A DNA stretch of 44,932 nucleotides, from the sequence record OR565852; one strand, given 5' to 3'. Positions 1 to 44,932 of this stretch are shown here, piece by piece. Source of the stretch: Citrobacter phage phiNP. A program made the translations under genes and the position numbers. The notes beneath the pieces were generated by a model. That model was not told the origin of the DNA. It searched no databases and saw only the letters and a list, made by a program, of their open reading frames with translations. Numbering within the stretch: the stretch's first letter is position 1; the number at the start of each line of letters is the position of its first letter.

Positions 1-25
1 GGTTCAACTCCCGCCAGCTCCACCA
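1..25 (+). ncRNA. ssrA: 3'-terminal 25 nt of the tmRNA gene (T-loop, 3' T-stem, acceptor strand, CCA); attL core
   Basis: GGTTCAACTCCCGCCAGCTCCACCA matches the E. coli ssrA 3' end as I remember it. The rest of the gene would lie upstream of the window. Confidence 0.85.
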
Positions 26-154
26 CTTTAGACAGGACAGTGCAAGGACAGCACCAGTAAAAACAGGAAGTTAGCAGTCCCGGCAGGACACCGACCAGAC
101 GGTAGCGGGACAAAAAAGGATACGTAAAGGAGCCGCGGCTCCAAAACAATCAAG

Positions 155-180
155 CCAGCCTCTCAGGGGCTGGTTTTTTT
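155..180 (+). terminator. Intrinsic terminator about 130 nt downstream of the ssrA CCA end, supplied by phage DNA
   Basis: Stem CCAGCC (155-160) / GGCTGG (168-173), followed by a T7 run (174-180). Confidence 0.6.
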
Positions 181-230
181 GTGCCATAAATTTGCACAAA
201 AATTCTTACCTGATCGACACAGCTTACAAC

Positions 231-278
231 TTGACACTGTATGTATGACCAGTTAAATATAACTGTATATTCAACCAG
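231..278 (+). promoter_or_regulatory. SOS-type promoter of dinI with two LexA boxes
   Basis: -35 TTGACA (231-236), 17-nt spacer, -10 TAAATA (254-259). Two CTG-N10-CAG boxes: CTGTATGTATGACCAG (237-252) and CTGTATATTCAACCAG (263-278). Confidence 0.6.
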
Positions 279-294
279 TAAAGGAGATGCTAAA

Positions 295-540
295 ATGCGT
301 GTCGAAATCAGTATTGCCAAAGAAAAATACGGAAAGTTACCGAAAACCGCGCCTTCCGCACTTCAGGAAGAAATGACAAAGCGCCTGGGTAAACAATACC
401 AGGATATTGAAGTCATCGTAAAACCAGCTGGAAGCGACGGTCTATCGGTCTTCCGTGCAGTGGATAAAGATGAAACCAAGAAGAACGTGGAAAAAATGCT
501 GCAAGAGGTCTGGGAGTCGGCTGATGACTGGTTCTTCTGA
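295..540 (+). CDS. dinI: DinI-family DNA-damage-inducible protein
   Basis: MRVEISIAK... ending in ...VWESADDWFF, the characteristic DinI C-terminus. RBS AAGGAG lies upstream of ATG 295. The ATG at 241 given in the track lies inside the LexA box. Confidence 0.85.
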   Translation: MRVEISIAKEKYGKLPKTAPSALQEEMTKRLGKQYQDIEVIVKPAGSDGLSVFRAVDKDETKKNVEKMLQEVWESADDWFF

Positions 541-581
541 CATAGAATAGCCACACTATAACTCCAATAACCCCAAAAAAC

Positions 582-610
582 TTGACCCCGCCCCTCAATT
601 GGGTTACTAT
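582..610 (+). promoter_or_regulatory. Candidate sigma70 promoter of hicAB
   Basis: TTGACC (582-587), 17-nt spacer, TACTAT (605-610). Confidence 0.35.
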
Positions 611-642
611 AACCCCATCAAAACAATACAGAGAGCCGGAGG

Positions 643-822
643 ATGGATAGCAGGAATGCGATAGCAATGATTGAAGCTGACGGGTGGTATCTGGTGAGAG
701 TAAAAGGTAGTCATCACCAGTTTAAGCACCCAACCAAGAAAGGGCTGGTAACGGTGAAACATCCACAGAAAGATATACCGCTACCAACACTCAAAAGCAT
801 CAAGAAACAGGCGGGGCTCTAA
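643..822 (+). CDS. hicA: HicA-family mRNA interferase toxin (59 aa; below the 60-aa cut-off of the ORF track)
   Basis: Hand translation: MDSRNAIAMIEADGWYLVRVKGSHHQFKHPTKKGLVTVKHPQKDIPLPTLKSIKKQAGL*. Contains the G-W...KGSHH..F.HP HicA signature and lies directly upstream of hicB. Confidence 0.85.
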   Translation: MDSRNAIAMIEADGWYLVRVKGSHHQFKHPTKKGLVTVKHPQKDIPLPTLKSIKKQAGL

Positions 823-845
823 GCCCCTGCCTCCTGGAGGTTCAA

Positions 846-1256
846 ATGTTATATCCCGTTGCTATTGATAAAGGCGATTCATCCTTCGGCGTTCGCGTAC
901 CTGATATTCCAGGCTGCTTCTCTGGCGGCGACAACTATCAGGATGCGATAGAGAGCGTGCGTGAGGCTATCGACGCACATATCGAATTACTGGTGGAAGA
1001 TGGTGAAGCGGTGCCGGAAGCTACCAGCGTGGAAAACTGGCTCGCAGATCCCGATTATACAGGCGTAGTATGGGCACTGGTGGATGTAGACGTTACCCGG
1101 TTAATGGGGAAAGCAGAAAAAATCAACGTAACGCTTCCCTCTTTGCTGATCCGTCGTATCGATCAATTTGTTGCCGCTCATCCCGAATATGGTAGCCGCT
1201 CAGGCTTCCTGTCACGTGTGGCTGCTGATAAAGTGATCGGACGGGAAAAACGTTAA
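846..1256 (+). CDS. hicB: HicB-family antitoxin
   Basis: N-terminal MLYPVAIDKGDSSFGVRVPDIPGCFSGGDNYQDAIESVREAI (HicB fold) with a C-terminal RHH-like DNA-binding tail. RBS GGAGG present. Confidence 0.85.
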   Translation: MLYPVAIDKGDSSFGVRVPDIPGCFSGGDNYQDAIESVREAIDAHIELLVEDGEAVPEATSVENWLADPDYTGVVWALVDVDVTRLMGKAEKINVTLPSLLIRRIDQFVAAHPEYGSRSGFLSRVAADKVIGREKR

Positions 1257-1280
1257 GCCTCGTTAGAGGCTTTAGGTGAA

Positions 1281-1835
1281 ATGATGCGCAAAAAAGAATT
1301 AGCTTTTCTTAAAGAGTGTTTAAGAGTAGAAGTTATCGGAAATAAGGATAAGAAATTCTCATGGGCTCGCACCATCAGACATGCCTGGCGTCAACCTAAA
1401 CGTAGATTTCTTTTCTGGTGGCGCATTGCATCTTATCTATATGGTTCAAATAACAAACAACTAAAAAAAATAGGGAAAAGAATAAATAGAAAATTATTTT
1501 TTAAATATAACACAGACATTGAACTAGGTGTTTCAATTGCCCCCGGATTATATATTGGACATTATAGCGGGATTGTTATCACAAGATATGCGACGATAGG
1601 CAAAAACTTCAACATAAGACAAAACACCACTATTGGATTAAAAAACAATAACACTAATAAAATCACAATTGGTGATAATGTTAATGTTGGAGCAAACTCC
1701 TGCATTATATCAGAAAACATTGTAATTGGTGACAACGTAAAAATAGGAGCTTTTACATTCGTTAATAAAACGATACCCTCAAACTCTATTTATTACACAA
1801 AAAAAGAAAACATCTGTAAAGAATGGGAGGTTTAA
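1281..1835 (+). CDS. Hexapeptide-repeat (LbH) O-acetyltransferase, CysE/WcaB-like; probable lysogenic-conversion gene
   Basis: Repeated [LIV]-G-x4 hexapeptides (IGKNFNIRQNTTIGL..ITIGDNVNVGANSCIISENIVIGDNVKIGA). Strongly AT-rich relative to its neighbours. Confidence 0.7.
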   Translation: MMRKKELAFLKECLRVEVIGNKDKKFSWARTIRHAWRQPKRRFLFWWRIASYLYGSNNKQLKKIGKRINRKLFFKYNTDIELGVSIAPGLYIGHYSGIVITRYATIGKNFNIRQNTTIGLKNNNTNKITIGDNVNVGANSCIISENIVIGDNVKIGAFTFVNKTIPSNSIYYTKKENICKEWEV

Positions 1836-1850
1836 CCTCCCTTCCTTTTA
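1825..1850. terminator. Bidirectional terminator between the convergent acetyltransferase and tfa genes
   Basis: GGGAGG (1825-1830) / CCTCCC (1836-1841) hairpin followed by a T-rich run. Confidence 0.55.
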
Positions 1851-2429
1851 TTACTCTACTAGCTCTGGCCATTGAATGTTGGGCACATCAGTTGGTTGCA
1901 CGCGACTGAGCAATATTCGATATTTTTTCCACTCTTTCAGGCGTATCTTCTCATCATCTGTAGCCATATCTAAATCAACAGCGTCCTGTAAGGTGGCAAT
2001 GATTTCACCAGCCTGTTGGAGCTGTTCTTTCTTCTGCGATTCAGCTTCTCTGATAAATGCCTCACGCTCTGCATCGACATCATCTATCCATGCTTCTCCA
2101 TTCCACTTCTGATAGTTCCTGTCTGGTGAAATAGTTGTCACATTTGGCGGTAATGCACCAAGGGACGAAATATAAATTGGCATACCTGTTTCAGTTTCAT
2201 ACACAGTAATCCCACGATGATCTTCAACCAAAAGCCATGTATTTTCATCAATATCAAAAATGGCCGCATATCCAGCAGGAATTTCTGGTGGCGCAATATT
2301 GGTACAATTTGCAGGTAATCCTGTATATGGTGGTATATATGTATCACTCTCACCAATAAATTCATTAGTACCATCTAGTAAGTTAAACACATTAATTGTT
2401 TGTGCTTCTGCAATCATTTTAAAAGTCAT
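1851..2429 (-). CDS. Tail fibre assembly protein (Tfa/Mu gp50-like)
   Basis: Typical Tfa sequence (YIPPYTGLPANCT...YQKWNGEAW). Its start overlaps the stop of the tail fibre gene. Confidence 0.85.
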   Translation of the reverse strand: MTFKMIAEAQTINVFNLLDGTNEFIGESDTYIPPYTGLPANCTNIAPPEIPAGYAAIFDIDENTWLLVEDHRGITVYETETGMPIYISSLGALPPNVTTISPDRNYQKWNGEAWIDDVDAEREAFIREAESQKKEQLQQAGEIIATLQDAVDLDMATDDEKIRLKEWKKYRILLSRVQPTDVPNIQWPELVE

Positions 2430-3277
2430 TATGCAAGCCTCACGATGTAATTATATGCAATGTTTTTTACAGTATTTTCTGCATTACCAGAAGCATTTAC
2501 CGTAATGGTATGCCCATGCGAACCGATTGCGATTGTATGAGAATGAGCACCAATACCGACAGTATGGTTGTGTGCACCAATGCCTACGGTATGGGCATGG
2601 TTACCTGCTGAACTGGTCTGAACAGTATTTCGAAGACCATCAGAATCCCAATCACCTCTGGTACCTGATGGCTGTGCACCTGTCGTATAACCGTGGGTAT
2701 GTTCGCCAGTTGTGTTGGTAGTTTTAGTACCGTAATCAAATGTACTGGTCGTTTTAGTCCCATAATCAAACGAACTGGTTGTTTTCGTGCCTAAATCCGT
2801 ATTTGAGGCGCTGGCACTATGGGTATGCGACTTGATGCCATCCTGCTCCTGAGACAGAACTACTCGCCCACTGGCAGGTTTCCCCTTTATTGTCCATCCA
2901 CGCATATCAGGGATAACACCTCCAGGATACGCAATTGCCAGTTTGGGGTATTTCGCTTTATCAAACGTCTGGCCCTGCATCAGCGCATACCCGTCCGGTA
3001 CCGTATCCGACGGCCAGGGAATGGGAGAGCCAACCGGGACACCAGAAGCATCATCTGTGGCCTTTTTAATAAGGCCCTGAATGGCAGTGATAACCTGTGC
3101 ATCATTCGTCGGATCCGGCTCAATACCCGCCCCCGACAGAACAGCGATTAATTCGCGCTGCACGGTGGTAAACCACCCACCCATCAGTTCAGTGGGCTGG
3201 ACATTCCCGGCCACATTACCATCAGTAAACTCACCGTTACCGTCTGCGGTATCAGTGAGATCTCCAATTTTTTGCAT
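2429..3277 (-). CDS. Tail fibre protein (short, 282 aa)
   Basis: Position after the baseplate genes. Conserved fibre N-terminus, a triple DYGTKTT repeat and a C-terminal HxH repeat tract. Confidence 0.8.
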
Positions 3278-3330
3278 GCGTTATCCTCACAGTTACGTGA
3301 TTATGAAAAATAATTCAGGGGGTCAGAGAA

Positions 3331-3936
3331 TCAGGAGGCAGCGGGGATATAGTTAATTCGCAGAATCAGGCCAGGATCGACCAGGCGCTGCAGCATACAT
3401 TCCAGCGTTTTGTTACCCCATGACCTGAGTGGGTCACCACATCGTGCCTGCCCGCACTTTGCCCGAAATATGGTGGTTTCAGGGACGTTGACCTGCAGCA
3501 CAAACGGCCAGTCGTCACCATTCAGGGCATCGCCGCACGCAGAAAGCCCGCAGCGCGCCCGGCGATATTCAGTCACAGTAATGGTATAACCCGCCGCGGC
3601 CAGCGTCTGGATCAGCCCGTCAATACTCAGATTGCCACTGCTGGTTAGCCTGGCCACTACCGCCTCACGGCGCCGGGAAATGGTGATCATCTCGGAGATA
3701 GAGCAGTTATCCGGTAGCCCCAGCGTTTCTTCCCATTCCGTCAGCAGGGTGCCCGCCGTCGCGGGAAAGGCGTTTCGCAGCAGGGAAACCGCCGCCGTAT
3801 CGTTGGCCGCGAACGATCTGGCTATTGCCCTGAGTACGCGTCCCATCACCGTCTGGCGGTCATGTTGCCAGGCCTTTCCGGGTGGCAGTAGTTTTCCCAG
3901 CGCTGCGGCATAGTCATCTGTGCTGTACCGGCTCAT
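3331..3936 (-). CDS. Mu gp48-like / YmfQ (DUF2313) baseplate-tail protein
   Basis: N-terminal DYAAALGKLLPPGKAW motif; follows the J-like gene. Confidence 0.7.
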   Translation of the reverse strand: MSRYSTDDYAAALGKLLPPGKAWQHDRQTVMGRVLRAIARSFAANDTAAVSLLRNAFPATAGTLLTEWEETLGLPDNCSISEMITISRRREAVVARLTSSGNLSIDGLIQTLAAAGYTITVTEYRRARCGLSACGDALNGDDWPFVLQVNVPETTIFRAKCGQARCGDPLRSWGNKTLECMLQRLVDPGLILRINYIPAAS

Positions 3937-5090
3937 GTCGTGGTACCCGAAAATGTGATATCACCGCGGACGGGGAGTTCACCCGCGCCCAGCTGGATAA
4001 AGGTTCCGGAGGGGCTGTTAATCACAAAGCCCCGGGTTCCATCGATCGCACCGATGGCCAGCGTTAAATCGGACATAAAAATTTTTCCGCCAGGCTCGCC
4101 ATTGTCAAAGAAGACCTCATCAATAGCGCTTTCAATCGCTGCAACCGTGGCCGCGTCAGCATCCGGAATGCCGCCAATATCAAAATTAATCACCTTTTTA
4201 ATCGGAGAACAGACCCAGATAACAGTAGTGGCCGGGCGGCGTGGAAAAATGTAATCAGCGACCCGCAACTGGTCACCAGTAGCCTTGCCATACGGGTATT
4301 GTTCCTTTGTCGCTACCCCGTCAGTACCAACAGGAAACCCGTTGTTTGAACGATCGGCGCCATCACACATGATATAGACACCAACACTGTTAGCCCCCAT
4401 CAGTCGCGGCGCCACCCAGGCACGGGTAATGCCTGCCACCTCCAGCGCCCAACGTCTGTAATCGTCCGCGTTCCCGCCCTGTGATTCGCTCTGATACGCC
4501 AGCAATCCTCGCTGTCGGAAAGCTTCCCCATCTTCAATATCGGCCCCGCCGGTGGCGGCCTCCAGCAGTATCAGCGCGCTTTCAACGCCCGCAATGTTGG
4601 TATCCAGCGTCAGACGGGTGCCGCTGTCAGCATTTCCTGCCGATCCGCCTCCGCTCACATCCTCCGTAATATCAGAGAGCACCGCTGTGACCGGCACCGT
4701 ACCGGTACCATCAGTACCGATTTTCAGCCCGGCATCGGTGGTGTACTGGTATCCGTCAGAACGATTCAGGATGGAGCCCGCCGGAATAATCGCCCCGGGG
4801 GTACCGGTTGCCTGACAGGCTGGCGAACGGGCTGCGCTGGCCGCCTTGCGGAATACCTTCTTCAACGCCATCCACTGCGCCAGATACTCCCCCGTTGCGG
4901 TAAAGGGAATGGACTGCTTCGCGATGTAGTCCAGATAGGCATAATGCAGATGGGACATTCCGGCATCCATATCCGCCAGAACACGCAGGTTCGAAAATCG
5001 CAACAACGCACCGACGCTTTTCAGCTCGGTTTGCAGGAACTGCCGGTTTCGCTGACGCAGTTCACTCAGGGTGTCTCGTTTAAACGGCAT
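3933..5090 (-). CDS. Baseplate J-like protein (Mu gp47 family)
   Basis: Size, position and sequence character of baseplate wedge J proteins; ATGA-type coupling with both neighbours. Confidence 0.8.
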   Translation of the reverse strand: MPFKRDTLSELRQRNRQFLQTELKSVGALLRFSNLRVLADMDAGMSHLHYAYLDYIAKQSIPFTATGEYLAQWMALKKVFRKAASAARSPACQATGTPGAIIPAGSILNRSDGYQYTTDAGLKIGTDGTGTVPVTAVLSDITEDVSGGGSAGNADSGTRLTLDTNIAGVESALILLEAATGGADIEDGEAFRQRGLLAYQSESQGGNADDYRRWALEVAGITRAWVAPRLMGANSVGVYIMCDGADRSNNGFPVGTDGVATKEQYPYGKATGDQLRVADYIFPRRPATTVIWVCSPIKKVINFDIGGIPDADAATVAAIESAIDEVFFDNGEPGGKIFMSDLTLAIGAIDGTRGFVINSPSGTFIQLGAGELPVRGDITFSGTTT

Positions 5091-5532
5091 TCTTTAACTG
5101 CTCCCATACCCAGTAAAATTTGATTTCCTGCTGGCCGTCACCGTCCGGCGAACTCAGGCGAACAATCAGGTTAAGGCGCGCCGGCCATATGATTTGCGCC
5201 TCCACCTGAATATCCCCCACCACACCATCAGATTTCAGCCAGGCCAGTGCCTCCAGCGCGTATTCCTCCGCCCTGACAGCAACACGGGTCGTTAATTTTT
5301 CGCGGCGCAGCAGCCACAGGCGGGAGCCCATCGCCTGAGCCTCTCCGGAATCTCCCCACCATCCCCGGCGGTCAGTGCCTTCATAGTCATCGTCGGCACG
5401 CGCCAGGCGGTCAGTGAACAGGCTGATAATCACCGCTGTCTGGAGGTCATTACCCGACGCCAGTGCGCCAGCGGTGATCCCCCAGTCAGCGTGCATGGCG
5501 TCAGCGTCCCAGAATGATGAAACGTCACTCAT
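5080..5532 (-). CDS. GP46-like baseplate protein (Mu gp46 family)
   Basis: Lies between the V-like and J-like genes; LQTAVIISLFTD motif. Confidence 0.65.
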   Translation of the reverse strand: MSDVSSFWDADAMHADWGITAGALASGNDLQTAVIISLFTDRLARADDDYEGTDRRGWWGDSGEAQAMGSRLWLLRREKLTTRVAVRAEEYALEALAWLKSDGVVGDIQVEAQIIWPARLNLIVRLSSPDGDGQQEIKFYWVWEQLKNAV

Positions 5533-6113
5533 GTCACCTGCCCCGCGGTTTTCTCACTGGTAATACTGCTGCTGCCACCAGCGACGCCTTTCGTCACATG
5601 GTTGTGACCGTTATATGCGTCGCGTAACTCTTTCAGCGTGCGCGGGTTGCTCTCGCAGTTATCGACAACATCCCCGGTAACCAGCAGCTTCGGCGTGATC
5701 AGCTTTACCTGCTCTGTCGCTGTGACCGTCAGGTTTCTGGCGTTATTCACCGTCACATCCTGTCCGTTCGCCTCAACAGTGATCCCTTTCTCCGTCATCA
5801 GGATATAAAGCCCCCACTGGTTATAAAGGACCGTTTCTCCCGGGTTCAGCCCGGTATGTCGGTGCCCCTGATGGTTGGAGCCAATGATCACCGGGCTGGA
5901 GCGATCGCCCCCCAGGAAAGCCAGTACCACATCAGAGCCCGCAGGCAGCGCGGAAGAAAAGCCAAACTCCGTTATCCGGCGGGCCGTAGCCACCTCCAGC
6001 GGTGTCTGGTACTGCACGCTCTGAACTGTGCCGCCGTCGTTCTGACCCGTCACACGACCAATACCCAACATCCCGGCGACGCGGGTCGCCAGGTGTCTGA
6101 AAAGTTGATTCAT
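5529..6113 (-). CDS. Baseplate assembly protein V / central spike (Mu gp45-like)
   Basis: Gene order and an OB-fold-spike-like sequence. Confidence 0.75.
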   Translation of the reverse strand: MNQLFRHLATRVAGMLGIGRVTGQNDGGTVQSVQYQTPLEVATARRITEFGFSSALPAGSDVVLAFLGGDRSSPVIIGSNHQGHRHTGLNPGETVLYNQWGLYILMTEKGITVEANGQDVTVNNARNLTVTATEQVKLITPKLLVTGDVVDNCESNPRTLKELRDAYNGHNHVTKGVAGGSSSITSEKTAGQVT

Positions 6114-7189
6114 GGATTAAGCCCCGGTATCTGTTGGTAGAAAGCGTAAGGCTGGACGGTAAACGCCTCCGGTGGCATCAGGGACAGCCTGGCGTGCGTT
6201 CCGCCTGAATCCCTGATAAACGTCACCTCGGACAGCAACATTTCCCGATCGGTGACTTTCAGCGCCGGAATATTGACCGGGATCAGCGTATTGGGCTCCC
6301 ACAATTTCCCGGACTTATCCCGCCAGCTGTCAATCGTCACATCCAGTTGCCGGGAACGGCCGTAACGCCGGTTCATCTCCCAGTCGATACACTGCTGCGC
6401 CTGCTGTGACGCCATCAGCGTGCTCTCAACAATCACAATGCGTTTCCGGTAGCGCATTCTGGCCGCCTCCGGATCGCGTGCGGTCGCCAGGGTCACCGAA
6501 TCGTAGGCAGTATCCGGCGCCAGCCCGCTAACCGGGGACAGGCTCATGGATACCCCGACATAATCAGAAAACCGCTCAGCCATTGAGGTTCGGAAATATG
6601 CCTGCTCGATGTTTTCCCCCTGGGCGACACCACTGGCCGCCTTCCGGGTTCCCACCCTGGTCAGCAGCAGATTGCCGTCAGGCTGGTCGTAATACAGCAG
6701 CGCAGACCAGCGGCTGACACGTTCGATGATCTCCTGCGGGGATTCACCCCAGTTGAGTGTGAACTGGGGAACAGCAACCAGATCACTGACATCTGACGAT
6801 ACGGATATGCCGTAATACGAGGCCAGACGTGAAGCGATATCCAGCGCGTTGCCACCGTTAATCACGTTATTCGGCCACTCGGCGGAGCAGTCCACCAGGT
6901 CCTGGCACTTTCCGCGCCCCGTTGCTCTGACTTCATGGCGACTCCGGCTTATCGACGGCTCCCAGTCATCGACATAGCCGGTGATCACCAGGTCGTTACC
7001 GATCCGGATTTCGCAGGACTCCCCCTCCCTGACCAGCTGTTCATCCTGGCTACCGGGGAAATAGTCCATCAGCCCTAGGTCAAAATCAGACGGGAAACGC
7101 TCGATTGCCCGGGTGACCCGCACGGAATCCCAGCCCTCTATTCTTCTGCCTCCCACGGTGAGGGAAACGAGATCGCGGGTTTCAGTCAT
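6110..7189 (-). CDS. Baseplate hub / late control D-like protein (Mu gp44)
   Basis: Gene order; 359 aa, typical for gpD/P family members. Confidence 0.75.
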   Translation of the reverse strand: MTETRDLVSLTVGGRRIEGWDSVRVTRAIERFPSDFDLGLMDYFPGSQDEQLVREGESCEIRIGNDLVITGYVDDWEPSISRSRHEVRATGRGKCQDLVDCSAEWPNNVINGGNALDIASRLASYYGISVSSDVSDLVAVPQFTLNWGESPQEIIERVSRWSALLYYDQPDGNLLLTRVGTRKAASGVAQGENIEQAYFRTSMAERFSDYVGVSMSLSPVSGLAPDTAYDSVTLATARDPEAARMRYRKRIVIVESTLMASQQAQQCIDWEMNRRYGRSRQLDVTIDSWRDKSGKLWEPNTLIPVNIPALKVTDREMLLSEVTFIRDSGGTHARLSLMPPEAFTVQPYAFYQQIPGLNP

Positions 7190-8589
7190 TGCCGTAACAC
7201 CTTCATTTTCACAGGCATAAATGCCGGGTGGGGAACATCCGCTTCCTGCACCAGTTCATCAGCGCGCCCGGCATCCTGATACAACCGGTTTGCCAGCGTC
7301 AGCGCCGGAAGTGGCCGCGCGGTGCTGATCTCCATCAGCTCGCTCAGGTTCGGAGAAATATCGCTCATCCTGTCGATAAATGAGGATCGAAGACTGAGCA
7401 GCGCCCTGTAGAGATCATCATCGCCGCGGTCGCCCACCACCACCAGCGCTACATCCAGCTGATCGGATACCCGCTGCGTCAGTCCTTCGGCTTCGTCACG
7501 GCTGGTCGGATTGGACTCCGCCGCCGCCGCAGTCATCGCCCCGGAGCACAGCACAATGATCAGGGTGTTGACAGAGGCCGCGATTTTTCGCGTGGCCTCT
7601 GACTGCTGGTATTCGGTACTGGTGGCACCGGCCAGAGACTCCAGCAGCGTAACGCGCTCATCAATACCGCCGACGCTGTTCAGTATCAGGTTCACCAGAT
7701 CCGCCGTCAGCTGCATGATATCTTCGGGCGCCGTGGCGCTGTTGAGCCGTTCGACAGCATCTGAAATATTCTGGCGATCCATGACCGCCTGAGCCGTTAC
7801 CTGTTCGACCAGCGCCTGATAATCATCAGTGTCATCGGCCTGGTGAGTACCCGTTGCCCCGGAAGAACTCCCACCTGCCGTCCCTTTGTTGTAGCGTCCA
7901 TAGCGGGTATTCCCGAACGTGGAATTCAGGACGTTACTGACACTGGTCGCTTCGCTGATCGTGCTGTCTACCATCCGGGTCCAGAAGGCGACCGTTCCCC
8001 TGATGGTGTTGATCCCCTGAGTCACCCCCCGGAGTTCACTTTTGATCCGCGCCAGAACGCTGGAAACGGTGGTGGTAACCAGTTTCAGATAATTTGTCAC
8101 GACGTTCACACCGGCGACCTTGCTGCCGGTAATGGCGAACACCTTCAGACCTGATTCAATGGCTGTCAGGGTAAATTCGAACACCCGCCCGGCCTCCGCC
8201 GTTCCGGCAATTCTCAGGCCACCATCCGGAATGGCAACCGTCATTTCCCCCAGCGTCGGGTGTACCAGTGTCCCCGGCCCCTTTTCCTCACAGGCATTAA
8301 TCAGCGCCTGGCGCTGGGTAACGGCATCACCGCCACCGTAAACCTGGCTGTCCTCGACCAGAAAGCCCCTGATGGTTATCCGGCGAACACCCCGCCCCAG
8401 ATCTTCAATCCAGGCGGTATCCCGGTACGGGTATTCATGGACAGCCTGGCGACGTCCATGGACCCCTTCTTCAATCACGACGGCAAAAGGAACGCCCCGG
8501 AAGCTGGACGGCCGTAGCTTATCCTGCCAGCGCTCACCGCCTGTGCCGCCCATCAGAGCGGATATTGCATTCTGGATAATTGCCATCAT
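7186..8589 (-). CDS. DNA circulation protein (Mu gp43-like)
   Basis: N-terminal WQDKLRPSSFRGVPFAV...HEYPYRD motif typical of the DNA-circulation N-terminal domain. Confidence 0.75.
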   Translation of the reverse strand: MMAIIQNAISALMGGTGGERWQDKLRPSSFRGVPFAVVIEEGVHGRRQAVHEYPYRDTAWIEDLGRGVRRITIRGFLVEDSQVYGGGDAVTQRQALINACEEKGPGTLVHPTLGEMTVAIPDGGLRIAGTAEAGRVFEFTLTAIESGLKVFAITGSKVAGVNVVTNYLKLVTTTVSSVLARIKSELRGVTQGINTIRGTVAFWTRMVDSTISEATSVSNVLNSTFGNTRYGRYNKGTAGGSSSGATGTHQADDTDDYQALVEQVTAQAVMDRQNISDAVERLNSATAPEDIMQLTADLVNLILNSVGGIDERVTLLESLAGATSTEYQQSEATRKIAASVNTLIIVLCSGAMTAAAAESNPTSRDEAEGLTQRVSDQLDVALVVVGDRGDDDLYRALLSLRSSFIDRMSDISPNLSELMEISTARPLPALTLANRLYQDAGRADELVQEADVPHPAFMPVKMKVLRQ

Positions 8590-8622
8590 TACCCCATAAG
8601 TAAAAACCCGCCGGCTGGCGGG

Positions 8623-10536
8623 TCAGTAGAACATAGGCATGGAGATCCGGCCGCCATTACGGGTTTCAATGGTCTGCTTCTCGCCATTACTGCCGGTCAT
8701 GGTAATTTCCAGCCTGAGTTTCTGATCCTCAAACGCCGCTTTCATCGCGCTGGTCAGATTTTCCCGTTCAGATGCGCTGGTACCACTACGCGGCTGGATA
8801 ATGGAGGGCGTCGCCCTGCTGGTGTTACCGGCGGCAACAGGTGCAGGTGACGCTGGCGACTGGCTGGCTATCACCCCGGGAGCATCCACCGCCGGTTTTT
8901 CTGCCTCCCTCACCACCGGCGGTAGCACCGGTGCCGGAACCCGGGCAGGATTCTGGTTAGCCCCTTGCGCGATATTCCGGTAATGCGCCAGTACGGCGCC
9001 AGGATACGCCGCGTTTTCCCGCCCCCACCGGCTCCGATCATAACCGCCGTTGTAATACCGCAGCGCCAGCGCCACATTTCCCCGGGAGCGTTGCATGTTC
9101 TCCGCGAAAATCTGCGCCCCGGCCATGATGTTTTGCCGGGGATCGGTCCAGTCAGTGACGCCGGTATTGCGGAAGTTTGACGGCATGACCTGCATCAGCC
9201 CCCGGGCGCCCGCCCGACTGATAGCACGCGGATTACCGCCGGACTCCTGGGACATTATCGCCTTAAGGAGTGTCGGATCGACGTTATATTTATCACCGGC
9301 TTCATGGAGAAGGTCGTCATATCGCCCCGCCCGTTCATAGGTTGTTGAGCGGCGGGATACAGGACGCCTCTCTGCTGGCCTGCGTGGCGCAATACCCGTC
9401 AGATCCTCCTGCAGCTGTGCCGCCGCGTCAGTTGCACCATAGCGGGCATCGTAGCGCCTGCGCACGGCGTCAGTATAAAATCCGGCATCCACCGCCCCGC
9501 GCTCCATCCGGGACAGGCTGCCGTACAGGTCTTTATCTCCCTGAATACGTCGCAACTTTTTGGCATTATCGCTGCTGACAAAACCGAGCGCATGAGAGAG
9601 GCCAGTAAAATCGCCGTGAGAGAACAGATCCGTTATGCCCTCCAGTCCATCTTTTACCGAACCGTCGATTTTATTCAGGCTGCCCAGTAACATACCGGCG
9701 GACATTTTCTTTTTCAGACCGTCCCATGATGCGCTGACTTCATTCAGGGTGCCGTTCATATCCTTCAGCTGGTCATTCAGAGCCGGATCCATCGTCAGAC
9801 CAAACTGATCGGACTTCGCCAGCAACTCTTTCAGGCGGGCACCTTCGCGCAGCAGCTGCAGACCGTTAGCATCCAGCCCCAGCGCATCAGCGGCGGTCTT
9901 CTGGTTCTCCGGTGACAGAGAGGGAAATACCCGGGCGATAGATTCCAGGGTTTTCAACACATCCGCCGTACCGTCCTTGTTCCTGACAATCTGTGCGCCA
10001 ATCTGGGACATCGCCCCCAGGACCGCGCTGTTTTTTCCCCAGAGCGCATCATTGAAGGTTTTAAACATCCCTTCTACAGACGCGTTCGCGCTCTGACTGT
10101 CGCTACCGAGGATGCGCATAGCGCCTGAAAGGCGGGTAAACTCGTCCACCCGCATTCCGGCGTTTTTGGCTGACACATCGAGGTTATAAGCCTCCCGCGA
10201 CGCCTCCGCGAAACTCTCTGCGACCCGCTTCATGCCATACCCGACCGCACCGGCCAGGCCAACTGAAGCCAGCTTTCCGGACAGCTCCCCCACCATTTTC
10301 AGGGGAGGAACCATATCACCGACAAACTGGACGTTATCGCGGGCCGCCCGGGCCATGCTGTCCAGTCGTCCGGAAATATTATCCAGCCCGTCAGTAGTAT
10401 CCTGGCCACCCAGCGCAAGCTCATCCTGGGTGTTCTGCAGTAGCGGGAGAAGCTTACGCACGGCCCCATCTATCCGGGAGACAGCATCACTGACCTGATC
10501 ATCTGCCACCAGTTCAAAATCAAATGCATTACTCAT
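8623..10536 (-). CDS. Tape measure protein with C-terminal soluble lytic transglycosylase domain
   Basis: Long helical N-terminal part; SLT motif IMSQESGGNPRAISRAGARGLMQVMP...YNGG. Confidence 0.85.
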   Translation of the reverse strand: MSNAFDFELVADDQVSDAVSRIDGAVRKLLPLLQNTQDELALGGQDTTDGLDNISGRLDSMARAARDNVQFVGDMVPPLKMVGELSGKLASVGLAGAVGYGMKRVAESFAEASREAYNLDVSAKNAGMRVDEFTRLSGAMRILGSDSQSANASVEGMFKTFNDALWGKNSAVLGAMSQIGAQIVRNKDGTADVLKTLESIARVFPSLSPENQKTAADALGLDANGLQLLREGARLKELLAKSDQFGLTMDPALNDQLKDMNGTLNEVSASWDGLKKKMSAGMLLGSLNKIDGSVKDGLEGITDLFSHGDFTGLSHALGFVSSDNAKKLRRIQGDKDLYGSLSRMERGAVDAGFYTDAVRRRYDARYGATDAAAQLQEDLTGIAPRRPAERRPVSRRSTTYERAGRYDDLLHEAGDKYNVDPTLLKAIMSQESGGNPRAISRAGARGLMQVMPSNFRNTGVTDWTDPRQNIMAGAQIFAENMQRSRGNVALALRYYNGGYDRSRWGRENAAYPGAVLAHYRNIAQGANQNPARVPAPVLPPVVREAEKPAVDAPGVIASQSPASPAPVAAGNTSRATPSIIQPRSGTSASERENLTSAMKAAFEDQKLRLEITMTGSNGEKQTIETRNGGRISMPMFY

Positions 10537-10956
10537 CGTCGCCCCTCGCCCTGATCCCGTTGATGCGGTCAGCCTGCGCCACCCACCATTTCAGGCGCTG
10601 CCAGGTCATGTTCCATGCTGTATCAGACGGCCACCTGAAATAAAAGGTGACGTCAGCCGCCGTCACCTGCCATTGTGTCAGGGCTTCCAGGTCAAAAAAC
10701 CGAGTAAATATTCCTCGCATTTGCGGAAGTCCAGAAAGTCCATCGGTGCCAGAACACTCTCACGAACACCGGACACCAGCGCAATCAGTAGCCGCATGGC
10801 CGCCAGCGAGGTCGATGCCGTCTGCTTTTCATAGAATTGTTCAGCCTGGCTTAACGTCGGTGCCTTCAGCTCCAGAGAGTCATAGCGCGTTTTCTGCGCC
10901 TGGTCTTCCAGGGGGACCGTCAGCGTCACCACTTTGATTCTGTCCAGCTCTGCCAT
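10529..10956 (-). CDS. Tail assembly chaperone, -1 frameshifted long form (G-T analogue)
   Basis: A -1 slip on T_TTT_TTG joins the 92-aa frame to the 10529-10720 frame (..FFDLEALTQWQ...), which runs into the tape measure start. Confidence 0.6.
10678..10956 (-). CDS. Tail assembly chaperone, short form (lambda G / Mu gp41 analogue)
   Basis: Position between the tube and tape measure genes; ends ...GFLTWKP just after a slippery heptamer. Confidence 0.75.
   Translation of the reverse strand: MAELDRIKVVTLTVPLEDQAQKTRYDSLELKAPTLSQAEQFYEKQTASTSLAAMRLLIALVSGVRESVLAPMDFLDFRKCEEYLLGFLTWKP
10693..10699 (-). promoter_or_regulatory. Programmed -1 ribosomal frameshift heptamer T_TTT_TTG
   Basis: The + strand reads CAAAAAA. 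The zero frame reads ggt ttt ttg, which fits X_XXY_YYZ. Confidence 0.6.
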
Positions 10957-10958
10957 TA

Positions 10959-11330
10959 TCAGTTCTCCGTTACGTCGCGTCCTTCCCAGCGCACATCAAA
11001 AACAGCGTCCTCGCTTTCCACTTCCTGGACATTCACCGTCCAGAGGCTACGACCTATGATGGTTTTGCCGTTAGCCAGCTCCGCGATGACGTTCACATTA
11101 GTCTGGTCGTTAAAGCCCGCCACGACCGTACCGCCGCTGTCGCGCAGACGCGCGGAGATATAGGACGCCACCGGCTTTTCCTTGTAGCCGTGGACGCCAT
11201 CCATCCCCACAAGAGAGGTGCGGTTAACCTTCGCAGCCTGGTATTTAAACGAGCCTTCCACCATCACCGTCACCCCGTTCACGGTGACGTAGGCGGTACC
11301 CGCCAGGCGGTTTGTGGTATCTCCTGTCAT
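10959..11330 (-). CDS. Tail tube protein (Mu gp40-like)
   Basis: 123 aa, immediately downstream of the sheath gene. Confidence 0.8.
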   Translation of the reverse strand: MTGDTTNRLAGTAYVTVNGVTVMVEGSFKYQAAKVNRTSLVGMDGVHGYKEKPVASYISARLRDSGGTVVAGFNDQTNVNVIAELANGKTIIGRSLWTVNVQEVESEDAVFDVRWEGRDVTEN

Positions 11331-11333
11331 TGT

Positions 11334-12836
11334 TTAAGCTCCTGTAGTTGACTGCGCCTGGAGGCGGAACTGTGTCAGCAGTGCAAAGATGCGCAGCTGG
11401 TTCATCAGCGTTCCGGGCCAGAGGACATCGACCCGGTTGGGGTTCAATGCGTTCTGCTCGACGATCAGGTTTTTCGCGAATGATGCCGAATCCTGCACAT
11501 AGCCGTTATATTCCAGGGTCTGGTATTCCGCGATCTGGTCTGCCCTGATGACGTTCGGGGTCACGATGGCGGCTCCCGGCGCAAACCGGGTCCCGTCCGC
11601 CGCCAGTTTCATCCGGCCAAATTTGCTGGTTACCTGCGTGCGCAGATAGCGAACCACAAACATCAGGTTAAACAGCGTTTCCACCTGCAGATAGCTGTCA
11701 TCCGCATCGCCGTAAGCGTTGGTCTGGTAGGTGGTGATCACGTTCTCCACGCTAACGGTGCCATCATCCGCTACGGTAAAGGTGGAAATACCGCTGTGCA
11801 GCAGGTTGTTGCGTTCGGTCAGCGTAAACCGATCCTCCAGCGCTGGCGCCAGCACACCATACACCGGCAGGGTCTGAGTGGGACGACCGGGGTCGTTACG
11901 CAGCGACGGCGCTATGGCCCCGGTCAGTGCCGCCGCCCAGACATAAGACGGAGACGGTGACCGGTTCACGCCCATCAGCGTCTCATGCTGGTTATTGCGG
12001 GTTTCTCCCTTTGTCCCCAGCTCCGCGTAGGTGCCACTGGTCACACCAAATGCATGACCATAGAGCTGCTGCTCCCAGGACCAGCGCCCGGTGGCATCCG
12101 ACAGAAACGCCTTTATGGCGTCCAGCGATGCCGTGTCATCCCAGGGGTTTACGATGAAATCAAAGGTCTTGTCCTGCAGGTTTGCCAGCCCACCAACCAT
12201 ATCAGGTGCACCGGCGCCGCCGGTCATGGGCGAAATGGTGATATCCAGGCCGACAGGTGTTGCCTCTCCACCCTGTGAGCCCAGATAGTTCAGGCGCAGA
12301 TCCACCGAGTTACCGCAACTTCCGGGGTTACGGGCCGTCAGCTCTACGGCACCGGCATTCGCAGACGCCGCTACCGGAATCCCCGCCTTTTTATTAATCG
12401 CCGCGGCCAGCGCGGTGGCAATCTGACTACTGGTATCATCGGAGGTTACGGATACCTGTACCCGGGTACCGCCAATATAAAGCGAGATCACACCAGCCCC
12501 TGACGCCGTTCCGCTGATGGCAATGCTACCCGTCGCGCTGACCATGCTGGAGTCAGCGGCCAGCGGCAGGATCCAGATCTCCGCAGCGGTATCGTTCTGC
12601 TGGTAAGCCGTCATCATCGCATGCAGCATCGAGCCCCTGCCGGTCAGCTCCCCGACCACATTCACGGACGAAACGCGAACAGGAATATCCGGCGCCGTGG
12701 TGCCGGTATCCAGCATCTGGCCAATCAGCAGCGTGCGCTGGGTTGCCGTGGCGCTGTTCGCCATAGAGTTATCAAACTCCACAAAAAACAGCGGGGTTCG
12801 AAGATTAGACGGAATTCGGGAAAACGGGACGGTCAT
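11334..12836 (-). CDS. Contractile tail sheath protein (Mu gp39-like)
   Basis: 500 aa with a sheath-type sequence and position. Confidence 0.9.
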   Translation of the reverse strand: MTVPFSRIPSNLRTPLFFVEFDNSMANSATATQRTLLIGQMLDTGTTAPDIPVRVSSVNVVGELTGRGSMLHAMMTAYQQNDTAAEIWILPLAADSSMVSATGSIAISGTASGAGVISLYIGGTRVQVSVTSDDTSSQIATALAAAINKKAGIPVAASANAGAVELTARNPGSCGNSVDLRLNYLGSQGGEATPVGLDITISPMTGGAGAPDMVGGLANLQDKTFDFIVNPWDDTASLDAIKAFLSDATGRWSWEQQLYGHAFGVTSGTYAELGTKGETRNNQHETLMGVNRSPSPSYVWAAALTGAIAPSLRNDPGRPTQTLPVYGVLAPALEDRFTLTERNNLLHSGISTFTVADDGTVSVENVITTYQTNAYGDADDSYLQVETLFNLMFVVRYLRTQVTSKFGRMKLAADGTRFAPGAAIVTPNVIRADQIAEYQTLEYNGYVQDSASFAKNLIVEQNALNPNRVDVLWPGTLMNQLRIFALLTQFRLQAQSTTGA

Positions 12837-12997
12837 TTACTGGCCCCCTTATTTTTGGTTTCAACCAGTGCCACATCGCCATCGCGCAAACGGCGGCGCC
12901 AGAAAGTATTATCCGGCACCTCGGCGCCGGATTTGGGCAAAGCTTCGCCCCGGACCGGGCAGCGAACGCTGAGCCCGTCCTTCGGTTTTACGAACAT
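12833..12997 (-). CDS. Small conserved tail-module protein (Mu gp38 / DUF2635-like, 54 aa)
   Basis: Hand translation MFVKPKDGLSVRCPVRGEALPKSGAEVPDNTFWRRRLRDGDVALVETKNKGASK*. Its stop overlaps the sheath ATG (ATGA). Absent from the track because it is under 60 aa. Confidence 0.55.
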   Translation of the reverse strand: MFVKPKDGLSVRCPVRGEALPKSGAEVPDNTFWRRRLRDGDVALVETKNKGASK

Positions 12998-12999
12998 AA

Positions 13000-13545
13000 T
13001 TACTCCTGCAGATCGATACTGACGCCGGGGCGCGGAGTGCCGTCCGGCATTTCAATAGTGATGTCCACGCCCTCCAGGGGGTGGGTTTCGATAGGATAGA
13101 AGTCCTCCGGCCCCTGGTAGTGCTCGATGTCGATTTCCACCAGCAACTGCCCCAGATGTGCCTCACCGTCGGCATCTACGTTGATTGTCGATCGCACTTC
13201 GGCATACTGCTGAATCCGGCGGGTCAGCTCATAGCTGTTGATAACAGCCCGCTCGACCTGATCGCGCAGCGTCTCCAGCGCGATTTCGGCCCGCATGGCG
13301 CCATCATCCTCTGATTCGCCGTCATATTCCTGCACCCGCCCCGTGATCCGGATGGTGGTCACGGTGGTGAATGCCGGCGCATTACGGCCCTGAGAACGCT
13401 TGTGGTCAAAGGGGGTCTGAACCAGTATTGCCGGATAGATATCGGCCCGGGTGGGCCAGTCCCGGGGAGAATAGACGCGCTCCCCGGCGTCCGTCTTCCC
13501 GGCCAGGCTGGCAACAACCAGCTGCCTGATAGTGGATGCATTCAT
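13000..13545 (-). CDS. Tail completion / terminator-like protein (Mu gp37-like)
   Basis: Function assigned by position only; coding is supported by tight coupling to its neighbours. Confidence 0.5.
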   Translation of the reverse strand: MNASTIRQLVVASLAGKTDAGERVYSPRDWPTRADIYPAILVQTPFDHKRSQGRNAPAFTTVTTIRITGRVQEYDGESEDDGAMRAEIALETLRDQVERAVINSYELTRRIQQYAEVRSTINVDADGEAHLGQLLVEIDIEHYQGPEDFYPIETHPLEGVDITIEMPDGTPRPGVSIDLQE

Positions 13546-13892
13546 GATCGGGACCTGACGACGTTGAGCACCAGCTTTGTGCCGCCGTGGCTGTCGGGCT
13601 GTTTATCCATAACAACAAACAGCTGATTAACCGGAACACCGCCGACAGTGCGAATAAAAACACGATCTCCCTGCTCCGGAGGTCGGGTAAAATCCGAATC
13701 CCTGACGCCCAGCACCGGACTGGTGGTGTTGATCTCAGCATCGCCATCGAGGTTCTCAGCCAGCTGCACATAGCCCCGATCAAAGATGCCATTCACGTCA
13801 AACGGCGTACCGCCGCGCGGGCGGTACTCATGCCGGTCACCAAAAACCTGATGCAACGGTGCCAGCAGATGGGTATCCCAGTTAACCCCCAT
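13542..13892 (-). CDS. Head-tail joining (neck) protein candidate
   Basis: Lies between the head and tail modules; no motif recognised. Confidence 0.45.
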   Translation of the reverse strand: MGVNWDTHLLAPLHQVFGDRHEYRPRGGTPFDVNGIFDRGYVQLAENLDGDAEINTTSPVLGVRDSDFTRPPEQGDRVFIRTVGGVPVNQLFVVMDKQPDSHGGTKLVLNVVRSRS

Positions 13893-13894
13893 AA

Positions 13895-14200
13895 TCAGCC
13901 CTCCGTAATACTGACGCCGGACGCCTTCGCCAGCGCCTTTTTACGGACCGCCTGCAGGTCCGCAATGACACCCGCCTGAATCAGACGTTCAGCATCCGCA
14001 CCGGTGACGGGAATACGCCTATTTTCACCGTATTCCCGCCCGTTATGACGGACACAGTTCCCCTTCAGCACCACATAGTCAGGATCCGATGTTTCGTCCT
14101 GCGACTCTTCGGCGTCCAGAATTTCTTCATCTTCCGGCCCGTCATACCCTGTTTCTTCTGCCTGAAGCAGGGCTTCATTTTCCGGTTTCTTTTTACCCAT
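13895..14200 (-). CDS. Hypothetical head-proximal protein with an acidic N-terminus
   Basis: Directly downstream of the major capsid gene, at the position of lambda FI/FII. Confidence 0.45.
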   Translation of the reverse strand: MGKKKPENEALLQAEETGYDGPEDEEILDAEESQDETSDPDYVVLKGNCVRHNGREYGENRRIPVTGADAERLIQAGVIADLQAVRKKALAKASGVSITEG

Positions 14201-14201
14201 A

Positions 14202-15251
14202 TCACACCACCGTTGCGCAAAGTGAAGCGTTGACCCGGCTCGGAATCACCAGCGGCGCGGACTGCATCAGCAGAAGGCGCTGAGCGGGATCTTCTTTGAC
14301 CCAGGTTTTCGGCGCGTACGCTAATGGCCCGTAGTTGAAGGCAGGATCCATGATGACGCCAAATGCCCGGGTTCCCATCAAATCGGCACAACTCATCAGA
14401 ACAGCGCCGTCCGGGATGAGGGGTTTTTCCTTGTTATCTTCCGGGTCAATAAACCAGTCGTTATAAAGCCACAGGTCAAAGTTGCCCCAGCGCCCTTTAT
14501 AGACGGCCCCCTTCATGATCTGCGCCCCGGCATTGACCTGGTTACCAAACGGACTCAGTGCCGGGAAGGTGATCGCGTTGTCCTTGATGGTGGTATCCAG
14601 ACGGAACGCACGCCAGGATTTGTTGGTGAAAATCAGATCGGTTGCCACCGCGCCGGACTTCTGCAGGACACGGGTCTGCCAGTCCTCGATATCATCTGAC
14701 GGTCGCGTGTTCGTGGCACCGGCTGCCACAGTGAGCGGCCAGACGTCCGAGCCACTCAGGGTGACGGTCAGAGAGGGATCGCGCCCGAAATTCACCACAC
14801 GGGTTTCGTATCCGTCGCCGGAGACTGTGACGGTGCCGGTAGTCAGTGCGCTGGCGGCCATCCACTCCAGACGGCGGTTAATCATGTCAATCTGATCGGC
14901 CATCTCGAACTGCAGGTTCAGCATTTCGCGCTCAGCCGCGGTATATTCTCCGCCAATGCGTTCACCAATCTGACGACGGATAGGTTTACGCAGATCCGGC
15001 GCGCGCTTATCTTTGATATACGCAGGTTTAAAGGTATTGGTCTGGTAGGTTCGGGACTCCACCAGCTTGCCTTCCACCAGCGGAGACACAAACGGCGACA
15101 TACGGCGAAGACCCACGTCCACGTCAATCGCCACCTCTTCCTGGTCAGATGTCACCACATTTGGAAAGAAGCGGTCCAGCAGCCAGTTCTGGCTGGTTTT
15201 CAGGTTCGGCACCACCTGCACCAGCACACTGGTATCAAAAATATTCTTCAT
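14202..15251 (-). CDS. Major capsid protein, lambda gpE family
   Basis: N-terminus MKNIFDTSVLVQVVPNLKTSQNWLLDRFFPN is typical of gpE-family capsids. Confidence 0.9.
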   Translation of the reverse strand: MKNIFDTSVLVQVVPNLKTSQNWLLDRFFPNVVTSDQEEVAIDVDVGLRRMSPFVSPLVEGKLVESRTYQTNTFKPAYIKDKRAPDLRKPIRRQIGERIGGEYTAAEREMLNLQFEMADQIDMINRRLEWMAASALTTGTVTVSGDGYETRVVNFGRDPSLTVTLSGSDVWPLTVAAGATNTRPSDDIEDWQTRVLQKSGAVATDLIFTNKSWRAFRLDTTIKDNAITFPALSPFGNQVNAGAQIMKGAVYKGRWGNFDLWLYNDWFIDPEDNKEKPLIPDGAVLMSCADLMGTRAFGVIMDPAFNYGPLAYAPKTWVKEDPAQRLLLMQSAPLVIPSRVNASLCATVV

Positions 15252-15344
15252 ATCAGGTCTCTTTGCTATGCCGGCTCACTGGCCGGCCAAATTCAGAACA
15301 GAAGCACCCCTGCCGGTTAAGGCATACGTTCAGTGCTTCGGGGA

Positions 15345-15752
15345 TCAGGAAGAGGAAAGCGGCGTTTGTACACTGTCGCGCAGAAAGATGGCTACCGGGC
15401 GTAGCGCGGTTTTCATCTCCGCCATGGTCCAGCTTTTATCGATAGTGACACGATTCTGGTTAAATTCACCCATCAGATAAACACCGGCCTGCTGCTCTGC
15501 GTCGGTGGCATCAACATCATCCACCAGAATGGCCAGCGGCGTCTGGCTACCGTCAGCAGCCGTTTTAACGCAGGCGGTATAGTTACCGGAGTCGGTGATC
15601 ATACCCAGTACGGTACCGCGTGTTAGCACGTTACCGGCATCAATCATCACCGTATCGGTGACCAGCTGCAGAGTACCGGCAATCAGCTGATCGGGGACAA
15701 ACAGAGAACTCTGCATTCCCGGAGAAAACGGGTTTGGCCCAAACTGATCCAT
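15345..15752 (-). CDS. Head decoration protein (lambda gpD-like)
   Basis: 135 aa, immediately upstream of the gpE-like gene. Confidence 0.7.
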   Translation of the reverse strand: MDQFGPNPFSPGMQSSLFVPDQLIAGTLQLVTDTVMIDAGNVLTRGTVLGMITDSGNYTACVKTAADGSQTPLAILVDDVDATDAEQQAGVYLMGEFNQNRVTIDKSWTMAEMKTALRPVAIFLRDSVQTPLSSS

Positions 15753-16354
15753 TATTTTTCACCTCGCGCATTGTTATAGAGCTGCGTCATTTTGCTGACG
15801 AGCTCCGATTTACCATTTGACGCCTTCCCCCCATCCGCGCCCAGACGGACCTGCTGCCCGGACATCATGCGCTCATCCAGAGAGCGACGCCCGCCAGCAG
15901 CCCCGGCACCACGCTGTGCTGCTGCGGACGATTTCATGACGCTGATAGCGGCGGCCGAACTCATCCCGGTATTGAATGCCAGCGATGCAGCCAGCGCCGG
16001 ATTAGCAGCAGCATGGTGGCTGCCAAAGATACGGGCGCAGCGGCGGCGTTCAGCCGTTCGGGCCTTACGTGTCGCTTTTCCTTCCTTTTCATCATCGCCG
16101 TCATCCTCTTCCGCATCCGGCTCCTGCTCATCATCACCTTCCGCATCCGGATCGGTCTCATCGTCTTCGGCGTCGTCCTCACGGTCGTCATCTTCGGCGT
16201 CACCATCACGATCATCGTCTTCCGCATCGTCCTCGCGCTCGTCTTCTTCAGCGCGGCGGCTGCGGGCCTTCTTCGCTTTTTTATCCTCTTCATCCTCAGA
16301 TGCAGAGGCGCCTAAACCCAACAGATGGGCGAAACTGAATGATGCTTTTGCCAT
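15752..16354 (-). CDS. Scaffold-like protein with a long acidic repeat tract (Nu3 position)
   Basis: Lies between the protease and decoration genes. About 90 aa of D/E-rich repeats (DDAEDDDRDGDAEDDDREDDAEDDE...). Confidence 0.55.
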   Translation of the reverse strand: MAKASFSFAHLLGLGASASEDEEDKKAKKARSRRAEEDEREDDAEDDDRDGDAEDDDREDDAEDDETDPDAEGDDEQEPDAEEDDGDDEKEGKATRKARTAERRRCARIFGSHHAAANPALAASLAFNTGMSSAAAISVMKSSAAAQRGAGAAGGRRSLDERMMSGQQVRLGADGGKASNGKSELVSKMTQLYNNARGEK

Positions 16355-16355
16355 A

Positions 16356-17222
16356 TCAGGCTCCTGTCAGTGAAAGTAGTTTTCTAAAAGCGGCATCCGG
16401 GGTAATCACCTCATCAGCCAGACCCAGTTCAACGCCATCACCGGCCATAAAACACGCCGCCTGGGTGTTTTTAATGACTTTTGCGCTGATACCACGGTTA
16501 CGTGCAACGGTGTTAACAAACAGTTCCCCCATTGCGTTAATGTCCTGCTGAATGGCCGTAAACGCCTCATCGGACAATTCTTTATAGGGCGACCCCTCCG
16601 CCTTACGGCTGCCAAAGGTAATGATTGTGACCTTCAGGCCGTCATCCATGATGCGCTGGCTCCAGTCCAGATGCATGGTCACCACGCCCACAGAGCCGAC
16701 GCCACCGGTGCGCGGTACGCAGATGCGATCGGCGGCGCTGGCGATAGCATAGGCCGCTGAATAGGCGCTCTCTGACAAAATGGCGTGAATCGGCTTATCG
16801 CCGCGGGCGCTATAGATTTCATCCACCAGGTCAAAACAACCGGCTACCTCCCCACCCGGGGAGTCGATGTCAAGACAAATCCCGGTAATCTCAGGGTCTG
16901 CCATCGCGGTCAGAAAGGTCTGCCGTATTCCGTCATAACCGGTCATTCCACTGTATGGACGCAGGCAGCCCAGCTTCTGGACCAGCGTCCCCTGAATGGG
17001 AATAACCGCAATCCCGGCCACATTGTCATAGCCCGGATCCCGCTGCGTTGAGCGCCGTCGGTTATCGTCATAGCCATACGACTCATCAGACATCGCCATG
17101 GATGCCTCCACCCTGCTGATGCCAAATCGATCCATGACGGCCGCCATAATGACCTCAGCTTTATGCGGGTGAATCGCCAGCGGCGTATTAAAAAGCCGCT
17201 GTGCCAGATGGGGTAAATTCAC
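16356..17222 (-). CDS. Head maturation protease, S49 (SppA/ClpP-like, lambda gpC family)
   Basis: S49 peptidase-like core (IDSPGGEV...SAAY) and a position after the portal gene. Confidence 0.85.
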   Translation of the reverse strand: MNLPHLAQRLFNTPLAIHPHKAEVIMAAVMDRFGISRVEASMAMSDESYGYDDNRRRSTQRDPGYDNVAGIAVIPIQGTLVQKLGCLRPYSGMTGYDGIRQTFLTAMADPEITGICLDIDSPGGEVAGCFDLVDEIYSARGDKPIHAILSESAYSAAYAIASAADRICVPRTGGVGSVGVVTMHLDWSQRIMDDGLKVTIITFGSRKAEGSPYKELSDEAFTAIQQDINAMGELFVNTVARNRGISAKVIKNTQAACFMAGDGVELGLADEVITPDAAFRKLLSLTGA

Positions 17223-18865
17223 TATTTTTCCTCCGGATCGGTAATCGTCTCACTGGCAAACGTATCTGCCTGCGCCCAGCTCGGCAGCGGAATGCCGCGT
17301 TCCCGACAGGCGTCGATCTCCCGCTTGCGCTGGTCCATGATCTCTTCCCAGTCTTCGCCCACGTTTTCGGCAACCTCCATTTCCAGGGTGGACATGCCGG
17401 CATCGAGCCCCAGAATGGCCCCTTTCTTCTCGGCAACCGGATCCACCCAGCCACGGCCCGGCCCCATCCAGCGGGCGCGGGTATACGCGGCGCGGGCCTC
17501 AATAAAGTCAGGCGCGCCAGCAGGCAGCGGTAAATCTTCGGTATCGTGCACCTCTTCAACAAATGCGCTCAGAATAGGTTGCGCAAATCCAACAGCGAAA
17601 TCGTCGCGGCGCCGGGTCAGGGTTTTCCAGGCTTCCAGCATGGCGGAGCGGGCCGAACTGTAGTTAACGTCTGACCAGTCCTGGGTAACCTGCTGGGTGG
17701 ACAACCCCGTTGCTGCGGCGATATTGCGCAGCGCAGCGGCCTCGAAAACCTCGAAATTACTGTGCGGGCGTGCAGCGTTAACCGTCGCGATTTTTTCCCC
17801 GGGATACAGAATGGGCATCCGGGCGCCGTTCTGCAGCGTCAGACGACGATCGCTGTGAAAGCCAATGCGTCCGTCCTGGTAAGCGCCCAGACTGGTATCA
17901 TCGTAGGATTCACCCATCGCCGCCTGGACCATCTCCGGATCGTAGGGAGACTCGATATAGGCGCCGAAAATGGAGTTAAGAATTGCGGCTTCCAGTTCTG
18001 ACTGGTCGTACTTAATCAGCATCTTCAGGCGCTGGACCACCGGGGTCAGAATGCCGTTGCCGCGGTGCTGGGCGCCCCGCTCATGGTCATAGTCATGGAC
18101 CACATGGGGACGCCCCCAGTAAGTTTCCCGCGGGATGCGCTCCCATGTCAGCGTTTTCTCTCCACTCCACCAGTCGCCGATATGGGCCTGCCTGATGTGG
18201 TAGGCCACCGGCGCCCCGTCATCATCCAGTTCGACGCCGCCGCGAATATGCGGCATATCGAAATTCTGCTGCGGGTTGCTCAGGCGGTCAGGATCCACAA
18301 TCTGAACCGTCGTGGCATACCGCCCGCGACCGGGGCCAAGCCGGTCCAGGCGATACTGCAGGACCGCCAGCGCATCACCATCCAGCAACTTATGACGAAA
18401 CCCCAGACGCAGCATCTGGGAAACGGTCTGCTTACGCTCAACATCGCAATAACGCCCGGGGTCATTCGCCCAGGTGCGCCAGTGCGCTTCGAGGACTTTT
18501 CCGTATTCATCGGCCCAGGTGGCATCGAACGCCTTGTTGCCGGTCATCAGCGCCAGCATCCGGTAATCCGGTTTCATGATGGGCCGGTAGTTCGCCCCAA
18601 CGGCATTATCCAGCACCCGGGTAATCGAGCCGCTGGCCCAACCATCGTTACGCGCCAGATCCCGCACCCGGGAAACGATACGATCCCGGTAGATATTGAT
18701 TTCGTTATCCGGCGACCACAGCGCGGGCTGCCAGTTCGCCAGTTGGTCGCTGAACGAATCCGCAGCGTCGTAGGGCACCCGGCTGCCACCGGTCAGCGCC
18801 GTGTATGAGGGGCGGGAGGGTGCCAGCGGGCGCCCGTCCACGCCCAGGATTTGCACTTTATTCAT
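17222..18865 (-). CDS. Portal protein, lambda gpB family
   Basis: 547 aa, between the gpW-like gene and the protease. Confidence 0.9.
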   Translation of the reverse strand: MNKVQILGVDGRPLAPSRPSYTALTGGSRVPYDAADSFSDQLANWQPALWSPDNEINIYRDRIVSRVRDLARNDGWASGSITRVLDNAVGANYRPIMKPDYRMLALMTGNKAFDATWADEYGKVLEAHWRTWANDPGRYCDVERKQTVSQMLRLGFRHKLLDGDALAVLQYRLDRLGPGRGRYATTVQIVDPDRLSNPQQNFDMPHIRGGVELDDDGAPVAYHIRQAHIGDWWSGEKTLTWERIPRETYWGRPHVVHDYDHERGAQHRGNGILTPVVQRLKMLIKYDQSELEAAILNSIFGAYIESPYDPEMVQAAMGESYDDTSLGAYQDGRIGFHSDRRLTLQNGARMPILYPGEKIATVNAARPHSNFEVFEAAALRNIAAATGLSTQQVTQDWSDVNYSSARSAMLEAWKTLTRRRDDFAVGFAQPILSAFVEEVHDTEDLPLPAGAPDFIEARAAYTRARWMGPGRGWVDPVAEKKGAILGLDAGMSTLEMEVAENVGEDWEEIMDQRKREIDACRERGIPLPSWAQADTFASETITDPEEK

Positions 18866-19128
18866 CAGAAACGGAACCTCACCGGTCGGCGTGGCCGCGC
18901 CACAATTCCCAGCTGCGCCTGCAGCAACTGGATCAGCGCCAGCAGGTCAGCCAAGCTGCTTTGCTGGTAAGAAACAGAGCGCGTGCCGTCTCCCTGTGAA
19001 TAGGAGAACGAAACACCACGACTCCCGGTAGTGAGATCGATATACGCCTGCTGTGCCTTTGCCAGTGCCTCCTGGAGCTGCTCACGAGTCATTCCACCGG
19101 CAAGCAGGCTGGTGTTTCGGTTAAACAT
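18865..19128 (-). CDS. Head-tail joining protein gpW-like
   Basis: 87 aa with motifs ...LQEALAKAQQAY.DL..G and ...RRPVRF, located between terL and the portal gene. Confidence 0.8.
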   Translation of the reverse strand: MFNRNTSLLAGGMTREQLQEALAKAQQAYIDLTTGSRGVSFSYSQGDGTRSVSYQQSSLADLLALIQLLQAQLGIVARPRRPVRFRF

Positions 19129-19136
19129 GATGGTCC

Positions 19137-21116
19137 TTACTGAGGTAGTAACTGTGATAACCGTCGGCGCTTCGGCGCCGCTGGCTCTTCGATGATGACG
19201 CCCGGCAGCCGGTAATCCGGTTTCGGCTGTGGATCCGGCTCTGCGGCAATCAGTCGTTCCGGGTTAGCGGCGATACTGTCGGCCTTCGCATTCAGCTTCA
19301 GCCCCATATGCAGCAAACCGCAGAGCGCGGCATAGCCGTAAACACGGCAGTCCAGCGCCTCGTTAGCCCTGCCTGCCAGTTGCTCCCAGACGCGATAGGT
19401 CTGGCCGCCGGAGTGTTTTACAACAGAGCGTTCGGCCAGTAGCTGCCCGAAATAATGCAAATCCCGGTCAGCCGGAAAATGCATATACGCCGATTTCGAC
19501 TCCCCGGCCTCCGGCGGCTCAATATGCAGTCGGTTGCGGATAGTATCCTTTGCTGAATTGACGCCAATAATGATTGGTCGGAACGTCGCCTTACTGCGCG
19601 ATGAGGGGCGCTTGGTCGGCCAGACGGGTGACCGCTTTCCGCCCCTGGCGGACTCCCCTTTTACCGCCCAGATACGGCGTCCCAGTCGCTCTTTGGCAAA
19701 CTCGTAAACCTTCTGGGTATGGTGGCCTCCGGAATCGTGGCAGGCGGCCATGATGGTGAATCCCCGGCCATCAGCCCGGCGCCATACCTGCTTCAGGTAC
19801 GCGTCCAGGCGCTGCCAGGGCTCTTCGGTTTCCAGGTCACCCTCGATCACGTCATAGGCAATGGACCAGGACTCTTCGTTACGTCCCCATCCGATGACCT
19901 CGATTTCAAAGCGATCGTCCTGGGTATCAATCCCAGCCGTCAGAACCGCCACGCCATCCGGCACCTCGGCGGCGTAAACCTCACAGCGCTCAGCCAGCCG
20001 TTTTTCACTCAGCGCCTTCTCCCCCCTGTCCTCATAGGGCTCCCCGAGGGTGGTGTTAATGAAGGTCTGGCGCTGCAGGGGATCGTCTTTTACCTTCAGC
20101 CACTCCGCGACCAGATATTTCCATGCCGCATTAGGGAACAGGCTGTATCCGGTCCAGATATGGAATCCCGCATGGCCGCTAAATGGCCGGGTCGCGCGCC
20201 ATTCACCATTTTTCACCATCCATGCTTTATCGCTGTGCTGAATCACACAGCCGTTGTGCCGACAGACGTAATAAGCGGATTCAGGAATGCCGTTGCCGTC
20301 CTTATCCTTTTCCCACTTGATACCGTAAGACGTATCCGGGCCGCCCCACTCCAGAACCTGATATTCGCCGCAGTGTGGACAGGGAACAAAATAGCGACGC
20401 TGATCGCTCTCCAGATACGCTTTCTCGATGCGACTGATGCCTTTCACCGTCGGTGTCGAGCCCAGCGCTATTTTTCGGTTCCAGAACGTTTCCGAGCGCT
20501 TGATCCCCAGCGCTATCTGGTCGCCTTCCGCACCAGCGCCACCTGCGGGGTACCCGTCCACCTCATCAAACAGGATGATGCGGCAGGTGATACGACGGAA
20601 ACCACCAGGACTGTTCGCCCCCACCATGGTCAGGTTAGCACCATTAGTGAACGTCTTTTTGAGGATGGTCTGATTACTGTCCTTCGCTTTGGGACTACCG
20701 CAAATGTCAGCCAGAACGGGGGTATCGCGCAGCATCGGCGATATTTCGGTTTTACTGTAATCCTCGGCATCCTCAACACGGGGCTGCACCACCAGGATCG
20801 GTGACGGGTCATGTGAGAGAAAATAGCCCACTACGTGGTCGAGGATCTTGGTATAGCCGACACGGGCCGATTTCATCACACTAATCTGGACAACAGCAGG
20901 ATCCGTAATGGCATCCATGATGCCGTCCTGGTACGCAAAGGAGCGAAATTTACCCGTCTGGGCGCTGGTTTCCTTGGACAGCACCGCATATTTATTGGCC
21001 CATTCGCTCAGCGATAGAGGTTCCGGCGGGCGAACGTCTGCACGGGCCTGGACCAGCGAGGCGCGGAAGCGGCGCCAGGCGTTATTGCTGATCCCCCCCT
21101 CTGCTGTCTGTGTCAC
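19137..21116 (-). CDS. Terminase large subunit, lambda gpA family
   Basis: 659 aa with gpA-type ATPase and nuclease sequence. Confidence 0.95.
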   Translation of the reverse strand: MTQTAEGGISNNAWRRFRASLVQARADVRPPEPLSLSEWANKYAVLSKETSAQTGKFRSFAYQDGIMDAITDPAVVQISVMKSARVGYTKILDHVVGYFLSHDPSPILVVQPRVEDAEDYSKTEISPMLRDTPVLADICGSPKAKDSNQTILKKTFTNGANLTMVGANSPGGFRRITCRIILFDEVDGYPAGGAGAEGDQIALGIKRSETFWNRKIALGSTPTVKGISRIEKAYLESDQRRYFVPCPHCGEYQVLEWGGPDTSYGIKWEKDKDGNGIPESAYYVCRHNGCVIQHSDKAWMVKNGEWRATRPFSGHAGFHIWTGYSLFPNAAWKYLVAEWLKVKDDPLQRQTFINTTLGEPYEDRGEKALSEKRLAERCEVYAAEVPDGVAVLTAGIDTQDDRFEIEVIGWGRNEESWSIAYDVIEGDLETEEPWQRLDAYLKQVWRRADGRGFTIMAACHDSGGHHTQKVYEFAKERLGRRIWAVKGESARGGKRSPVWPTKRPSSRSKATFRPIIIGVNSAKDTIRNRLHIEPPEAGESKSAYMHFPADRDLHYFGQLLAERSVVKHSGGQTYRVWEQLAGRANEALDCRVYGYAALCGLLHMGLKLNAKADSIAANPERLIAAEPDPQPKPDYRLPGVIIEEPAAPKRRRLSQLLPQ

Positions 21117-21687
21117 TGCTCAACTCCTCCATAGCCTCATACACCACTTCCTGAAGCGCCTGGACGAATTCAGCATCGCTGACAGTCGGGGCCAGCACAC
21201 GCAGCCGGGGGCCATGTTCCGGGGCGATAGCCACCAGGCGGGTACGCATCCGGGAATATTCTTTCCTGACCTCAGAGATCATTTCTTCGAATGGCAACAG
21301 TGCGCCGGATTTTGTGTCATATTCCAGCTGCGTCAGCAGCGCCAGGTAGTTCTCCTTCATCTGACGGGCTTCATCCAGCGTCATTTCAGCACCACGGGCA
21401 ACCAGGATCCGCTCTGCCACTTTACTGGCCGACTCCGGTCGTTCCGGCGTCGCGGTGTTACCCTGGCTGTTACTCCTGGTGGTGTTACCCTTCCTGTTAC
21501 CCTGGCTGTTACCTTCCGCATTTTTTTTACCCGGGCGACTCACCGTTTTCCGGTAGCGTTCAATGTTCGCGTTGGACGCGTCCACATCGATATCTTCACC
21601 ATCCAGAACCAGCCAGCCCCGGGCTTTCCACTGGGTGACCGTCTTCCGGCTGACGCCGTGCAACCTGGCGAATTCTGACTGGTTCAT
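21082..21687 (-). CDS. Terminase small subunit with N-terminal wHTH (Nu1-like)
   Basis: MNQSEFARLHGVSRKTVTQWKARGWLV HTH; overlaps the terL start. Confidence 0.8.
   Translation of the reverse strand: MNQSEFARLHGVSRKTVTQWKARGWLVLDGEDIDVDASNANIERYRKTVSRPGKKNAEGNSQGNRKGNTTRSNSQGNTATPERPESASKVAERILVARGAEMTLDEARQMKENYLALLTQLEYDTKSGALLPFEEMISEVRKEYSRMRTRLVAIAPEHGPRLRVLAPTVSDAEFVQALQEVVYEAMEELSSDTDSRGGDQQ
21456..21513. repeat. Five same-orientation TGTTAC(C/T) motifs spaced 12-15 bp inside terS
   Basis: Copies start at 21456, 21468, 21483, 21495 and 21507. Confidence 0.8.
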
Positions 21688-21688
21688 G

Positions 21689-21714
21689 TGTTACCCCGGC
21701 TGTTACCTGTTACC
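21689..21714. repeat. Three TGTTACC motifs immediately upstream of the terS start codon (cosB-like candidates)
   Basis: Copies start at 21689, 21701 and 21708. Confidence 0.75.
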
Positions 21715-21857
21715 CAAATTTCAAAAGTTCATAGCTAGCCGAACATCGCGGCGCGCAATGCCCGTGTGATATCAGCCAGTTAGGAAGGACCCATTTTTTT
21801 CTGAGCCGTCCTCCCCGGGGGATATCGTCGATTTTCCCGATTTGAAAAATATGCGGA

Positions 21858-22499
21858 CTACTTCGCGGTGCGGAGAGCCTCCGCTATTGCCTGACTCAGT
21901 GCACCAGGTAGCAGCGCTTCCGCCATCTGGTTCGCTCTGTCCATGTATCCCAGTACTGGGCTGACAGGAAGCGCATCACCAAAGCGAATAAGGAGTTTCG
22001 GGGCTGGCTGCTTCATCCTGTCGCGGCGCATGCCGTTCGGAGAGCGTTTAGCCCGCTTTTTCCTCTTGCTCTTCTTTGGCTTCCTGCGCTGCCATACACC
22101 GTTAACACCGTTGACGTCACCGATGAAGGTATTCGGCTTTGCCTTTAGCTGGCTCATCTTGTTACGGGTCAGGTTGCCGTATTTGTTCAGCTTGATGTTC
22201 TTGGGGTTCAGCAGTGCTTTGCCGTTCAGCTTATGCTCTCCACCAAATTCGAAAGGCTCCAGGTATCCGGCTGCCGTATCGCGAACAAACACCCGGGCGC
22301 GCAGGTTGCTCTTTCTTGCCCCCACTGAGCCAACCGACTTAACGGTGAATGGTGTCGGATTATCCAGCCTGCGCTGGAATGCCGTCTTCTGCGCAGCCTC
22401 TATCTGTCGAACGACAGACGTCATAGCCTGGGCCGTGGCGAAAGGAATCTGCTTTTTTATCGCCTGCAGCTGGCGTGACAGGTCACGTAAATCAGCCAT
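21858..22499 (-). CDS. Hypothetical protein with a strongly basic C-terminal segment
   Basis: The start was moved to MADLRDL (22499) because of the RBS AAGGGG and the end of the upstream gene at 22510. Contains the tract RRKPKKSKRKKRAKR. Confidence 0.5.
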   Translation of the reverse strand: MADLRDLSRQLQAIKKQIPFATAQAMTSVVRQIEAAQKTAFQRRLDNPTPFTVKSVGSVGARKSNLRARVFVRDTAAGYLEPFEFGGEHKLNGKALLNPKNIKLNKYGNLTRNKMSQLKAKPNTFIGDVNGVNGVWQRRKPKKSKRKKRAKRSPNGMRRDRMKQPAPKLLIRFGDALPVSPVLGYMDRANQMAEALLPGALSQAIAEALRTAK

Positions 22500-22509
22500 T
22501 GGACACCCC

Positions 22510-23175
22510 TTATAGTGCTGGTACCCATGGTAAATTACTGGTCCACGGTTTCGGGTTTCCATGAAAGCAGACTATTCGTGCATCGGGCGGCAACGTTCCA
22601 TTGCCTTCAGACCTTAATGAGTGCCATCCTGGCATTCCGGCGCACGCGATGTGCTGCTTATAGCTGACTATCTGGCCGGGATACTCGTTCTGCCAGATAA
22701 TCCGGGGCTGAAACACATCATCGAGAAAACCCTGGTCACCCCATTTCTTCCCAGGCTGCGTACACTCCTGCATGATGCGCACCGGCGCTTCCATGAACTG
22801 TTCCCATATCGACGCTTTATTTCCATGCGGTATTCGCATCACGGCAGATCCCACCGTTGAGGGATGATAGAAATCAGCCAGAATTCCCATGCGCTGCTCT
22901 GCCAGCAATTCCGTAATATCACCGGTAATAACCGTATCGAGATCAAGAAAGAAGATGTCGCTATCACACTGAGCCGGATCGAACAATTCGATCTTGCTCC
23001 ACCAGCCCGGCCAGCTCTGCTTCAGGGGAATAGTACGAACTCCCCGGATAGCCCTGTCGGAGAAGCACACAAAGTCATATCCACCAGGTAGCTGCCGTTT
23101 CAGCCATTTCACATGCTCTGGTGCATATGCGCCACCGCTGCGTAAAACCGTTGCGATTACGGGCTTATCTCTCAT
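22510..23175 (-). CDS. Nucleotide-sugar (DxD) glycosyltransferase-like protein
   Basis: IFFLDLDTVI (DxD), WGDQGFL and CFHGNPKPW motifs resemble GT-A-fold transferases. The assignment is by eye only. Confidence 0.45.
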   Translation of the reverse strand: MRDKPVIATVLRSGGAYAPEHVKWLKRQLPGGYDFVCFSDRAIRGVRTIPLKQSWPGWWSKIELFDPAQCDSDIFFLDLDTVITGDITELLAEQRMGILADFYHPSTVGSAVMRIPHGNKASIWEQFMEAPVRIMQECTQPGKKWGDQGFLDDVFQPRIIWQNEYPGQIVSYKQHIACAGMPGWHSLRSEGNGTLPPDARIVCFHGNPKPWTSNLPWVPAL

Positions 23176-23785
23176 CAGTCATATCCATCCATTCGGCAAG
23201 TGTCATTTGAGGTACGGAAGCTAGCTTTCCCAGAGAAACCACATTAATCTGAGGCCGGGCTGACGCGAAAAGTAACGGCAAATGAGACAAGTCTCGGCAC
23301 CAGCCGCCCTCCACACGCTCTTCGTCAGTCGCATCAACCCCCACCAGAGCTACATCGATAAATCCCAGGTGGTACGCCAGACCCAGCGCGCCGTAGGCAC
23401 TGTTACCAGAATGAATTTCGCCAGGGCTATTGCTCAGGCCGGGAGTACACGACCAGCGCCATAACCACCAGCCAGGTGATCCAACCGTTGCCGGTTCAGC
23501 GCCACGCGATGAGATTCGCCTCATCCTGATAACATGCGGCGGTAGCCCGATATCATCCGGAACAGCCGCCACATAGCAGATGTTCGGGCGCGGATTAGCC
23601 AGCCGGCTCATATTTTCCGGACTGGGATCCAGCGTGAAAAAATAATCGGTGCTCGGTAGCCAGTCGATAGCTCCATTCACCGCAATAATTGTCACCCCGT
23701 CCGGTGGACTGAACTCCGCCGCACTGGGACCGGATGCGACGATAATCGCTCTATTGCTGTTTCCAGCCTTTCGCGTTGAAAGCAT
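23165..23785 (-). CDS. DUF115 / MptE-Maf-like protein, paralogue B
   Basis: AIIVASGPS, IIAVNGAIDW and ALVGVDAT motifs, shared with the upstream paralogue. Confidence 0.45.
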   Translation of the reverse strand: MLSTRKAGNSNRAIIVASGPSAAEFSPPDGVTIIAVNGAIDWLPSTDYFFTLDPSPENMSRLANPRPNICYVAAVPDDIGLPPHVIRMRRISSRGAEPATVGSPGWWLWRWSCTPGLSNSPGEIHSGNSAYGALGLAYHLGFIDVALVGVDATDEERVEGGWCRDLSHLPLLFASARPQINVVSLGKLASVPQMTLAEWMDMTDER

Positions 23786-24294
23786 TTCAGAGAGGTATCC
23801 CGTGAACAGTTAACAATTTCCACCCCAGAGCAGGCCGCGGCCAGGCGGGAAAATTCACCCTGCCAGGCGATAACGCTTTCATGTGTCGGGTTTCGTAGTC
23901 GTCCGGCGGCATGGGCCCCATGCCAGTGAATCCCGCGCTTCAGTGAGCAGTCATAGCCCAACAGCAGAATCCGGCTGGCGCCCAGGGTGGCGGCTAACTC
24001 AATGGCTCGCTGCCCTGAGTTAAACGATCCCGGTATTGCTGTTTGCAGGTAGCTAATGCCGAAATGAATGGCGGTGTAACGGCTGCCACACCAGCGCGCC
24101 GCCGTTACAGGAATTTTGCTGGCGTGCTCCCGCCACCATGCAAAATCAGCCGCATAGATTGCCGAGCAGAACGGCGCCACACGCCATGAATCATTAACGG
24201 CAATAATGGGGATTTCAGCCTCATAGAGCAGCTGACAATCGGCAAGCGTCAGGGATGGCCCCGACGCTGCACAAGCGATGACGGAGTTTTTCAC
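23692..24294 (-). CDS. DUF115 / MptE-Maf-like protein, paralogue A
   Basis: VIACAASGPS, IIAVNDSW and LLLGYDCS motifs. Its 3' end overlaps paralogue B by 94 nt. Confidence 0.45.
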   Translation of the reverse strand: MKNSVIACAASGPSLTLADCQLLYEAEIPIIAVNDSWRVAPFCSAIYAADFAWWREHASKIPVTAARWCGSRYTAIHFGISYLQTAIPGSFNSGQRAIELAATLGASRILLLGYDCSLKRGIHWHGAHAAGRLRNPTHESVIAWQGEFSRLAAACSGVEIVNCSRDTSLKCFQRERLETAIERLSSHPVPVRRSSVHRTG

Positions 24295-24604
24295 TGTGTA
24301 TCCAAAATATATTCCGGGGAAAGTTGAAACTGGATGCTATCTGAAACAGATCGTTTATGCTGAGTTACCCCGGAAATAAGCCGGGTATTCAGAAGAAAAT
24401 AAAAAGCACTGTCGACGAGCCTCCGAAGAAGCCCGCCTGCACTGCCCGTTATGGTGTTACTCCAGATTATCCCTGGTTATCATAAGGGTTCAGCCCGCCC
24501 ATGCCGACACATGGGCGCACACAGCAACAAGGGGGATGGCTGCTGTAATGCCCTGTTCGCTGGGCCAGCGTCGGTTGCCACCCGATCTACGGCAGTGAAT
24601 TCAT

Positions 24605-24802
24605 TTAGCCCAGCTTTGCACGCACCAGCGCATCTTTCGCTTCAAGAAGTTTACGCAAACCAGCCGACTTCTCCGGGCCATTCGGCAGCATTGCATCCAT
24701 CAGCTTAGCCAGATCACCGATAGGCTTACTGACTTCCTGTAAATGCGGAGGTAAGTGCTCATACTCAAAATACTTAATGATCGGCGTGATGATAGTTGCC
24801 AT
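24605..24802 (-). CDS. Small hypothetical protein downstream of the spanins
   Basis: Start taken at MATIITP (24802), preceded by RBS AGAGG. Confidence 0.5.
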   Translation of the reverse strand: MATIITPIIKYFEYEHLPPHLQEVSKPIGDLAKLMDAMLPNGPEKSAGLRKLLEAKDALVRAKLG

Positions 24803-25328
24803 CGATAACCTCTGTTTGATTGTTGGATGCTCTAACTGAGTCATAAATACGTTCACACGTCATTCCAGCGCGGTAGCTTTTGTCAGATCGTCCAGCATAG
24901 TATTTAGCTTCATCTGCAAGGCGTCCGAGCATGTCGGCGAGCATCGCGGCGTTGGCGCTGGCTGTTTTGCTTCGGACGGTAGCGGCAAGATCTGCGGTGT
25001 GCTTTGCGGCGTCCAGGCGGGTGGCAAGTTTTTTAGCTTGTTGCTGCAGCTGGCTAACAGTGGCAGACAAACCAGCAGCAGTGGCAGCAGCTTTTGCGGC
25101 TTGCGTTTGTGCATCTTTCACGGCCTCATCACGGGCAATAATGCGCCCTTGCTCAATCATTCGGGCAGCAGTCTGCGCGTTAGCAGCCTGTGAGGACTCT
25201 GCGCTGTCACGATCCGCCCATTTTATTCGCCAGGCCCGGTCGCGCCAGCTATCTCCCGTAACAAACGCAATGACCACCAGCAGTATGATCGCCAGAGGCT
25301 TCCAGAATGTCTTCAGCAGAGAGAACAT
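24774..25328 (-). CDS. Rz: i-spanin (Rz-like)
   Basis: N-terminal TMD (KPLAIILLVVIAFV), an Ala/Gln-rich coiled coil, and a position after the endolysin. Confidence 0.75.
   Translation of the reverse strand: MFSLLKTFWKPLAIILLVVIAFVTGDSWRDRAWRIKWADRDSAESSQAANAQTAARMIEQGRIIARDEAVKDAQTQAAKAAATAAGLSATVSQLQQQAKKLATRLDAAKHTADLAATVRSKTASANAAMLADMLGRLADEAKYYAGRSDKSYRAGMTCERIYDSVRASNNQTEVIDGNYHHADH
24860..25114 (-). CDS. Rz1: o-spanin lipoprotein (Rz1-like) embedded out of frame in Rz
   Basis: Lipobox LLASC after a signal peptide; proline-rich mature part; fully nested in the Rz gene. Confidence 0.7.
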   Translation of the reverse strand: MHKRKPQKLLPLLLVCLPLLASCSNKLKNLPPAWTPQSTPQILPLPSEAKQPAPTPRCSPTCSDALQMKLNTMLDDLTKATALE

Positions 25329-25331
25329 CTG

Positions 25332-25739
25332 TCACCCCGCCAGATCGATAGCCTTAACGAAAACATCAAATCTGTATGGCTGGTCCCCGTTCTCATGCTG
25401 AATGATGGCCTGCAACAGCTTCATCATGAATCGGCTGTCGCTGGTATCAATACGCTGGTCGGGATCAACGCCCGTCGCTTTCGCTACGCTGTTGATATAG
25501 GACTGCGTGTCGTTCTCATTGGTCGGTGCCCAGCGGTTTATGATCCCGCTGATGGTGCTGAGCCCATGTTTACGCTGGTAGTTGCGCAAAATGATGATCA
25601 TCGCCCGAATGCCATACTCCGCCGATTTGAACTGACAGAATGATTTATCAGTGCGCTGAGTTTCTGGCACCAGCCCCTTCCACTCGTCACCCCAGCGAAT
25701 ATTGCCGGGGTTGTTATTGCGGATCCCGCGTGCTGTCAT
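25332..25739 (-). CDS. Endolysin candidate (GIRNNNPGNIR-motif family)
   Basis: Located between the holin and Rz, with an ATGA overlap with the holin gene. The catalytic class could not be determined by eye. Confidence 0.6.
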   Translation of the reverse strand: MTARGIRNNNPGNIRWGDEWKGLVPETQRTDKSFCQFKSAEYGIRAMIIILRNYQRKHGLSTISGIINRWAPTNENDTQSYINSVAKATGVDPDQRIDTSDSRFMMKLLQAIIQHENGDQPYRFDVFVKAIDLAG

Positions 25740-26068
25740 TTATTGCTCTCCCTTGTGTTGATGCCGGCTCTCCTGGAGACAACAGCCAGCGCCATATCGC
25801 GGAGGCGATCAGCACCAACGAAGCCCACCAGCGCACCCACAAACGCGCCGGAATTAGCAGGGAGGCCGAAGTATTCAAGTAATGCTGAAATGGCCAGGGC
25901 GAAAATACCGCAGATCAGCGCTCCCGTTGCCGTGTACAGCTTCGGCTTTCCTGCCCTGATGTCGATCAGCGCTGAAATGCCCAGGGCGCACAGACCTGCG
26001 TATACCGAAGGGAGGTACATCGCGATCCATTTCATAGTTTGCTCAAAAATCCCGTTTGCATGGTTCAT
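25736..26068 (-). CDS. Holin (three predicted TMDs)
   Basis: Three hydrophobic segments plus a charged C-terminus; first gene of the lysis cassette. Confidence 0.7.
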   Translation of the reverse strand: MNHANGIFEQTMKWIAMYLPSVYAGLCALGISALIDIRAGKPKLYTATGALICGIFALAISALLEYFGLPANSGAFVGALVGFVGADRLRDMALAVVSRRAGINTRESNK

Positions 26069-26245
26069 GAATCCACCTCCGAAGTGATGTTCGAGGTGCT
26101 GTGTTGGGGGAAATTCAGGCTTCAGGGTGGTGGCGCTACATGGCTATATAGAGGATGAAACCCTGAGCCTGAAAGAGATGACCACCACAGCATGACAAAC
26201 GTGGTGAGCCGATTGATGACGCTTTCGGCTCATTGAGTGAGCCGT

Positions 26246-27298
26246 TTATTTTTCTGGTAACGCTCTGATTTCTTCAACGGTCTGGTTAAACCGCTCTGTT
26301 TCCAGCTCGACGCCAATAGCCTTACGGCCTAAATCGATCGCCGCTTTTAACGTGGAACCGGAGCCCATGAAGAAATCAGCTACCACATCCCCGGGTCTGC
26401 TGCTCGCGCTGATGATTTGCTTCAGCATGTCAGCAGGCTTTTCGCAGGGATGTTTGCCGGGATAAAACTGGACGGGTTTATGCGTCCATACGTCGGTATA
26501 TGGCACGGCCACCGACACGGCAAAATACCGCCGAAGGGATTTGTACTCCTCCAGCAGTTCGGAATATTTACGGTTCAGTGACTGGTATGTTGCCACCAGT
26601 TGGTGATGAGGCTGCGCCAGTTCGGCACGCTGATGCTTCTCGATAGCGATCCGGGTGAAAAGCTCCTGCAATTTGAGGTAATCCGCTTCACCCGGCAGCT
26701 GCCACTGGCTGGAACCAAACCAGTGCGAAACCATGTTCTTCTTACCAGTGGCCTCGGTGATTTGTTTCGAGGTAACGCCAAGGGATTCCCGGGCATTCTG
26801 AAAATAGGTAATAAGCGGTGTCAGCACATGCTGTTTGAGTTCACCACATTTTGCCGCGTAACCATCGTCTTTGGGCTTGCATGGCCCCTGATAGTGTTCA
26901 GCAAACAGAACACGCTCAGTGGCCGGGAAATACGCGCGCAGACTTTCTTTATTGCAGCCATTCCAGCGACCGCTCGGTTTAGCCCAAATGATGTGGTTCA
27001 GGATGCTGAAGCGGTCGCGCATTAAGATTTCAATATCTGCAGCCAGCCGGTGGCCGCAAAACAGGTAAAGGCTACCGGCGGGTTTCAACACTCGCCAGAA
27101 TTCAGCCAGGCAGCGATCGAGCCAGCGAAGATAGTCTTCATCCCCTTTCCACTGGTTATCCCATCCGTTTGGCTTCACCTTGAAGTAAGGCGGATCGGTA
27201 ACAATCAGGTCGATGGAGTTATCAGGAAGGGTGGCGATGTAATGCAGGCAGTCAGCGTTGATTAACTCAACACTGTTTATTTTTACAGTATTTTTCAT
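26246..27298 (-). CDS. DNA methyltransferase, beta-class N6A/N4C (N6_N4_Mtase-like)
   Basis: DPPYF (motif IV) lies N-terminal to FMGSGST (motif I). First gene of the late operon. Confidence 0.85.
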   Translation of the reverse strand: MKNTVKINSVELINADCLHYIATLPDNSIDLIVTDPPYFKVKPNGWDNQWKGDEDYLRWLDRCLAEFWRVLKPAGSLYLFCGHRLAADIEILMRDRFSILNHIIWAKPSGRWNGCNKESLRAYFPATERVLFAEHYQGPCKPKDDGYAAKCGELKQHVLTPLITYFQNARESLGVTSKQITEATGKKNMVSHWFGSSQWQLPGEADYLKLQELFTRIAIEKHQRAELAQPHHQLVATYQSLNRKYSELLEEYKSLRRYFAVSVAVPYTDVWTHKPVQFYPGKHPCEKPADMLKQIISASSRPGDVVADFFMGSGSTLKAAIDLGRKAIGVELETERFNQTVEEIRALPEK

Positions 27299-27447
27299 AG
27301 ATCAGTAAGCGGGACTCTGATAGGCTCACTGTGCTTTAGCGCTAAAGCGGTGGGCCTCGGTTCGCTTGTGACCTCAAACATGAGCGAATGGCTGGTGGAG
27401 TGCTCCAACACCCACCAGCCGCCCATTTTCACAGCCAATAGCCACCA

Positions 27448-27639
27448 TTACTGGAGGCGCTTATAACATCCGAATTGATAAAACGAAAACCCCGCCATCA
27501 CTAATTGCGTGAGTATAAATTCACAGCGTGCAAGGCTCAGGTGTGTATTCTCTGCAATTTCCCCAGCGGTCGCTGGCGTTGTACTTAGTTCATTAAGAAT
27601 TGCTTTCGCTTCTTCTGTCATATCTTGCTGATTTAGCAT
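27448..27639 (-). CDS. Small hypothetical protein (63 aa) in the late leader
   Basis: Start taken at MLNQQDM (27639). AT-rich, with a possible HTH. Confidence 0.4.
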   Translation of the reverse strand: MLNQQDMTEEAKAILNELSTTPATAGEIAENTHLSLARCEFILTQLVMAGFSFYQFGCYKRLQ

Positions 27640-27718
27640 GTCTTTTACCTTAAAAAATAGTGTGACATACAGATAACTCTGGTCGCCGACAGCAGCAAGA
27701 AGTCTTTGCAAAAGACAT

Positions 27719-27741
27719 AAAAAAACCCCGCCGAAACGAGG
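27719..27741 (-). terminator. Candidate tR'-like terminator downstream of the late promoter
   Basis: Minus-strand RNA CCUCG-UUUCGG-CGGGG followed by U7. Confidence 0.4.
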
Positions 27742-27778
27742 TTAGATACAGTTTTGACAAAATATCAAATTAGCCTTA

Positions 27779-27807
27779 AATATGGCTCATTTTGTTGCAT
27801 TTTGCAA
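27779..27807 (-). promoter_or_regulatory. Candidate late promoter PR'
   Basis: On the minus strand: TTGCAA (27802-27807), 17-nt spacer, CATATT (27779-27784), just downstream of Q. Confidence 0.35.
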
Positions 27808-27837
27808 GCGCGTTAGACGGAGTTAGTGAAATTTAGG

Positions 27838-28533
27838 TCACATTTCCAGCGCATTAGCCACTTCCAGCCCTTCGCGCCTGATGAGGATCGTTTGCAGCGC
27901 CTGAGTGTCAAGCTCGACGAATGCCGCTTTAAATCTCGCCCAGTGCGATGCATACACACGTAACCAGGTTGAACGATCCACAGACATCATTCGCGCCAGC
28001 GCCGCACCGGCGTATTCTTTATATGTGTCATTGCTTCTGGCCGCAGCCACCTCCTGCGCTGCCAGCCAGACAAGACCGACCAGTTTTTTCACTACCCGTG
28101 ATTGCAGCTTCTTCTCTACCCTGCAATTCTGAAACTCATTCCATACATGCTGGCACATCAGCGTCTGGTACCTGAAGTTCAGATCGAAACCGTAGCAGTA
28201 ACGGATCCATGCCTGCTGGTAGTCATCCAGTGAATTGATTACCCGGCGCCACGGCGCGTAACTAAATTCCAGATCCTGCATTGGCGGGAACGGTCGCCGC
28301 CGGCTTCTCGTTTCCAGCACATAAACAGGCGTGGTTAATGCCTTCACAAGCGAGTGTCCACAGCCTTCCCCGCCCTCCAGTTCGATAAGAGGCTGCCCGC
28401 AGCGGGGCGTTTTATTTTTGTCTGCCGGTGGATGTTCGCTAAACGCCTGCAGTTGCCCCTTTGTCCCTTCAGATAAATTCGCCAGGGCGCGCTTTACTTC
28501 TATACGGGTATATTCAATGGCCTGTAAGTTCAT
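27838..28533 (-). CDS. Q: Late antiterminator Q
   Basis: Q-family-like sequence (..QQAWIRYCYG..) and the canonical position upstream of PR' and the lysis genes. Confidence 0.75.
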   Translation of the reverse strand: MNLQAIEYTRIEVKRALANLSEGTKGQLQAFSEHPPADKNKTPRCGQPLIELEGGEGCGHSLVKALTTPVYVLETRSRRRPFPPMQDLEFSYAPWRRVINSLDDYQQAWIRYCYGFDLNFRYQTLMCQHVWNEFQNCRVEKKLQSRVVKKLVGLVWLAAQEVAAARSNDTYKEYAGAALARMMSVDRSTWLRVYASHWARFKAAFVELDTQALQTILIRREGLEVANALEM

Positions 28534-28554
28534 TCAGATTAGCGCTCCATACAC

Positions 28555-29622
28555 TTACGCTTTAACAATTACGCCGATCGCCAGCGCCCGATCCAGAAAA
28601 CGAAACAGCAGTTCCAGCTGTGTGCCATATTTCTGCTCGAACGCCGCTACATCGGCATGCAATTTGTCGTGGCACTCTCTGCACAGAGGGAACACGAACA
28701 GGTCATGGGCTTTGGTAGCAGTGCCACCCATCCCATGACCGATAACATGATGCGGATCGTCTGCCGGACGGCGACAACACTCGCAGGGCTGACTTTTAAC
28801 CCAGCGCGTATACTTCTCATTCTCCCAGCGGCGGCGCTTAGGCCGTAACATGAACGACTCCGGTGATTCAGGATCTGCGCTCAATGCAATAACCCTTGGC
28901 TGCTGCTCCTGCATTACCTGCTGATTTTCCTGTGGCCTGCACCTTTTTAACGATCCAGCCGTTTTTATCCTCCTCTGCAGGGCGACGGTTGGTCGGTTAT
29001 CTGCGGCAATAATGTCGCTTTCTTTATATACAGATGGGAACGGTTCATAGGGCATCTGCATCACTCTGGCTGCCAGTTCTTCCGGAATGGCATCTGCCAC
29101 ACCGACATAAATAGCCCACCAGCACAGCTCAGCGATCGACAATTCCCGCTCGCGATTAAACCGAAGGCCGACCAGCACGGTATCAATGATCCAGTCAATA
29201 ACGTTACGGCGCGCTATACCAGCCAACAGATCGGTTGACTGCTCACGAAGTTTGTTATCGCAGTGCCAGCAAAGCATCATCGCGCCCGGGGCGTGTCGCA
29301 TGGTCACCAGCTCATGATGGTGATAATCCGAGTGCGGGTACTGACATTCACCGATATTCCGCTCAAGCCAGTGATCCAGCCCGGAGAGACTACCCGCAGC
29401 ACGGATCACCCTCTCATCAGTGAAGAATGGGATCAGCGCTTCATCCTCCGCCAGCGGCTGCCGGGCATCAGGAACACGGCCGGTTGACAGCCTGGCCATG
29501 TTCTCCGGTTCGGACTCCACCAGCACGCGCCCCGCGGAGAAAAGGCGCATTAACTCTTTGCCCGGTTTGAGCAGTACCACGCCAAGACGTGGCACAACTT
29601 CAGGGGTTAACAGCGCTCTCAT
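28555..29622 (-). CDS. DUF968 / Ref-like HNH nuclease-domain protein
   Basis: C-terminal CECCRRPADDPHHV...PLCRECHDKLH HNH/zinc motif, as in P1 Ref/DUF968. The start at 29622 gives an ATGA overlap with the C5 MTase stop. Confidence 0.7.
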   Translation of the reverse strand: MRALLTPEVVPRLGVVLLKPGKELMRLFSAGRVLVESEPENMARLSTGRVPDARQPLAEDEALIPFFTDERVIRAAGSLSGLDHWLERNIGECQYPHSDYHHHELVTMRHAPGAMMLCWHCDNKLREQSTDLLAGIARRNVIDWIIDTVLVGLRFNRERELSIAELCWWAIYVGVADAIPEELAARVMQMPYEPFPSVYKESDIIAADNRPTVALQRRIKTAGSLKRCRPQENQQVMQEQQPRVIALSADPESPESFMLRPKRRRWENEKYTRWVKSQPCECCRRPADDPHHVIGHGMGGTATKAHDLFVFPLCRECHDKLHADVAAFEQKYGTQLELLFRFLDRALAIGVIVKA

Positions 29623-31346
29623 GCAACCTCCCGCTGCTGGTTGCATAACTCGGGCAGGTTGGCTTCTACCAGCGCACGGGCAAACGGGGGCGGAACGGCG
29701 TTACCGCAGCGCGCTACCTGCTTGTCTTTTGCATAGCGCTGGCCGCGATAATCACGATCGATAATGTAACCTTCAGGAAAGCCCTGGGCCTTATACAACT
29801 CATGAGGCTGCAACATGCGCATGCCAATATCGACGATCTGGTAGTCGGCACCATCAACCGTTACCAGGCCGAAGCGATCATTGGTTGTGACGGTTCCCAG
29901 CGGTTCATCCAGCGATACGCCGCTTTTTTCATTTCCGTAGTACTTCATCAGGAAGGCGCGAACCTCTCCGATATGCAGACCGCCGGCGGTCACCGTAGGC
30001 ATGGGCTGATCCACTTTTCGACCGTCTTTGCAGGTACCGCGCAGATGAACCAGGTGTGAGGTCACAACAGCATGGTGATCAGTGGTCGTAACGGTATGCG
30101 CAGGTGCATCCATAGCGGCACCCGGCCCCGTATAATTACCGCCGAAGTGTTTCGCCAGAAAGGTGGTCACCAGCTGCGACTTTCCACCACCGCCAGCGGT
30201 TACTGTTCCATTGGGTTCATCAGCGCCGTGTCCGGTACTGTTACCAAACTGGCGGGCTATCATTGGCGCCACCAGGCAGGCGCGGGACTCTTTTAACACG
30301 GTGTGGGCCGGTTTATTTATCGCCCGCGGCTTCGCCTGATATTCGCTACCACCATTACCGGCGATAAACGGGGTAACGACAGCGTATCCATGGGTTTTGG
30401 TAATAGTCTGCAGCGGACTATCAATGCCCTGCCCACGAAAGCAGTCATATGCCGTGCGGCTGCTGGTGTGATTACACTTCACAATAAACGGTGTCGGGTT
30501 GTTCAGCACAAACCGCTCAATACCACGCGCAATGCGCTTCAGCGTATTTTCCGCCAGCAGCTTTGGGCGCTCAAAAATGCTCTGGCAGGGGATTGACCAG
30601 TCGATACACTCCGCCGCGGTACGCCATGGCGCCAGCCTGCCGCTCTGAACTTCCAGCGATTTAGGATCGCCATGTGTTGGCTCTGGCCAGTGAATTTCCT
30701 CACCATCACAGCGCATGACCATGAAGAATCGCTTGCGGATCGTCGGCGCGCCGAAATCGCAGGCTCGCAGTTCGCGATAATCGATGCCGTAGCCCAGCCC
30801 GTTAATAAGGCGCTGCGCCTGCTCGCTGCCTTTAGGTACAGACAGGAACTCGCACACCTCAGACAGGGCGGGATGATCCGCAGGTATGCCGGTGGATAGC
30901 ATGCCAACAAACGCCGCGAAGGTTTCGCCCGCGCGGGATGGATCCGGGCGCATTTCGTCTGCCAGCAGCGGCCCCCACGTTTTGAACTCCTCCACGTTCT
31001 CCAGCATCATGACACGCGGGCGCTTCGCCAGCGCCCAGCGTACTACTACCCACGCCAGACCGCGAATCTCTTTTTTTACCGGCTTAGCACCCTTCGCCTT
31101 TGAGAAGTGGCGGCAATCAGGGCTAAACCAGGCCAGGCCGACCGGATTACCACCAGTGGCCGCCAGCGGATCAACGTCAAACACGGACTCGCAGTAATGC
31201 AGGGTATCGGGGTGGTTAGTTTTGTGCATAGCGATCGCGTTTTCATCGTGGTTGATGGCAATATCCACGCTGCGCCCGATCGCCAGCTCGATCCCGGTAC
31301 TCGCGCCGCCGCCACCAGCAAAGTTATCAACGATAATTTCACGCAT
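29619..31346 (-). CDS. DNA (cytosine-5) methyltransferase, unusually long (575 aa)
   Basis: Motif I DNFAGGGG, motif IV SPDCRHFS, motif VI ENVEEF, motif VIII PTIRKRFF, motif IX MLQPHELYKAQGFP and motif X GNAVPPP. Start taken at MREIIV (31346). Confidence 0.9.
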   Translation of the reverse strand: MREIIVDNFAGGGGASTGIELAIGRSVDIAINHDENAIAMHKTNHPDTLHYCESVFDVDPLAATGGNPVGLAWFSPDCRHFSKAKGAKPVKKEIRGLAWVVVRWALAKRPRVMMLENVEEFKTWGPLLADEMRPDPSRAGETFAAFVGMLSTGIPADHPALSEVCEFLSVPKGSEQAQRLINGLGYGIDYRELRACDFGAPTIRKRFFMVMRCDGEEIHWPEPTHGDPKSLEVQSGRLAPWRTAAECIDWSIPCQSIFERPKLLAENTLKRIARGIERFVLNNPTPFIVKCNHTSSRTAYDCFRGQGIDSPLQTITKTHGYAVVTPFIAGNGGSEYQAKPRAINKPAHTVLKESRACLVAPMIARQFGNSTGHGADEPNGTVTAGGGGKSQLVTTFLAKHFGGNYTGPGAAMDAPAHTVTTTDHHAVVTSHLVHLRGTCKDGRKVDQPMPTVTAGGLHIGEVRAFLMKYYGNEKSGVSLDEPLGTVTTNDRFGLVTVDGADYQIVDIGMRMLQPHELYKAQGFPEGYIIDRDYRGQRYAKDKQVARCGNAVPPPFARALVEANLPELCNQQREVA

Positions 31347-32220
31347 TGACGGCTCCCTGCATGCTGTAGACCAGACCACCAGCCACGGTGATTATTTCGC
31401 TGGTGGGCATACGCTCAAGCCAGAGCTGATTGATGTTCGCCTTCAGCTTGTTCTGCTGGGCCAACTCCAGAGAATCCGCTCCCTCAACCTGATTGAATAC
31501 CAGGCCAACCTCCAGCGGCCAGATACGCGACTCCACTTCTGGCTGTCCCAAGCCAGCAGGCATAACGTCTTCCACCGGGGCTGGCGGCACCACTTTTTCC
31601 GCGGCAAATTGGGCCAGCGACATAAATGCCCGCCCCTTAGCCTCTAGATCACTGCGATGAATGTAGCTGAAACGCTCGCCCCGCCATGTCTTATCGAATA
31701 CCACTATGGCGCCAGCGAAAAATGCGCTGGTAGGCTGCTGTTTCTCGTCTGCCGGGATAAACCATGCAGGCAGGTCGAAGCCAATGCGGCCACGGATGAA
31801 AACAATATGATCAGCATCTTCAGGCCACCATGTTTCACTAGGTGCCGCTTTGATGAGGAACACATAGCGACCGCCCTTCTCACGCATGGCAGAGGCATAG
31901 CTCATGATATGACTCATGCCGGTGATCGCCTGCTTACCGTCGTATTGCGATCGGCTATAGGGCGGATTGCCGAACGCGGCGCCACCGATGGCGATCAGCA
32001 TTTCCGACCAATCCTGTGTCAGAGCGTTATCTTCGGCGGTGTACCAGACCGGGCATTTGGCGTTACTGTCGTCGGCGAACAAATCCAGCATCAGCGGCCC
32101 AAACATCGCATTGATGCCCCAGAACAACAGTTCCGGCGTGCGCCACTGATCGCCAACTTCTTTTAACTCGTGGACTGGCTTGCTACGTAGTTCAGCCAGC
32201 GCCAGGCAGTATTTATTCAT
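31339..32220 (-). CDS. Phage Dam-type N6-adenine DNA methyltransferase (WRTP...NPPY family) with a C-terminal extension
   Basis: DQWRTPELLF, DLFA and GNPPYS motifs. Confidence 0.8.
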   Translation of the reverse strand: MNKYCLALAELRSKPVHELKEVGDQWRTPELLFWGINAMFGPLMLDLFADDSNAKCPVWYTAEDNALTQDWSEMLIAIGGAAFGNPPYSRSQYDGKQAITGMSHIMSYASAMREKGGRYVFLIKAAPSETWWPEDADHIVFIRGRIGFDLPAWFIPADEKQQPTSAFFAGAIVVFDKTWRGERFSYIHRSDLEAKGRAFMSLAQFAAEKVVPPAPVEDVMPAGLGQPEVESRIWPLEVGLVFNQVEGADSLELAQQNKLKANINQLWLERMPTSEIITVAGGLVYSMQGAVNA

Positions 32221-33089
32221 GAGCGAAATCCCGAGTTTTCTGGTAGTGAATAATCCACATCTTTGAAGGTTGCCCGCGCAGCAGGGCTGTGGTTGTTAAC
32301 CCACTCGCCATTTTTGCGCTCAGGGCGACCAGCCTTGTGCCATTTGTTCGCGGCCTGCAGGTAACCAGGGAATTTCGTTGGGTGAAACAGTGTCGTAGGT
32401 CGAAGGTACTCGGACATTTTAAAATCCTGCCCCCATTTCTCGGTCATGTACTCCACAACCAGAGTGAGTTCGTAGATGGTGAACCCCTCCCCCAGCCGGG
32501 CGCGAATATTCTCCAGCGACGTTTTCCCCACCTGATAACGGGATCCTGTTTTTTGGTTCAGAAAAGTCAGAACCTGTTTAGCCTGATCAGTGATCTCCAC
32601 AGCAGGGGCGGGTTGCGACGCAACCGGACAAGAAGTTTTTTTATCTGATGGATCAGTAGTTGATTTTACTGACGGATCCCCGCCAGATTCTGACGGGTGA
32701 AAACCGCCATTTTTATCAGATTTTGACGCCTCAATTTTTGACGGGTCAGATTTTGATGCGTCAGATTTTGACGGGTCAGAATCTGGCAGGTGAGAGAATG
32801 CCGCCGCCTGGAGTTTCCTCACATTAAGTCGATAAACATTGGATGCATTACGGTTACCCTGGCGGCGAGCGGTACGGGTCAACCACCCTTCAGCTTCCAG
32901 CTTTGCAATAGCCGTTCTGACTGTGCTGGACCCCGCCCCAATCTGGCGAGCGATAGTCTCAATGGACGGCCAGGAAACGCCTTCATCGTTACTGAAGTCT
33001 GCCAGGCGTGCCATGATTGCGACACTGGAAATCTTCATGCCAGCCGCCGCACAGCCATCCCAGACGTATGCAGATAATTTAACGCTCAC
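32217..33089 (-). CDS. Replication initiation protein (N-terminal wHTH, phage conserved C-terminal domain; lambda O analogue)
   Basis: GTG start. N-terminal HTH (WPSIETIARQIGAGSSTVRTAIAKLEAEGWL), a central pentapeptide repeat linker and a C-terminal Phg_2220_C-like part. Confidence 0.7.
   Translation of the reverse strand: MSVKLSAYVWDGCAAAGMKISSVAIMARLADFSNDEGVSWPSIETIARQIGAGSSTVRTAIAKLEAEGWLTRTARRQGNRNASNVYRLNVRKLQAAAFSHLPDSDPSKSDASKSDPSKIEASKSDKNGGFHPSESGGDPSVKSTTDPSDKKTSCPVASQPAPAVEITDQAKQVLTFLNQKTGSRYQVGKTSLENIRARLGEGFTIYELTLVVEYMTEKWGQDFKMSEYLRPTTLFHPTKFPGYLQAANKWHKAGRPERKNGEWVNNHSPAARATFKDVDYSLPENSGFRS
32716..32790. repeat. Five perfect-register tandem 15-bp repeats (TCAGATTTTGACGGG consensus) inside the replication gene; candidate ori iterons
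   Basis: Units at 32716, 32731, 32746, 32761 and 32776, with degenerate copies at 32661 and 32683. Confidence 0.8.
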
Positions 33090-33265
33090 TTATCTACCCT
33101 CACGAATCTGGAACGAAACACGATCAGCGGTGCCGCACATTCCCAGTCATATCCTGGGCGGCGGTAGATAACACGCTGTCCAGTTGCGTCATAACCGATC
33201 ACATTTACGACAATACCGTGATGATCCCGGTAATATCGGTTCAGAGGTTGAATATGCTCTGTCAC
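33086..33265 (-). CDS. Small protein (59 aa), DUF4222-like
   Basis: Hand translation VTEHIQPLNRYYRDHHGIVVNVIGYDATGQRVIYRRPGYDWECAAPLIVFRSRFVRVDK*. GTG start; its stop overlaps the GTG start of the replication gene. Confidence 0.45.
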   Translation of the reverse strand: MTEHIQPLNRYYRDHHGIVVNVIGYDATGQRVIYRRPGYDWECAAPLIVFRSRFVRVDK

Positions 33266-33266
33266 G

Positions 33267-33971
33267 TTAGCCCCCCATCAATTCGGAGGCGTAGCGCTCG
33301 GCGATCCACTGGACGCCACGAGGTGTTACGCGGGTTTGCGTATAGGCATGACCGAAATCAGACGTGCCGGTTTTGACAGTGAACAGGCCCTCCCGCTGGC
33401 GCAGGGCATGAGGCAGCAAATTGCCGGACTGGCGGAACAAAACCTTGTCACGCACCAGTGCATCTATCATGGCTTTTTCCGGCATGTTGAGGATCTTCGC
33501 CGTCTCACGCAGGCCTTTGGCGCCGCCAGACTCTACGTAGTGGTTTACGAACGCCACCTTTGGCGCGTCCTGCTGAACCTTATGTGACAGCTGCGCATTC
33601 TGCTCTGCCATATCGGCGGCCAGGCGGAGCGCTTCGGGGAGGGTCTGGGGAATTAATGCTGTGCTTTCCAGCTCCTGCCAGCGATCCACAACCGCAGCCG
33701 TAAACTCAGGAGAAAGTCTGGCAACCAGCACCAAAGAATCGCGTTTGTTGAACCGATATTCCTGATAAACGTTGCCGTTATGCTCAAAATCGAACTGCGC
33801 CAACGGCGCGGTTAAAAGACCAGCAGCATTCAGGCGCTCAGCGGAGCGTTTGACGTCACCATGTTTACTCTGCACAAGAGCGGCGATTTCACGGCTGCTC
33901 ATTGTCACTACGCCGCCGAATGCAGGTGAAAAACCAGCAGCCTGTGCGCGATTAATCAATTGCTGTGGCAT
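33267..33971 (-). CDS. Rha-family regulator fused to a KilAC antirepressor domain
   Basis: N-terminal Rha motif ([24 protein letters not shown]) and a C-terminal KilA-C/ANT-like domain. Start at 33971 follows RBS GGAGG. Confidence 0.75.
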
Positions 33972-34149
33972 TTTGCTGACCTCCCCGGGAAATAAAGTCA
34001 CCCACAGCCCACTCGGTAAAGCTGTGGTTCACGAGTGCCCAGCCGCCGGGTACTCTTACGGCATAGCAATACGTGACATCGCCTTTGCCACCACGAACTG
34101 GCAGCGCGCGAAGTTGCGAACGCTGGCTATTTGCGGTTAAATTGCTCAT
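33952..34149 (-). CDS. Small hypothetical protein
   Basis: MSNLTANSQ... with an ATGA overlap with the upstream gene's stop. Confidence 0.35.
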
Positions 34150-34703
34150 GCGGATTTCTCCATACACATAGATTTATCTGCCACGACGCCCGGAGCTGCA
34201 CACTCGCGGGCGTCACTCTTTTCTGGCTGGCAGAAAACGCGGAAAAGCAGCGTTAAATGCTCCTGCCACTTAGCCATGACCTGATAGCTGTTCTCCTCTA
34301 TCTGCGCCCTTTCGGCATCGTCAATCACGCCGTCTGCTGTCGCCTTTCGCACATACTGAGAATGACGCCCGATCCATTCGACCGACTCCATCAGACGTTG
34401 ATTGATGTCGGCGTTATCAACTTCTTCCACGTCCGCCAGCGGCACGAATACGCCGTTTGAATGGCGCGCTATGGCATCGGCGATGTGGTTTGAGCCACCA
34501 GCGCTCTGCAGCACCATTGCCCAGCCCAGCGGGAAAACCTGGTCGCCGTCGGCACGCAGGCGGTTAAAGAGCGAATTTTCCGTAACATCAAGCCATTCAG
34601 CCGCCTCGGCGTATCCGCCAGGCAGTTCAGCGATCGTTTTTTTAATTGCTGCCACCAGCCAGGCTGGCTGACGTTCAACTTTCCACTGCGGTTCGTTACC
34701 CAC
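34146..34703 (-). CDS. CII-like / YmfL-like early regulatory protein (function uncertain)
   Basis: Second gene of the PR operon; no firm motif recognised. Confidence 0.4.
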
Positions 34704-34959
34704 GGCTATCCCCTTTTTTCTGTGGTGCAGCTTTAACGCTCTTCCCTGTAGGGTTTACATAACGCTGCGGGTACAAAATCTGGAGTTCGTCTATCTGGCC
34801 CGAATAAAACTTCACCAGCCTTTCAGCTACATCGAGAGAAGCAATTTGCTGTCCCCGTTCAATTCGGCTTAAGTTGGCAGGATCAATGCCCACCAAGTTG
34901 GCGACATATGAGAGTGTTAAATTTTGCGATTTTCGCAAATTTCTTAGCGGTGATTGCAT
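34696..34959 (-). CDS. cro: Cro-like XRE-family HTH repressor
   Basis: HTH LTLSYVANLVGIDPANLSRIERG; divergent from cI. Confidence 0.8.
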   Translation of the reverse strand: MQSPLRNLRKSQNLTLSYVANLVGIDPANLSRIERGQQIASLDVAERLVKFYSGQIDELQILYPQRYVNPTGKSVKAAPQKKGDSRG

Positions 34960-35050
34960 AAAGCCCCCTATAATTGCGCAATACGCATATTAATGTGTAC
35001 TTACGACTTGCGCAAGTTGCTTTGCATATCACGCAAAAACAACCTGTAAT
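34924..35050. promoter_or_regulatory. Divergent PR/PRM control region with TTGC-N7-GCAA operators
   Basis: Operator-like 15-mers at 34924-34938, 34974-34988, 35008-35022 and 35022-35036. PR on the minus strand: TTGCGC (35010-35015), 17 nt, TAATAT (34987-34992). PRM: TTTGCA (35021-35026), 18 nt, TGTAAT (35045-35050), which places the start site at or next to the cI ATG. Confidence 0.6.
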
Positions 35051-35057
35051 AGAACGC

Positions 35058-35753
35058 ATGAACATAGGAAACCGCATTAGAGAATTGCGCCTCGCAAGAG
35101 GCATGAAAATTTCTGACCTTGCTGATGCTGTTGGTATTGACGGCGCGAACGTTTCTCGCGTAGAGACCGGTAAGCAAAAGTCATTTACTGAACAATCGCT
35201 TAGCAAATATGCAAATGCGCTCGGCGTTGATGTTGCTGAACTCTTTACACCTTCCATAAATGAAACTACTGTATACAAATCCAGTGAGAATAATCCAGTT
35301 TATGGAGAGGATGACCCGGTGTTTAGAGTCGAAATGCTTGATGTCAGTGCCAGCGCTGGCATGGGTTTTATACAGGGTAGTGATGTCATCGATGTCATCA
35401 GATCGATTGAATACAACAGCGAACGGGCGGTCGCTCTGTTTGGTGGAAGAACGCCAGATACCGTTAAAGTGATCAACGTTCGCGGTGATAGTATGGCTGA
35501 TACTATAGAGCCAGGTGACCTAATCTTTGTTGATGTTTCAATTAATGAATTTGATGGTGATGGCATTTATGTGTTTGGTTTTGACGAGAAAATTTATGTC
35601 AAACGGTTACAGATGATTCCCGATAAAATTCTGGTGATATCTGATAATCCCAAATACAGAGAGTGGTCAGTTGATCAATCTAACGAAGACCGTTTTTATG
35701 TGTTTGGGAAAGTGATGCTTAGCCAATCACAAGCAATGAAAAGACACGGATAA
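35058..35753 (+). CDS. cI: CI repressor (XRE HTH + S24 LexA-like autopeptidase)
   Basis: MNIGNRIRELRLARGMKISDLA... HTH; C-terminal VRGDSM...KR S24 motifs. Confidence 0.9.
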   Translation: MNIGNRIRELRLARGMKISDLADAVGIDGANVSRVETGKQKSFTEQSLSKYANALGVDVAELFTPSINETTVYKSSENNPVYGEDDPVFRVEMLDVSASAGMGFIQGSDVIDVIRSIEYNSERAVALFGGRTPDTVKVINVRGDSMADTIEPGDLIFVDVSINEFDGDGIYVFGFDEKIYVKRLQMIPDKILVISDNPKYREWSVDQSNEDRFYVFGKVMLSQSQAMKRHG

Positions 35754-35769
35754 CCCCTCTCCAGCAAAG

Positions 35770-35795
35770 AGCCGCCGCTTAATGGCGGCTTTTTC
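35770..35795 (+). terminator. Intrinsic terminator of cI
   Basis: AGCCGCC (35770-35776) / GGCGGCT (35784-35790) followed by TTTTT. Confidence 0.7.
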
Positions 35796-35807
35796 ATACC
35801 CTAAATA

Positions 35808-35859
35808 TTGCGAATTACGCATTTTATTACTTGCGTAATTCGCAATATTATTTTATCTT
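35808..35859 (+). promoter_or_regulatory. OL/PL-like region: two inverted operator copies overlapping a rightward promoter
   Basis: TTGCGAATTACGCAT (35808-35822) and TTGCGTAATTCGCAA (35831-35845). -35 TTGCGT (35831-35836), 17 nt, -10 TATCTT (35854-35859). Confidence 0.55.
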
Positions 35860-35865
35860 CATTCC

Positions 35866-36583
35866 ATCAACAGCGAACAGGCAGGACGCCCACGAAGTAG
35901 CCGCCCGGGGCATATGAAGGCCGGGATGATTCGCTCAGAACATGGCGAAAGCCGAAAGACTTGAAGGCGGTTTTCTCAGGTTGCGCGCTAAAGCATAGCG
36001 GGGAGAACCTGGGGCGGAGAGCAAACCCCGCGATTCAGGACATGATCGCCTGTGCATACCAATAAGCCGTCTGGCAGCGTAACTGCTCTTTACATTGGCA
36101 CCGGCAAAGTGGCGCCGCTGAACCGAGGCTGGTGGATCGTAAAACCGCAGGAGCAAGCAACAAACGGTAGTCCGTATGGAGAAAAATCCGTTGAGTAAGG
36201 GGCCTGGCCGGAACCGTAACCGGCACACAACGATGAGAGCATTGACGAGCAAGGTTTAATGTCCGGTTCGATTCCAGACACCACGAAGCGGTGGCAATGG
36301 GCAGGGAAAAGGTCCGTTCAATTCGGACACCGGCAGTGCTCTCTTCGTTGTGGAGTATACAAGCGTATTGCAGCGCCGGTCGACGCAAAGACCCGTAAAT
36401 CGACTGAGCCGTAGTTACTGGCGGCCAATACCAAAACAGAGCGGCGGGAAGTAAGTAGGGGTAGCGCCCTGGTGTCACAACCAAATCACGCTTAGGACCG
36501 TGATAACCGTAGTACCAATATTGCTGTGTGTAGTCTTGGCGGTACCAGTTCCATCCCTTGAAGTCCCTGGTACCGCCCTTTTT
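35866..36583 (+). ncRNA. Candidate large (about 0.7 kb) structured non-coding RNA transcribed from PL; unclassified
   Basis: No + strand ORF of 60 aa or more. Coding-like G+C, many short perfect helices and a defined promoter and terminator. The ends are inferred, not measured. Confidence 0.35.
36538..36583 (+). terminator. Strong intrinsic terminator inside the early-left leader
   Basis: Perfect 11-bp stem GGCGGTACCAG (36538-36548) / CTGGTACCGCC (36567-36577), followed by CTTTTT. Confidence 0.7.
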
Positions 36584-36745
36584 ACACAAGAGACAAGAGC
36601 ATCACCGGGCGACGGGCTCATAACCCAATCCACCCGGGCGTTAAGGAAGTGGTCTTCTCACCCATGACCAGCGCGCAGGTGCTCTTTTCTGTTGTGTATG
36701 GAGAAACTTACGGCGGCGGCAGCCGCTTAACCGAGAGGAAATGCT

Positions 36746-37117
36746 ATGAGCAATGATCGCATGACCGTAGTACCCGATTTTCTGGGTGAGCTGGACGCCG
36801 GCGTGTTCATGAACAAAATCGCCGCCGCGCTTAATACCACCGCGCTGGGTGTTCTAAATAACGGCACCAAAGGCAAAGTTGTTCTCACCTTTGATTTTGA
36901 GCGTATGGGGAATTCCGTTGAAGAGAAGCGCGTCAAGATCAAGCACAAGCTGAATTACAGCACCCCGACGCCGCGCGGTAAAGCCTCCGAAGAGGACACC
37001 ACTGAAACGCCAATGTGGGTTAACAAAGGCGGCAAGCTCACCATCCTGCAGGAGGATCAGGGGCAATTGTTCAGTATCAACGGCGCCACAGACGGAAAGC
37101 TTAAAGCGGCTCAGTGA
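36746..37117 (+). CDS. Hypothetical early protein (possibly YfdP-like, by synteny)
   Basis: RBS GAGGAA; first ORF of the early-left operon. Confidence 0.6.
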   Translation: MSNDRMTVVPDFLGELDAGVFMNKIAAALNTTALGVLNNGTKGKVVLTFDFERMGNSVEEKRVKIKHKLNYSTPTPRGKASEEDTTETPMWVNKGGKLTILQEDQGQLFSINGATDGKLKAAQ

Positions 37118-37173
37118 ACCGCTGACAACTAATTCACTGCCACCAATTCGATCATTTGTTAATAAGGAATTTT

Positions 37174-38001
37174 ATGTCTCAGGTAGACAGCGGTACTTTT
37201 AAGCAGGTTAAAGATCTGGTTCTTTCTGGTTATCACCTGAATGATATTAACGGCCTGGCTTGCCCAACAGCATTACTCCCGGAAGAAACTCGCGTTGAAA
37301 GCCTCGAGCGCTTTTCTCTTGAGCGCTTCCGTTTCCGTGGGGCCATGACCACAACCAGCATTGATGATTTTGCCCGTTATTCTAAAGGCTACGCCAGTAC
37401 CGAGGAACCTGCTCGCTGCTTTATTGATGCGGACAATATGACTGCGCGATCCGTGTTCAATATCGGCACGCTGGATAATCCGGGCCATGCTGATAACGTT
37501 GCTGCAATCACCCTGAAGCAGACTGCGCCTTTCCGCGCGCTGCTGGCGATCAACGGCGACCGCCTGAAGCAAAAGCAAATCGCTGAATGGCTGGAAGACT
37601 GGAGTGATTATCTGCTGGCCTTTGATGCTGACGGAAATACCATGCAAATTTCACAGGCTGCTCAGGCTGTTCGACGCATCACTATCCAGCAGGCCACCCA
37701 ACAAGATCATGAAGACGGTGATTTCAGCGGGAAAAAATCGCTGATGCAGAGTGTTGAGGCCAGCAGCAAAGATGTTATGCCTGTAGCGTTTGAGTTCAAA
37801 TGCGTGCCATACGAAGGGCTTGGTGAGCGTGCATTCAGCCTGCGCAATAGTCTGCTCACTGGTGACGAACCGCGTTTTGTACTGCGCATTGTTCAACTGG
37901 AAGCGCAGGAAGAAGCGATCGCCAACGAATTCCGCGACCTGCTGATCGGCAAATTCGACGGCGAGCCAGTGGAAACCTTTATCGGTAACTTTAAAGCGTA
38001 A
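37174..38001 (+). CDS. YfdQ-like (DUF2303) protein
   Basis: Start at MSQVDSG after RBS AAGGA. Resembles E. coli CPS-53 YfdQ as I remember it and is followed by a YfdR-like gene. Confidence 0.65.
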   Translation: MSQVDSGTFKQVKDLVLSGYHLNDINGLACPTALLPEETRVESLERFSLERFRFRGAMTTTSIDDFARYSKGYASTEEPARCFIDADNMTARSVFNIGTLDNPGHADNVAAITLKQTAPFRALLAINGDRLKQKQIAEWLEDWSDYLLAFDADGNTMQISQAAQAVRRITIQQATQQDHEDGDFSGKKSLMQSVEASSKDVMPVAFEFKCVPYEGLGERAFSLRNSLLTGDEPRFVLRIVQLEAQEEAIANEFRDLLIGKFDGEPVETFIGNFKA

Positions 38002-38139
38002 TTGCTCAGCCTTAATTGCCCTGCCCCGCGGGGCAATTAGTGAAGCGTAATTCATTTAAATATCGCCATCTGGCGAGGGATTCGTGCAACCAAAAATCAG
38101 CCGAAGGTGCAGCTGCGAATAAATGGAGAAATAAAACCG

Positions 38140-38682
38140 ATGAGCTACATACAGACATTATCAGGCAAGAAATTCGACTATGTGAATGCCACTGTTGACG
38201 ATATTGAGATCGAAGATATAGCGACCGCGCTTTCCCATATCTGCCGCTTTGCCGGCCACCTGCCGGAGTTCTACTCCGTGGCCCAACACTCAGTTCTGTG
38301 CAGCCAGCTGGTAGAGCCTGAGTTTGCCTTTGAAGCGCTGATGCACGACGCCGCAGAAGCGTATTGTCAGGATATTCCCGCACCGCTTAAAGCCCTGCTG
38401 CCGGACTACCGCCGGATTGAGGCGTTTGTCGACGAACTGATCCGCTTTAAATTCAATCTGCCGCTCACACAGTCTCCTGTAGTGAAATATGCCGATCTGA
38501 CAATGCTGGCTACCGAACGCCGGGATCTGGACATTGACGACGGTACATCGTGGCCCATCCTCGAAGGAATCCCCACCAGCGACCTTATCCAGATCGCTCC
38601 TCTTCGCCCGGGCCAGGCTTACGGACTTTTCATGACCCGCTTTAACGAACTGATGGAGCTGCGCGCATGCAACACCATATGA
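38140..38682 (+). CDS. HD-domain 5'-deoxynucleotidase, YfdR-like
   Basis: SHICRFAGHLPEFYSVAQHSVLCS...HDAAEAY HD motifs. Confidence 0.8.
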   Translation: MSYIQTLSGKKFDYVNATVDDIEIEDIATALSHICRFAGHLPEFYSVAQHSVLCSQLVEPEFAFEALMHDAAEAYCQDIPAPLKALLPDYRRIEAFVDELIRFKFNLPLTQSPVVKYADLTMLATERRDLDIDDGTSWPILEGIPTSDLIQIAPLRPGQAYGLFMTRFNELMELRACNTI

Positions 38683-38867
38683 AAGTAAAAGAACTGGTTG
38701 CCGCGGCACGCATGGCAGCGTCTGACCTTCCACCAGCAGCGGCACAGTTAATGCGTGAAGTCGCCACCAGACTGGATGTGACCTTTGTTGCCCTGAGTGA
38801 AGCTCTGGATCAGCGCGTCACCCTTATGGCAGAGAACGAAATTTTACGCGGGGATAAATCGCAATGA
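38679..38867 (+). CDS. Small hypothetical protein
   Basis: ATGA coupling to the YfdR-like stop. Confidence 0.5.
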   Translation: MKVKELVAAARMAASDLPPAAAQLMREVATRLDVTFVALSEALDQRVTLMAENEILRGDKSQ

Positions 38868-39190
38868 ACGAACAAACTACAGTTAAACACCTCCATTTCT
38901 ACGGTGCCAGCGATGATCTGCTGGAATGCGAAGGCGCGATCCGCGAGGAGATTGGTTGCTATAACTCTCCAGGCATCTATCACCTCAAATCCGCCGAGGG
39001 TGAAATGCAGGTTGTCGGTTATTACCTCGACTCCGGGCTGTGGAGCATCGGAATCAGCCAGGTCGCCGAAGATACGCCGCTGCCAGCGTGGCCCGTCACT
39101 TACGCCATGCATGAGCGTGGTTACAGTGTCCAGCTCACCATCACTGTGCCGGACGACGCCATTCTGGTTTTGTCAGAGGAAGATGAATGA
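38864..39190 (+). CDS. Hypothetical protein
   Basis: Translationally coupled on both sides. Confidence 0.55.
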   Translation: MNEQTTVKHLHFYGASDDLLECEGAIREEIGCYNSPGIYHLKSAEGEMQVVGYYLDSGLWSIGISQVAEDTPLPAWPVTYAMHERGYSVQLTITVPDDAILVLSEEDE

Positions 39191-39918
39191 GCATTACCCT
39201 GCATAACGCCGACTGCTTCGATGTTTTTCCGACGATTGCCAGCGGTTCCGTAGACATGGTGTGTGCGGATATTCCCTACGGTACCACGCAGTGCTGCTGG
39301 GATTCGGTGCTTGACCTCGAGGTGATGTGGCATGAACTGTACCGCATCGCCAAGCCGTCAGCGGCAATTGTCCTGTTTTCGGCTCAACCGTTTACCGCGG
39401 TGCTGGTCGGCAGCAACCTGGCGGACTGGCGATCCGAGTGGATTTGGGAAAAAGGCAACGCCACCGGCTTCCTTAATGCCAAAAAACAGCCGTTGCGTGC
39501 CCATGAAAATATAGAGGTGTTTTATCGTCGCCAGCCGACATACAACCCGCAGTTTACCCATGGTCATGCGCGCAGAACATCGAAGCGCAAAACCGTCAAT
39601 TCGGAGTGCTACGGCAAAGCGCTGACGCTGACTAAGTATGACTCAACCAGCCGGTACCCGCGCGATGTGCAGTTTTTCTCGAGTGACAAGCAAACCGGTA
39701 ATTTCCATCCCACCCAGAAGCCGCTGGCGCTGGTTCAGTACCTGATCGAGACCTACAGCAACCCCGGCGATACGGTGCTGGATTTCACAATGGGAAGCGG
39801 TACCGCAGGAGTCGCCTGCCTGCGTGTCGGGCGCTGCTTTATTGGCATTGAGAAAGACACCTCAATATTTCAGGTCGCGCGTCATCGTATAGGGACTAAG
39901 CAGGAGCATGCAGCATGA
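39187..39918 (+). CDS. DNA methyltransferase, beta-class N6A/N4C with DIPY catalytic motif
   Basis: ADIPYG (motif IV), HPTQKP and FTMGSGT (motif I). Confidence 0.85.
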   Translation: MSITLHNADCFDVFPTIASGSVDMVCADIPYGTTQCCWDSVLDLEVMWHELYRIAKPSAAIVLFSAQPFTAVLVGSNLADWRSEWIWEKGNATGFLNAKKQPLRAHENIEVFYRRQPTYNPQFTHGHARRTSKRKTVNSECYGKALTLTKYDSTSRYPRDVQFFSSDKQTGNFHPTQKPLALVQYLIETYSNPGDTVLDFTMGSGTAGVACLRVGRCFIGIEKDTSIFQVARHRIGTKQEHAA

Positions 39919-40112
39919 AGATCCGCTGTTTTTTCGGGCTTCATAAATGGGTGCTGTTCAAGAAAGAGCTTCACCCATATCAATCTCTTAACGGACTGCA
40001 GCCAACTATTATTTTCCACTATGGGTGTAATGGCTGCGGCAAGACCAGAACAGAGACTCGCGAAGAGGGTTACTGGCATTCTTTTAAACCATCAGATTTG
40101 GAGCACATGTAA
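39915..40112 (+). CDS. Small Cys-containing hypothetical protein
   Basis: GLHKW...CNGCGK; coupled to its neighbours. Confidence 0.5.
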   Translation: MKIRCFFGLHKWVLFKKELHPYQSLNGLQPTIIFHYGCNGCGKTRTETREEGYWHSFKPSDLEHM

Positions 40113-40679
40113 TGAACCACCTTATGATCGACCTAGAAACGATGGGTAATAAGCCTGCTGCGCCAATTGTCGCGATCGGCGCTGTGTTTTTCGACCCGAA
40201 AAGCGGTGAGCTGGGCGCCGAGTTCTATGTGGCCGTCAACCTCGCCAGCGCCATGGATCAGGGTGCTACCCCTGACGGTGACACGATCCTGTGGTGGCTG
40301 AAGCAATCAGCGGAAGCTCGCGCTGCTATTTGTACCGACGACACTAAGAACATCGCCGAAGCGCTCTCCGAGCTTAGGTCATTTATTAGCCGTAACTCTG
40401 ACAAACCGCGTTATCTGAAAGTCTGGGGCAATGGCGCCAATTTCGACAACGTTATTTTGCGTTCAGCCTATGAACGCGCCGGCCAAACCTGCCCGTGGCA
40501 ATTCTGGAACGACAGCGACGTGCAGCACCATGGTGCTGCTCGGCAAACAGCTTGGTTTCGATCCAAAGCGCGATATGCCATTTGATGGTGTAGCCCACAA
40601 CGCACTGGCCGATGCCCACCACCAGGTGAAATATGTATCGGCAATCTGGCAGCGACTATTGCCCGCCAGCGCCGAATAA
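40112..40679 (+). pseudogene. DnaQ-like 3'-5' exonuclease interrupted by a 1-nt frameshift
   Basis: ORF 40112-40585 carries MIDLETMG...GNGANFD. The last motif (HNALADA) sits in ORF 40431-40679, in another frame. The frames switch at about 40520-40530. Confidence 0.7.
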
Positions 40680-40709
40680 TACCCCTAATAGCCCGGGTGC
40701 AGCCGGGCA

Positions 40710-40928
40710 ATGGAGAAATTTATGCTGAGCCTCGATTGTGTTCCCATCTCAACTTATTGCAAAGAGACAGGCGAAACTCCTGATGCGATCAACAAGCGCG
40801 TACAGCGCGGTGTGTGGCGTGAAGGGGTTCAGGTGCTGAAAGTCGAAGGCGTTAAGGAGAGATGGATAGATCTTAGTGAGGTTGCAAAATGGGCCAGACA
40901 GAATCGCCTAAACTCCCGCGCGGCGTAA
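40710..40928 (+). CDS. xis: Excisionase-like protein (DUF1233-type)
   Basis: Small basic wHTH-like protein whose 3' end overlaps the int start. Confidence 0.65.
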   Translation: MEKFMLSLDCVPISTYCKETGETPDAINKRVQRGVWREGVQVLKVEGVKERWIDLSEVAKWARQNRLNSRAA

Positions 40929-42055
40929 CCATCAGGAAACATCGCAACGGTCAAACCATCAATATTACTTTTACATATAAAGGGGTGAAATGCCGTGAGC
41001 CTCTTTCTAATCTGGACGTAACCCCTAAAAATATCAAATACGCCGAGCGCACACTCGGCGAAATCCATAACAAGATCGAAAGGGGAACGTTTGTTTACGC
41101 GGAATACTTTCCCCGTTCTACCCGATTAAAAATTTTCGGAAACGCTGCCGCAGGAAAAACGGTGAAGATGTATCTGGATGAGTATCTGGTGATCTGCGAA
41201 ACGAGGAAGCTTTCCCCTTCGACAATAGGCGGGTACAAGAAATGCCGAAGCGCATTGTCATCACTTCATATTTATCCTGCAAGTGAGTTGACGCCGGCTG
41301 CATTGAAGACATGGATCCAGAACCAGAAAACGACATTGAAGACCATCCGAAACCAGTTGTCATTCCTGCGTTCTGCATTGGATGAAGCAGTGACAGATGG
41401 TGTGCTTCAGATTAACCCTGTATCTCTGGTAACAGCCTCACGATACCAAAGTGATAAATCAGAGGCAGAAAGTAGTTATGTGGTTGATCCGCTATCACCA
41501 GCAGAAGTTGATGCTTTGCTCTCTGCTACTGGCAATAAGCAGTGGGAGAATCTTTTCCGGTTCGCGATACAAACAGGGCTGCGTAGTTCCGAATTGTGTG
41601 CTCTTCGTTGGCGTGATATCGACTTTGTAGGGAAGACTGCCCATATCCAGAGCGCCAGTGTTGTTGGTGTGATCAAAGGGACCAAGACAAAAGCAGGTAC
41701 CCGTAAAGTTGAACTCACAGATGAAGCAATGTCGGCTCTGATAAATCAGAAACCGTTCACGTTCATGAAGGGCGCTACTGTCTTTGAGGATCCAAAGACC
41801 AATAAGCCGTGGGCAAGTGCTGATGCAATTAGAAAAAAGGCATGGGTGCCGACATTGCGAAAGGCTGGTATTCGGTACAGAAACCCATATCAGACTAGAC
41901 ATACATTCGCCACATGCCATATCAGCCGGGGAACAAACTTGTTCTGGCTTGCGACTCAAATGGGACATAAAGGCCCAGAGATGCTTTTCCGTCACTACGG
42001 CTCATATCTGAAGGAATATGATGGACAAACAAGCCTGAAGAAGATAAAAATATAA
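40889..42055 (+). CDS. int: Tyrosine integrase with N-terminal arm-binding domain
   Basis: LPRGVTIRKHRNGQTINITFTYKG arm domain. Catalytic LRSSELCALRWRDI, TRHTFAT and GHKGPEMLFRHYGSY motifs. Confidence 0.9.
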   Translation: MGQTESPKLPRGVTIRKHRNGQTINITFTYKGVKCREPLSNLDVTPKNIKYAERTLGEIHNKIERGTFVYAEYFPRSTRLKIFGNAAAGKTVKMYLDEYLVICETRKLSPSTIGGYKKCRSALSSLHIYPASELTPAALKTWIQNQKTTLKTIRNQLSFLRSALDEAVTDGVLQINPVSLVTASRYQSDKSEAESSYVVDPLSPAEVDALLSATGNKQWENLFRFAIQTGLRSSELCALRWRDIDFVGKTAHIQSASVVGVIKGTKTKAGTRKVELTDEAMSALINQKPFTFMKGATVFEDPKTNKPWASADAIRKKAWVPTLRKAGIRYRNPYQTRHTFATCHISRGTNLFWLATQMGHKGPEMLFRHYGSYLKEYDGQTSLKKIKI

Positions 42056-42112
42056 TCCATGTCTGAATTATTGGCCGCAATTTGTGGCCATTTCATGGAA
42101 CAAGGTACAAAC

Positions 42113-43846
42113 ATGGCAAATCCAATAACCAAACTAAAAAAAATAAACGTTGTAAAATTTCGAGGACTAAAAAATATAAATATAGAATTTGGTTCGCGAC
42201 TAACTGTTATTTGTGGTAAAAACGGCACATCTAAATCGACAATTCTTGGTATTATCGCCCAAATTTTTAGTTTTACAAAAGATCTGTCTAAGAACCCCGA
42301 GGTTGATTTAACACAATATAAGACATTAACTAATGGCACCTTCAAGTCAGCTTTCAGTGAACATTTTAGACTTTCAGAACAATTTGATACTGCAGGTTCA
42401 ATGGAAGTCAGGATTAGTGTTTATGATGGTGCATCTAACAAACATCTTGAAAAGCTAACATTGGGTCTATACAGCTCCAGTGACAGGGATAAATCAAGGC
42501 CAATAGTCAGGGGCAATGATTCCATACCGGGGAAAAACCAAAGTAGAAACGTCACTCATCCAGTTATTTTTCTAAGCTTAGCAAGACTTCTCCCTATTAC
42601 TCTACGGACTGATTACTCAACAAGGGATGTTCAGTATATCAATGAAAACGCAGATGATATAAGAATAATGAGCAATCAACTCTTACTTAAGAATAATGGG
42701 TGCTCAGTAACAGCCACGAAAGGGACGATCGATTCAATGGTCGTACACGGCGATAATTACGACCATCAATCAGTCTCTGTTGGTGAGGATAATGTTGGAC
42801 AATTAATTCAAGCAATATTTTCCTTTAAAAGGCTAAAAGAACTTTATGACGATTATCATGGAGGTATTTTATTAATTGATGAAGCGGACGCAGGTCTTTT
42901 CCCTGCTGCTCAGTTAGAATTAATTGACATTCTAGCTAAAGCAGCTAAAAAATATGACTTGCAAATAATCATGACTTCTCACTCACCATTAATAATAGAA
43001 GATATTTTCAATCGTTCCAAACAAGATGCCAACGGATTTAAAACAATATATCTGACAGATACTTATGGTGATATTAAAACAAAAGACAATCTATCATGGG
43101 CCGATATCAATGCTGATTTGCATGTTGAAACTGTAAAAATAAATGATGAGATTAGCCTTCCAAAAGCCAACGTATATTTTGAAGATAAAGAAGGCTTCGA
43201 TTTTTTCAAACAATTGATAATTGATAGAAGAATAAACAGAATATTGAATCCATTAGGAAACATAAATATTAGTTGTACTGCTATCCTAGATTTAATGGCT
43301 AGAAAAGTCCCTGAGTTTACTAACAAAAGCCTAGTTGTCTTAGACGGTGATGTTGCTCTCGATAACAGTGACAATGCTAAAAAAGCGAAAAAAGAGAGAA
43401 GCTTATGCTTGCTTCCAGGCATTCTTCCCCCAGATCAAATGATTTTTGAATTCTTATATAACTTACCTCCAGACGATATATATTGGAACAATAAAAATAG
43501 ATTTACAAAAGCAGTATTTATGAAAATAACAAAAGACATAATTACAACATTAAAAATAAGTAACTATCCTATTGATTTACTAAATTCTATAGAGAATTAT
43601 AAAAAATCAAACAAAAACCATGGCGGAGTGGTTAGAAAACTATTTAAAGATTTTGTCCATACGCCTGAGTTCCTAGCACAAGTAAAAGGGCGAGTTAAAG
43701 ATAATCCTTATCGATATTGGGTCGAGAAACACCCCGTAGAATCCGATAATTTCAAGCATGAATTAATCAAAAACCTTAAAATTATTATGACAAATGGACA
43801 TGGCGTTGACTCTGCTACCATCACTTCGTATCTGTCTGGCAACTAA
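42113..43846 (+). CDS. OLD-family-like protein: N-terminal ABC/AAA_15-type ATPase plus C-terminal Toprim-like domain
   Basis: Walker A GKNGTSKST, signature-like SVGEDNVGQ, Walker B ILLIDEADAGLFP, H-loop TSHSP, then YFEDKEG ... VVLDGDVA (Glu + DxD). The start could instead be 42059 or 42095. Confidence 0.7.
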   Translation: MANPITKLKKINVVKFRGLKNINIEFGSRLTVICGKNGTSKSTILGIIAQIFSFTKDLSKNPEVDLTQYKTLTNGTFKSAFSEHFRLSEQFDTAGSMEVRISVYDGASNKHLEKLTLGLYSSSDRDKSRPIVRGNDSIPGKNQSRNVTHPVIFLSLARLLPITLRTDYSTRDVQYINENADDIRIMSNQLLLKNNGCSVTATKGTIDSMVVHGDNYDHQSVSVGEDNVGQLIQAIFSFKRLKELYDDYHGGILLIDEADAGLFPAAQLELIDILAKAAKKYDLQIIMTSHSPLIIEDIFNRSKQDANGFKTIYLTDTYGDIKTKDNLSWADINADLHVETVKINDEISLPKANVYFEDKEGFDFFKQLIIDRRINRILNPLGNINISCTAILDLMARKVPEFTNKSLVVLDGDVALDNSDNAKKAKKERSLCLLPGILPPDQMIFEFLYNLPPDDIYWNNKNRFTKAVFMKITKDIITTLKISNYPIDLLNSIENYKKSNKNHGGVVRKLFKDFVHTPEFLAQVKGRVKDNPYRYWVEKHPVESDNFKHELIKNLKIIMTNGHGVDSATITSYLSGN

Positions 43847-43854
43847 TTGATTGA

Positions 43855-43891
43855 AAAGGGCTTTATATGATGGCCATAAAGCCCTTTTTTT
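43855..43891 (+). terminator. Intrinsic terminator between the ATPase and methylase genes
   Basis: Perfect 12-bp stem AAAGGGCTTTAT / ATAAAGCCCTTT followed by a T run. Confidence 0.8.
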
Positions 43892-43925
43892 GATATACTT
43901 TAGACTTGACATTTAGAGGTATCAT

Positions 43926-44807
43926 ATGCGTTTTAACACCCCACTTCGTTATCCTGGCGGCAAAGGCAAGCTTTCTAATTTCATGCTTCGGATTATTGAA
44001 GATAATAAGCTTTCGCCTATACATTATGCAGAGCCATATGCTGGGGGTGCTGGTTTAGCGCTGAAGCTGTTACACTTAAATGTAGCTGAAAAAATCATTC
44101 TTAATGATATTAATATCTCAGTTTATGCTTTTTGGCACAGTGTATTAAATAATGCAGATCATTTATGTGCTTTAATTGAGGATACTGAAGTCACAATGGA
44201 TGAGTGGTTCAAACAGAAAGAAATAATTAATCATCCAAGAGACCATGATATGCTAACAATTGGTTTTTCTACCTTTTTTCTTAATAGAACAAATCGTTCT
44301 GGAATATTAAAAGGCGGTGTAATTGGTGGTAAAAATCAAGAAGGGCAATGGAAACTTGATGCTCGTTATAACAAGAGCGATTTAATTTCTCGGATTCAGA
44401 AAATATCAAAAAACCGTGAAAGAATAGATTTGTATAACATGGATGCAATTGATTTCATAAAAAAAATAGTTGTTCAATTGCCTAAAAAATCATTAACATA
44501 TTTAGATCCGCCATATTATATAAAAGGTAAGGGATTATATATCAATCATTATGAACATAGTGACCATGTTAATGTTGCAAAAGTAGTGCAGCATGATATT
44601 AAAACACCGTGGATTGTTTCTTACGATAACACTCCTGAGATCCAAGGTATGTATAAGGCATCATCATTAGTGTATGGAATAAACTACAGTGCTCAAGATC
44701 GATATAAGGGCTCAGAAGTGATGTTCTTCAGTAAACGATTGAAAGTCTTTAAAACCGATGATCCAACTAAGGTAAAAGCACCTACCAATAAAAATGCTAT
44801 GAGCTAG
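43926..44807 (+). CDS. D12-class (alpha) N6-adenine DNA methyltransferase, Dam-like
   Basis: PLRYPGGK, EPYAGGAG (FxGxG) and LDPPYY motifs in alpha-class order. Confidence 0.9.
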   Translation: MRFNTPLRYPGGKGKLSNFMLRIIEDNKLSPIHYAEPYAGGAGLALKLLHLNVAEKIILNDINISVYAFWHSVLNNADHLCALIEDTEVTMDEWFKQKEIINHPRDHDMLTIGFSTFFLNRTNRSGILKGGVIGGKNQEGQWKLDARYNKSDLISRIQKISKNRERIDLYNMDAIDFIKKIVVQLPKKSLTYLDPPYYIKGKGLYINHYEHSDHVNVAKVVQHDIKTPWIVSYDNTPEIQGMYKASSLVYGINYSAQDRYKGSEVMFFSKRLKVFKTDDPTKVKAPTNKNAMS

Positions 44808-44907
44808 ACGACTACCCACGGACAGAAAAAGCGCCGTAAAAGAGCCGCAGCAAAGTCACTTTTTAATAAATCATTTTTAATCAAAAAGATAATAAGTTTC
44901 GGACGCT

Positions 44908-44932
44908 GGTTCAACTCCCGCCAGCTCCACCA
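44908..44932 (+). repeat. attR core: second copy of the 25-nt ssrA 3' end
   Basis: Exact repeat of 1-25. The ssrA-like sequence extends leftward to 44897 (TTTCGGACGCT) with one mismatch to the E. coli sequence at 44907. Confidence 0.9.

Follow-up and report, generated by a model that had tools for sequence, protein, structure and literature searches.

The stretch of DNA analysed here, referred to as the window, comprises 44,932 nucleotides of Citrobacter phage phiNP (sequence record OR565852), a prophage of Citrobacter rodentium. It contains a trio of adjacent minus-strand genes, called A, B and C in the following, which is located within the Q-dependent late operon with the lysis genes on one side and the terminase genes on the other. 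The three open reading frames and the 94-nt overlap of A and B, as delimited in the initial annotation, were confirmed. The locus comprises the following features:

23692..24294, minus strand: gene A, 200 aa, GTG start; PmgO-type single-domain DUF115 protein with a Maf/Cst/WaaZ-like fold, putative ulosonic-acid (Kdo) transferase
23165..23785, minus strand: gene B, 206 aa; PmgP-type single-domain DUF115 protein, distant homologue of A
22510..23175, minus strand: gene C, 221 aa; PmgQ-type, predicted divergent GT8-like GT-A glycosyltransferase (PHROG 1962, E 2e-95)
23692..23785, minus strand: A/B overlap, 94 nt, with B in the -1 frame relative to A
23165..23175, minus strand: B/C overlap, 11 nt, ATGAGAGATAA
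24295..24604, minus strand: non-coding stretch 5' of A, 310 nt, with a weak sigma-70-like match and a hairpin

The trio had originally been placed between the spanins and the cos/terminase region. This holds for the late operon and the interval between lysis and terminase genes, but the trio is not directly flanked by them: upstream of A the 310-nt gap is followed by an ORF of 83 aa (24605-24856), and on the downstream side a gene of 213 aa separates C from TerS. The true start of this 213-aa gene is likely to be at 22499, preceded by an AAGGGG Shine-Dalgarno sequence. The tight 11-nt junction of B and C is consistent with translational coupling. Within the non-coding stretch upstream of A, the weak sigma-70-like match is found at 24507-24479, and a hairpin of 7 bp, closed by a UUCG loop, precedes a T-rich run (about 24436-24395). 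Promoter and terminator scans of this region yielded match numbers not above those in shuffled sequence, and an Rfam search of 21500-26300 returned no RNA family. The stretch might permit expression of the trio independently of the late promoter.

In the long overlap of A and B, the same DNA encodes the unconserved C-terminal tail of A and the conserved N-terminus of B, which contains the first strand and the SGPS motif; B is the most conserved of the three genes. The overlap is no sequencing error; A/B overlaps recur in independent lineages, ranging from 4 to 133 nt with 103 nt in phage P1. The earlier suspicion that the overlap hides a frameshift is likewise not supported. No slippery heptamer of the type X XXY YYZ was seen in the overlap sequence, and no proteins of the combined A-B length were present among the best 120 matches for each protein. 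One natural A-B fusion was found (P0361), showing that such a fusion is tolerated; frameshifting is nonetheless unnecessary. In the public annotation of Citrobacter rodentium, B is given as a short form of 176 aa that avoids the overlap with A and thereby lacks the conserved first strand and the SGPS motif. This entry is truncated and needs correction.

The trio corresponds to pmgO-pmgP-(ppp)-pmgQ of phage P1 and to hdmB-hdmC-ppp-hdmD of P7. The identity amounts to 41% for A and PmgO, 57% for B and PmgP and 43% for C and PmgQ (BLASTP against P1: E 4e-46, 4e-76 and 5e-55, respectively), and next to the PHROG match of C listed above, A matches PHROG 4603 (E 7e-55) and B matches PHROG 2111 (E 2e-95). 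When the nucleotide sequence was compared by megablast with collections of phage and E. coli genomes, no match was obtained; the relation to P1 is visible at the protein level only. Both systems share the gene order A-B-C, the long A/B overlap and the lytic or late expression; they differ in that here no ppp phosphatase gene is inserted between B and C and pmgL/M/N are absent upstream. The initial annotation knew of no function for such a trio in enterobacterial phages; a counterpart does exist, which is itself uncharacterised. The P1 pmg genes are non-essential and carry the label "putative morphogenetic function", and pmg knockouts form normal plaques (PMC10695390; PMC9024508). The P1 operon containing pmgO/P/Q is under the control of C1 operators, and the module is therefore silent in lysogens and does not have a classical lysogenic-conversion function.

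A and B had been described as clear paralogues. Their homology was established by comparison of family profiles (hhalign: probability 97.7%, E 2e-12, 167 columns), but it is far from clear in the pairwise alignment, in which BLASTP reaches only E = 0.03 over 33 residues. The motifs on which the initial description was based are present in both proteins and align with each other in the profile-profile comparison, and the assignment to a DUF115/Maf-like fold proved correct: in structure predictions A and B share the fold common to Maf, MptE and Cst, with Maf as the closest structural match for both. The only Pfam model matching either protein is PF01973 (MptE-like), for which A with 23.5 bits and B with 20.2 bits stay below the gathering threshold of 34.6 bits; many homologues of A and B do have a precomputed PF01973 match. 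Profile sequence searches of the PDB with A and B resulted in chance-level matches only, and a search of a viral structure library returned uncharacterised DUF115-like phage proteins and nothing else. Moreover, the B family is related to WaaZ (hhalign: 95.7%, E 9.8e-9) and the A family more weakly so (71%, E 3.6e-5), the WaaZ profile consisting of two sequences only, i.e., those of E. coli K-12 and of a Raoultella homologue. Behind the G-x-D strand, A has the invariant histidines H123, H125 and H128 and B has H168, candidates for the catalytic base. The B family is large, with 623 clusters at 50% identity. A and B are diverged single-domain enzymes of the DUF115 sialyl/Kdo-transferase fold. 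The isoelectric points (A 9.0, B 5.1, C 6.6) do not separate membrane-associated from soluble action by charge.

For C, the earlier call of a DxD-containing GT-A enzyme held up and could be refined to GT8-like by means of the family profile, which matched Gat1 (GT8, PDB 6mw5) with E 1.9e-5, glycogenin with E 4e-3 and furthermore a Streptococcus GT8 in the PDB. C contains the motifs D78-x-D80, G146-D-Q148 and H205-G-x-P-x-P-W. DxD, GDQG and HGxPxPW are invariant in the family, and the invariant residues D78, D80, G146, D147, Q148, H205, G206, P208 and P210 align to Gat1 and glycogenin. The single sequence reaches only 11 bits (E 0.31) with the Pfam GT8 model PF01501, below its gathering threshold of 24.3 bits, and one of 40 family members matches Pfam GT8 at E 0.01 or better. 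The family is short (about 215 aa) and separate, with no Pfam or NCBIfam model of its own. C is predicted to be a divergent GT8-like GT-A enzyme. Its nearest cellular relatives are found in LPS-core loci: a homologue with 49% identity is encoded immediately upstream of waaL in a waa cluster of Raoultella/Klebsiella that also has a gene for a WaaZ-family protein, and in Erwinia a homologue has a Wzy_C/WaaL-like gene as its partner. In a neighbour-joining tree of C, the cellular waa-cluster clade sits inside the phage sequences. As a further example, the lambdoid phage Chlobot encodes C alone, adjoining the integrase and tail-fibre genes, a position where lysogenic-conversion genes usually sit, which was counted in favour of LPS as the acceptor.

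A, B and C occur together, in varying arrangements, at 80 viral loci and at further genome loci. Natural fusions join A to B (P0361), B to C (P0371, P0438), C to B (P0450) and C to B and a SAM methyltransferase (P0422). The conserved co-occurrence together with these fusions links the three proteins to one pathway. Further partners of the module, by fusion or co-occurrence, are a PF03407-like glycosyltransferase and a SAM methyltransferase of the sugar type. All identified hosts, many different bacteria, are Gram-negative, in agreement with CMP-Kdo as the donor. Genes for nucleotide-sugar synthesis were not found beside the module in the neighbourhoods of the examined loci, and the donors must therefore be supplied by the host. 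Neither NCBIfam nor PADLOC contains a model for A, B or C, so that the trio is no catalogued defence system, and literature searches for DUF115 in phages returned nothing relevant.

The trio is best explained as a glycosylation cassette of the P1 PmgO/PmgP/PmgQ type that the phage carries and that would act in the cytoplasm. Of the proposals made in the initial annotation, host surface modification and glycosylation of virion proteins emerged from the analysis as the two leading readings. Tentatively, we favour that the trio remodels the LPS core with Kdo and hexose, a realistic possibility suggested by the homology of A and B to WaaZ and by the relatives of C in LPS-core clusters. Cst-I/II, WaaZ and WabI, the single-domain proteins of this fold whose roles are known, use LPS/LOS core acceptors. 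WaaZ has been described as the enzyme that adds the third Kdo to the LPS core, and raised WaaZ levels result in truncation of the outer core (PMC6358824). Maf enzymes were shown to accept CMP-Kdo in E. coli and to place Kdo on serine and threonine residues (PMC11339370). A and B would probably act as a pair and use CMP-Kdo of the host to transfer Kdo, an acidic sugar of eight carbons. C, a predicted retaining GT-A enzyme of the GT8 type, would attach a hexose taken from a UDP-sugar, resulting in a short branch of Kdo and hexose. The favoured acceptor would be newly made lipid A-core on the cytoplasmic side of the inner membrane. The phage would thereby alter the LPS core in lytic growth and could mask core receptors; alternatively, the O-antigen attachment site might be blocked as with over-expressed WaaZ. 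The two donors, the order of the steps, the LPS acceptor and the benefit to the phage are the hypothetical part of this scheme.

The same Kdo/hexose chemistry might be directed at proteins of the infected cell, and O-glycosylation of proteins is the main rival, possible but doubtful. The most likely targets would be virion head and neck proteins and, for chromosomal copies, invasin-type adhesins; parallels are Maf acting on flagellin and the relatives of LPS heptosyltransferases glycosylating autotransporters. The genomic contexts speak for a protein acceptor and at the same time against LPS. The cassette is usually found in late or structural operons, as in the window and in most phages, and late expression would change newly made LPS only. 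In several unrelated phages it is located directly 3' of the HK97-type major capsid gene (loci L007/L084, L009, L015 and L097); in L086-88 its genes are mixed with those of the neck, in the interval bounded by head-closure and tail-completion genes; and in the Pseudomonas locus L084 the genes are tightly packed in the head operon with no space for a promoter of their own. On Pseudescherichia chromosomes the trio is embedded in an adhesin island of the intimin/invasin type (IAT_beta/Big_1/Invasin_D3), where A is co-directional with an inverse autotransporter and lies 69 nt downstream of it, a location that points to a protein acceptor and away from LPS. Similarly, the nearest structural match of A and B, Maf, is a protein glycosyltransferase modifying Ser/Thr with Kdo in E. 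coli (PMC11339370), and the best PDB matches of C (Gat1, glycogenin and the Streptococcus GT8) act on proteins or protein-linked glycans. The P1 module moreover contains a Ser/Thr protein phosphatase gene. However, the enzymes are highly conserved (57-74% identity for B) although the virion proteins of the phages are unrelated, which favours a conserved host acceptor, and the closest cellular homologues of C are LPS-core genes. The paper on the P1 virion proteome nowhere mentions glycosylation, and the normal plaques of the P1 pmg knockouts (PMC9024508) count against modification of proteins; the missing plaque phenotype, like the C1 control in P1, also counts against LPS as the acceptor. The more specific proposal that minimal phage Maf-like enzymes, those of P1 included, O-glycosylate virion head/neck or other proteins together with the GT8-like enzyme, using host CMP-Kdo to build a Kdo-hexose glycan, is rather unlikely.

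Two other activities have to be weighed. A and/or B could be MptE/thiamine-pyrophosphokinase-like enzymes that pyrophosphorylate a small molecule or sugar, with C using the product. This would agree with the MptE-like model as the only Pfam match and with the phosphatase genes ppp and pap in or near the P1 module, but it is very unlikely: Maf ranks first among the matches of either protein, WaaZ is a significant homologue, the neighbourhood lacks genes of pterin or thiamine pathways, and the fusion to or co-occurrence with GT8-like and PF03407-like transferases and a sugar-type SAM methyltransferase indicates glycan assembly. The weakest option, to which we give hardly any credence, is the earlier proposal of DNA hypermodification, in which modified bases of the phage DNA would be glycosylated jointly with the prophage methyltransferases. 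The window does encode a C5-cytosine methylase of 586 aa, a Dam-like enzyme, two N6/N4 methylases and a D12-class methylase, and in L085, a lytic-type contig, the trio has genes of DNA metabolism as neighbours (endonuclease VII, ThyX, NT5C, Dam and ribonucleotide reductase). However, phage GT-A enzymes known to glycosylate DNA belong to the JGT-like type, show R...DDD...EDY/F motifs and occur in linkage with 5mC oxidases or hydroxymethylases, whereas C is GT8-like with a different motif set, and neither a 5mC oxidase nor a hydroxymethylase was found among the about 35 window proteins scanned. DUF115 enzymes have no known activity on DNA, and we know of no hypermodification of the DNA of P1, which carries the same module.

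For two decades the P1 cassette has been listed as unexplained "putative morphogenetic" genes, and the links to WaaZ and to the waa clusters turn an "unknown" cassette into a hypothesis specific enough to be tested at little cost. If LPS is the acceptor, the phage would encode a cytoplasmic rewriting of the receptor layer during lytic growth, with consequences for superinfection, adsorption of progeny to cell debris and the host ranges of therapeutic phages. If proteins are the acceptor, virions would be glycosylated with an LPS sugar, the first case of virion glycosylation in phages of Gram-negative hosts, and protein-attached Kdo would have a natural example; this would bear on how the immune system recognises phages and would provide small enzymes for glyco-engineering.

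Compared to known systems, A and B share with the WaaZ/WabI-type enzymes the motif set xGPS, IAVNG and G..A.....LG...V.L.G.D.T, and the Raoultella waa cluster combines a WaaZ-family gene with a C-like gene. WaaZ proteins are longer (283-305 aa, with insertions), show about 20% identity to A and B and are encoded on the chromosome in the waa operon, whereas A and B are phage-borne and lie outside a waa cluster. Maf (PDB 5mu5) comprises about 630 aa in three domains and belongs to flagellar glycosylation islands; A and B, with 200 and 206 aa, correspond to its central domain only and are encoded in a phage late operon with no flagellar context. For Cst-I and Cst-II of Campylobacter (CAZy GT42), no match to A or B was found at the sequence level. 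C shares DxD, GDQG and H-x-x-G-x-x-KPW-type motifs with Gat1 and glycogenin, members of the GT8 group of retaining enzymes that also includes the LPS outer-core enzymes of the WaaJ/WaaO type. The seroconversion systems GtrABC and Oac and the glycosylation systems of mycobacteriophages are likewise phage-borne sugar-modifying genes that alter the host surface or the virion. Mycobacteriophage virion glycosylation uses glycosyltransferases of an unrelated kind. Gtr and Oac are membrane proteins produced in lysogens, where they modify the O-antigen in the periplasm, whereas the enzymes of the trio are predicted to be soluble, cytoplasmic and expressed in the lytic phase.

Genes A, B and C form a minus-strand trio whose ORF coordinates overlap by 94 nt (A/B) and 11 nt (B/C). 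The trio is part of a Q-dependent late operon, in the following gene context:

Genes of the window in minus-strand order
27838-28533, minus strand, antiterminator Q
26246-27298, minus strand, N6/N4 DNA methylase
minus strand, holin, endolysin and Rz/Rz1
minus strand, 83-aa ORF, followed by a 310-nt gap
23692-24294, minus strand, gene A (200 aa, GTG start)
23165-23785, minus strand, gene B (206 aa)
22510-23175, minus strand, gene C (221 aa)
21858-22562 (longest ORF, 234 aa), minus strand, 213-aa gene with PHROG minor tail/Neck1-like match
minus strand, TerS and TerL
minus strand, lambda-type portal, S49 protease, gpD-like decoration protein and gpE-like capsid protein
minus strand, myovirus tail genes

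For the gene following C, the PHROG match begins at residue 22 of the 234-aa ORF and a strong AAGGGG Shine-Dalgarno sequence lies just before the ATG at 22499, so that translation probably starts there and yields 213 aa. The position of this neck-/tail-like gene 5' of TerS is atypical of a lambda-type head module. The gap 5' of A contains, at about 24395-24507 (minus strand), a weak -35/-10 match (24507-24479) and 3' of it a 7-bp hairpin with UUCG tetraloop (GGGCUUC-UUCG-GAGGCUC) followed by a T-rich run, both without statistical support, which could act in regulation or as a promoter of the moron type. Protein A matches a Citrobacter rodentium protein at 100% identity, identifying the window as a C. 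rodentium prophage. Moreover, the 45 kb contain five DNA methyltransferase genes (26246-27298, 29619-31379, 31339-32220, 39187-39918 and 43926-44807), which encode two N6/N4-type enzymes, a C5-cytosine methylase of unusual length (586 aa), one Dam-like and one D12-class enzyme. The gene of the last-named class is located beyond the integrase, adjoins an AAA ATPase gene (42059-43846) and may be part of a neighboring defense island.

Proteins A and B each consist of a central DUF115 domain alone, with sub-threshold matches to Pfam MptE-like/DUF115 and confident AF2 models (pLDDT 88.8 and 93.8). The initial annotation regarded them as clear paralogues. Pairwise BLASTP is marginal (E 0.03 across 33 residues), whereas the family profiles align strongly (97.7% probability, E 2e-12, 167 columns) with the SGPS, (I)AVN and G-x-D motifs in register. 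This shows that both are homologous, but distantly so and not as close paralogues. Their long overlap was moreover suspected to hide a frameshift or an extended C-terminus. A/B overlaps of 4, 8, 11, 40, 43, 49, 94, 100, 103 and 133 nt recur in independent lineages and no slippery heptamer was seen in the A/B overlap, making a frameshift unnecessary. The conserved portion of A stops at the helix "...CFPR..LE..L", and a later stop codon gives A a C-terminal tail that is itself unconserved and is read across conserved N-terminal sequence of B. In public C. rodentium records B has 176 aa (P0121, 85% coverage) and lacks strand 1 and the SGPS motif; since both elements are conserved and modelled with confidence, the 206-aa form is real, as is the overlap. 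Alignments with B homologues start at the first residue of the 206-aa form, and the 176-aa form is probably a start-site mis-annotation avoiding the overlap. In one P1-like element (L010, 5493-6040), A is split into two ORFs that overlap each other (5493-5849, 5693-6040), probably reflecting a frameshift mutation or a pseudogene.

Protein C has no noteworthy match in Pfam, and its family is without a model in Pfam and NCBIfam. The family profile matches the GT8 structures of Gat1 (E 1.9e-5), next glycogenin and a streptococcal GT8, and the DxD, GDQG and HGxPxPW motifs are invariant in the family and aligned with GT8 structures, confirming its earlier assignment as a DxD transferase. A clade of C proteins encoded alone (phage Chlobot, L002 5998-6717; P0291, P0310, P0326, P0342 and P0348) is found in lambdoid prophages adjoining integrase and tail-fibre genes. 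Its members carry a basic C-terminal tail (e.g., ...LYGKVKNLKLKVKG), absent from trio-type C, which may be amphipathic and could act as membrane anchor.

Joint occurrence of A, B and C was recorded for 80 viral loci and for the majority of 18 genome loci; some of these loci have the genes rearranged or split between both strands. The accessory genes differ, with a Ppp phosphatase in P1-like phages, a SAM methyltransferase in 7 loci and an extra PF03407-like glycosyltransferase in 5 loci. When 1.84 billion representative proteins were searched with a profile, 623 clusters were assigned to the B family, among them natural A-B, B-C, C-B, C-B-SAM methyltransferase and methyltransferase-B fusions; in three more proteins B is joined to a second, divergent DUF115-like domain (fusion set: P0361, P0371, P0438, P0450, P0422, P0460, P0479, P0489 and P0506). 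This pattern of co-occurrence, accessory genes and fusions fits a stepwise glycan assembly. In siphophage contigs (L086-L088) the genes of the module are distributed over the neck region (about 6570-9196) in the order capsid, 115-aa ORF, A truncated at its SGPS end, connector, head-closure protein, B, C and gp10-like protein; here, either A is split or decayed or its N-terminus is supplied by the 115-aa ORF.

No nucleotide-sugar synthesis gene accompanies the module in the neighborhoods of the examined loci, which implies common host metabolites as donors. The hosts are Gram-negative in every identified case, CMP-Kdo serves Maf enzymes as donor in E. coli (PMC11339370), and WaaZ, described as third core Kdo transferase (PMC6358824), shows homology in hhalign to B (95.7%, E 9.8e-9) and, more weakly, to A (71%, E 3.6e-5), suggesting that A and/or B most plausibly draw on CMP-Kdo. 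At L109 7001-9811 and L113 3346-4197, WaaZ (of E. coli K-12 and a Raoultella homologue) shows a weak Pfam MptE-like match, and WaaZ appears to be a member of the DUF115 sialyltransferase-like superfamily.

Regarding the acceptor, remodelling of the LPS core is tentatively ranked first. A 49%-identical C homologue is located directly 5' of waaL in a waa cluster of Raoultella/Klebsiella, where a WaaZ-family gene is also present (the PmgQ-like glycosyltransferase beside Raoultella waaL has 213 aa), an Erwinia C homologue has a Wzy_C/WaaL-like gene as its partner, the cellular, waa-type C clade is nested among phage sequences in a neighbour-joining tree without bootstrap, and the lone C of Chlobot adjoins integrase and tail-fibre genes, all of which was counted for the LPS core. 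Those single-domain enzymes of the A/B fold whose roles are known act on LPS/LOS cores. However, the protein context disagrees with the LPS-core context over the acceptor: in several unrelated phages the module is placed directly 3' of the major capsid gene or interleaved with neck genes, the Pseudescherichia trio is surrounded by Big_1 adhesins of the inverse-autotransporter type, and the substrates of Maf, Gat1 and glycogenin are proteins or protein-linked glycans. Protein O-glycosylation is ranked second, with somewhat lower confidence.

The Pseudescherichia homologues (MAG chromosome L108, 2236-18532; also L090-L096) lie in a non-phage intimin/invasin-type island encoding an inverse autotransporter of 1169 aa (IAT_beta/Big_1/Invasin_D3) and four or more further Big_1 proteins, with A on the same strand as the autotransporter, 69 nt downstream. 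That A and/or B act as pyrophosphokinase is improbable, and DNA hypermodification even more so: the window does encode five DNA methylases, but C differs from the JGT-like enzymes responsible for phage DNA glycosylation. Accordingly, of the three roles initially considered, host surface and virion protein modification are kept as leading readings and DNA hypermodification is considered unlikely; the initial observation holds with corrections, its interpretation in part.

A tblastn search with C retrieved PmgQ of phage P1 and HdmD of P7. In the P1 record pmgO (annotated "alpha-2,3-sialyltransferase"), pmgP, ppp and pmgQ are consecutive and served by the late promoter LPpmgL and C1-controlled operators. 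In P1, pmgO, pmgP and pmgQ were non-essential by CRISPRi (PMC10695390). [quoted passage not shown] The glycosylation hypothesis developed here is a specific one for a classic phage. With identities of 41% (A/PmgO), 57% (B/PmgP) and 43% (C/PmgQ), and an A/B overlap of 94 nt compared to 103 nt for pmgO/pmgP, the locus represents a new instance of the P1 PmgO/P/Q cassette, which, judged from sequence, might be described as a putative phage-borne variant of Kdo-transferase and GT8-type core glycosylation chemistry.

Follow-up and report, generated by a model that had tools for sequence, protein, structure and literature searches.

The five DNA methyltransferase genes of the Citrobacter rodentium prophage ΦNP: four Pfam families in a probably modular arrangement

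Why should a temperate phage of 45 kb carry five genes for DNA methyltransferases? The question is raised by a stretch of 44,932 nt (hereafter the window), in which a first-pass annotation had recognized five such genes (g1 to g5 below) of four different architectures and had interpreted them as an unusually heavy investment in DNA modification, presumably serving broad anti-restriction and possibly self-marking for the phage's own nucleases.

Identity of the prophage and of its methyltransferase genes

The window corresponds exactly to prophage ΦNP of Citrobacter rodentium ICC168. Its proteins are present in the ICC168 record FN543502.1, one of them is labelled 'Citrobacter phage phiNP', and a 25-bp direct repeat, GGTTCAACTCCCGCCAGCTCCACCA, identical to the published attP/ssrA core of ΦNP (PMC6456863), is found at both of its ends. 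This temperate phage, a myovirus of 44.9 kb, is integrated in ssrA; the att repeats bound the window, therefore all five methyltransferase genes, including g5 located beyond int, lie inside one 45-kb phage, as had been assumed. The main text of the ΦNP studies PMC6456863 and PMC3072379 does not mention methylation.

Each of the five genes (Table 1) is a real, intact-looking, full-length ORF where the first-pass annotation had placed it, scores above the curated Pfam cut-off, exhibits a complete set of motifs as read from the sequence and has full-length homologues numbering from hundreds to thousands. The four architectures hold as four Pfam families, with PF01555 represented twice, and HMM searches identified all five products as DNA methyltransferases, with no reassignment to enzymes that act on other substrates. 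The g3 C-terminal module, the six-unit array of g2 and the membership of g5 in a conserved gene pair, all described below, had been overlooked in that annotation.

Table 1. Features of the ΦNP prophage considered in this work
Feature	Position	Strand	Evidence
attL copy of the 25-bp ssrA 3'-end core (prophage border)	1..25	+	25-mer repeated at 44908-44932; identical to published ΦNP attP
g1, beta-class N6-adenine methyltransferase, M.EcoGI/M.EcoGII family; first long gene after Q	26246..27298	-	PF01555, E 1.4e-42; DPPY at aa 35, FFMGSGS at aa 310
Terminator-like hairpin and T-run between Q and g1 (tR'-like)	27724..27743	-	Consensus scan; putative function by analogy with lambda
Antiterminator Q	27838..28533	-	PF06323, E 6.9e-35
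DUF968/HNH-like protein, translationally coupled to g2	28555..29646	-	PF06147, E 1.7e-71; phrog_96 HNH endonuclease
g2, C5-cytosine methyltransferase, 575 aa	29619..31346	-	PF00145, E 2.7e-20; motifs I, IV, VI, VIII, IX, X (FAGGGG, PDCRHFS, ENV, TIRKR, QGFP, GNAVPP)
Six tandem units in g2 (aa 311–521)	29775..30416	-	Sequence reading
g3, whole gene, phage Dam family	31339..32220	-	PF05869, E 1.1e-43; TIGR01712 phage_N6A_met, 201.9 bits vs cut-off 97; NPPY at aa 85
g3 C-terminal module, aa ~228–293	31339..31539	-	phrog_16025; 8-nt overlap with g2 start
g3 N-terminal phage Dam domain, aa 1–204	31609..32220	-	PF05869, TIGR01712
O-like replication initiator	32217..33089	-	PF13730 (HTH_36) plus PF09524 (Phg_2220_C)
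g4, small beta-class N6/N4 methyltransferase, early-left block	39187..39918	+	PF01555, E 5.1e-27; DIPY at aa 28, C-terminal TMGSGT
Tyrosine integrase (int)	40889..42055	+	PF12167 plus PF00589
OLD-family ABC-ATPase with Toprim-like C-terminal domain, partner of g5	42059..43846	+	AAA_15 and AAA_21
g5, alpha-class D12 methyltransferase, PD-λ-5_B type	43926..44807	+	PF02086, E 1.1e-17; PADLOC PD-Lambda-5_B, E 2.8e-123, full length; N-terminal AGGAG, DPPY at aa 194
attR copy of the 25-bp core	44908..44932	+	Same 25-mer as at 1-25

The predicted late and early methyltransferases

In the late operon, g1 is preceded by Q and the terminator-like hairpin and directly followed by the holin gene. Its product aligns without gaps over 347 aa, at 79% identity, with a 349-aa enzyme of an E. 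coli O104:H4 prophage, encoded at the equivalent site between Q and the late genes for lysis, and is 78% identical to the enzyme of phage 1720a-02, which has been termed very similar to M.EcoGII (PMC5778455). M.EcoGII (349 aa) introduces m6A non-specifically, is silent in the lysogen and toxic under constitutive expression (PMC5778455). Like M.EcoGI, it is a beta-class adenine methyltransferase of E. coli O104:H4 prophage origin, and both are non-specific. The likeness of g1 to M.EcoGII and M.EcoGI consists in near-equal length (350 vs 349 aa), the order DPPY…FxGxG and the site downstream of Q; however, g1 differs at ~21% of residues from the O104:H4 protein (strain 2009EL-2071), which may not be M.EcoGII itself, and an identity of 79% does not prove a common non-specificity. 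Expressed from this position, g1 would probably methylate the adenines of progeny DNA almost or entirely irrespective of sequence, right before packaging, which may confer broad protection from restriction in the next host.

The operon cro–cII–O–…–Q contains g3 and g2, joined by overlaps of 4–8 nt, and the genes for O, g3, g2 and the DUF968 protein are translationally coupled. As noted earlier, the O-like gene is its only recognizable replication gene, and neither a helicase nor a loader was found among the proteins scanned. The N-terminal domain of g3 matches the phage Dam equivalog model well over its cut-off; the Dam enzymes of phages T1, HP1 and VT-2 presumably belong to the same family (PF05869/TIGR01712). 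A 217-aa version from an E. coli prophage is devoid of the C-terminal module of ~65 aa present in g3, which matches no Pfam family. In 64 of the 69 species loci this module immediately precedes the C5 gene, be it as a separate ORF or as part of a fusion with one of various other proteins (the Dam domain immediately precedes it in 31 of the 69), and in the reverse test the C5 gene comes next after the module in 64 of 77 viral contigs. Phage Dam and C5 genes, here g3 and g2, thus form a pair that is conserved and coupled in translation.

The longest ORF of g2 begins with GTG at 31379, but public gene calls use the same ATG as the first-pass annotation, which yields 575 aa. Between motifs VIII and IX the protein contains six tandem units of 32–43 aa, each starting with P-x-x-T-[VI]-[TL]; the array of these TRD-like units would be the variable region of g2. 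In its homologues (>8000) the arrays comprise 4–9 units, shuffled in 103 collinear combinations. C5 enzymes of Bacillus phages hold tandem TRDs, with one target sequence per TRD (PMC8936443), and M.SPRI, M.Phi3TI and M.H2I resemble g2 in layout, as phage C5 enzymes with similar short tandem modules at the same place; in comparison with these multispecific enzymes, g2 has six units and its homologues four to nine. We infer that g3 is probably a phage Dam of GATC specificity, and that g3 and g2 together probably act on phage DNA during replication, modifying GATC sites as well as one or more cytosine motifs. The remaining beta-class gene, g4, is located downstream of cI and the cI terminator, in the block transcribed from the + strand, a position from which it would act early.

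The cassette beyond the integrase

The gene of the OLD-family ATPase starts 4 nt past int and is followed by g5, in DNA of 34% GC. The AlphaFold model of the ATPase (pLDDT 87.7) yielded the Thermus OLD and Gabija GajA proteins as best Foldseek matches (~600 columns, E 3e-12), and residues E375, D376, D429 and D431 are invariant across 62 homologues. Like P2 Old, Thermus scotoductus OLD and Gabija GajA, it comprises an ABC-ATPase head followed, as judged from the fold, by a Toprim-like domain with an invariant E…DxD signature, and like P2 old it is encoded at the prophage end. On the other hand, its sequence likeness to P2 Old is restricted to the Walker B region, and instead of standing alone or having a UvrD-like helicase as partner it has a methyltransferase. 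Of 25 viral contigs, 22 retain the ATPase–methyltransferase pair, with identities as low as 38%/32%; one 53%-identical homologue pairs instead with a true PD-Lambda-5_A. Among 5426 E. coli genomes, 85 carry the int–ATPase–methyltransferase cassette at the end of a prophage.

PD-λ-5, which combines a ParB/HEPN protein with a methyltransferase (Vassallo et al. 2022), is an experimentally validated two-gene prophage defence system, described by its authors as a compacted RM+Abi system and clonable only in an mrr-deleted host (PMC9519451). Although g5 matches its methyltransferase over the full length and also comes second in a prophage cassette of two genes, its partner in ΦNP is not ParB/HEPN but an OLD-family ATPase-Toprim protein that does not match PD-Lambda-5_A; defence by the ΦNP cassette is putative. 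From these comparisons, g5 is best read not as an orphan but as the self-marking half of a low-GC, R-M-like defence cassette related to PD-λ-5: it would mark lysogen DNA as self, whereas the predicted nuclease would attack unmarked incoming DNA, in defence against superinfection and possibly for prophage addiction. The proposed self-marking for the OLD-like protein thus gains support from the conserved pairing and the partner's fold; g5 itself is accordingly not read as anti-restriction cargo. The suggested temporal classes agree with the gene order (g4 early-left, g3 and g2 early-right, g1 after Q, g5 beyond int) and would hold as far as position predicts expression; lysogen expression of the g5 cassette, however, finds no support in the promoter scan, in which promoter-like sites near the int/ATPase junction were no commoner than in shuffled sequence.

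The proposed four modules and the alternatives

We regard as the best explanation, and as somewhat more probable than all others together, that the five genes are not one system but four independent, individually common, horizontally exchangeable modules: the late g1, the early-right g3–g2 pair, the early-left g4 and the g5/OLD defence cassette. It appears rather unlikely that they are five orphan anti-restriction enzymes which jointly shield phage DNA broadly through all stages of the cycle, as proposed in the first-pass annotation. Prophages and temperate phages are indeed enriched in solitary methyltransferases (PMC4176335), the number of methyltransferases in gut phages correlates with the breadth of host range (PMC12636319), the motifs of all five enzymes are intact, and ΦNP plates on MG1655 despite EcoKI. 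However, the pairing of g5 with the OLD-family ATPase, a putative nuclease, is tight and ancient, and g5 belongs to the family of the methyltransferase of a validated defence system and resides in low-GC DNA beyond int, like defence morons; besides, if g1 is non-specific, further adenine methyltransferases would add little protection. A point against the preferred explanation is that C. rodentium-grown ΦNP plates well on MG1655, a host with McrA, McrBC and Mrr (PMC6456863); this speaks against a very high density of m5C, or of m6A to which Mrr is sensitive, in virion DNA, unless the marks escape these enzymes.

Somewhat less likely still, fewer than five of the genes are functional, some being inactive passengers or relics in decay, and their count overstates the capacity for methylation. 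The DIPY motif of g4 is non-canonical, prophage methyltransferases such as M.EcoGII and M.BatI are often silent or inactive, and the C5 gene is sometimes lost among relatives, one of which has an internally deleted copy. Some redundancy of specificity is probable: if g1 resembles M.EcoGII, it would act at all adenine sites, and a GATC-specific g3 would duplicate the host Dam, which in C. rodentium already methylates the GATC sites examined, namely all 438 GATC-containing PAM sites (PMC12805903). Against decay stand the five full-length ORFs with complete motifs and abundant full-length homologues, the retention of D[I/V]PY in 118 of 120 g4 homologues (MGSGT in 117 of 120) and the transcripts detected in culture from 65/65 ΦNP CDSs (PMC3072379). 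Finally, a role of the early enzymes mainly in phage biology (epigenetic control of lysogeny or lysis, replication, packaging, or a mark by which the DUF968 HNH nuclease tells phage DNA apart) is improbable, for although integrated prophages have more solitary methyltransferases than temperate phage genomes do, suggesting a role in lysogeny (PMC4176335), and DUF968 is coupled to the early genes here and follows the C5 gene in many loci, close relatives have DUF968 without g2 or g3, many loci have the C5 gene without DUF968, so that self-marking for that protein gains no support, and there are no known regulatory targets.

The investment is heavy as claimed, given that solitary methyltransferases average ~0.25 per prophage (717 in 2827; PMC4176335) and that the nearest relatives of ΦNP have two or three. 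Eeyore and Kp4866-6 carry g1, g2 and g3, E. coli M10 carries g1 and g5, JJ1886 g3 and g5, and 1720a-02 g1 and g3. Lambdoid/Stx phages with two methyltransferases, of which 1720a-02 is an example, have in common with ΦNP a backbone of an O-like gene, Dam, DUF968, Q, a methyltransferase and lysis genes; the C5 enzyme, g4 and the OLD/g5 cassette are extra in ΦNP. Since the relatives hold two or three modules and ΦNP their union, five is a high but combinatorial number, and the repeat array of g2 and the tail module of g3 are more novel than the five-gene count.

The prophage and its five methyltransferase genes

The first 25 bases of the window, GGTTCAACTCCCGCCAGCTCCACCA, recur as a direct repeat in its last 25 bases, and this sequence is the reverse complement of the published attP core of Citrobacter phage phiNP (ΦNP), corresponding to the 3' end of ssrA, the tmRNA gene (PMC6456863). 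Exact copies of the window proteins are present in C. rodentium ICC168 (FN543502.1), and one of them carries the name 'Citrobacter phage phiNP' in the protein collection. As the ΦNP att sequence stands at both ends, the proteins occur in ICC168 and one of them is named after the phage, the window is the complete 44,932-bp ΦNP prophage. To the right of the right-hand repeat, FN543502.1 continues with a truncated second integrase, followed by IS elements and lifA. The possibility that g5, the rightmost of the five genes analysed here, is host DNA outside the prophage is ruled out by the att repeat, which lies beyond it. The att core comprises only the last 25 nt of ssrA, and a tRNA search of the window found none. 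ΦNP has been described as an active temperate myovirus, by which E. coli K-12 is also lysogenised (PMC3072379); methylation is not mentioned in the main text of either ΦNP paper (PMC6456863, PMC3072379).

All five methyltransferase ORFs (g1 to g5) claimed in the first-pass annotation were found at the coordinates proposed for them, and all score above the Pfam curated cut-offs. The family assignments agree in NCBIfam, PADLOC and PHROGs, and the catalytic and SAM-binding motifs are complete in all five products. No sixth methylase was found among the ORFs scanned, which included the lysis-terminase interval and several early-left ORFs.

Features of the ΦNP prophage discussed in the text, with Pfam assignments of the five methyltransferase genes
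Feature	Coordinates	Strand	Pfam family	E value	Score (bits)	Cut-off (bits)
g1, methyltransferase gene	26246-27298	-	PF01555	1.4e-42	146.6	26.7
g2, methyltransferase gene	29619-31346	-	PF00145	2.7e-20	73.5	22
g3, methyltransferase gene	31339-32220	-	PF05869	1.1e-43		
g4, methyltransferase gene	39187-39918	+	PF01555	5.1e-27	95.7	26.7
g5, methyltransferase gene	43926-44807	+	PF02086	1.1e-17	65	22
Repeat array within g2	29775-30416	-				
Tail module of g3	31339-31539	-				
ATPase gene upstream of g5	42059-43846	+				
ATPase-g5 cassette	42059-44807	+				
Terminator-like hairpin	27743-27724					
Strong terminator after cI	35774					
HicA toxin-like ORF	667-822	+				
ORF following the HicA-like ORF	846-1256	+				
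Four late-region ORFs	21858-24294	-				
Segment before the early-left genes	35800-36740					

The minus strand carries, in this order, cro, a cII-like gene, an antirepressor gene, an O-like replication gene, g3, g2, a DUF968/HNH gene, Q, the terminator-like hairpin, a small ORF, g1, holin and lysis genes, terminase and the structural genes, with consecutive overlaps of 4–8 nt between the O-like gene, g3, g2 and the DUF968 gene. On the plus strand cI and its strong terminator are followed by the early-left genes including g4, and then by xis, int, the ATPase gene and g5. By position only, this gene order is consistent with the temporal classes proposed earlier for the five genes (g4 early-left, g3 and g2 early-right, g1 first late gene, g5 lysogen-expressed). 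With a single O-like replication gene and the DUF968/HNH protein, a dependence of ΦNP on RecA is conceivable, though speculative. ΦNP adsorbs to DH5α (recA1), on which plaques are not formed (PMC6456863).

Several other features of the prophage were observed in passing. Near the left end, a 51-aa ORF resembles by eye a HicA toxin (with GSHHQFKHP), and the 136-aa ORF that follows could, also by eye, be its HicB partner. Four ORFs of the late region, between the lysis genes and terminase, have no assigned function; two of them, which overlap, show weak, sub-threshold matches to MptE-like proteins (PF01973), one ORF has a faint glycosyltransferase match, and the products could modify virion proteins or DNA. 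The ~950 bp from the cI terminator to the first early-left gene contain no convincing ORF, and the 3.2 kb around them include 14 terminator-like hairpins, against 3.8 expected.

The phage Dam, its tail module and the C5 repeat array

The N-terminal 204 aa of the g3 product, with NPPY at aa 85, form a phage Dam domain, which scores 201.9 bits against the TIGR01712 equivalog, far above the cut-off of 97.05; judged from family membership only, we infer that it would be specific for GATC. Its last ~65 aa constitute a separate module (here the tail module), which matches phrog_16025 and has no Pfam family. Among loci with a g2 homologue, taken as 80 species representatives, the ORF upstream of the C5 gene could be extracted in 69, of which 64 have the tail module immediately before the C5 gene. 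Fusion to phage Dam accounts for 31 loci; in about 20 the module forms a free ORF of ~85 aa, and in the remaining ones it is fused to MT-A70, to a class-I SAM methylase-like domain or to a ParB-HTH protein. The association holds also in the reverse direction, as in 64 of 77 module-bearing viral contigs a g2-like gene begins at -4, with 8 nt of overlap, while the module of the other 13 precedes an antirepressor gene, RusA or a C5 gene with an internal deletion. In one such deleted gene, on the IMG/VR contig L132 (~4131 onward), motif I (FAGGGG) is joined straight to a GGGGKSQLV unit of the repeat array, and glycine runs may accordingly be recombination points for the gain and loss of units. We have also noticed that the Dam-plus-tail gene of the related phage Eeyore (L197 13150-14484) is annotated as PAPS reductase (phrog_33262), and that in three loci (L027, L030 and L078) the ORF before the C5 gene encodes 572–595 aa, including ~290 additional N-terminal residues ahead of the Dam domain.

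The g2 product exhibits the C5 motifs I, IV, VI, VIII, IX and X (FAGGGG, PDCRHFS, ENV, TIRKR, QGFP and GNAVPP), with P-D-C in motif IV instead of the usual P-C. Between motifs VIII and IX it contains an array of six tandem units of 32–43 aa, each of which begins with P-x-x-T-[VI]-[TL], the last one extending into motif IX. In 201 homologues, which range from Enterobacterales to Paenibacillus, there are 4–9 units per protein; clustering at 60% identity sorts them into 38 types, of which about 25 recur, and they occur in 103 collinear combinations, with units gained, lost and replaced in a modular fashion. The family extends into Firmicutes, with members in Paenibacillus and Sporomusa at ~58% identity. 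C5 enzymes of Bacillus phages that carry tandem TRDs are known to methylate several targets (PMC8936443), and the six units of g2 resemble such TRDs. A comparison of the array alone with PDB sequences gave no match, and an AlphaFold model of g2 based on 31 of its close homologues has a mean pLDDT of 35 and allows no structural reading of the array, because of which the resemblance to multi-TRD enzymes is a lead rather than a demonstration.

We consider it possible, if doubtful, that g3 and g2 together make up a kind of phage methylation machinery not described before, in which a C5 enzyme with a TRD-like array is served by a dedicated partner module of ~65 aa. Each unit of the g2 type may be a TRD, in which case every array would give a multi-motif m5C pattern, and the tail module could dock a second DNA-binding or DNA-modifying protein (phage Dam, MT-A70, the class-I SAM methylase or the ParB-HTH protein) onto the C5 enzyme. 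If so, ΦNP would write many more than five marks, and its adenine and cytosine methylation would be physically coupled.

The cassette of g5 and an OLD-like ATPase

In the g5 product AGGAG lies close to the N-terminus, ahead of DPPY at aa 194, the arrangement of the alpha-class D12 enzymes. With a score of 50.5 against the TIGR00571 dam cut-off of 114.85 it is not a canonical Dam; instead, it matches the PADLOC family PD-Lambda-5_B over profile positions 1-284 of 291 (E 2.8e-123). PD-λ-5 was experimentally selected from an E. coli prophage; it comprises a ParB/HEPN protein and a methyltransferase, confers broad protection, could be cloned only in an mrr-deleted host, and has been called a compacted prophage RM+Abi system (PMC9519451). 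The B-type methylase is common to PD-λ-5 and ΦNP, but the partner differs, as the gene upstream of g5 encodes a 595-aa protein with an N-terminal ABC-type ATPase domain. Among the families matched by this neighbour with E up to 1e-13, PD-Lambda-5_A was not found, while the A+B pair was recognised in a control locus (L110); membership of ΦNP in PD-λ-5 as defined is rejected, component A being absent. One g5 homologue, 53% identical, does sit behind a true PD-Lambda-5_A.

Of 25 viral contigs, 22 keep the ATPase and the methylase together, at identities as low as 38% for the methylase and 32% for the ATPase, and 85 of 5426 complete E. coli genomes (~1.6%) have a block of int, ATPase gene and methylase gene at the end of a prophage. 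In ΦNP the cassette has 34% GC inside a phage of ~55% GC. The view that g5 is an orphan methylase is not borne out, given its membership in the PD-Lambda-5_B family and its conserved ATPase partner.

The AlphaFold model of the ATPase, built with 62 homologues, reaches a pLDDT of 87.7, and Foldseek ranks three full-length nucleases of the OLD family first, Thermus OLD and Gabija GajA among them, aligned over ~600 columns with E ~3e-12. Residues E375, D376, D429 and D431 are invariant in the 62 homologues and are located at strand ends, as in Toprim domains. At the sequence level, a Pfam search with the C-terminal 273 aa gave no Toprim match, hhalign against P2 Old aligned the Walker B region alone, and a profile search of PDB sequences returned ATPase heads only. 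The partner of g5 looks like an OLD-family nuclease. The best reading of the two genes is a putative R-M-like defence cassette, in which g5 would mark self DNA; as such it would add a different effector to the validated PD-λ-5 family. In promoter scans around int and the two cassette genes, matches were no commoner than in shuffled sequence, and for this reason we claim no expression in the lysogen from them.

Adenine methylation, restriction and the number of genes

In the g1 product DPPY (aa 35) precedes FMGSG (aa 310), the motif order of the beta class. Along its whole length it shares 78% of residues with the methylase of phage 1720a-02, for which Murray et al. noted a strong likeness to M.EcoGII. 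The latter, also of the beta class and 349 aa long, modifies adenines irrespective of sequence context, is silent in lysogens and is harmful to cells under constitutive expression (PMC5778455). An ungapped alignment of the g1 product gives 79% identity to an enzyme of 349 aa from E. coli O104:H4 2009EL-2071, whose gene lies downstream of Q, as g1 does; both close sequence and matching prophage position thus place g1 with the M.EcoGI/II type. The family occurs in 2027 of 5426 complete E. coli genomes (37%), in up to seven copies each. From this likeness and this position we infer that g1 probably shares the lack of specificity of M.EcoGII and that it would act late, on DNA about to be packaged.

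The other beta-class product, that of g4, is 243 aa long; its motif at aa 28 reads DIPY instead of DPPY, and TMGSGT stands close to the C-terminal end. Of 120 homologues, 118 have D[I/V]PY and 117 have MGSGT, which is modest evidence of constraint since all of these are at least 80% identical. In two other species (loci L054 and L058), genes 78–81% identical to g4 are located just upstream of the unit of tail module and C5 gene, as opposed to the early-left position in ΦNP, so that g4 behaves as a movable cassette.

The first-pass annotation read all five genes as presumably broad anti-restriction, and this holds in part. ΦNP grown on C. rodentium forms plaques with good efficiency on MG1655, a host equipped with EcoKI, McrA, McrBC and Mrr (PMC6456863); this fits evasion of EcoKI but is awkward for dense m5C, and g5, read as one half of a defence cassette, speaks against including all five. 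Should g1 lack specificity, little further protection would come from the other adenine methylases. In C. rodentium, the GATC sites examined, 438 GATC-containing PAM sites, all carry methylation by host Dam already (PMC12805903). The further proposal that methylation marks self DNA for the DUF968 HNH protein has no support, as the occurrence of DUF968 shows no dependence on the methylases. The observation of five genes was correct, and its interpretation partly correct.

A survey of 2827 prophages recorded 717 solitary methylases, ~0.25 per prophage (PMC4176335), and a gut-virome atlas treats phages with at least three methylases as a recognisable class tied to broad host range (PMC12636319); no relevant report turned up when the literature was searched for phages encoding four to six methylases. 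By a crude count, no more than three of these genes lie within 10 kb of the C5 gene in the 80 species loci, against four in ΦNP. The nearest relatives, phages and prophages, carry subsets (g1, g2 and g3 in Eeyore and Kp4866-6, g1 and g5 in E. coli M10, g3 and g5 in JJ1886, g1 and g3 in 1720a-02), from which ΦNP appears as a union of separately circulating modules. The number five is high, and the parts are ordinary, every module being common on its own. The count itself amounts to a curiosity and not to a new principle, and the C5 repeat array and its coupled small module are leads of more interest.

ΦNP can be cultivated, is a temperate phage of the bacterium that serves as the main mouse model for EPEC/EHEC infection, and lysogenises also E. 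coli K-12. It combines four kinds of module: a probably non-specific adenine methylase, the Dam/C5 pair, another early enzyme and a putative methylase-linked OLD nuclease cassette. It offers a compact system for studying what share the kinds of methylation have in crossing restriction barriers, how far they are redundant, and how they clash with the methylation-dependent restriction of McrBC, Mrr and McrA.

Follow-up and report, generated by a model that had tools for sequence, protein, structure and literature searches.

Six tandem recognition-like units in a predicted C5 DNA methyltransferase of a lambdoid Citrobacter prophage

Our findings indicate that a lambdoid prophage of Citrobacter rodentium encodes a predicted C5 DNA methyltransferase in which one ordinary catalytic domain appears to be joined to six short recognition units that would replace the usual single target-recognising domain. 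The gene lies in the window analysed here (the whole 44,932-nt stretch of record OR565852, Citrobacter phage phiNP), and the array of units within it is real and old. The explanation that we favour, and consider about evenly poised between right and wrong, is that the protein is an orphan phage enzyme with a broad-range anti-restriction role and multi-unit recognition of several discrete targets. We put forward more tentatively, as a possibility that is itself doubtful, that each unit of ~33 aa acts as a mini recognition domain, portable and self-contained, that specifies one discrete short target.

The complete gene occupies positions 29619..31346 on the minus strand, with its ATG at 31346-31344 and its stop codon at 29621-29619, and is listed among the open reading frames as a frame (29619..31379, minus strand) that gives 586 aa from a GTG and 575 aa from the ATG at 31346. 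The 575-aa form is identical to CBG89358.1 of C. rodentium, a protein that databases record on 224 contigs. Judged from its sequence, it is a C5 DNA methyltransferase, predicted to methylate cytosine at C5, with matches to PF00145 (E 2.5e-20, 73.6 bits, cut-off 22) and to the phrog_116 DNA methyltransferase family (E 2.3e-104). The TIGR00675 score of 54.6 bits is under that profile's cut-off of 100.65 because the array interrupts the profile. The translation of the N-terminal part of the catalytic domain (aa 1-208; 30723..31346, minus strand) contains motifs I (FAGGGG, aa 9-14), IV (SPDC, aa 75-78), VI (ENV, aa 116-118) and VIII (PTIRKRFF, aa 201-208, with TIRKR at 202-206), and that of the C-terminal part (aa 508-575; 29622..29825, minus strand) contains motifs IX (MLQPHELYKAQGFP, aa 511-524, with QGFP at 521-524) and X (GNAVPP, aa 548-553). 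The motif residues are present in this order and are invariant across 149 homologues, and the C-terminal part aligns across motifs IX-X with 3g7u and with DNMT1-type enzymes of plants (9ped, 9m5u and 9v4p, all Arabidopsis MET1). Motif VIII is followed by a conserved, family-specific linker (aa 209-307; 30426..30722, minus strand), marked by near-invariant columns at W220, P221, H225, A244, S256, I257, F258, L264, R271 and G275. Just before the first unit the linker ends in a strand and a loop (PFIVKCNH...FRGQG) that resemble the "tail" of a unit and may represent a "tail 0" preceding the array.

The array is placed between motifs VIII and IX, which is the position of the variable target-recognising region. 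The initial annotation had described six tandem copies of a module there, and all six of its peptides and both flanking motifs are found where it put them, the peptides spanning aa 310-499, which corresponds exactly to the interval 29850-30419 that it gave. Its unit length of 25-50 aa was too broad, with measured units of 29-37 aa. The pattern P-x-x-T-[VI]-[TL] begins at aa 311, 346, 378, 415, 448 and 482, at spacings of 35, 32, 37, 33 and 34 aa. All units lie on the minus strand. Unit 1 (IDSPLQTITKTHGYAVVTPFIAGNGGSEYQAKPRA, aa 308-342; 30321..30425) is of type E, unit 2 (INKPAHTVLKESRACLVAPMIARQFGNSTGHG, aa 343-374; 30225..30320) of type F, unit 3 (ADEPNGTVTAGGGGKSQLVTTFLAKHFGGNYTGPGAA, aa 375-411; 30114..30224) of type B and unit 4 (MDAPAHTVTTTDHHAVVTSHLVHLRGTCKDGRK, aa 412-444; 30015..30113) of type A. 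They are followed by unit 5 (VDQPMPTVTAGGLHIGEVRAFLMKYYGNEKSGVS, aa 445-478; 29913..30014), of type C, and unit 6 (LDEPLGTVTTNDRFGLVTVDGADYQIVDI, aa 479-507; 29826..29912), of type D, which runs straight into motif IX; these two types are constant family-wide. Aligned over their full length, the units share the consensus xDxPxxTVT-loop-hVxxFh-xxxG-loop at pairwise identities of 22-41%. Each unit would thus comprise a Gly-rich loop with Gln, Arg, Lys, His or Asn, the element D-x-P-x-x-T-[VI]-T, a second variable loop, and a hydrophobic strand that it has in common with the following unit.

Could such a pattern arise by chance, by faulty annotation or as part of a broken gene? We regard this reading as scarcely credible, and it is refuted by several lines of evidence. 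The element P..T[VIL][TLS] occurs six times, against a mean of 0.08 and a maximum of 2 in composition-preserving shuffles, none of which (0/20,000) reached six. In leave-one-out searches, whichever five units made up the profile, the sixth was recovered at its correct position with 3.1-19.3 bits (15.0 for unit 1, 19.3 for unit 3 and 17.7 for unit 4), a score that 0-5 of 500 shuffled control proteins reached; unit 2 was the weakest copy (3.1 bits, 5/500 decoys) and unit 1 was matched by none (0/500). The reading frame is intact, the protein is identical to the database entry, and the array is kept in thousands of homologues. At the DNA level, similarity between the units is restricted to one 23-nt stretch at 74% identity and is otherwise undetectable. 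The duplication is therefore old, and recent slippage or duplication, as well as an assembly artefact, was rejected on the same grounds.

The array belongs to a large family in which whole units vary. Searches with a unit profile retrieve 2,272 clusters (50% identity) at E<=1e-3 and 1,214 at E<=1e-10; a single protein has as many as 12 units, and the members come from Enterobacterales, Burkholderiales, Paenibacillus and other groups, including 98 phage records. The 120 closest homologues (57-96% identical) fall into 24 architectures, which draw on 12 unit types and keep them collinear. The number of units in close homologues ranges from 4 to 10 and they differ by whole units, again collinearly, which is what is expected of modules. 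For example, the protein of the window has the architecture EFBACD, P0053 has EFCD and P0063 has EHGFBKAACD. These comparisons show whole units coming and going, and being recombined, from one close relative to the next. Recombination may also act within units. Four-unit windows from homologues were meant as a register-shifted alignment; MAFFT aligned orthologous units instead, and hybrids were thereby revealed. Unit 3, aligned with homologues, is itself a hybrid with a type I head and a type B tail, and P0053 carries a fusion of a B head with a C tail ("ADEPNGTVTAGGLHIGEVRAVLMKYY"). Across the family heads and tails re-pair, and a small repertoire of head types is shared, in conserved form, by different phyla. 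Within one unit type, the loop residues are near-invariant even across different genera.

Types C and D form a constant pair (...EVRAFL.KYYG... and ...DRFGLV...) that almost every member has, even the distant Paracoccus enzymes. In unit 5, G456 and H458 are invariant in the 149 homologues, and T451, A454, E461, V462, R463, A464, F465, L466, K468, Y469 and Y470 are near-invariant. Since these two units are constant throughout the family, they may have a structural role. Their near-universal presence directly before motif IX also suggests a different explanation, in which DNA is recognised by units 5 and 6 only, those upstream being silent or decayed copies, a flexible spacer or a regulatory element. 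A single recognition domain with two such elements has a precedent in M.HhaI (T226-V227 and T250-L251), and Lange et al. reportedly described pseudo-domains in Bacillus-phage enzymes in 1991. However, the upstream units are under constraint, with type-specific residues near-invariant across genera, and show neither frameshifts nor low-complexity decay. Moreover, one fixed domain would leave unexplained the many unrelated sites that are protected by relatives of the enzyme (see below). We therefore consider recognition by the last two units alone improbable. That all six units are active is what the favoured multi-unit explanation would predict.

Structure prediction separates the catalytic domain from the array. 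An AlphaFold2 model from 149 sequences (53-96% identity) had pLDDT values mostly of 85-98 for aa 1-250 and 510-570, with dips at ~aa 80-100 and values of 87-93 in the C-terminal catalytic part. The array (aa 285-505) was left unfolded, at pLDDT <50 and with essentially no secondary structure. Its sole predicted strands (aa 493-497 and 500-504) are in unit 6, which is a further point for recognition by the last two units. A model from 61 close homologues was useless (mean pLDDT 34.6) because the alignment was too shallow. Foldseek matched the catalytic domain at probability 1.00 to 3g7u, DNMT1, M.HhaI and M.HaeIII. The best match was 3g7u (E 1.1e-9), which is also the best match among PDB sequences for the single-sequence query. 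This putative DNA methyltransferase of 376 aa from E. coli prophage CP-933R is likewise a prophage C5 methyltransferase, but only its catalytic motifs align. When the family profile was compared with PDB sequences, again the catalytic motifs alone aligned, with no detectably related solved recognition domain.

We compared the array with the recognition regions of known C5 methyltransferases. SPbeta MtbP, which methylates two targets, contains the element exactly twice ("SPTLTTMGGG" and "EPAFTVNTIDRHGVA"), 47 aa apart, and the head of unit 4 resembles the second of these. Monospecific enzymes have a single P-x-x-T-[VIL] element, immediately ahead of motif IX, as in M.HaeIII ("WNEPAFTVQASGRQ") and in an CATCGATG-specific enzyme ("WDKPSPTITTQ", PMC11954522). 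The unit profile picks out each of the two MtbP elements in register, but with marginal scores (-2.0 and 0.6 bits; 0.9 bits with an earlier six-unit profile), scores M.HaeIII marginally (2.1 bits) and yields no match in M.HhaI. M.HhaI and M.HaeIII have the same catalytic fold and motifs but one recognition domain and one target. At the level of pattern only, "EPAFTVQASGRQ" of M.HaeIII and loop II of M.HhaI are like a unit head: M.HhaI recognition loop II reads T250-L-S-A-Y-G-G-G in the PDB, against T-V-T-A-G-G-G-G in unit 3 and T-V-T-A-G-G-L-H in unit 5. Loop I of M.HhaI (G233-KGGQGER240) is placed like the Gly/Gln/Arg-rich tail of a unit. By our own reading, the distance from strand to Thr is 20 aa here and 18 in M.HhaI, and that from Gln to Thr is 12 and 13, respectively. 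M.BatI (PMC8936443), considered as a relative, proved to be an unrelated small enzyme.

A parallel in organisation exists with the multispecific enzymes of Bacillus phages (M.SPRI, M.Phi3TI, M.Rho11sI, M.H2I and MtbP) and with M.PhiBssHII, which are also orphans of temperate phages with one catalytic core. All of these enzymes likewise have several contiguous T-[LVI] elements between motifs VIII and IX, with content that varies among relatives. For the Bacillus enzymes "one unit, one target" is said to have been proven by the Trautner laboratory. By analogy with their tandem domains, the units described here would dock singly beside the active site. The catalytic-domain lineages are nonetheless distinct. 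The protein of the window has the motif IV form "SPDC.HFS" and a long conserved linker, and its elements are spaced 32-37 aa apart, compared with 47 in MtbP. Units are also more numerous (4-12 in the family) and, unlike those of the Bacillus-phage enzymes, have a strand in common with their neighbours and exchange heads and tails by recombination. The multispecific interpretation of the initial annotation gains from the architecture, from the modular variation and from the broad activity of relatives, whereas the similarity of the units to the Bacillus-phage recognition domains is marginal. The short units, the array left unfolded in the model and the constancy of types C and D also weigh against it. 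The role of multispecific phage methylases is protection against many host restriction systems, according to a 2025 review (PMC12707154), which names the temperate phages of Bacillus alone as having methylases with several recognition domains in array. We searched the literature, other than the Trautner papers and the 2016 ARM81 paper, for phage enzymes of Gram-negative hosts that are multispecific or have tandem recognition domains, and this architecture was described nowhere.

Relatives of the enzyme have been studied experimentally. Two prophage m5C methyltransferases of Paracoccus aminophilus, JCM7686_0772 and _2655, were reported to have relaxed specificity (Dziewit et al. 2014, PMC3925955); the P. 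aminophilus enzymes are 36-41% identical to the protein of the window (blastp) and have 8 units each (P0488 and P0489). DNA was partly protected by them against ~16 restriction enzymes, at AGCT, GGCC, CCGG, CCWGG, CCNGG, CCSGG, GCGC, GCGCGC, ACGT, CTCGAG, CAGCTG and other sites, and was unprotected at CGCG, ACGCGT, TCGCGA, GATC, GGNNCC, CCATGG and CCGCTC (PMC3925955). In Aeromonas phages, phiARM81mr p29 has 59.1% identity over 100% coverage (tblastn) and 5 units, and phiARM81ld p31 has 49.7% identity (tblastn). We group both with the relaxed-specificity m5C enzymes, and the former is reported to be relaxed in specificity (Dziewit & Radlinska 2016, as cited in PMC5537653). A further family member, phi2LM21_p23, was inactive in E. 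coli, which counts against the favoured explanation. The Paracoccus and Aeromonas enzymes belong to the same family over their full length, and the two Paracoccus enzymes and ARM81mr p29 have the same tandem units and constant pair as the protein of the window, which has six units in another combination. These enzymes and ours are all encoded by orphan genes in temperate phages, that of ARM81mr being in the replication module. We found no close homologue that combines the repeats with a single specificity, and the characterised homologues are broad. The idea of multispecificity therefore fits. Broad activity in this family is thus already published; its modular anatomy apparently is not, with the repeated units unmentioned in the published activity descriptions of these enzymes that we compared (i.e., those other than the 2016 ARM81 paper).

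Breadth may also have a simpler origin. The units may fold into one extended beta-structure that makes few base contacts and reads a short or degenerate context, with the number of units tuning affinity or processivity. This explanation gains from the fact that no positive site was more than partly protected by the P. aminophilus enzymes (PMC3925955). Because that partial protection came from overexpressed enzyme, star activity is possible, which weighs against the multi-unit explanation. In addition, shared strands and the re-pairing of heads and tails are easier to reconcile with a continuous sheet than with separate beads, and non-specific methylases occur in similar phage operons, e.g., M.EcoGII and ARM81ld_p56. 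These and the Hia5-type enzymes are phage-borne orphans and functional analogues that modify most sites, thereby escaping restriction, and are often silent in the lysogen, but they are of the N6-adenine class and without a repeat array. The published sites argue against lax recognition. On reading Table S6 of PMC3925955 we rejected each single dinucleotide rule (CC, CG or GC): sites with CG and sites with CC are found both protected and unprotected, and AGCT has neither, so that no one such rule separates the two classes. Furthermore, conservation of the loops within a type across genera is unexpected for contacts that read nothing, and whole units come and go while the gene persists. We consider a lax composite domain rather unlikely, and the favoured explanation would have the broad range arise from separate units.

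The genomic context is that of the early replication operon (delayed-early, nin-like) of a lambdoid C. rodentium prophage. The gene order is CI, CII, O-like, Dam-like methyltransferase, C5 methyltransferase, DUF968, Q and another methyltransferase. The Dam-type N6-adenine methyltransferase gene upstream in the same operon (31339..32220, minus strand; PF05869 E 1.1e-43, phrog_111) overlaps by 8 nt at its stop with the start of the C5 gene, and the two genes are also annotated as a pair in 12 chromosomes of E. coli. A third methyltransferase gene, of N6/N4 type, is found in the late-early region (26246..27298, minus strand; PF01555 E 1.4e-42, phrog_67 and phrog_304), with the gene for a Q-like antiterminator upstream of it (27838-28533). 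No endonuclease partner is adjacent to the C5 methyltransferase gene, which is thus an orphan. Relatives in ARM81mr, phi2LM21 and Flotzy are likewise in an early or replication region. Given its delayed-early location, the enzyme would be made during phage replication and would methylate progeny phage DNA. If several discrete short targets were methylated in this way, many host restriction systems would be blunted together, and recombination between units would add, delete or re-pair them and so change the repertoire.

As 5mC is poorly seen by PacBio and the genes are silent in lysogens, such enzymes are largely invisible in existing methylomes. A unit that acts as a mini recognition domain would be smaller than any other known in a C5 methyltransferase. 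Such compact, swappable parts may be of use for engineering methyltransferase specificity and as tools against restriction barriers to transformation. The unit architecture would also account, in structural terms, for the "relaxed specificity" that has been published without explanation for the Paracoccus and Aeromonas phage enzymes, and the list of units in a temperate phage would predict which restriction systems it evades. Should the units act as independent recognition modules, this would be a widespread strategy (2,272 clusters in many phyla and 98 phage records), with modules much smaller and a family far larger than the classical Bacillus-phage examples. Phages would then build enzymes with 4-12 specificities and obtain new ones by recombining heads and tails, which would amount to a natural combinatorial code for the targeting of cytosine methylation across Proteobacteria, Firmicutes and beyond.

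The initial annotation reported six tandem copies of a module resembling a target-recognition domain in the C5 methyltransferase, and all six of its quoted peptides are present in the 575-aa protein, with P-x-x-T-[VI]-[TL] starts at aa 311, 346, 378, 415, 448 and 482 (window 29850-30419). Shuffled versions of the protein held a mean of 0.08 such patterns, and six patterns occurred in none of 20,000 shuffles. The units are 29-37 aa long and alike over their entire length (pairwise identity 22-41%), with the consensus xDxPxxTVT followed by a variable loop, a hydrophobic strand and a Gly-rich loop. Leave-one-out profiles built from five units recovered the sixth at its correct place with 3.1-19.3 bits, scores matched by 0-5 of 500 shuffled proteins. 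Similarity among the array copies is no longer present at the DNA level, and therefore the array is ancient and maintained rather than a recent slip.

The minus-strand open reading frame containing the whole array (29619..31379) encodes 586 aa from a GTG or 575 aa from an ATG at 31346. Its real product is the 575-aa form, which is identical in every residue to CBG89358.1 of Citrobacter rodentium, carried by 224 contigs; the ATG overlaps the stop of the preceding gene by 8 nt. The protein matched PF00145 (C5 cytosine DNA methylase; E 2.5e-20) and phrog_116, and has a complete set of catalytic motifs in the correct order: I (FAGGGG, aa 9-14), IV (SPDC, aa 75-78), VI (ENV, aa 116-118), VIII (PTIRKRFF, aa 201-208), IX (MLQPHELYKAQGFP, aa 511-524) and X (GNAVPP, aa 548-553). 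An AlphaFold2 model from a shallow alignment was of no use (pLDDT 34.6). With 149 sequences the catalytic domain was modelled confidently (pLDDT mostly 85-98) and matched 3g7u, DNMT1, M.HhaI and M.HaeIII, and aa 285-505 had pLDDT below 50 and lacked secondary structure except in unit 6, where two strands were predicted.

The window is a lambdoid prophage with genes for an integrase (40889-42055), CI-like repressor (34974-35753), CII-like protein (34146-34703), Ant-like protein (33267-34001), O-like replication protein (32217-33089), Dam-type adenine methylase (31339-32220; PF05869), the C5 methyltransferase (29619-31346, minus strand), a 363-aa DUF968/HNH-like protein (28555-29646, minus strand; phrog_96), Q-like antiterminator (27838-28533) and N6/N4 methylase (26246-27298; PF01555), past which come the lysis and structural genes. 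No endonuclease partner for the C5 methyltransferase was found among the neighboring prophage genes, and this, with the position of the gene, makes it an orphan gene of the delayed-early operon. The DUF968 gene lies directly downstream, its start overlapping the 3' end of the C5 methylase gene by 28 nt. Annotations of E. coli chromosomes, and of the coliphages Flotzy and Eeyore, show the same Dam-plus-C5 gene pair, with ~79% DNA identity across the N-terminal two thirds and an unalignable array region.

Five DNA methyltransferases are encoded in the 45-kb window (26246-27298, 29619-31346, 31339-32220, 39187-39918 and 43926-44807), two of them N6/N4 (PF01555), one phage Dam (PF05869), one D12-class Dam-like (PF02086) and one C5; the early-right operon houses three of the five. 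Just past the integrase gene, a low-GC (~34%) plus-strand pair (42059-44807) encodes a 595-aa AAA_15/AAA_21 ATPase resembling PtuA, AriA and GajA, then a D12 adenine methylase matching PADLOC PD-Lambda-5_B (E 2.8e-123). The pair looks like a PD-Lambda-5-type defense system at the prophage end. The structural region has at its far end (846-1835, plus strand, GC ~43%) a gene for a HicB-like antitoxin (PF15919) and, after it, one for a hexapeptide-repeat acyltransferase, both probably moron cargo. Between repressor and integrase, the early-left region encodes a DUF2303 protein (37156-38001) and an Rv2179c-like 3'-5' exoribonuclease-domain protein (40112-40585), both on the plus strand.

The array belongs to a large modular family. 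The best 120 homologues are 57-96% identical, 507 to 941 aa long and contain 4-10 units; their 840 units cluster into 12 types, found in 24 combinations with constant relative order, as in the window protein (EFBACD) and its homologues P0053 (EFCD) and P0063 (EHGFBKAACD). Unit junctions show recombination between units: the P0053 junction 'ADEPNGTVTAGGLHIGEVRAVLMKYY' is a B head fused to a C tail, and unit 3 of the window protein has a type-B tail under a type-I head. In a set of 320 family members, heads (P..T with ten more residues) pair semi-independently with tails. The number of head types is limited, and these are conserved between phyla; loop residues are almost invariant inside each unit type. 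The last two units, types C and D, are constant family-wide. That this constant pair (units 5-6) does the work, with the upstream copies silent, strikes us as improbable.

Searching 1.84 billion cluster representatives with a profile made from the six units of the window protein gave 2,272 proteins at E<=1e-3, of which 1,214 reached E<=1e-10; as many as 12 units were matched in one protein. Named members come from Enterobacterales, Burkholderia, Ralstonia, Bordetella, Achromobacter, Paenibacillus, Cohnella, Brevibacillus, Sporomusaceae and Terrimicrobium, and 98 phage records encode one, including F116, ZF40, Mx4, RcapNL and phiARM81. Homologues P0125, P0191, P0234 and P0239 have an intein-like insert of ~200-400 aa directly after the motif IV catalytic Cys ('SPDC/FPAG...VHNC/KHFS'), and P0084, which also has such an insertion, is annotated with Hint domain PF13403. 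A more distant second subfamily with motif I 'ADLFCGAGG' (P0168, P0170, P0182, P0193, P0219, P0228, P0229, P0238) has highly regular units, 'S[VI]D[DE]P[LI]PT[IV]T....ALVEPF[IL]V', in up to ~10 copies. The 90%-identity cluster of P0001, which includes the window protein, also lists ~295-aa 'phage N-6-adenine-methyltransferase' members, probably drawn into the cluster through fused or overlapping calls of the adjacent Dam-like gene.

Ordinary C5 methylases carry D-x-P-x-x-T-[VIL] as the conserved element toward the close of their variable region. A single element is found in M.HaeIII ('WNEPAFTVQASGRQ', checked against the PDB) and in a CATCGATG-specific enzyme ('WDKPSPTITTQ'; PMC11954522). SPbeta MtbP, a C5 enzyme, has exactly two, 'SPTLTTMGGGHREPKI' and 'EPAFTVNTIDRHGVAIGE', 47 aa apart; these two are resembled by window units 3 and 5 ('TVTAGGGG', 'TVTAGGLH') and units 4 and 6 ('TVTTTDHHAVV', 'TVTTNDRFGLV'). 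MtbP targets GGCC and GCNGC. Unit profiles scored only -2.0 to 2.1 bits against MtbP and M.HaeIII and did not match M.HhaI, and against solved structures the family profile matched in the catalytic motifs alone. M.HhaI (sequence verified) has loop II at T250-LSAYGGG and loop I at G233-KGGQGER240; its Thr250 and Gln237 are well studied, with T250G and Q237S mutant entries in the PDB. Within the array, every Gly-rich tail with Gln/Arg/Lys/His leads to the Thr of the next unit, with strand-to-Thr and Gln-to-Thr distances of 20 and 12 aa, compared with 18 and 13 in M.HhaI. At the level of pattern, the true functional unit may be tail(n) plus head(n+1). Such a unit would reproduce the two M.HhaI recognition loops in compressed form, with neighbors sharing strands.

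Experimental data on relatives are the most informative external evidence. Two Paracoccus aminophilus prophage m5C methylases expressed in E. coli showed 'relaxed substrate specificity' (Dziewit et al. 2014, PMC3925955). Our matches include only two P. aminophilus homologues (703 and 685 aa), both on one 3.6-Mb contig and both 68-69% identical to Pyei1_p05, in agreement with the authors' statement on their enzymes; each has eight units of the window kind and 36-41% identity to the window protein. Much closer is ARM81mr p29 (59% identical over its full length, five units), whose specificity is likewise cited as relaxed (Dziewit & Radlinska 2016, cited in PMC5537653). Another family member, phi2LM21_p23, had no activity in E. 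coli. In Table S6 of PMC3925955, DNA was partly protected from AluI (AGCT), BsuRI (GGCC), HpaII and MspI (CCGG), EcoRII (CCWGG), Bme1390I (CCNGG), NciI (CCSGG), Hin6I (GCGC), PauI (GCGCGC), TaiI (ACGT), XhoI (CTCGAG), PvuII, CaiI, BglI, HpyF10VI and EcoO109I, and fully cut at CGCG, TCGCGA, ACGCGT, GATC, GGNNCC, CCWWGG, CTAG, CATG, GANTC, CCGCTC and CCATGG. Sites containing CG and sites containing CC fall on both sides and AGCT contains neither, and therefore no single dinucleotide rule fits the table.

The main alternative, one composite and lax recognition domain, is possible though rather unlikely: protection by the Paracoccus enzymes was partial and obtained under overexpression, but a handful of discrete 4-5-bp targets accounts for Table S6 more simply. 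The best-supported reading, on which we are about evenly divided, makes the protein an anti-restriction C5 methylase of phage that would owe its broad range to an array of short, recombining recognition units; these would be employed alternatively, with a single unit corresponding to a single target.

The broad activity of the family was already published in 2014-2019 as 'relaxed specificity'; the parts of these papers available to us rely on restriction-protection assays and hold no mention of the repeats. A 2025 review (PMC12707154) credits arrays of several recognition domains to Bacillus temperate phages only, and our literature search, with REBASE outside its scope, found no description of this tandem-unit architecture. 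Although not a new principle, the repeat array is real, wider in scope than the initial annotation knew, and directly testable.

Follow-up and report, generated by a model that had tools for sequence, protein, structure and literature searches.

The window considered here is the whole 44,932-nucleotide stretch of Citrobacter phage phiNP (record OR565852), in which the block at 35754–36745 separates the stop codon of the cI repressor gene (35753) from the ATG at 36746 of the first early-left gene, which matches phrog_204. Features of the block are on the plus strand unless stated otherwise. The block begins with the intrinsic terminator of the cI transcript (35774–35794), a GC hairpin at 35774–35789 followed by a T run (TTTTT), and continues with OL (35808–35845, no strand assigned), in which two inverted operator copies occupy 35808–35822 and 35831–35845. 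A preliminary description of this DNA had placed these copies just after the cI terminator, and we found them to be of the same 15-mer type as the operators of OR (34924–35036); the operator pattern TTGCR-N5-CGCAA, with zero or one mismatch, clusters only at these two places, with four sites at OR and the pair at OL. At the other end of the block, the 3′ end of the leader (36700–36748; GGAGAAAC) reads as a hairpin at 36712–36727 with a (G)GCAG loop, a Shine-Dalgarno sequence (GAGAGGAAA), and the ATG at 36746. In relatives, the stem of this hairpin varies and its UGCAG or GGCAG loop is kept. Elsewhere in the window, cro is followed by a gene for a CII (CP76)-like protein.

Transcription of the block would start at PL (35831–35866), whose −35 (TTGCGT, 35831–35836) and −10 (TATCTT, 35854–35859) hexamers are read from the sequence with a spacing of 17 and whose start is predicted near 35866. 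This rightward promoter, which had also been proposed before, is present though weak, agreeing with the consensus at 7 of 12 positions, and for that reason a consensus promoter scan misses it. Its position is credible because 133 of 169 distinct relatives carry a promoter with at least 8 of 12 matches at the same spacing to the first conserved RNA element downstream (module A), the end of the −10 hexamer mostly lying 12–15 nt before that element.

A non-coding leader

As the preliminary description had held, the block contains no credible open reading frame. The longest plus-strand ORFs between the cI stop codon and the ATG at 36746 have 55, 51, and 48 aa, and the only long ORFs are two overlapping ones of 105 and 184 aa on the minus strand, neither of which has a match in Pfam; after the Pfam and PHROG coding check, both these and the small plus-strand ORFs were rejected as genes. 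That the block might be a decayed, frameshifted gene had itself been raised earlier. This reading, widened to misread coding DNA and to small proteins encoded by one strand or the other, could draw on the “hypothetical protein” ORFs annotated here on both strands in relatives, on the overlap of e14 ymfH with the DicF-like and C2 region, and on two short PHROG matches of the minus-strand ORFs. However, these matches are stretches of just 30 and 21 aa that fall exactly on RNA blocks B and C2, Pfam matches are absent, the conserved signal lies in compensatory base-pair changes and indels of 1–7 nt rather than in codon periodicity, and the real cargo ORFs of relatives sit between the RNA modules and never inside them, so that this reading is scarcely credible. 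We conclude that the block is a real non-coding RNA, namely the repressor-controlled leader of a prophage early-left operon. Pieces of it are present in 1779 of 5426 complete E. coli genomes; that is, a third of these genomes carry parts of a conserved structured non-coding leader that annotation pipelines ignore or overwrite with spurious ORFs.

Conserved RNA modules of the leader

By comparison with related sequences, the leader is a chain of six separately conserved and independently assorting RNA modules, which are, in order, A, S1, B, S2, a DicF-family sRNA with its terminator, and C2. Hundreds of Enterobacterales prophages show this independent assortment, e14 of E. coli K-12, SfV, and ST64B among them. 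For instance, an E. coli prophage, SfV, F1055, Flotzy, and Kp4866-6 share three blocks of the region, which are separated by unrelated cargo genes, and among 92 loci selected by A, the combinations of downstream modules differ and the distance from A to C2 ranges from 217 to 1718 nt. When loci were picked by C2 alone, 73 of 100 also had A upstream, and in two relatives (L135 and L185) C2 lies directly behind the promoter without A. The preliminary description had described a block rich in RNA structure that is read rightward from an operator-controlled early promoter, and the covarying modules, the operators, and the position of the promoter in relatives bear this out; a lack of conservation or covariation in homologues, which it had named as a possible outcome, was not what we found, as modules A, B, C2, S1, and S2 are conserved and covary on the plus strand.

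Module A (35872–35935) is an undescribed element, a 64-nt RNA at the 5′ end of the leader with the terminal helix P1 (35872–35877/35930–35935), a hairpin with its stem at 35904–35908/35921–35925, and near-invariant joining regions. P1 is the AGCGAA/TTCGCT helix that had been noticed from the sequence before; it shows compensatory changes in relatives and is wholly swapped to CCACC/GGTGG in two of them (L283 and L305). In an alignment of 116 sequences (A4), 95.8% of the cells are paired and 142 are double-change cells, and none of 500 shuffles was as good. The module is always the first transcribed element, about 5–9 nt past the sigma70 start. Its core is exact in 51 contig stretches, nearly all from Enterobacterales genera, and this invariance across genera points to a conserved host ligand.

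Module S1 (35945–36140) is a structured domain of about 195 nt closed by GCGA/TCGT, in which the GGC-GAAA-GCC hairpin of the preliminary description is invariant and which contains a boxA-like 9-mer (TGCTCTTTA) at 36084–36092. It was found in 23 fetched loci at 75–92% identity, and in an alignment of 16 sequences (A7), 14 of its 39 consensus pairs show compensatory changes. Module S2 (36355–36478), a structured spacer between B and the DicF-like sRNA, is present in about a dozen fetched loci at 77–92% identity; its alignment (A8) gives 30 consensus pairs, 4 with compensatory changes, and more covarying hairpins can be seen by eye.

Modules B and C2 resemble parts of tRNAs. Module B (36226–36352) is a tRNA-like cloverleaf inside a 20-pair stem (P1), with a T-arm-like hairpin at 36261–36279, a variable hairpin at 36281–36294, and a second T-arm-like hairpin at 36312–36328; the CCAC/GTGG helix and both T-loop-like hairpins that had been picked out by eye are real parts of it, with compensatory changes in relatives. 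In an alignment of 30 sequences (A5), it is 93.1% paired and 10 pairs show compensatory change. Module C2 (36584–36697) has a 17-pair P1 (36584–36601/36680–36697), the 3′ strand of which starts with the boxA-like TGCTCTTT, followed inside by P2 (36605–36609/36633–36637), an anticodon-arm hairpin (36613–36626), and a variable hairpin (36638–36674). In an alignment of 41 sequences (A6), pairing reaches 98.7% in P1, which has 4 compensatory pairs, and 98% in P2, which has 2; in both B and C2, one-sided changes yield G-U pairs on the plus strand. The hairpin at 36613–36626 has the sequence of the anticodon stem-loop of initiator tRNA, with 14 nt, including three G-C pairs, identical to positions 29–42 of E. 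coli metZ, an identity that 0 of 300 shuffles reach and that is kept in copies of C2 found independently of it. The likeness to tRNA is limited to such T-arm-like and anticodon-arm-like parts, and module B differs from a tRNA in having two T-arms and no D-arm. ARAGORN found 0 tRNA genes in the phage window, and the Rfam tRNA model has no match at an E value of 1 or better in 35500–37000.

A cmscan of 35500–37000 against Rfam, which the preliminary description had suggested, gave nothing useful at an E value of 1 or better except a weak match to DicF, none of the leader modules reaches an Rfam gathering score, and a scan of 17 related loci at gathering scores returned only the DicF of K-12, C4/isrK elsewhere, and tRNAs. 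It had also been supposed that the 0.7 kb from PL to the terminator is a single discrete RNA, and one could imagine it folding as one large ornate unit like GOLLD or ROOL, or like a giant put element. The modules are contiguous in phiNP, every one of them is structured, and the minimum-free-energy fold of the whole leader is better than all 20 shuffles. Nevertheless, the z-score of the whole-region fold is only −1.75, every module has a terminal helix that closes it, no long-range covariation linking one module to another was seen, and cmscan found no covariance-model match in the leader to GOLLD, ROOL, or the other large RNA families in Rfam. Moreover, RNAs of that type have a single conserved large fold, whereas what was taken for one RNA consists of at least six modules, which relatives carry singly or in various combinations, at various spacings and interrupted by protein genes. 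A single large RNA is, consequently, highly improbable.

The DicF-family sRNA at the terminator

DicF is an Hfq-dependent sRNA that blocks cell division when expressed. About 0.7 kb downstream of PL, the preliminary description had recognized a strong intrinsic terminator, and the hairpin is indeed there, with an 11-bp stem (36538–36548/36567–36577) followed by CTTTTT (36578–36583). What had been read as a plain textbook terminator is, judged by covariance modelling, the body of a DicF-family sRNA (36513–36583) with a pyrimidine-rich loop and a mature 5′ end that is probably near 36525. The Rfam DicF model (RF00039) aligns at 36525–36578 with 20.5 bits, below its gathering score of 48, and the DicF-like copies of relatives also fall below this threshold, which only K-12 dicF passes. 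Our own model R2, for which 27 relatives were used and K-12 dicF was left out, gives 73 bits in the phiNP window and recovers the real K-12 dicF (L279, 2871–2940) with 35.6 bits and an E value of 5e-7. DicF thus has unrecognized relatives, one of them in e14, where a literature search on an sRNA at ymfH/ymfJ found nothing relevant.

The resemblance to the dicBF region of the Qin prophage extends to position and body plan. Both elements lie in the non-coding part of a repressor-controlled, PL-like operon, co-directional with the early genes, and both have a UUGGCGG...CCGCC terminator hairpin, a pyrimidine-rich loop, and a U tail; the Qin ydfC-dicB spacer, in addition, has flanking motifs in common with the leader modules. 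In contrast, the terminator stem of phiNP is longer (11 bp), and its element is embedded among A, S1, B, S2, and C2, which Qin lacks or keeps as remnants. DicF is processed from the polycistronic dicBp RNA by RNase III, which yields a 190-nt species, and by RNase E, which yields the 53-nt form (PMC10448788). Like DicF, the phiNP element has a Rho-independent terminator at its end and is preceded by long stems that could serve RNase III, and the long stems near it match the RNase III and RNase E processing described for DicF (PMC10448788).

As for targets, the loop of one relative (L023) carries AGUUUCUCUCC, which over 11 nt is perfectly complementary to GGAGAGAAACU, the ribosome-binding site of ftsZ, and the phiNP loop has only 8 nt complementary to ftsZ (AUGGAACU, codons 5–7). 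A crude duplex-energy test of the whole sequence against ftsZ, with shuffles, was not discriminating even for authentic DicF, and we therefore dropped it as evidence for ftsZ targeting. Since the phiNP loop differs in sequence from that of DicF, its targets may differ as well.

Possible roles of module A and of the tRNA-like elements

The reading that we prefer, with a probability of about 0.6, is that 35754–36745 is the untranslated leader of the repressor-controlled PL operon in an N-less lambdoid prophage of the SfV/ST64B/e14 type, made up of independently assorting RNA modules, with processing and antitermination by module A as follows. Once the cI-like repressor leaves OL, transcription would start near 35866, and module A, at about +6 to +70, would fold first. 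Most transcripts would end at the DicF-like terminator (36583), giving a precursor of about 0.72 kb, in which the long P1 stems of B and C2 could be RNase III sites and RNase E could trim further. This processing, which follows the route that experiments have established for DicF of the Qin dicBF operon, would release stable tRNA-like fragments and a DicF-like sRNA of about 60 nt that would regulate host mRNAs, for instance ftsZ. For the early-left genes to be expressed, int among them, a fraction of polymerases would have to get past the terminator; int, as had been noted before, lies beyond it (36583 against 40889–42055). Read-through into the early genes probably needs module A, which is the most likely cis element for terminator resistance and which may let RNA polymerase pass terminators in the absence of an N protein, probably with Nus factors acting on boxA-type sequences.

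The earlier statement that an N-like protein is absent agrees with our search, as none of the plausible ORFs of 45–170 aa in the window has an N-terminal Arg-rich motif. LLS, the closest studied relative, was likewise reported in a 2025 paper to be without N, and a put-like mechanism was only guessed for it (PMC12315714). Two other systems were considered and set aside: Gp17/nut of mEpimmI (PMC11893012) belongs to a different phage group, and AgvB with AsxR (PMC4104026) concerns the PR′ moron site, not the early-left leader.

The put RNAs invite comparison. They make RNA polymerase terminator-resistant in cis, in a manner that depends on the beta′ zinc-binding domain, and their action is Nus-independent. 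Module A has the placement of a put element, being close to 70 nt in size and lying just after PL of a lambdoid phage without N. At 64 nt, it compares with about 70 nt for HK022 putL and putR and the putL-like element of HK639; like putL, it begins a few nt after the PL start, and both are found in lambdoid phages that have no N gene and have terminators ahead of the early genes. However, put consists of two tandem stem-loops, whereas module A is a closed junction in which an outer P1 surrounds two hairpins; module A is frequently coupled to boxA, and it has no copy at PR where HK022 has putR. Searched with filters off, the PR operon yielded no further copy, and A is a single-copy element in this phage; a 14-nt repeat of TGTATGGAGAAAC at 34155–34168 on the minus strand, at the end of the CII-like gene, was rejected as probably just ribosome-binding context. 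Our model of module A (R1) has no match at an E value of 1 or better in the put regions of HK022 and HK639, and only a few short strings are common to it and the retrieved put sequences (CGAAC.G and GGAUGA). Given this different architecture and the lack of a model match, we rejected module A as a put RNA. Thus, of the earlier idea of a cis-acting antiterminator like put but ten times larger, the antiterminator is plausible for module A alone and is not supported for the whole block, in which this module is the only element of put size and position and is not a member of the put family.

The association with boxA was found in the relatives. A canonical boxA (GCTCTTTAA) lies 2–43 nt after module A in 44 of 208 distinct loci (21%) and in none of them within the 1500 nt upstream, often in the order known from rrn operons, a hairpin and then boxA. 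The rrn antiterminator (boxB-boxA-boxC) is comparable in this respect, and the phiNP leader, like an rrn operon, combines boxA-type strings, tRNA-like units, and long stems of the RNase III type. Relative to lambda, C2 takes the place of the RNase III hairpin of the nutL/N leader, just before the first gene; lambda has its N protein, for which no equivalent was found in phiNP, and neither the rrn nor the lambda leader has a counterpart of module A. In contrast to both, phiNP has no canonical boxA next to module A and only near-boxA strings in the window, TGCTCTTTA at 36084, partly in a hairpin stem, and TGCTCTTTT at 36680, in P1 of C2, so that both are partly paired. For module A as a partner in antitermination, we counted its 5′ position, its invariant core, its link to boxA, its presence upstream of C2 in the loci picked by C2, and the lack of N in the window.

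Module A could instead be a 5′ protective or stability element, a riboswitch-like sensor, or a site for a host factor such as Hfq, ProQ, the ribosome, or an RNase, with read-through of the terminator being simply leaky. Stabilizers and aptamers typically sit at the 5′ end and have a closed three-way fold, near-invariant joining regions and covarying stems are compatible with such a role, 79% of the copies have no adjacent boxA, and in e14 and mEp460 an ORF directly follows module A, with no terminator nearby. On the other hand, a function of this kind would not predict the specific occurrence of boxA just downstream, nor does it account for strong intrinsic terminators ahead of essential early genes in these N-less phages, and we consider it unlikely.

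We regard as improbable the proposal that module A does something else and that antitermination is signalled by a nut-like site within the 3′ half of C2, composed of the boxA-like 8-mer at 36680 and of hairpins with a UGCAG/GGCAG loop (P4 in relatives and P5, 36712–36727) and read by an N analogue or a host protein. The stem of P5 varies and its loop is kept, as in boxB; C2 stands directly between the terminator and the first gene and is the sole leader element behind the promoter in L135 and L185; and the 8-mer occurs only four times on the plus strand of the 45 kb window, twice in the leader. Nevertheless, the boxA-like strand is base-paired in P1, and the covariation of this pair departs from the boxA consensus, TGCCCTT being a common form, which indicates selection on the pairing and not on boxA identity. 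In addition, C2 sits downstream of the terminator that would have to be suppressed, and a protein with an Arg-rich motif was not found.

Returning to module A as the antitermination element, N-less enterobacterial prophages such as e14, the Shigella serotype-converting phages, and ST64B must pass early terminators, and module A, which also occurs in K-12, is a concrete and testable candidate. A broader proposal, which we hold only tentatively, is that it represents a nascent-RNA element of a new class, which makes RNA polymerase terminator-resistant without N, either by itself or together with Nus factors bound to boxA, and would constitute the missing early antitermination of a very large group of N-less lambdoid prophages (e14, SfV, ST64B, and LLS-like) across Enterobacterales, with the tRNA mimics of the same leader acting on the tRNA-directed machinery of the host.

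This second part leads to a possibility that is compatible with our main model and not exclusive of it, in which B and C2 would be trans-acting tRNA mimics, decoys or ligands for tRNA-directed host factors, and the leader would be mainly an RNA cassette for anti-defence or host takeover. Candidate partners would include VapC-type toxins that cut initiator tRNA (anticodon nucleases), MetRS, IF3 and the P site of the 30S subunit, tRNA-modifying enzymes, and RNase P. In favour of mimicry are the conserved 14-nt identity of C2 and the two consensus T-arms of the B cloverleaf. Lambdoid phages have a hotspot of anti-defence genes in their early-left region, and initiator tRNA is cleaved by VapC of Shigella and Salmonella. 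There are precedents for tRNA mimics in bacterial RNAs, such as the Y-RNA-like YrlA and the thrS operator, with which the T-arm hairpins of B, inside their long closing stem, and the anticodon stem-loop copy of C2 can be compared, although the leader has no Rfam match to YrlA or tRNA and no Ro/Rsr context was noted among the ORFs examined around the block. Against this reading, the proposal is purely inferential, the anticodon stem has just 3 pairs, and the elements could be leftover tRNA genes re-used as processing signals, so that we find it doubtful as an account of the leader as a whole. An exact copy of the initiator-tRNA anticodon arm so close ahead of the first early gene hints that phage and host interact in a new way. 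In some relatives, the tie to tRNAs is closer: L075 carries a fuller tRNA-like element (Rfam tRNA, 43.9 bits), module B lies directly before tRNA-Arg genes in L229 and L262, and in L244 it is directly followed by a tRNA-like Rfam match, with tRNA-Arg about 200 nt downstream.

A modular leader at the PL position

The window is an SfV/ST64B/e14-type lambdoid prophage in which a LexA-like cI gene (Peptidase_S24 plus HTH, stop at 35753) is accompanied by leftward, minus-strand cro-like (34696-34959) and CII (CP76)-like genes. The early-left genes begin at 36746 with YfdP-like (phrog_204), YfdQ-like (DUF2303) and YfdR-like genes; a methylase gene, an exoribonuclease-like gene and the integrase (40889-42055) come next. 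The intervening block, 35754-36745, is the non-coding leader of a lambdoid early operon and a new variant of that known system, and we infer that its transcript is processed. There is no plus-strand ORF of more than 55 aa within it. Pfam gives no match for the pair of overlapping minus-strand ORFs (105 and 184 aa), and their only PHROG matches span 21-30 aa and coincide with conserved RNA blocks, in keeping with the non-coding character first proposed. The families phrog_36251 and phrog_33599 match only short pieces of spurious ORFs (36203-36292 and 36575-36637, on modules B and C2), and these "protein families" were probably built from mis-annotated RNA.

The control signals also agree largely with the preliminary description, which placed the block in an early unit bounded by a promoter and a terminator. 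A sequence scan confirmed the cI terminator between cI and the OL operators, which are present as two TTGCR-N5-CGCAA copies (35808-35845), and a pattern search found clusters of the same type at OR. The proposed PL promoter, TTGCGT-17-TATCTT, lies at the exact spot of strong promoters in relatives with other immunity types, but it scores only 7/12 and was missed by a consensus scan. At the other end, an 11-bp stem followed by CTTTTT ends at 36583. On the PR side of SfV and F1055, Rfam finds the C4 antisense RNA and isrK above the gathering score (L001, 316-504(-); L004, 330-518(-)), which constitutes immI-type antirepressor control; no such control was seen in the Rfam-scanned part of the window. 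The early-left operon downstream of this heavily structured leader contains a gene for an Rv2179c-like 3'-5' exoribonuclease (40112-40585). Downstream of int, 42059-44807 encodes an AAA_15/AAA_21 (AbiEii-like) ATPase and a D12 adenine methyltransferase, which look like defence or moron cargo beside the attachment site.

BLAST never recovered the entire block from phages or E. coli genomes, only pieces of it, 75-95% identical, which occur in 113 phage records and 1779 of the 5426 complete E. coli genomes. In local comparisons, SfV, Kp4866-6, Flotzy, F1055 and an E. coli prophage have three blocks in common; the cargo between these blocks is unrelated, with SfV orf33 and a "ClpX C4 zinc-finger" gene as examples. 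Several hundred loci came from scans with short conserved patterns, and on the basis of these comparisons the plus strand of the block is divided into A (35872-35935), S1 (35945-36140), B (36226-36352), S2 (36355-36478), a DicF-like unit (36513-36583) and C2 (36584-36697), the last followed by a hairpin (36712-36727) and the ribosome-binding site. Among 92 distinct loci selected by A alone, 40 have the DicF-like unit and C2, 16 have only C2, nine have B, the DicF-like unit and C2, and 17 lack all three of these; the distance from A to C2 ranges from 217 to 1718 nt. In two further loci (L135 and L185), C2 immediately follows the promoter and A is missing, while S1 and S2 were each found again in other combinations. 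The modules thus assort independently, which excludes a single co-evolving 0.7 kb fold and tells against the one large RNA envisaged at first.

Each module is nevertheless a structured RNA on the plus strand, and compensatory changes in the aligned homologues bear out the richness in RNA structure described initially. Across 116 distinct A sequences, pairing in the outer helix and inner hairpin reaches 95.8% and there are 142 double-change cells, a result that none of 500 shuffles and no slid register approached. Two pairs of the hairpin occur in all four Watson-Crick forms, and in Leclercia and Silvania the outer stem (P1) is wholly swapped from GCGAA/TTCGC to CCACC/GGTGG. B (30 sequences) has a 20-pair closing stem and three arms, is 93% paired and shows compensatory change in ten pairs; its one-sided changes give G-U in nearly all cases rather than mismatches, which fixes the plus strand as that of the RNA. 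In C2 (41 sequences), the 17 pairs of P1 are 98.7% paired, four of them compensatory, and P2 has two compensatory pairs. The alignments give S1 39 consensus pairs, 14 of them compensatory, and show S2 to be structured as well. None of the modules reaches the gathering score of any family in Rfam 15, where the scan suggested earlier gave nothing useful beyond a sub-threshold DicF match; A, S1, B, S2 and C2 seem not to have been described before.

Module A and a possible role in antitermination

A is nearly always the first transcribed element: of 133 contexts that carry a promoter, 105 have 11-15 nt between the end of the -10 box and P1. Exact copies of the 28-nt core of A are found in 51 contig stretches, nearly all of them belonging to Enterobacterales genera that range from Escherichia to Xenorhabdus, Yersinia and Erwinia, which argues for a conserved host ligand. 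In 208 distinct loci, a canonical boxA (GCTCTTTAA) lies 2-43 nt 3' of A in 44 cases and never in the 1500 nt upstream; it is usually preceded by a small hairpin, which is the boxB-boxA order of rrn operons. Furthermore, A is present upstream in 73 of 100 loci selected by C2 only. As initially noted, the window has no N-like ORF; the published account of the closest phage, LLS, notes that N is missing and offers put only as speculation (PMC12315714). Phage mEp460, from a collection described as Nus-dependent (PMC11893012), carries A, the DicF-like unit and C2 and has no annotated N. Given its position, its conservation, its links to boxA and C2, the lack of N and the case of mEp460, A is the strongest candidate we have for an antitermination signal that does without N and may be assisted by Nus factors. 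Against this role, the window lacks a canonical boxA beside A, we found no copy of A at PR, and A is not a relative of put, the analogue named earlier, by either sequence comparison or model search. The most valuable lead here is that A may serve N-less lambdoid prophages as their device for early antitermination; e14 of E. coli K-12 carries A (L280, 6105-6181(-), upstream of ymfJ).

In both B and C2, the 3' strand of the stem starts with TGCTCT(C/T)TT, which resembles boxA; since these positions covary with their stem partners and TGCCCTT is common, selection there is on pairing. A separate motif, GTTCCGCC..CCTGGCG..AAGGGCAAA, recurs in leaders, where it precedes ydfA-like genes, as in Qin (L279), and sometimes flanks A, lying upstream of or after it (L283, L305, L309 and L303).

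A DicF-family RNA within the leader

The terminator at 36583 belongs to a DicF-family sRNA, a kinship that the preliminary description missed although its stem and CTTTTT stand. The Rfam DicF model gives 20.5 bits at 36525-36578, below its gathering score of 48. Our own covariance model, built from 27 related blocks with K-12 dicF left out, gives the window 73 bits and finds both the authentic Qin dicF (35.6 bits, E 5e-7) and an unannotated copy in e14 (71 bits). The unit is a new member of a known family. The Qin ydfC-dicB spacer also contains motifs that flank B in other phages; thus, the leader in the window corresponds to the one that bears dicF in the dicBF operon. DicF is excised from the dicBp polycistronic RNA by RNase III, giving a 190-nt species, and by RNase E, giving the 53-nt form (PMC10448788). 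Here, B and C2 each have a long P1 stem, and these two stems bracket S2 and the DicF-like unit; they would be obvious candidate sites for RNase III. In one relative (L023), the loop shows perfect complementarity over 11 nt to the ftsZ ribosome-binding site, whereas in the window the match is only 8 nt long and falls on ftsZ codons 5-7, which makes the target of this loop uncertain.

In e14, the DicF-family element (5196-5266(-)) and a degenerate C2 just downstream (about 5060-5195) overlap ymfH, annotated as "putative protein", which may be a mis-called ORF; K-12 may carry a second, SOS-controlled DicF-like RNA. CACAAC(A) strings occur at 36226-36232 and 36473-36479 and also, in relatives, on the 5' side of the P1 stems of B and C2. 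The R1 seed of GcvB has this string as its consensus target, which the prophage anti-sRNA AgvB uses (PMC4104026). The GU-rich P1 3' strands look like R1 itself, and there may be sponge activity.

Resemblance to tRNA

Within C2, the stretch 36613-36626 (CGGGCTCATAACCC) exactly reproduces positions 29-42 of the E. coli initiator tRNA, comprising the anticodon loop with CAU and three G-C pairs. The 14-nt match arose in none of 300 shuffles, and the motif is retained in C2 copies located by P1 anchors alone. Two arms of B carry the T-arm consensus, GGTTCGATTCC and GTTCAATTC. B immediately precedes genuine tRNA-Arg(UCU) genes in two loci (L229, 4402-4611(-); L262, 8573-8781(+)), and in a third (L244, 6506-6917(+)) it adjoins a tRNA-like Rfam match, with tRNA-Arg about 200 nt downstream. 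The end of the B stem coincides exactly with the tRNA start, so RNase P cleavage would trim the 3' end of B. Finally, the 1.15 kb non-coding leader of L075, where A, S1, a DicF-like unit and C2 also occur together with a P1-type stem that holds different cargo, includes a 127-nt tRNA-like element (1077-1203(-); Rfam tRNA, 43.9 bits) that ARAGORN missed, with a large insertion and the acceptor UGUGGUU/AACCACA. From these resemblances, the leader looks as if it derived from tRNA genes, whose parts may have been kept as processing signals or as mimics or decoys. Just after C2, the 14-mer TGTATGGAGAAAC (36694-36707(+)) has a second copy in the PR operon (34155-34168(-)), where the CII-like gene ends; both copies precede an ATGAGCAAT start and probably represent a shared ribosome-binding context.

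Follow-up and report, generated by a model that had tools for sequence, protein, structure and literature searches.

An ATPase-methylase gene pair of Citrobacter phage phiNP as a probable, hitherto undescribed phage-defence system of the restriction-modification type with kinship to PD-lambda-5

The window, by which we mean the whole stretch of 44,932 nucleotides analysed here (OR565852), is the entire Citrobacter rodentium prophage phiNP. It carries two low-GC genes, which lie between int and attR and encode an ABC ATPase and a D12-class methylase; all stranded features described below lie on the plus strand. In the composition profile the G+C content is 0.53-0.56 upstream and 0.29-0.40 from approximately position 42000 onwards. 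A first-pass annotation of this DNA had described an AT-rich, horizontally acquired two-gene cargo in the int-att slot, and the two reading frames, the drop in G+C and their position bear this out. The attR site (44908-44932, no strand assigned) is a 25-bp core that matches the 3' end of ssrA exactly and has its other copy at 1-25; read as its reverse complement, it is the published phiNP attP (PMC6456863). ARAGORN found no tmRNA gene in the whole window, just this 25-bp end of ssrA. The phage is able to lysogenise E. coli K-12. In the phiNP literature the cargo genes are entered merely as 'ATPase' (PMC6456863). A literature search with the protein accessions and descriptive phrases returned no paper on this module. 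The work of Krishnan et al. in 2020 reportedly concerns ABC ATPase conflict systems and may already mention ATPase-methylase pairings.

The first gene (gene 1; 42113-43846) is predicted to encode the effector, a 577-amino-acid protein in which an ABC ATPase domain is followed by an acidic, alpha/beta-helical C-terminal domain. The frame given for it in the list of open reading frames is 42059-43846 (595 amino acids), but the true start is most likely at 42113 (Met19 of that frame), because the homologues are 577 amino acids long, an AAGG ribosome-binding site lies at 42102-42105, and a conserved TGGCCA falls within the supposed first 18 codons. The protein is 100% identical to 'AAA family ATPase [Citrobacter phage phiNP]' and matches phrog_3940 with 638 bits, a family that PHROGs labels 'unknown function'. 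The ATPase domain (42113-43087; residues 1-325) contains a Walker A motif (GKNGTSKS), a signature-like motif (SVSVGED), a Walker B motif (LLIDE) and an H-loop (TSHSP), all of which are invariant in the family, and it matches Pfam AAA_15 (1.5e-16) and AAA_21 (2e-12). When aligned with the P2 Old family using hhalign, it gave a probability of 93.4% (E 2.5e-7). Sequence comparison thus supports an ATPase domain of the OLD/AAA_15 type, as the first-pass annotation had held, and each motif quoted there for the two proteins was located (GKNGTSKST, ILLIDEADAGLFP, TSHSP, VYFEDKEG, VVLDGDVA, EPYAGGAG and DPPYY). PtuA, AriA, AriAB and GajA were among the PADLOC matches of this part of the protein, the best reaching no more than 71 bits and covering the ATPase domain only; no PADLOC model covers gene 1 at full length.

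In the AlphaFold2 model of gene 1 (mean pLDDT 88) the C-terminal part is composed of a Toprim-like core (43160-43432) and an all-helical extension (43433-43843), the latter with invariant PPDQ, R508 and N531-P532. The core is predicted to be a four-stranded alpha/beta fold (pLDDT 89.7) in which invariant E357-D358 (43181-43186) ends strand 1 and invariant D411/D413 (43343-43351) ends strand 3; set against the predicted strands, this Glu and DxD arrangement has the topology of Toprim. E357 and D411/D413 are invariant across 33 close and 46 distant homologues. An OLD-like Toprim protein had been proposed; of this, the OLD-type ATPase domain and the Glu...DxD arrangement stand, whereas residues 325-595 of the 595-amino-acid frame matched nothing in Pfam or PADLOC at E <= 10, including the AriB and DUF4435 profiles and PF20469 (OLD-like_TOPRIM), which relatives of P2 Old do match. 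The alignment of the C-terminal domain to the P2 Old family in hhalign had a probability of 0.1%, the ATPase domains alone being linked; its profile matched no PDB sequence, Foldseek returned no significant match in the PDB, and the structural similarity to Toprim is weak. When the C-terminal profile was run against 1.84 billion representative proteins, 407 relatives were recovered; more distant ones of approximately 500 amino acids match just the first ~150 positions of the profile. All 46 distant full-length relatives that were scanned have the ABC ATPase architecture and a C-terminus without Pfam coverage, and they therefore provide no transitive link to Toprim. The string VAVDGKG, which had been quoted as the DxD motif of P2 Old, is present in that protein, but the family-invariant acidic pair is D453/D455. 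We consider the Toprim-like C-terminal region of gene 1, a presumed metal-binding domain, the likely nuclease.

The second gene (gene 2; 43926-44807) encodes a 293-amino-acid alpha-class D12 DNA methyltransferase, the predicted self-marking component. It matches Pfam MethyltransfD12 (PF02086) at 1.1e-17, with 65 bits against a cut-off of 22, and motif I (EPYAGGAG) and motif IV (DPPY) are intact and family-invariant, so the enzyme is the intact alpha-class methylase that it had been taken for. To call it Dam-like, however, was an overstatement, since it scores 50.5 bits on NCBIfam TIGR00571 (dam), under the cut-off of 114.85, and its nearest solved relative is an N4-cytosine enzyme: the sole PDB match at E < 0.01 is 7M6B, the GGCC N4-cytosine (m4C) methylase M.CbeI. 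In PADLOC it matches PD-Lambda-5_B over its full length (2.8e-123, 408.8 bits) and also MTase_II (6.6e-109).

Between the two genes lies a terminator-like hairpin (43853-43892) with a 14-pair stem, formed by 43853-43866 and 43876-43889, a 9-nt loop and then a run of T; the folding energy of the intergenic stretch in RNAfold is -23.9 kcal/mol. The terminator proposed earlier (12 bp, 43855-43891) is thus real, with a longer stem, and our terminator scan missed it solely because its loop limit was 8 nt. The hairpin has a counterpart in three related loci (L001, L087 and L088), but most loci from outside the enterobacteria, with genes that abut or overlap, lack it. The methylase is preceded by a promoter of its own (43871-43899), composed of TGGCCA as the -35 box (43871-43876), a 17-nt spacer and a TG-extended TATACT -10 box (43894-43899), and by a GAGG ribosome-binding site (43916-43919). 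A separate promoter for the methylase, in line with the partly independent expression that had been suggested for this locus, is thus borne out and generalises to other loci. Wherever the genes are set apart by an intergenic region, a terminator-like hairpin stands ahead of the methylase, which would be an odd layout for a restriction-modification (R-M) system unless the methylase promoter is strong.

The two genes might alternatively be independent, a stand-alone class 1 OLD/PARIS-like abortive-infection gene and an orphan anti-restriction methylase that are neighbours by chance in a moron slot; the hairpin with its T run and the separate promoter favour this, as does the term 'orphan' that REBASE-based papers apply to related methylases. 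The distribution of the genes makes it very improbable indeed. Among 80 loci for which members of the gene 1 family served as seeds, 78 have a homologue of gene 2, and in the remaining two the sequence ends within 113 bp of gene 1, which gives co-occurrence in 78/78 assessable loci, across Gamma-, Beta-, Alpha- and Deltaproteobacteria, Mycobacterium, Bacteroidota, Listeria and Acidobacteria. In most of these loci the stop and start codons of the pair overlap or lie 2-20 nt apart, so that translational coupling is usual, and the two proteins co-evolve: their pairwise identities are correlated (Mantel r 0.76), to a degree reached by 0 of 999 permutations. In two loci (L002 and L079) both genes look degraded together. 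The first-pass annotation had asked whether the families co-occur and had offered both a linked, R-M-like reading and an independent one; co-occurrence, coupling and co-evolution strongly favour the former. There is no third conserved gene at the loci of the gene 1 family. The pair is intact in 85 of 5,426 complete E. coli genomes, at 85-87% nucleotide identity, and the contexts of the module are prophage moron slots, an ICE, and positions beside type III R-M genes (14-18 loci). The P. aeruginosa genes PA1939 (OLD) and PA2735 (methylase) were considered as a parallel pair and set aside, being unlinked and irrelevant.

The sequence TGGCCA recurs in the control regions of the module. In the whole cargo it occurs twice, against 0.26 expected, both times just upstream of a gene start. 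TGGCCA-N16-18-TAnnnT lies upstream of the methylase in 29 of 33 distinct regions, the spacers being non-conserved; in L001, a close relative from E. coli, the -35 hexamer is TGTCCA. Upstream of gene 1, a promoter-like site (42022-42051; TGGACA-N18-AAAAAT) lies inside the 3' end of int; it comes from the consensus scan alone and is weak as evidence because such sites are not above shuffled expectation in this region. A TGGCCG-N7-TGGCCA element (42072-42090, no strand assigned), 28 nt upstream of the ATG at 42113, is a candidate operator or site of methylation; L001, L087 and L088 keep it at an equal distance, and close relatives have it as a perfect inverted repeat (TGGCCAC-N5-GTGGCCA). Overall, TGGCCA precedes gene 1 at just 3 of 71 genomic loci, and this part of any regulatory scheme is therefore confined to the phiNP-like clade.

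TGGCCA is the specificity of BalI/MscI, here built into the module's own promoters, and the classical endonucleases that cut it are small type IIP enzymes. Some R-M systems, for example CfrBI, carry their own recognition site in their promoters. The phiNP module would be CfrBI-like in that its putative recognition palindrome overlaps the -35 box of the methylase promoter, so that methylation could feed back on expression. TGGCCA might, on the other hand, be conserved merely as a -35 box or as an operator for a protein. Two characterised enzymes are relevant to specificity: MT2 of A. baumannii A118, expressed alone, produces m4C:TGGCCA (PMC10287943), and a type II-alpha enzyme of Shewanella algae (E1N14_009720) also modifies TGGCCA (PMC8340859). 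These enzymes and the REBASE predictions, often phage-encoded, resemble gene 2 in class (alpha), size and the annotation 'DNA adenine methylase', the respects in which they were likened to it. The TGGCCA type II-alpha methylases have been reported as partnerless ('orphan'), whereas in the module described here a conserved ATPase is always adjacent. We consider TGGCCA, and not GATC, the likely target of gene 2.

The full-length match to PD-Lambda-5_B relates the module to a validated two-gene defence system. PD-lambda-5, from E. coli ECOR7 (Vassallo et al., 2022), protects against nearly all phages tested, and its cloning needed a host lacking the mrr region (PMC9519451). The two systems share an organisation of two genes, with the effector upstream and the D12 methylase downstream, and a location in prophage hot spots. 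At a genuine PD-lambda-5 locus (L085) the B protein scores 404.1 bits on PD-Lambda-5_B and its partner 558 bits on PD-Lambda-5_A; gene 2 has 51% amino-acid identity to the B protein of a genuine locus and belongs to the same family. The effectors differ. That of PD-lambda-5 is a ParB-like A protein of approximately 470-500 amino acids, whereas phiNP has an ABC ATPase joined to a Toprim-like domain; genuine PD-Lambda-5_A proteins score 248-558 bits, while PD-Lambda-5_A models are absent among the 25 best PADLOC matches of gene 1, and BLASTP of gene 1 against the PD-lambda-5 A protein showed no similarity. The promoters differ also, the TGGCCA site being common in viral loci with ATPase partners (16/21, against a background of 3.6%) and rare with ParB-like partners (2/18). 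Within this one methylase clade the partner is now an ATPase, now a ParB-like protein, and in some cases both kinds are seen at a single prophage slot. As a methylase of the PD-Lambda-5_B family is paired here with an ATPase unrelated to the ParB-like effector, we regard the module as an effector-swapped relative of PD-lambda-5. The view that the pairing was not a named system thus needs qualification: its methylase belongs to the B family of a named system, but its partner is a different protein.

Gene 1 has in common with the OLD family (class 1 P2 Old, class 2 Gabija GajA and the retron Eco8 effector) a C-terminal invariant Glu and DxD, but the partners in that family are a UvrD helicase or a retron, whereas gene 1 has an obligate methylase and is never stand-alone. 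Fused forms of PARIS, like gene 1, unite an ABC ATPase and a Toprim-type effector in one polypeptide; PARIS (AriA and the DUF4435 Toprim protein AriB), however, functions without a methylase. In an alternative reading, the methylase would mark self while the ATPase/Toprim-like protein causes abortive infection, with no cutting of invading DNA. The trigger would be unmethylated DNA or phage inhibition of methylation, through SAM depletion or DNA mimics, and the outcome the destruction of a host target, for example tRNA as with PARIS AriB, so that the cell is killed or arrested. In its favour, PtuA, AriA and GajA, the best PADLOC matches of the ATPase, are sensors of abortive or hybrid systems. 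Against it, gene 1 matches no AriB or DUF4435 profile, and a methylase that is obligatory, with TGGCCA in the control regions of the module itself, fits self/non-self marking at the level of DNA. We believe this reading to be unlikely.

We propose instead, with a probability of about 0.55, that the two genes are a single R-M-like, lysogenic-conversion defence module of phiNP, related to PD-lambda-5 but with the effector replaced by an ATPase-nuclease. In this model the methylase would mark the DNA of the cell and prophage at a short palindrome, most probably TGGCCA. Its ATP-driven partner, of the OLD/AAA_15 kind and with a C-terminal Toprim-like domain as the likely nuclease, would act on meeting unmarked DNA, by direct cutting or, less likely, by abortive infection. 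The methylase would be on first in a naive host and throttled once the TGGCCA sites are modified. As the methylase promoter has TGGCCA for its -35 box and further sites of this kind precede gene 1, the expression of both genes is probably tuned by how far the element's own DNA is methylated. Of this proposal, the comparisons show the linkage of the genes, their operon structure, their families and the layout of the promoters, whereas nuclease activity, discrimination by methylation, the site recognised, the regulation and protection itself are inferred.

The same self-regulatory sites suggest epigenetic control, and the pair could be an addiction or epigenetic module in which phage resistance is incidental. 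It would then serve mainly to maintain the prophage or ICE through post-segregational killing, or the ATPase would be an accessory that aids the methylase in DNA scanning or gene regulation. The module is always on mobile elements, and its strict linkage to the methylase is compatible with addiction too. However, this methylase clade supplies the B component of a system that was selected directly for phage defence, type III R-M genes adjoin the module in those 14-18 loci, and an invariant Glu and DxD speak for catalysis and against a passive accessory role; we think such a module decidedly improbable, and favour the R-M-like defence module.

The phiNP pair might even be the first recognised member of a widespread class of ATP-dependent R-M systems, in which the endonuclease unites an OLD-type ABC ATPase and a highly divergent Toprim-like domain, while the cognate alpha-class methylase, so far an 'orphan' TGGCCA enzyme in methylome studies, controls the system by methylating its own -35 box and serves as an exchangeable hub, a proposal that we make tentatively and at somewhat short of even odds. 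The hub would be one methylase serving unrelated effectors, ATPase-Toprim-like here and ParB-like in PD-lambda-5. Current detectors would not name the ATPase-methylase pair, although it is present in those E. coli genomes and in many phyla. As phiNP lysogenises E. coli K-12, all predictions can be tested in a standard host, and the promoter with TGGCCA as its -35 box is a directly testable case of epigenetic self-regulation. If the proposal is true, an ABC ATPase with a Toprim-like domain would be an added type of effector among the readers of DNA methylation, and the existence of such partners would explain why many phage and prophage methylases seem 'orphan' in methylome surveys. Furthermore, the methylase family would prove to be a platform on which at least two unrelated effectors can be exchanged, and would offer a natural handle on the mechanism of PD-lambda-5-type systems.

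The DNA is exactly one complete phiNP prophage of Citrobacter rodentium, since it both begins and ends with the 25-bp attP/ssrA core (1-25 and 44908-44932) published for phiNP (PMC6456863). ARAGORN found no tmRNA gene in the window, because only the 3' end of ssrA is present. Beyond the integrase gene (40889-42055; Pfam Arm-DNA-bind_2 and Phage_integrase), G+C falls from about 0.53-0.56 to 0.29-0.40, as the first-pass annotation had noted, and each motif quoted there was found. This AT-rich cargo holds two open reading frames on the same strand, an ABC ATPase gene (gene 1; 42059-43846) and a methylase gene (gene 2; 43926-44807). The product of gene 1 matches 'AAA family ATPase [Citrobacter phage phiNP]' with 100% identity. 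Its true start is most likely Met19, at position 42113, since homologues are 577 aa long, an AAGG ribosome-binding site sits ahead of this ATG, and a conserved non-coding element falls inside what had been taken for the first 18 codons. A second methylase, of another class, lies among early phage genes in DNA of normal G+C (39187-39918, + strand; Pfam N6_N4_Mtase, 5e-27) and is probably an orphan phage enzyme with no relation to the cargo pair; a 157-aa reading frame at 40112-40585 (+ strand) opens with MNHLMIDLETMG, a sequence similar to motif one of DnaQ-like 3'-5' exonucleases.

The first-pass annotation had left open whether the cargo genes are linked or independent, and had made the question turn on the co-occurrence of their families. 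A degenerate-pattern scan for gene 1 relatives, in which each species was represented by one genome, yielded 80 loci at 42-94% identity in Proteobacteria, Mycobacterium, Bacteroidota, Listeria and Acidobacteria. Given that a gene 2 homologue is present in 78 of these and that the other two reach a contig end within 113 bp, that the methylase lies immediately 3' of the ATPase on the same strand in about 70, that the reading frames of most of those overlap or are 2-20 nt apart, and that the two proteins show correlated matrices of pairwise identity (Mantel r 0.76, reached by 0 of 999 permutations), we consider it very improbable that the two genes are independent. The comparisons instead establish what is, to judge from sequence, an obligate, co-evolving and co-transcribed pair. 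No third gene is conserved beside it across the gene 1 loci. Its next commonest neighbours are type III R-M genes, present less than 6 kb away at 14-18 loci (L018 plus a further 13-17 in genomes). They encode Mod-like 587-aa and Res-like 969-aa proteins, so named from sequence only; because of this proximity, we place the module in predicted defence islands. The pair is carried by 85 of 5,426 complete E. coli genomes, in the int-att slot as in phiNP, in an ICE, or at a site beside icd. In L002 (Symbiopectobacterium) and L079 (Listeria rocourtiae), the alignment ends at about residue 400-425 of gene 1 and 160-180 of gene 2, and both genes appear to have decayed jointly. Six modules (L052, L054, L055, L056, L073 and L081; about 6001-8525 or equivalent), hosted by Comamonadaceae, Cupriavidus, Nitrosomonas, Methylobacillus, Melaminivora and an unclassified proteobacterium, agree exactly in their match statistics and in the sequence of a 75-nt junction, which points to a single mobile element having spread them horizontally very recently.

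Gene 2 had been read as an intact alpha-class D12 methyltransferase, and so it is: the protein scores 65 bits against the Pfam D12 model (cut-off 22) and keeps PLRYPGGK, EPYAGGAG and DPPY, which are invariant across its family. The term 'Dam-like' does not hold, as gene 2 is no Dam orthologue; it reaches 50.5 bits against NCBIfam dam, below the cut-off of 114.85, and the only solved structure at E < 0.01 is 7M6B, of M.CbeI, described in the accompanying paper as an alpha-class N4-cytosine methylase. The decisive match is to the PADLOC model PD-Lambda-5_B (2.8e-123, 408.8 bits, full length), which places gene 2 in the family of B proteins from a defence system that has been validated. PD-lambda-5 comprises two genes, 'ParB/HEPN, methyltransferase', found by functional selection in E. 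coli; it could be cloned only in a host from which the mrr region had been deleted, and its authors interpret it as 'RM+Abi' in compact form (PMC9519451). That the phiNP pair acts by an abortive-infection variant seems to us unlikely. In a genuine PD-lambda-5 locus in a P2 hot spot (L085; A protein 558 bits, B protein 404 bits), the B protein is 51% identical to gene 2, whereas the A protein is unrelated to gene 1.

The methylase behaves as a hub for exchangeable effectors. A methylase-seeded search of IMG/VR viral contigs gave at least 569 matches; among 62 close viral loci with usable upstream sequence, the partner was an ABC ATPase in 21, the ParB-like PD-lambda-5 A protein in 18, both in one, and unclear or incomplete in 22. 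Some of these ATPases are just 25-30% identical to gene 1. A looser count without the adjacency filter gave about 28 ParB-like loci and two with both partners, L097 (3788-7186) and L099 (1870-5825), where a ParB-like A homologue and an ABC ATPase flank one methylase gene; the enzyme may work with both effectors, or the loci may be recombination intermediates. In A. baumannii prophages (L178-L186 versus L177 and L187-L189), two alternative cassettes lie directly downstream of a cI-like repressor, one encoding a 479-aa protein with no Pfam matches, the methylase and a 418-aa protein, the other a 604-614-aa ABC ATPase and the methylase, which looks like effector swapping at a single position. The pair also has relatives in Vibrio phage ValB1MD-2 and Streptococcus prophages.

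The N-terminal part of gene 1 (residues 1-325) is an ABC ATPase matching Pfam AAA_15 and AAA_21, and 33 homologues all keep its Walker A, signature, Walker B and H-loop residues. The top PADLOC matches of the protein, PtuA, AriA and GajA, are each made through the ATPase part alone, and PHROGs assigns the whole protein to phrog_3940, 'unknown function'. The earlier description of gene 1 as an OLD-like Toprim protein stands in part. Profile-profile alignment (hhalign) to the P2 Old family gave a probability of 93.4% (E 2.5e-7) up to residue 296, in keeping with an OLD-type ATPase, and the Glu and DxD positions (E357-D358 and D411/D413) never vary, either among close homologues or in 46 more remote ones about 500 aa long. 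These 46 were scanned out of 407 relatives found among 1.84 billion representative proteins, and all share the architecture of gene 1, with an unannotated C-terminus. For the C-terminal domain itself, Pfam, PADLOC and PDB-sequence searches gave zero matching profiles, hhalign gave no match to the Old family, and no Foldseek hit fell below E = 0.27; PF20469, present in P2 Old relatives, is absent from the gene 1 family. Modelled alone (pLDDT 89.7), the domain is predicted to have a strand-helix core with the Glu at the end of the first strand and the DxD at the end of the third, as in Toprim. In our description, gene 1 joins an OLD-type ATPase to an acidic domain, divergent but Toprim-like, and a helical extension, and has a putative nuclease activity. 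By its motifs, the pair joins an ABC ATPase with intact catalytic residues and a conserved acidic C-terminal domain to an intact methylase.

Two TGGCCA sites occur in the AT-rich cargo against 0.26 expected, at 42085 (28 nt 5' of the gene 1 ATG) and 43871 (55 nt 5' of the gene 2 ATG), and TGGCCA is the sole palindromic hexamer common to both upstream regions. At gene 2 it stands as the -35 of a promoter-like element, followed after 17 nt by a TG-extended TATACT. In the full set of retrieved loci, TGGCCA stands 40-75 nt 5' of the methylase start in 33 distinct upstream regions; in 29 of them a TAnnnT hexamer follows 16-18 nt (usually 17) later, and the spacers show no sequence relation. The taxa in which the methylase promoter is built on TGGCCA include Enterobacterales, Acinetobacter, Pseudomonas and Betaproteobacteria, along with many viral contigs. 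The canonical -35 box is TTGACA, and since exactly TGGCCA is kept, a second constraint on the site is suggested. Among viral loci, TGGCCA lies upstream of the methylase in 16 of 21 with an ATPase partner and 2 of 18 with a ParB-like partner, against 3.6% of random 100-nt windows. Close relatives of phiNP carry a perfect inverted repeat, TGGCCAC-N5-GTGGCCA, ahead of gene 1, limited to the phiNP clade. In E. coli Ec-RL2-1X, the closest E. coli relative (L001, 9785-9871), the methylase -35 is TGTCCA, not TGGCCA, and the two TGGCCA sites ahead of gene 1 are intact; in the genuine PD-lambda-5 locus L085, a palindrome containing TGGACA occupies the place of the methylase -35 hexamer.

The same hexamer recurs in measured methylomes. 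MT2, a 'DNA adenine methylase' specific to strain A118 of A. baumannii and without a recognisable restriction partner, yields m4C at TGGCCA if it is expressed by itself (PMC10287943), and a type II-alpha enzyme of Shewanella algae leaves the same mark (PMC8340859). An 'orphan' alpha enzyme of Chania resembles more than 30 REBASE entries with predicted TGGCCA recognition (PMC5005818), and in Photorhabdus TGGCCA is fully modified, a mark not tied to an enzyme (PMC6092372). A. baumannii prophages carry the ATPase-methylase pair with TGGCCA in the promoter. M.CbeI, the enzyme of solved structure closest to gene 2, modifies GGCC, the four central bases of TGGCCA. From this convergence we infer, rather than demonstrate, that TGGCCA is the target of the gene 2 family. 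An addiction or epigenetic role for the pair is, in our view, less probable still than abortive infection.

We rate the pair as restriction-modification-like and related to PD-lambda-5, with an OLD-type ATPase as effector, and put the probability of a restriction-modification-like system at about 0.55. The methylase would mark TGGCCA on resident DNA, and the ATPase-Toprim-like protein would engage DNA using ATP and, where the mark is absent, cut or signal. In a naive host the unmethylated promoter would switch the methylase on, and modification of the -35 box would adjust its level; in the enterobacterial clade, an intergenic hairpin and T run may uncouple the transcripts of the two genes. We found no name for the ATPase-methylase pair in papers, PADLOC models or PHROG annotation, and such pairings might be mentioned in a survey, published in 2020, of conflict systems with ABC ATPases. 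The logic of the system is familiar; what is new and testable is its effector, the behaviour of the methylase as a hub, and the TGGCCA promoter.
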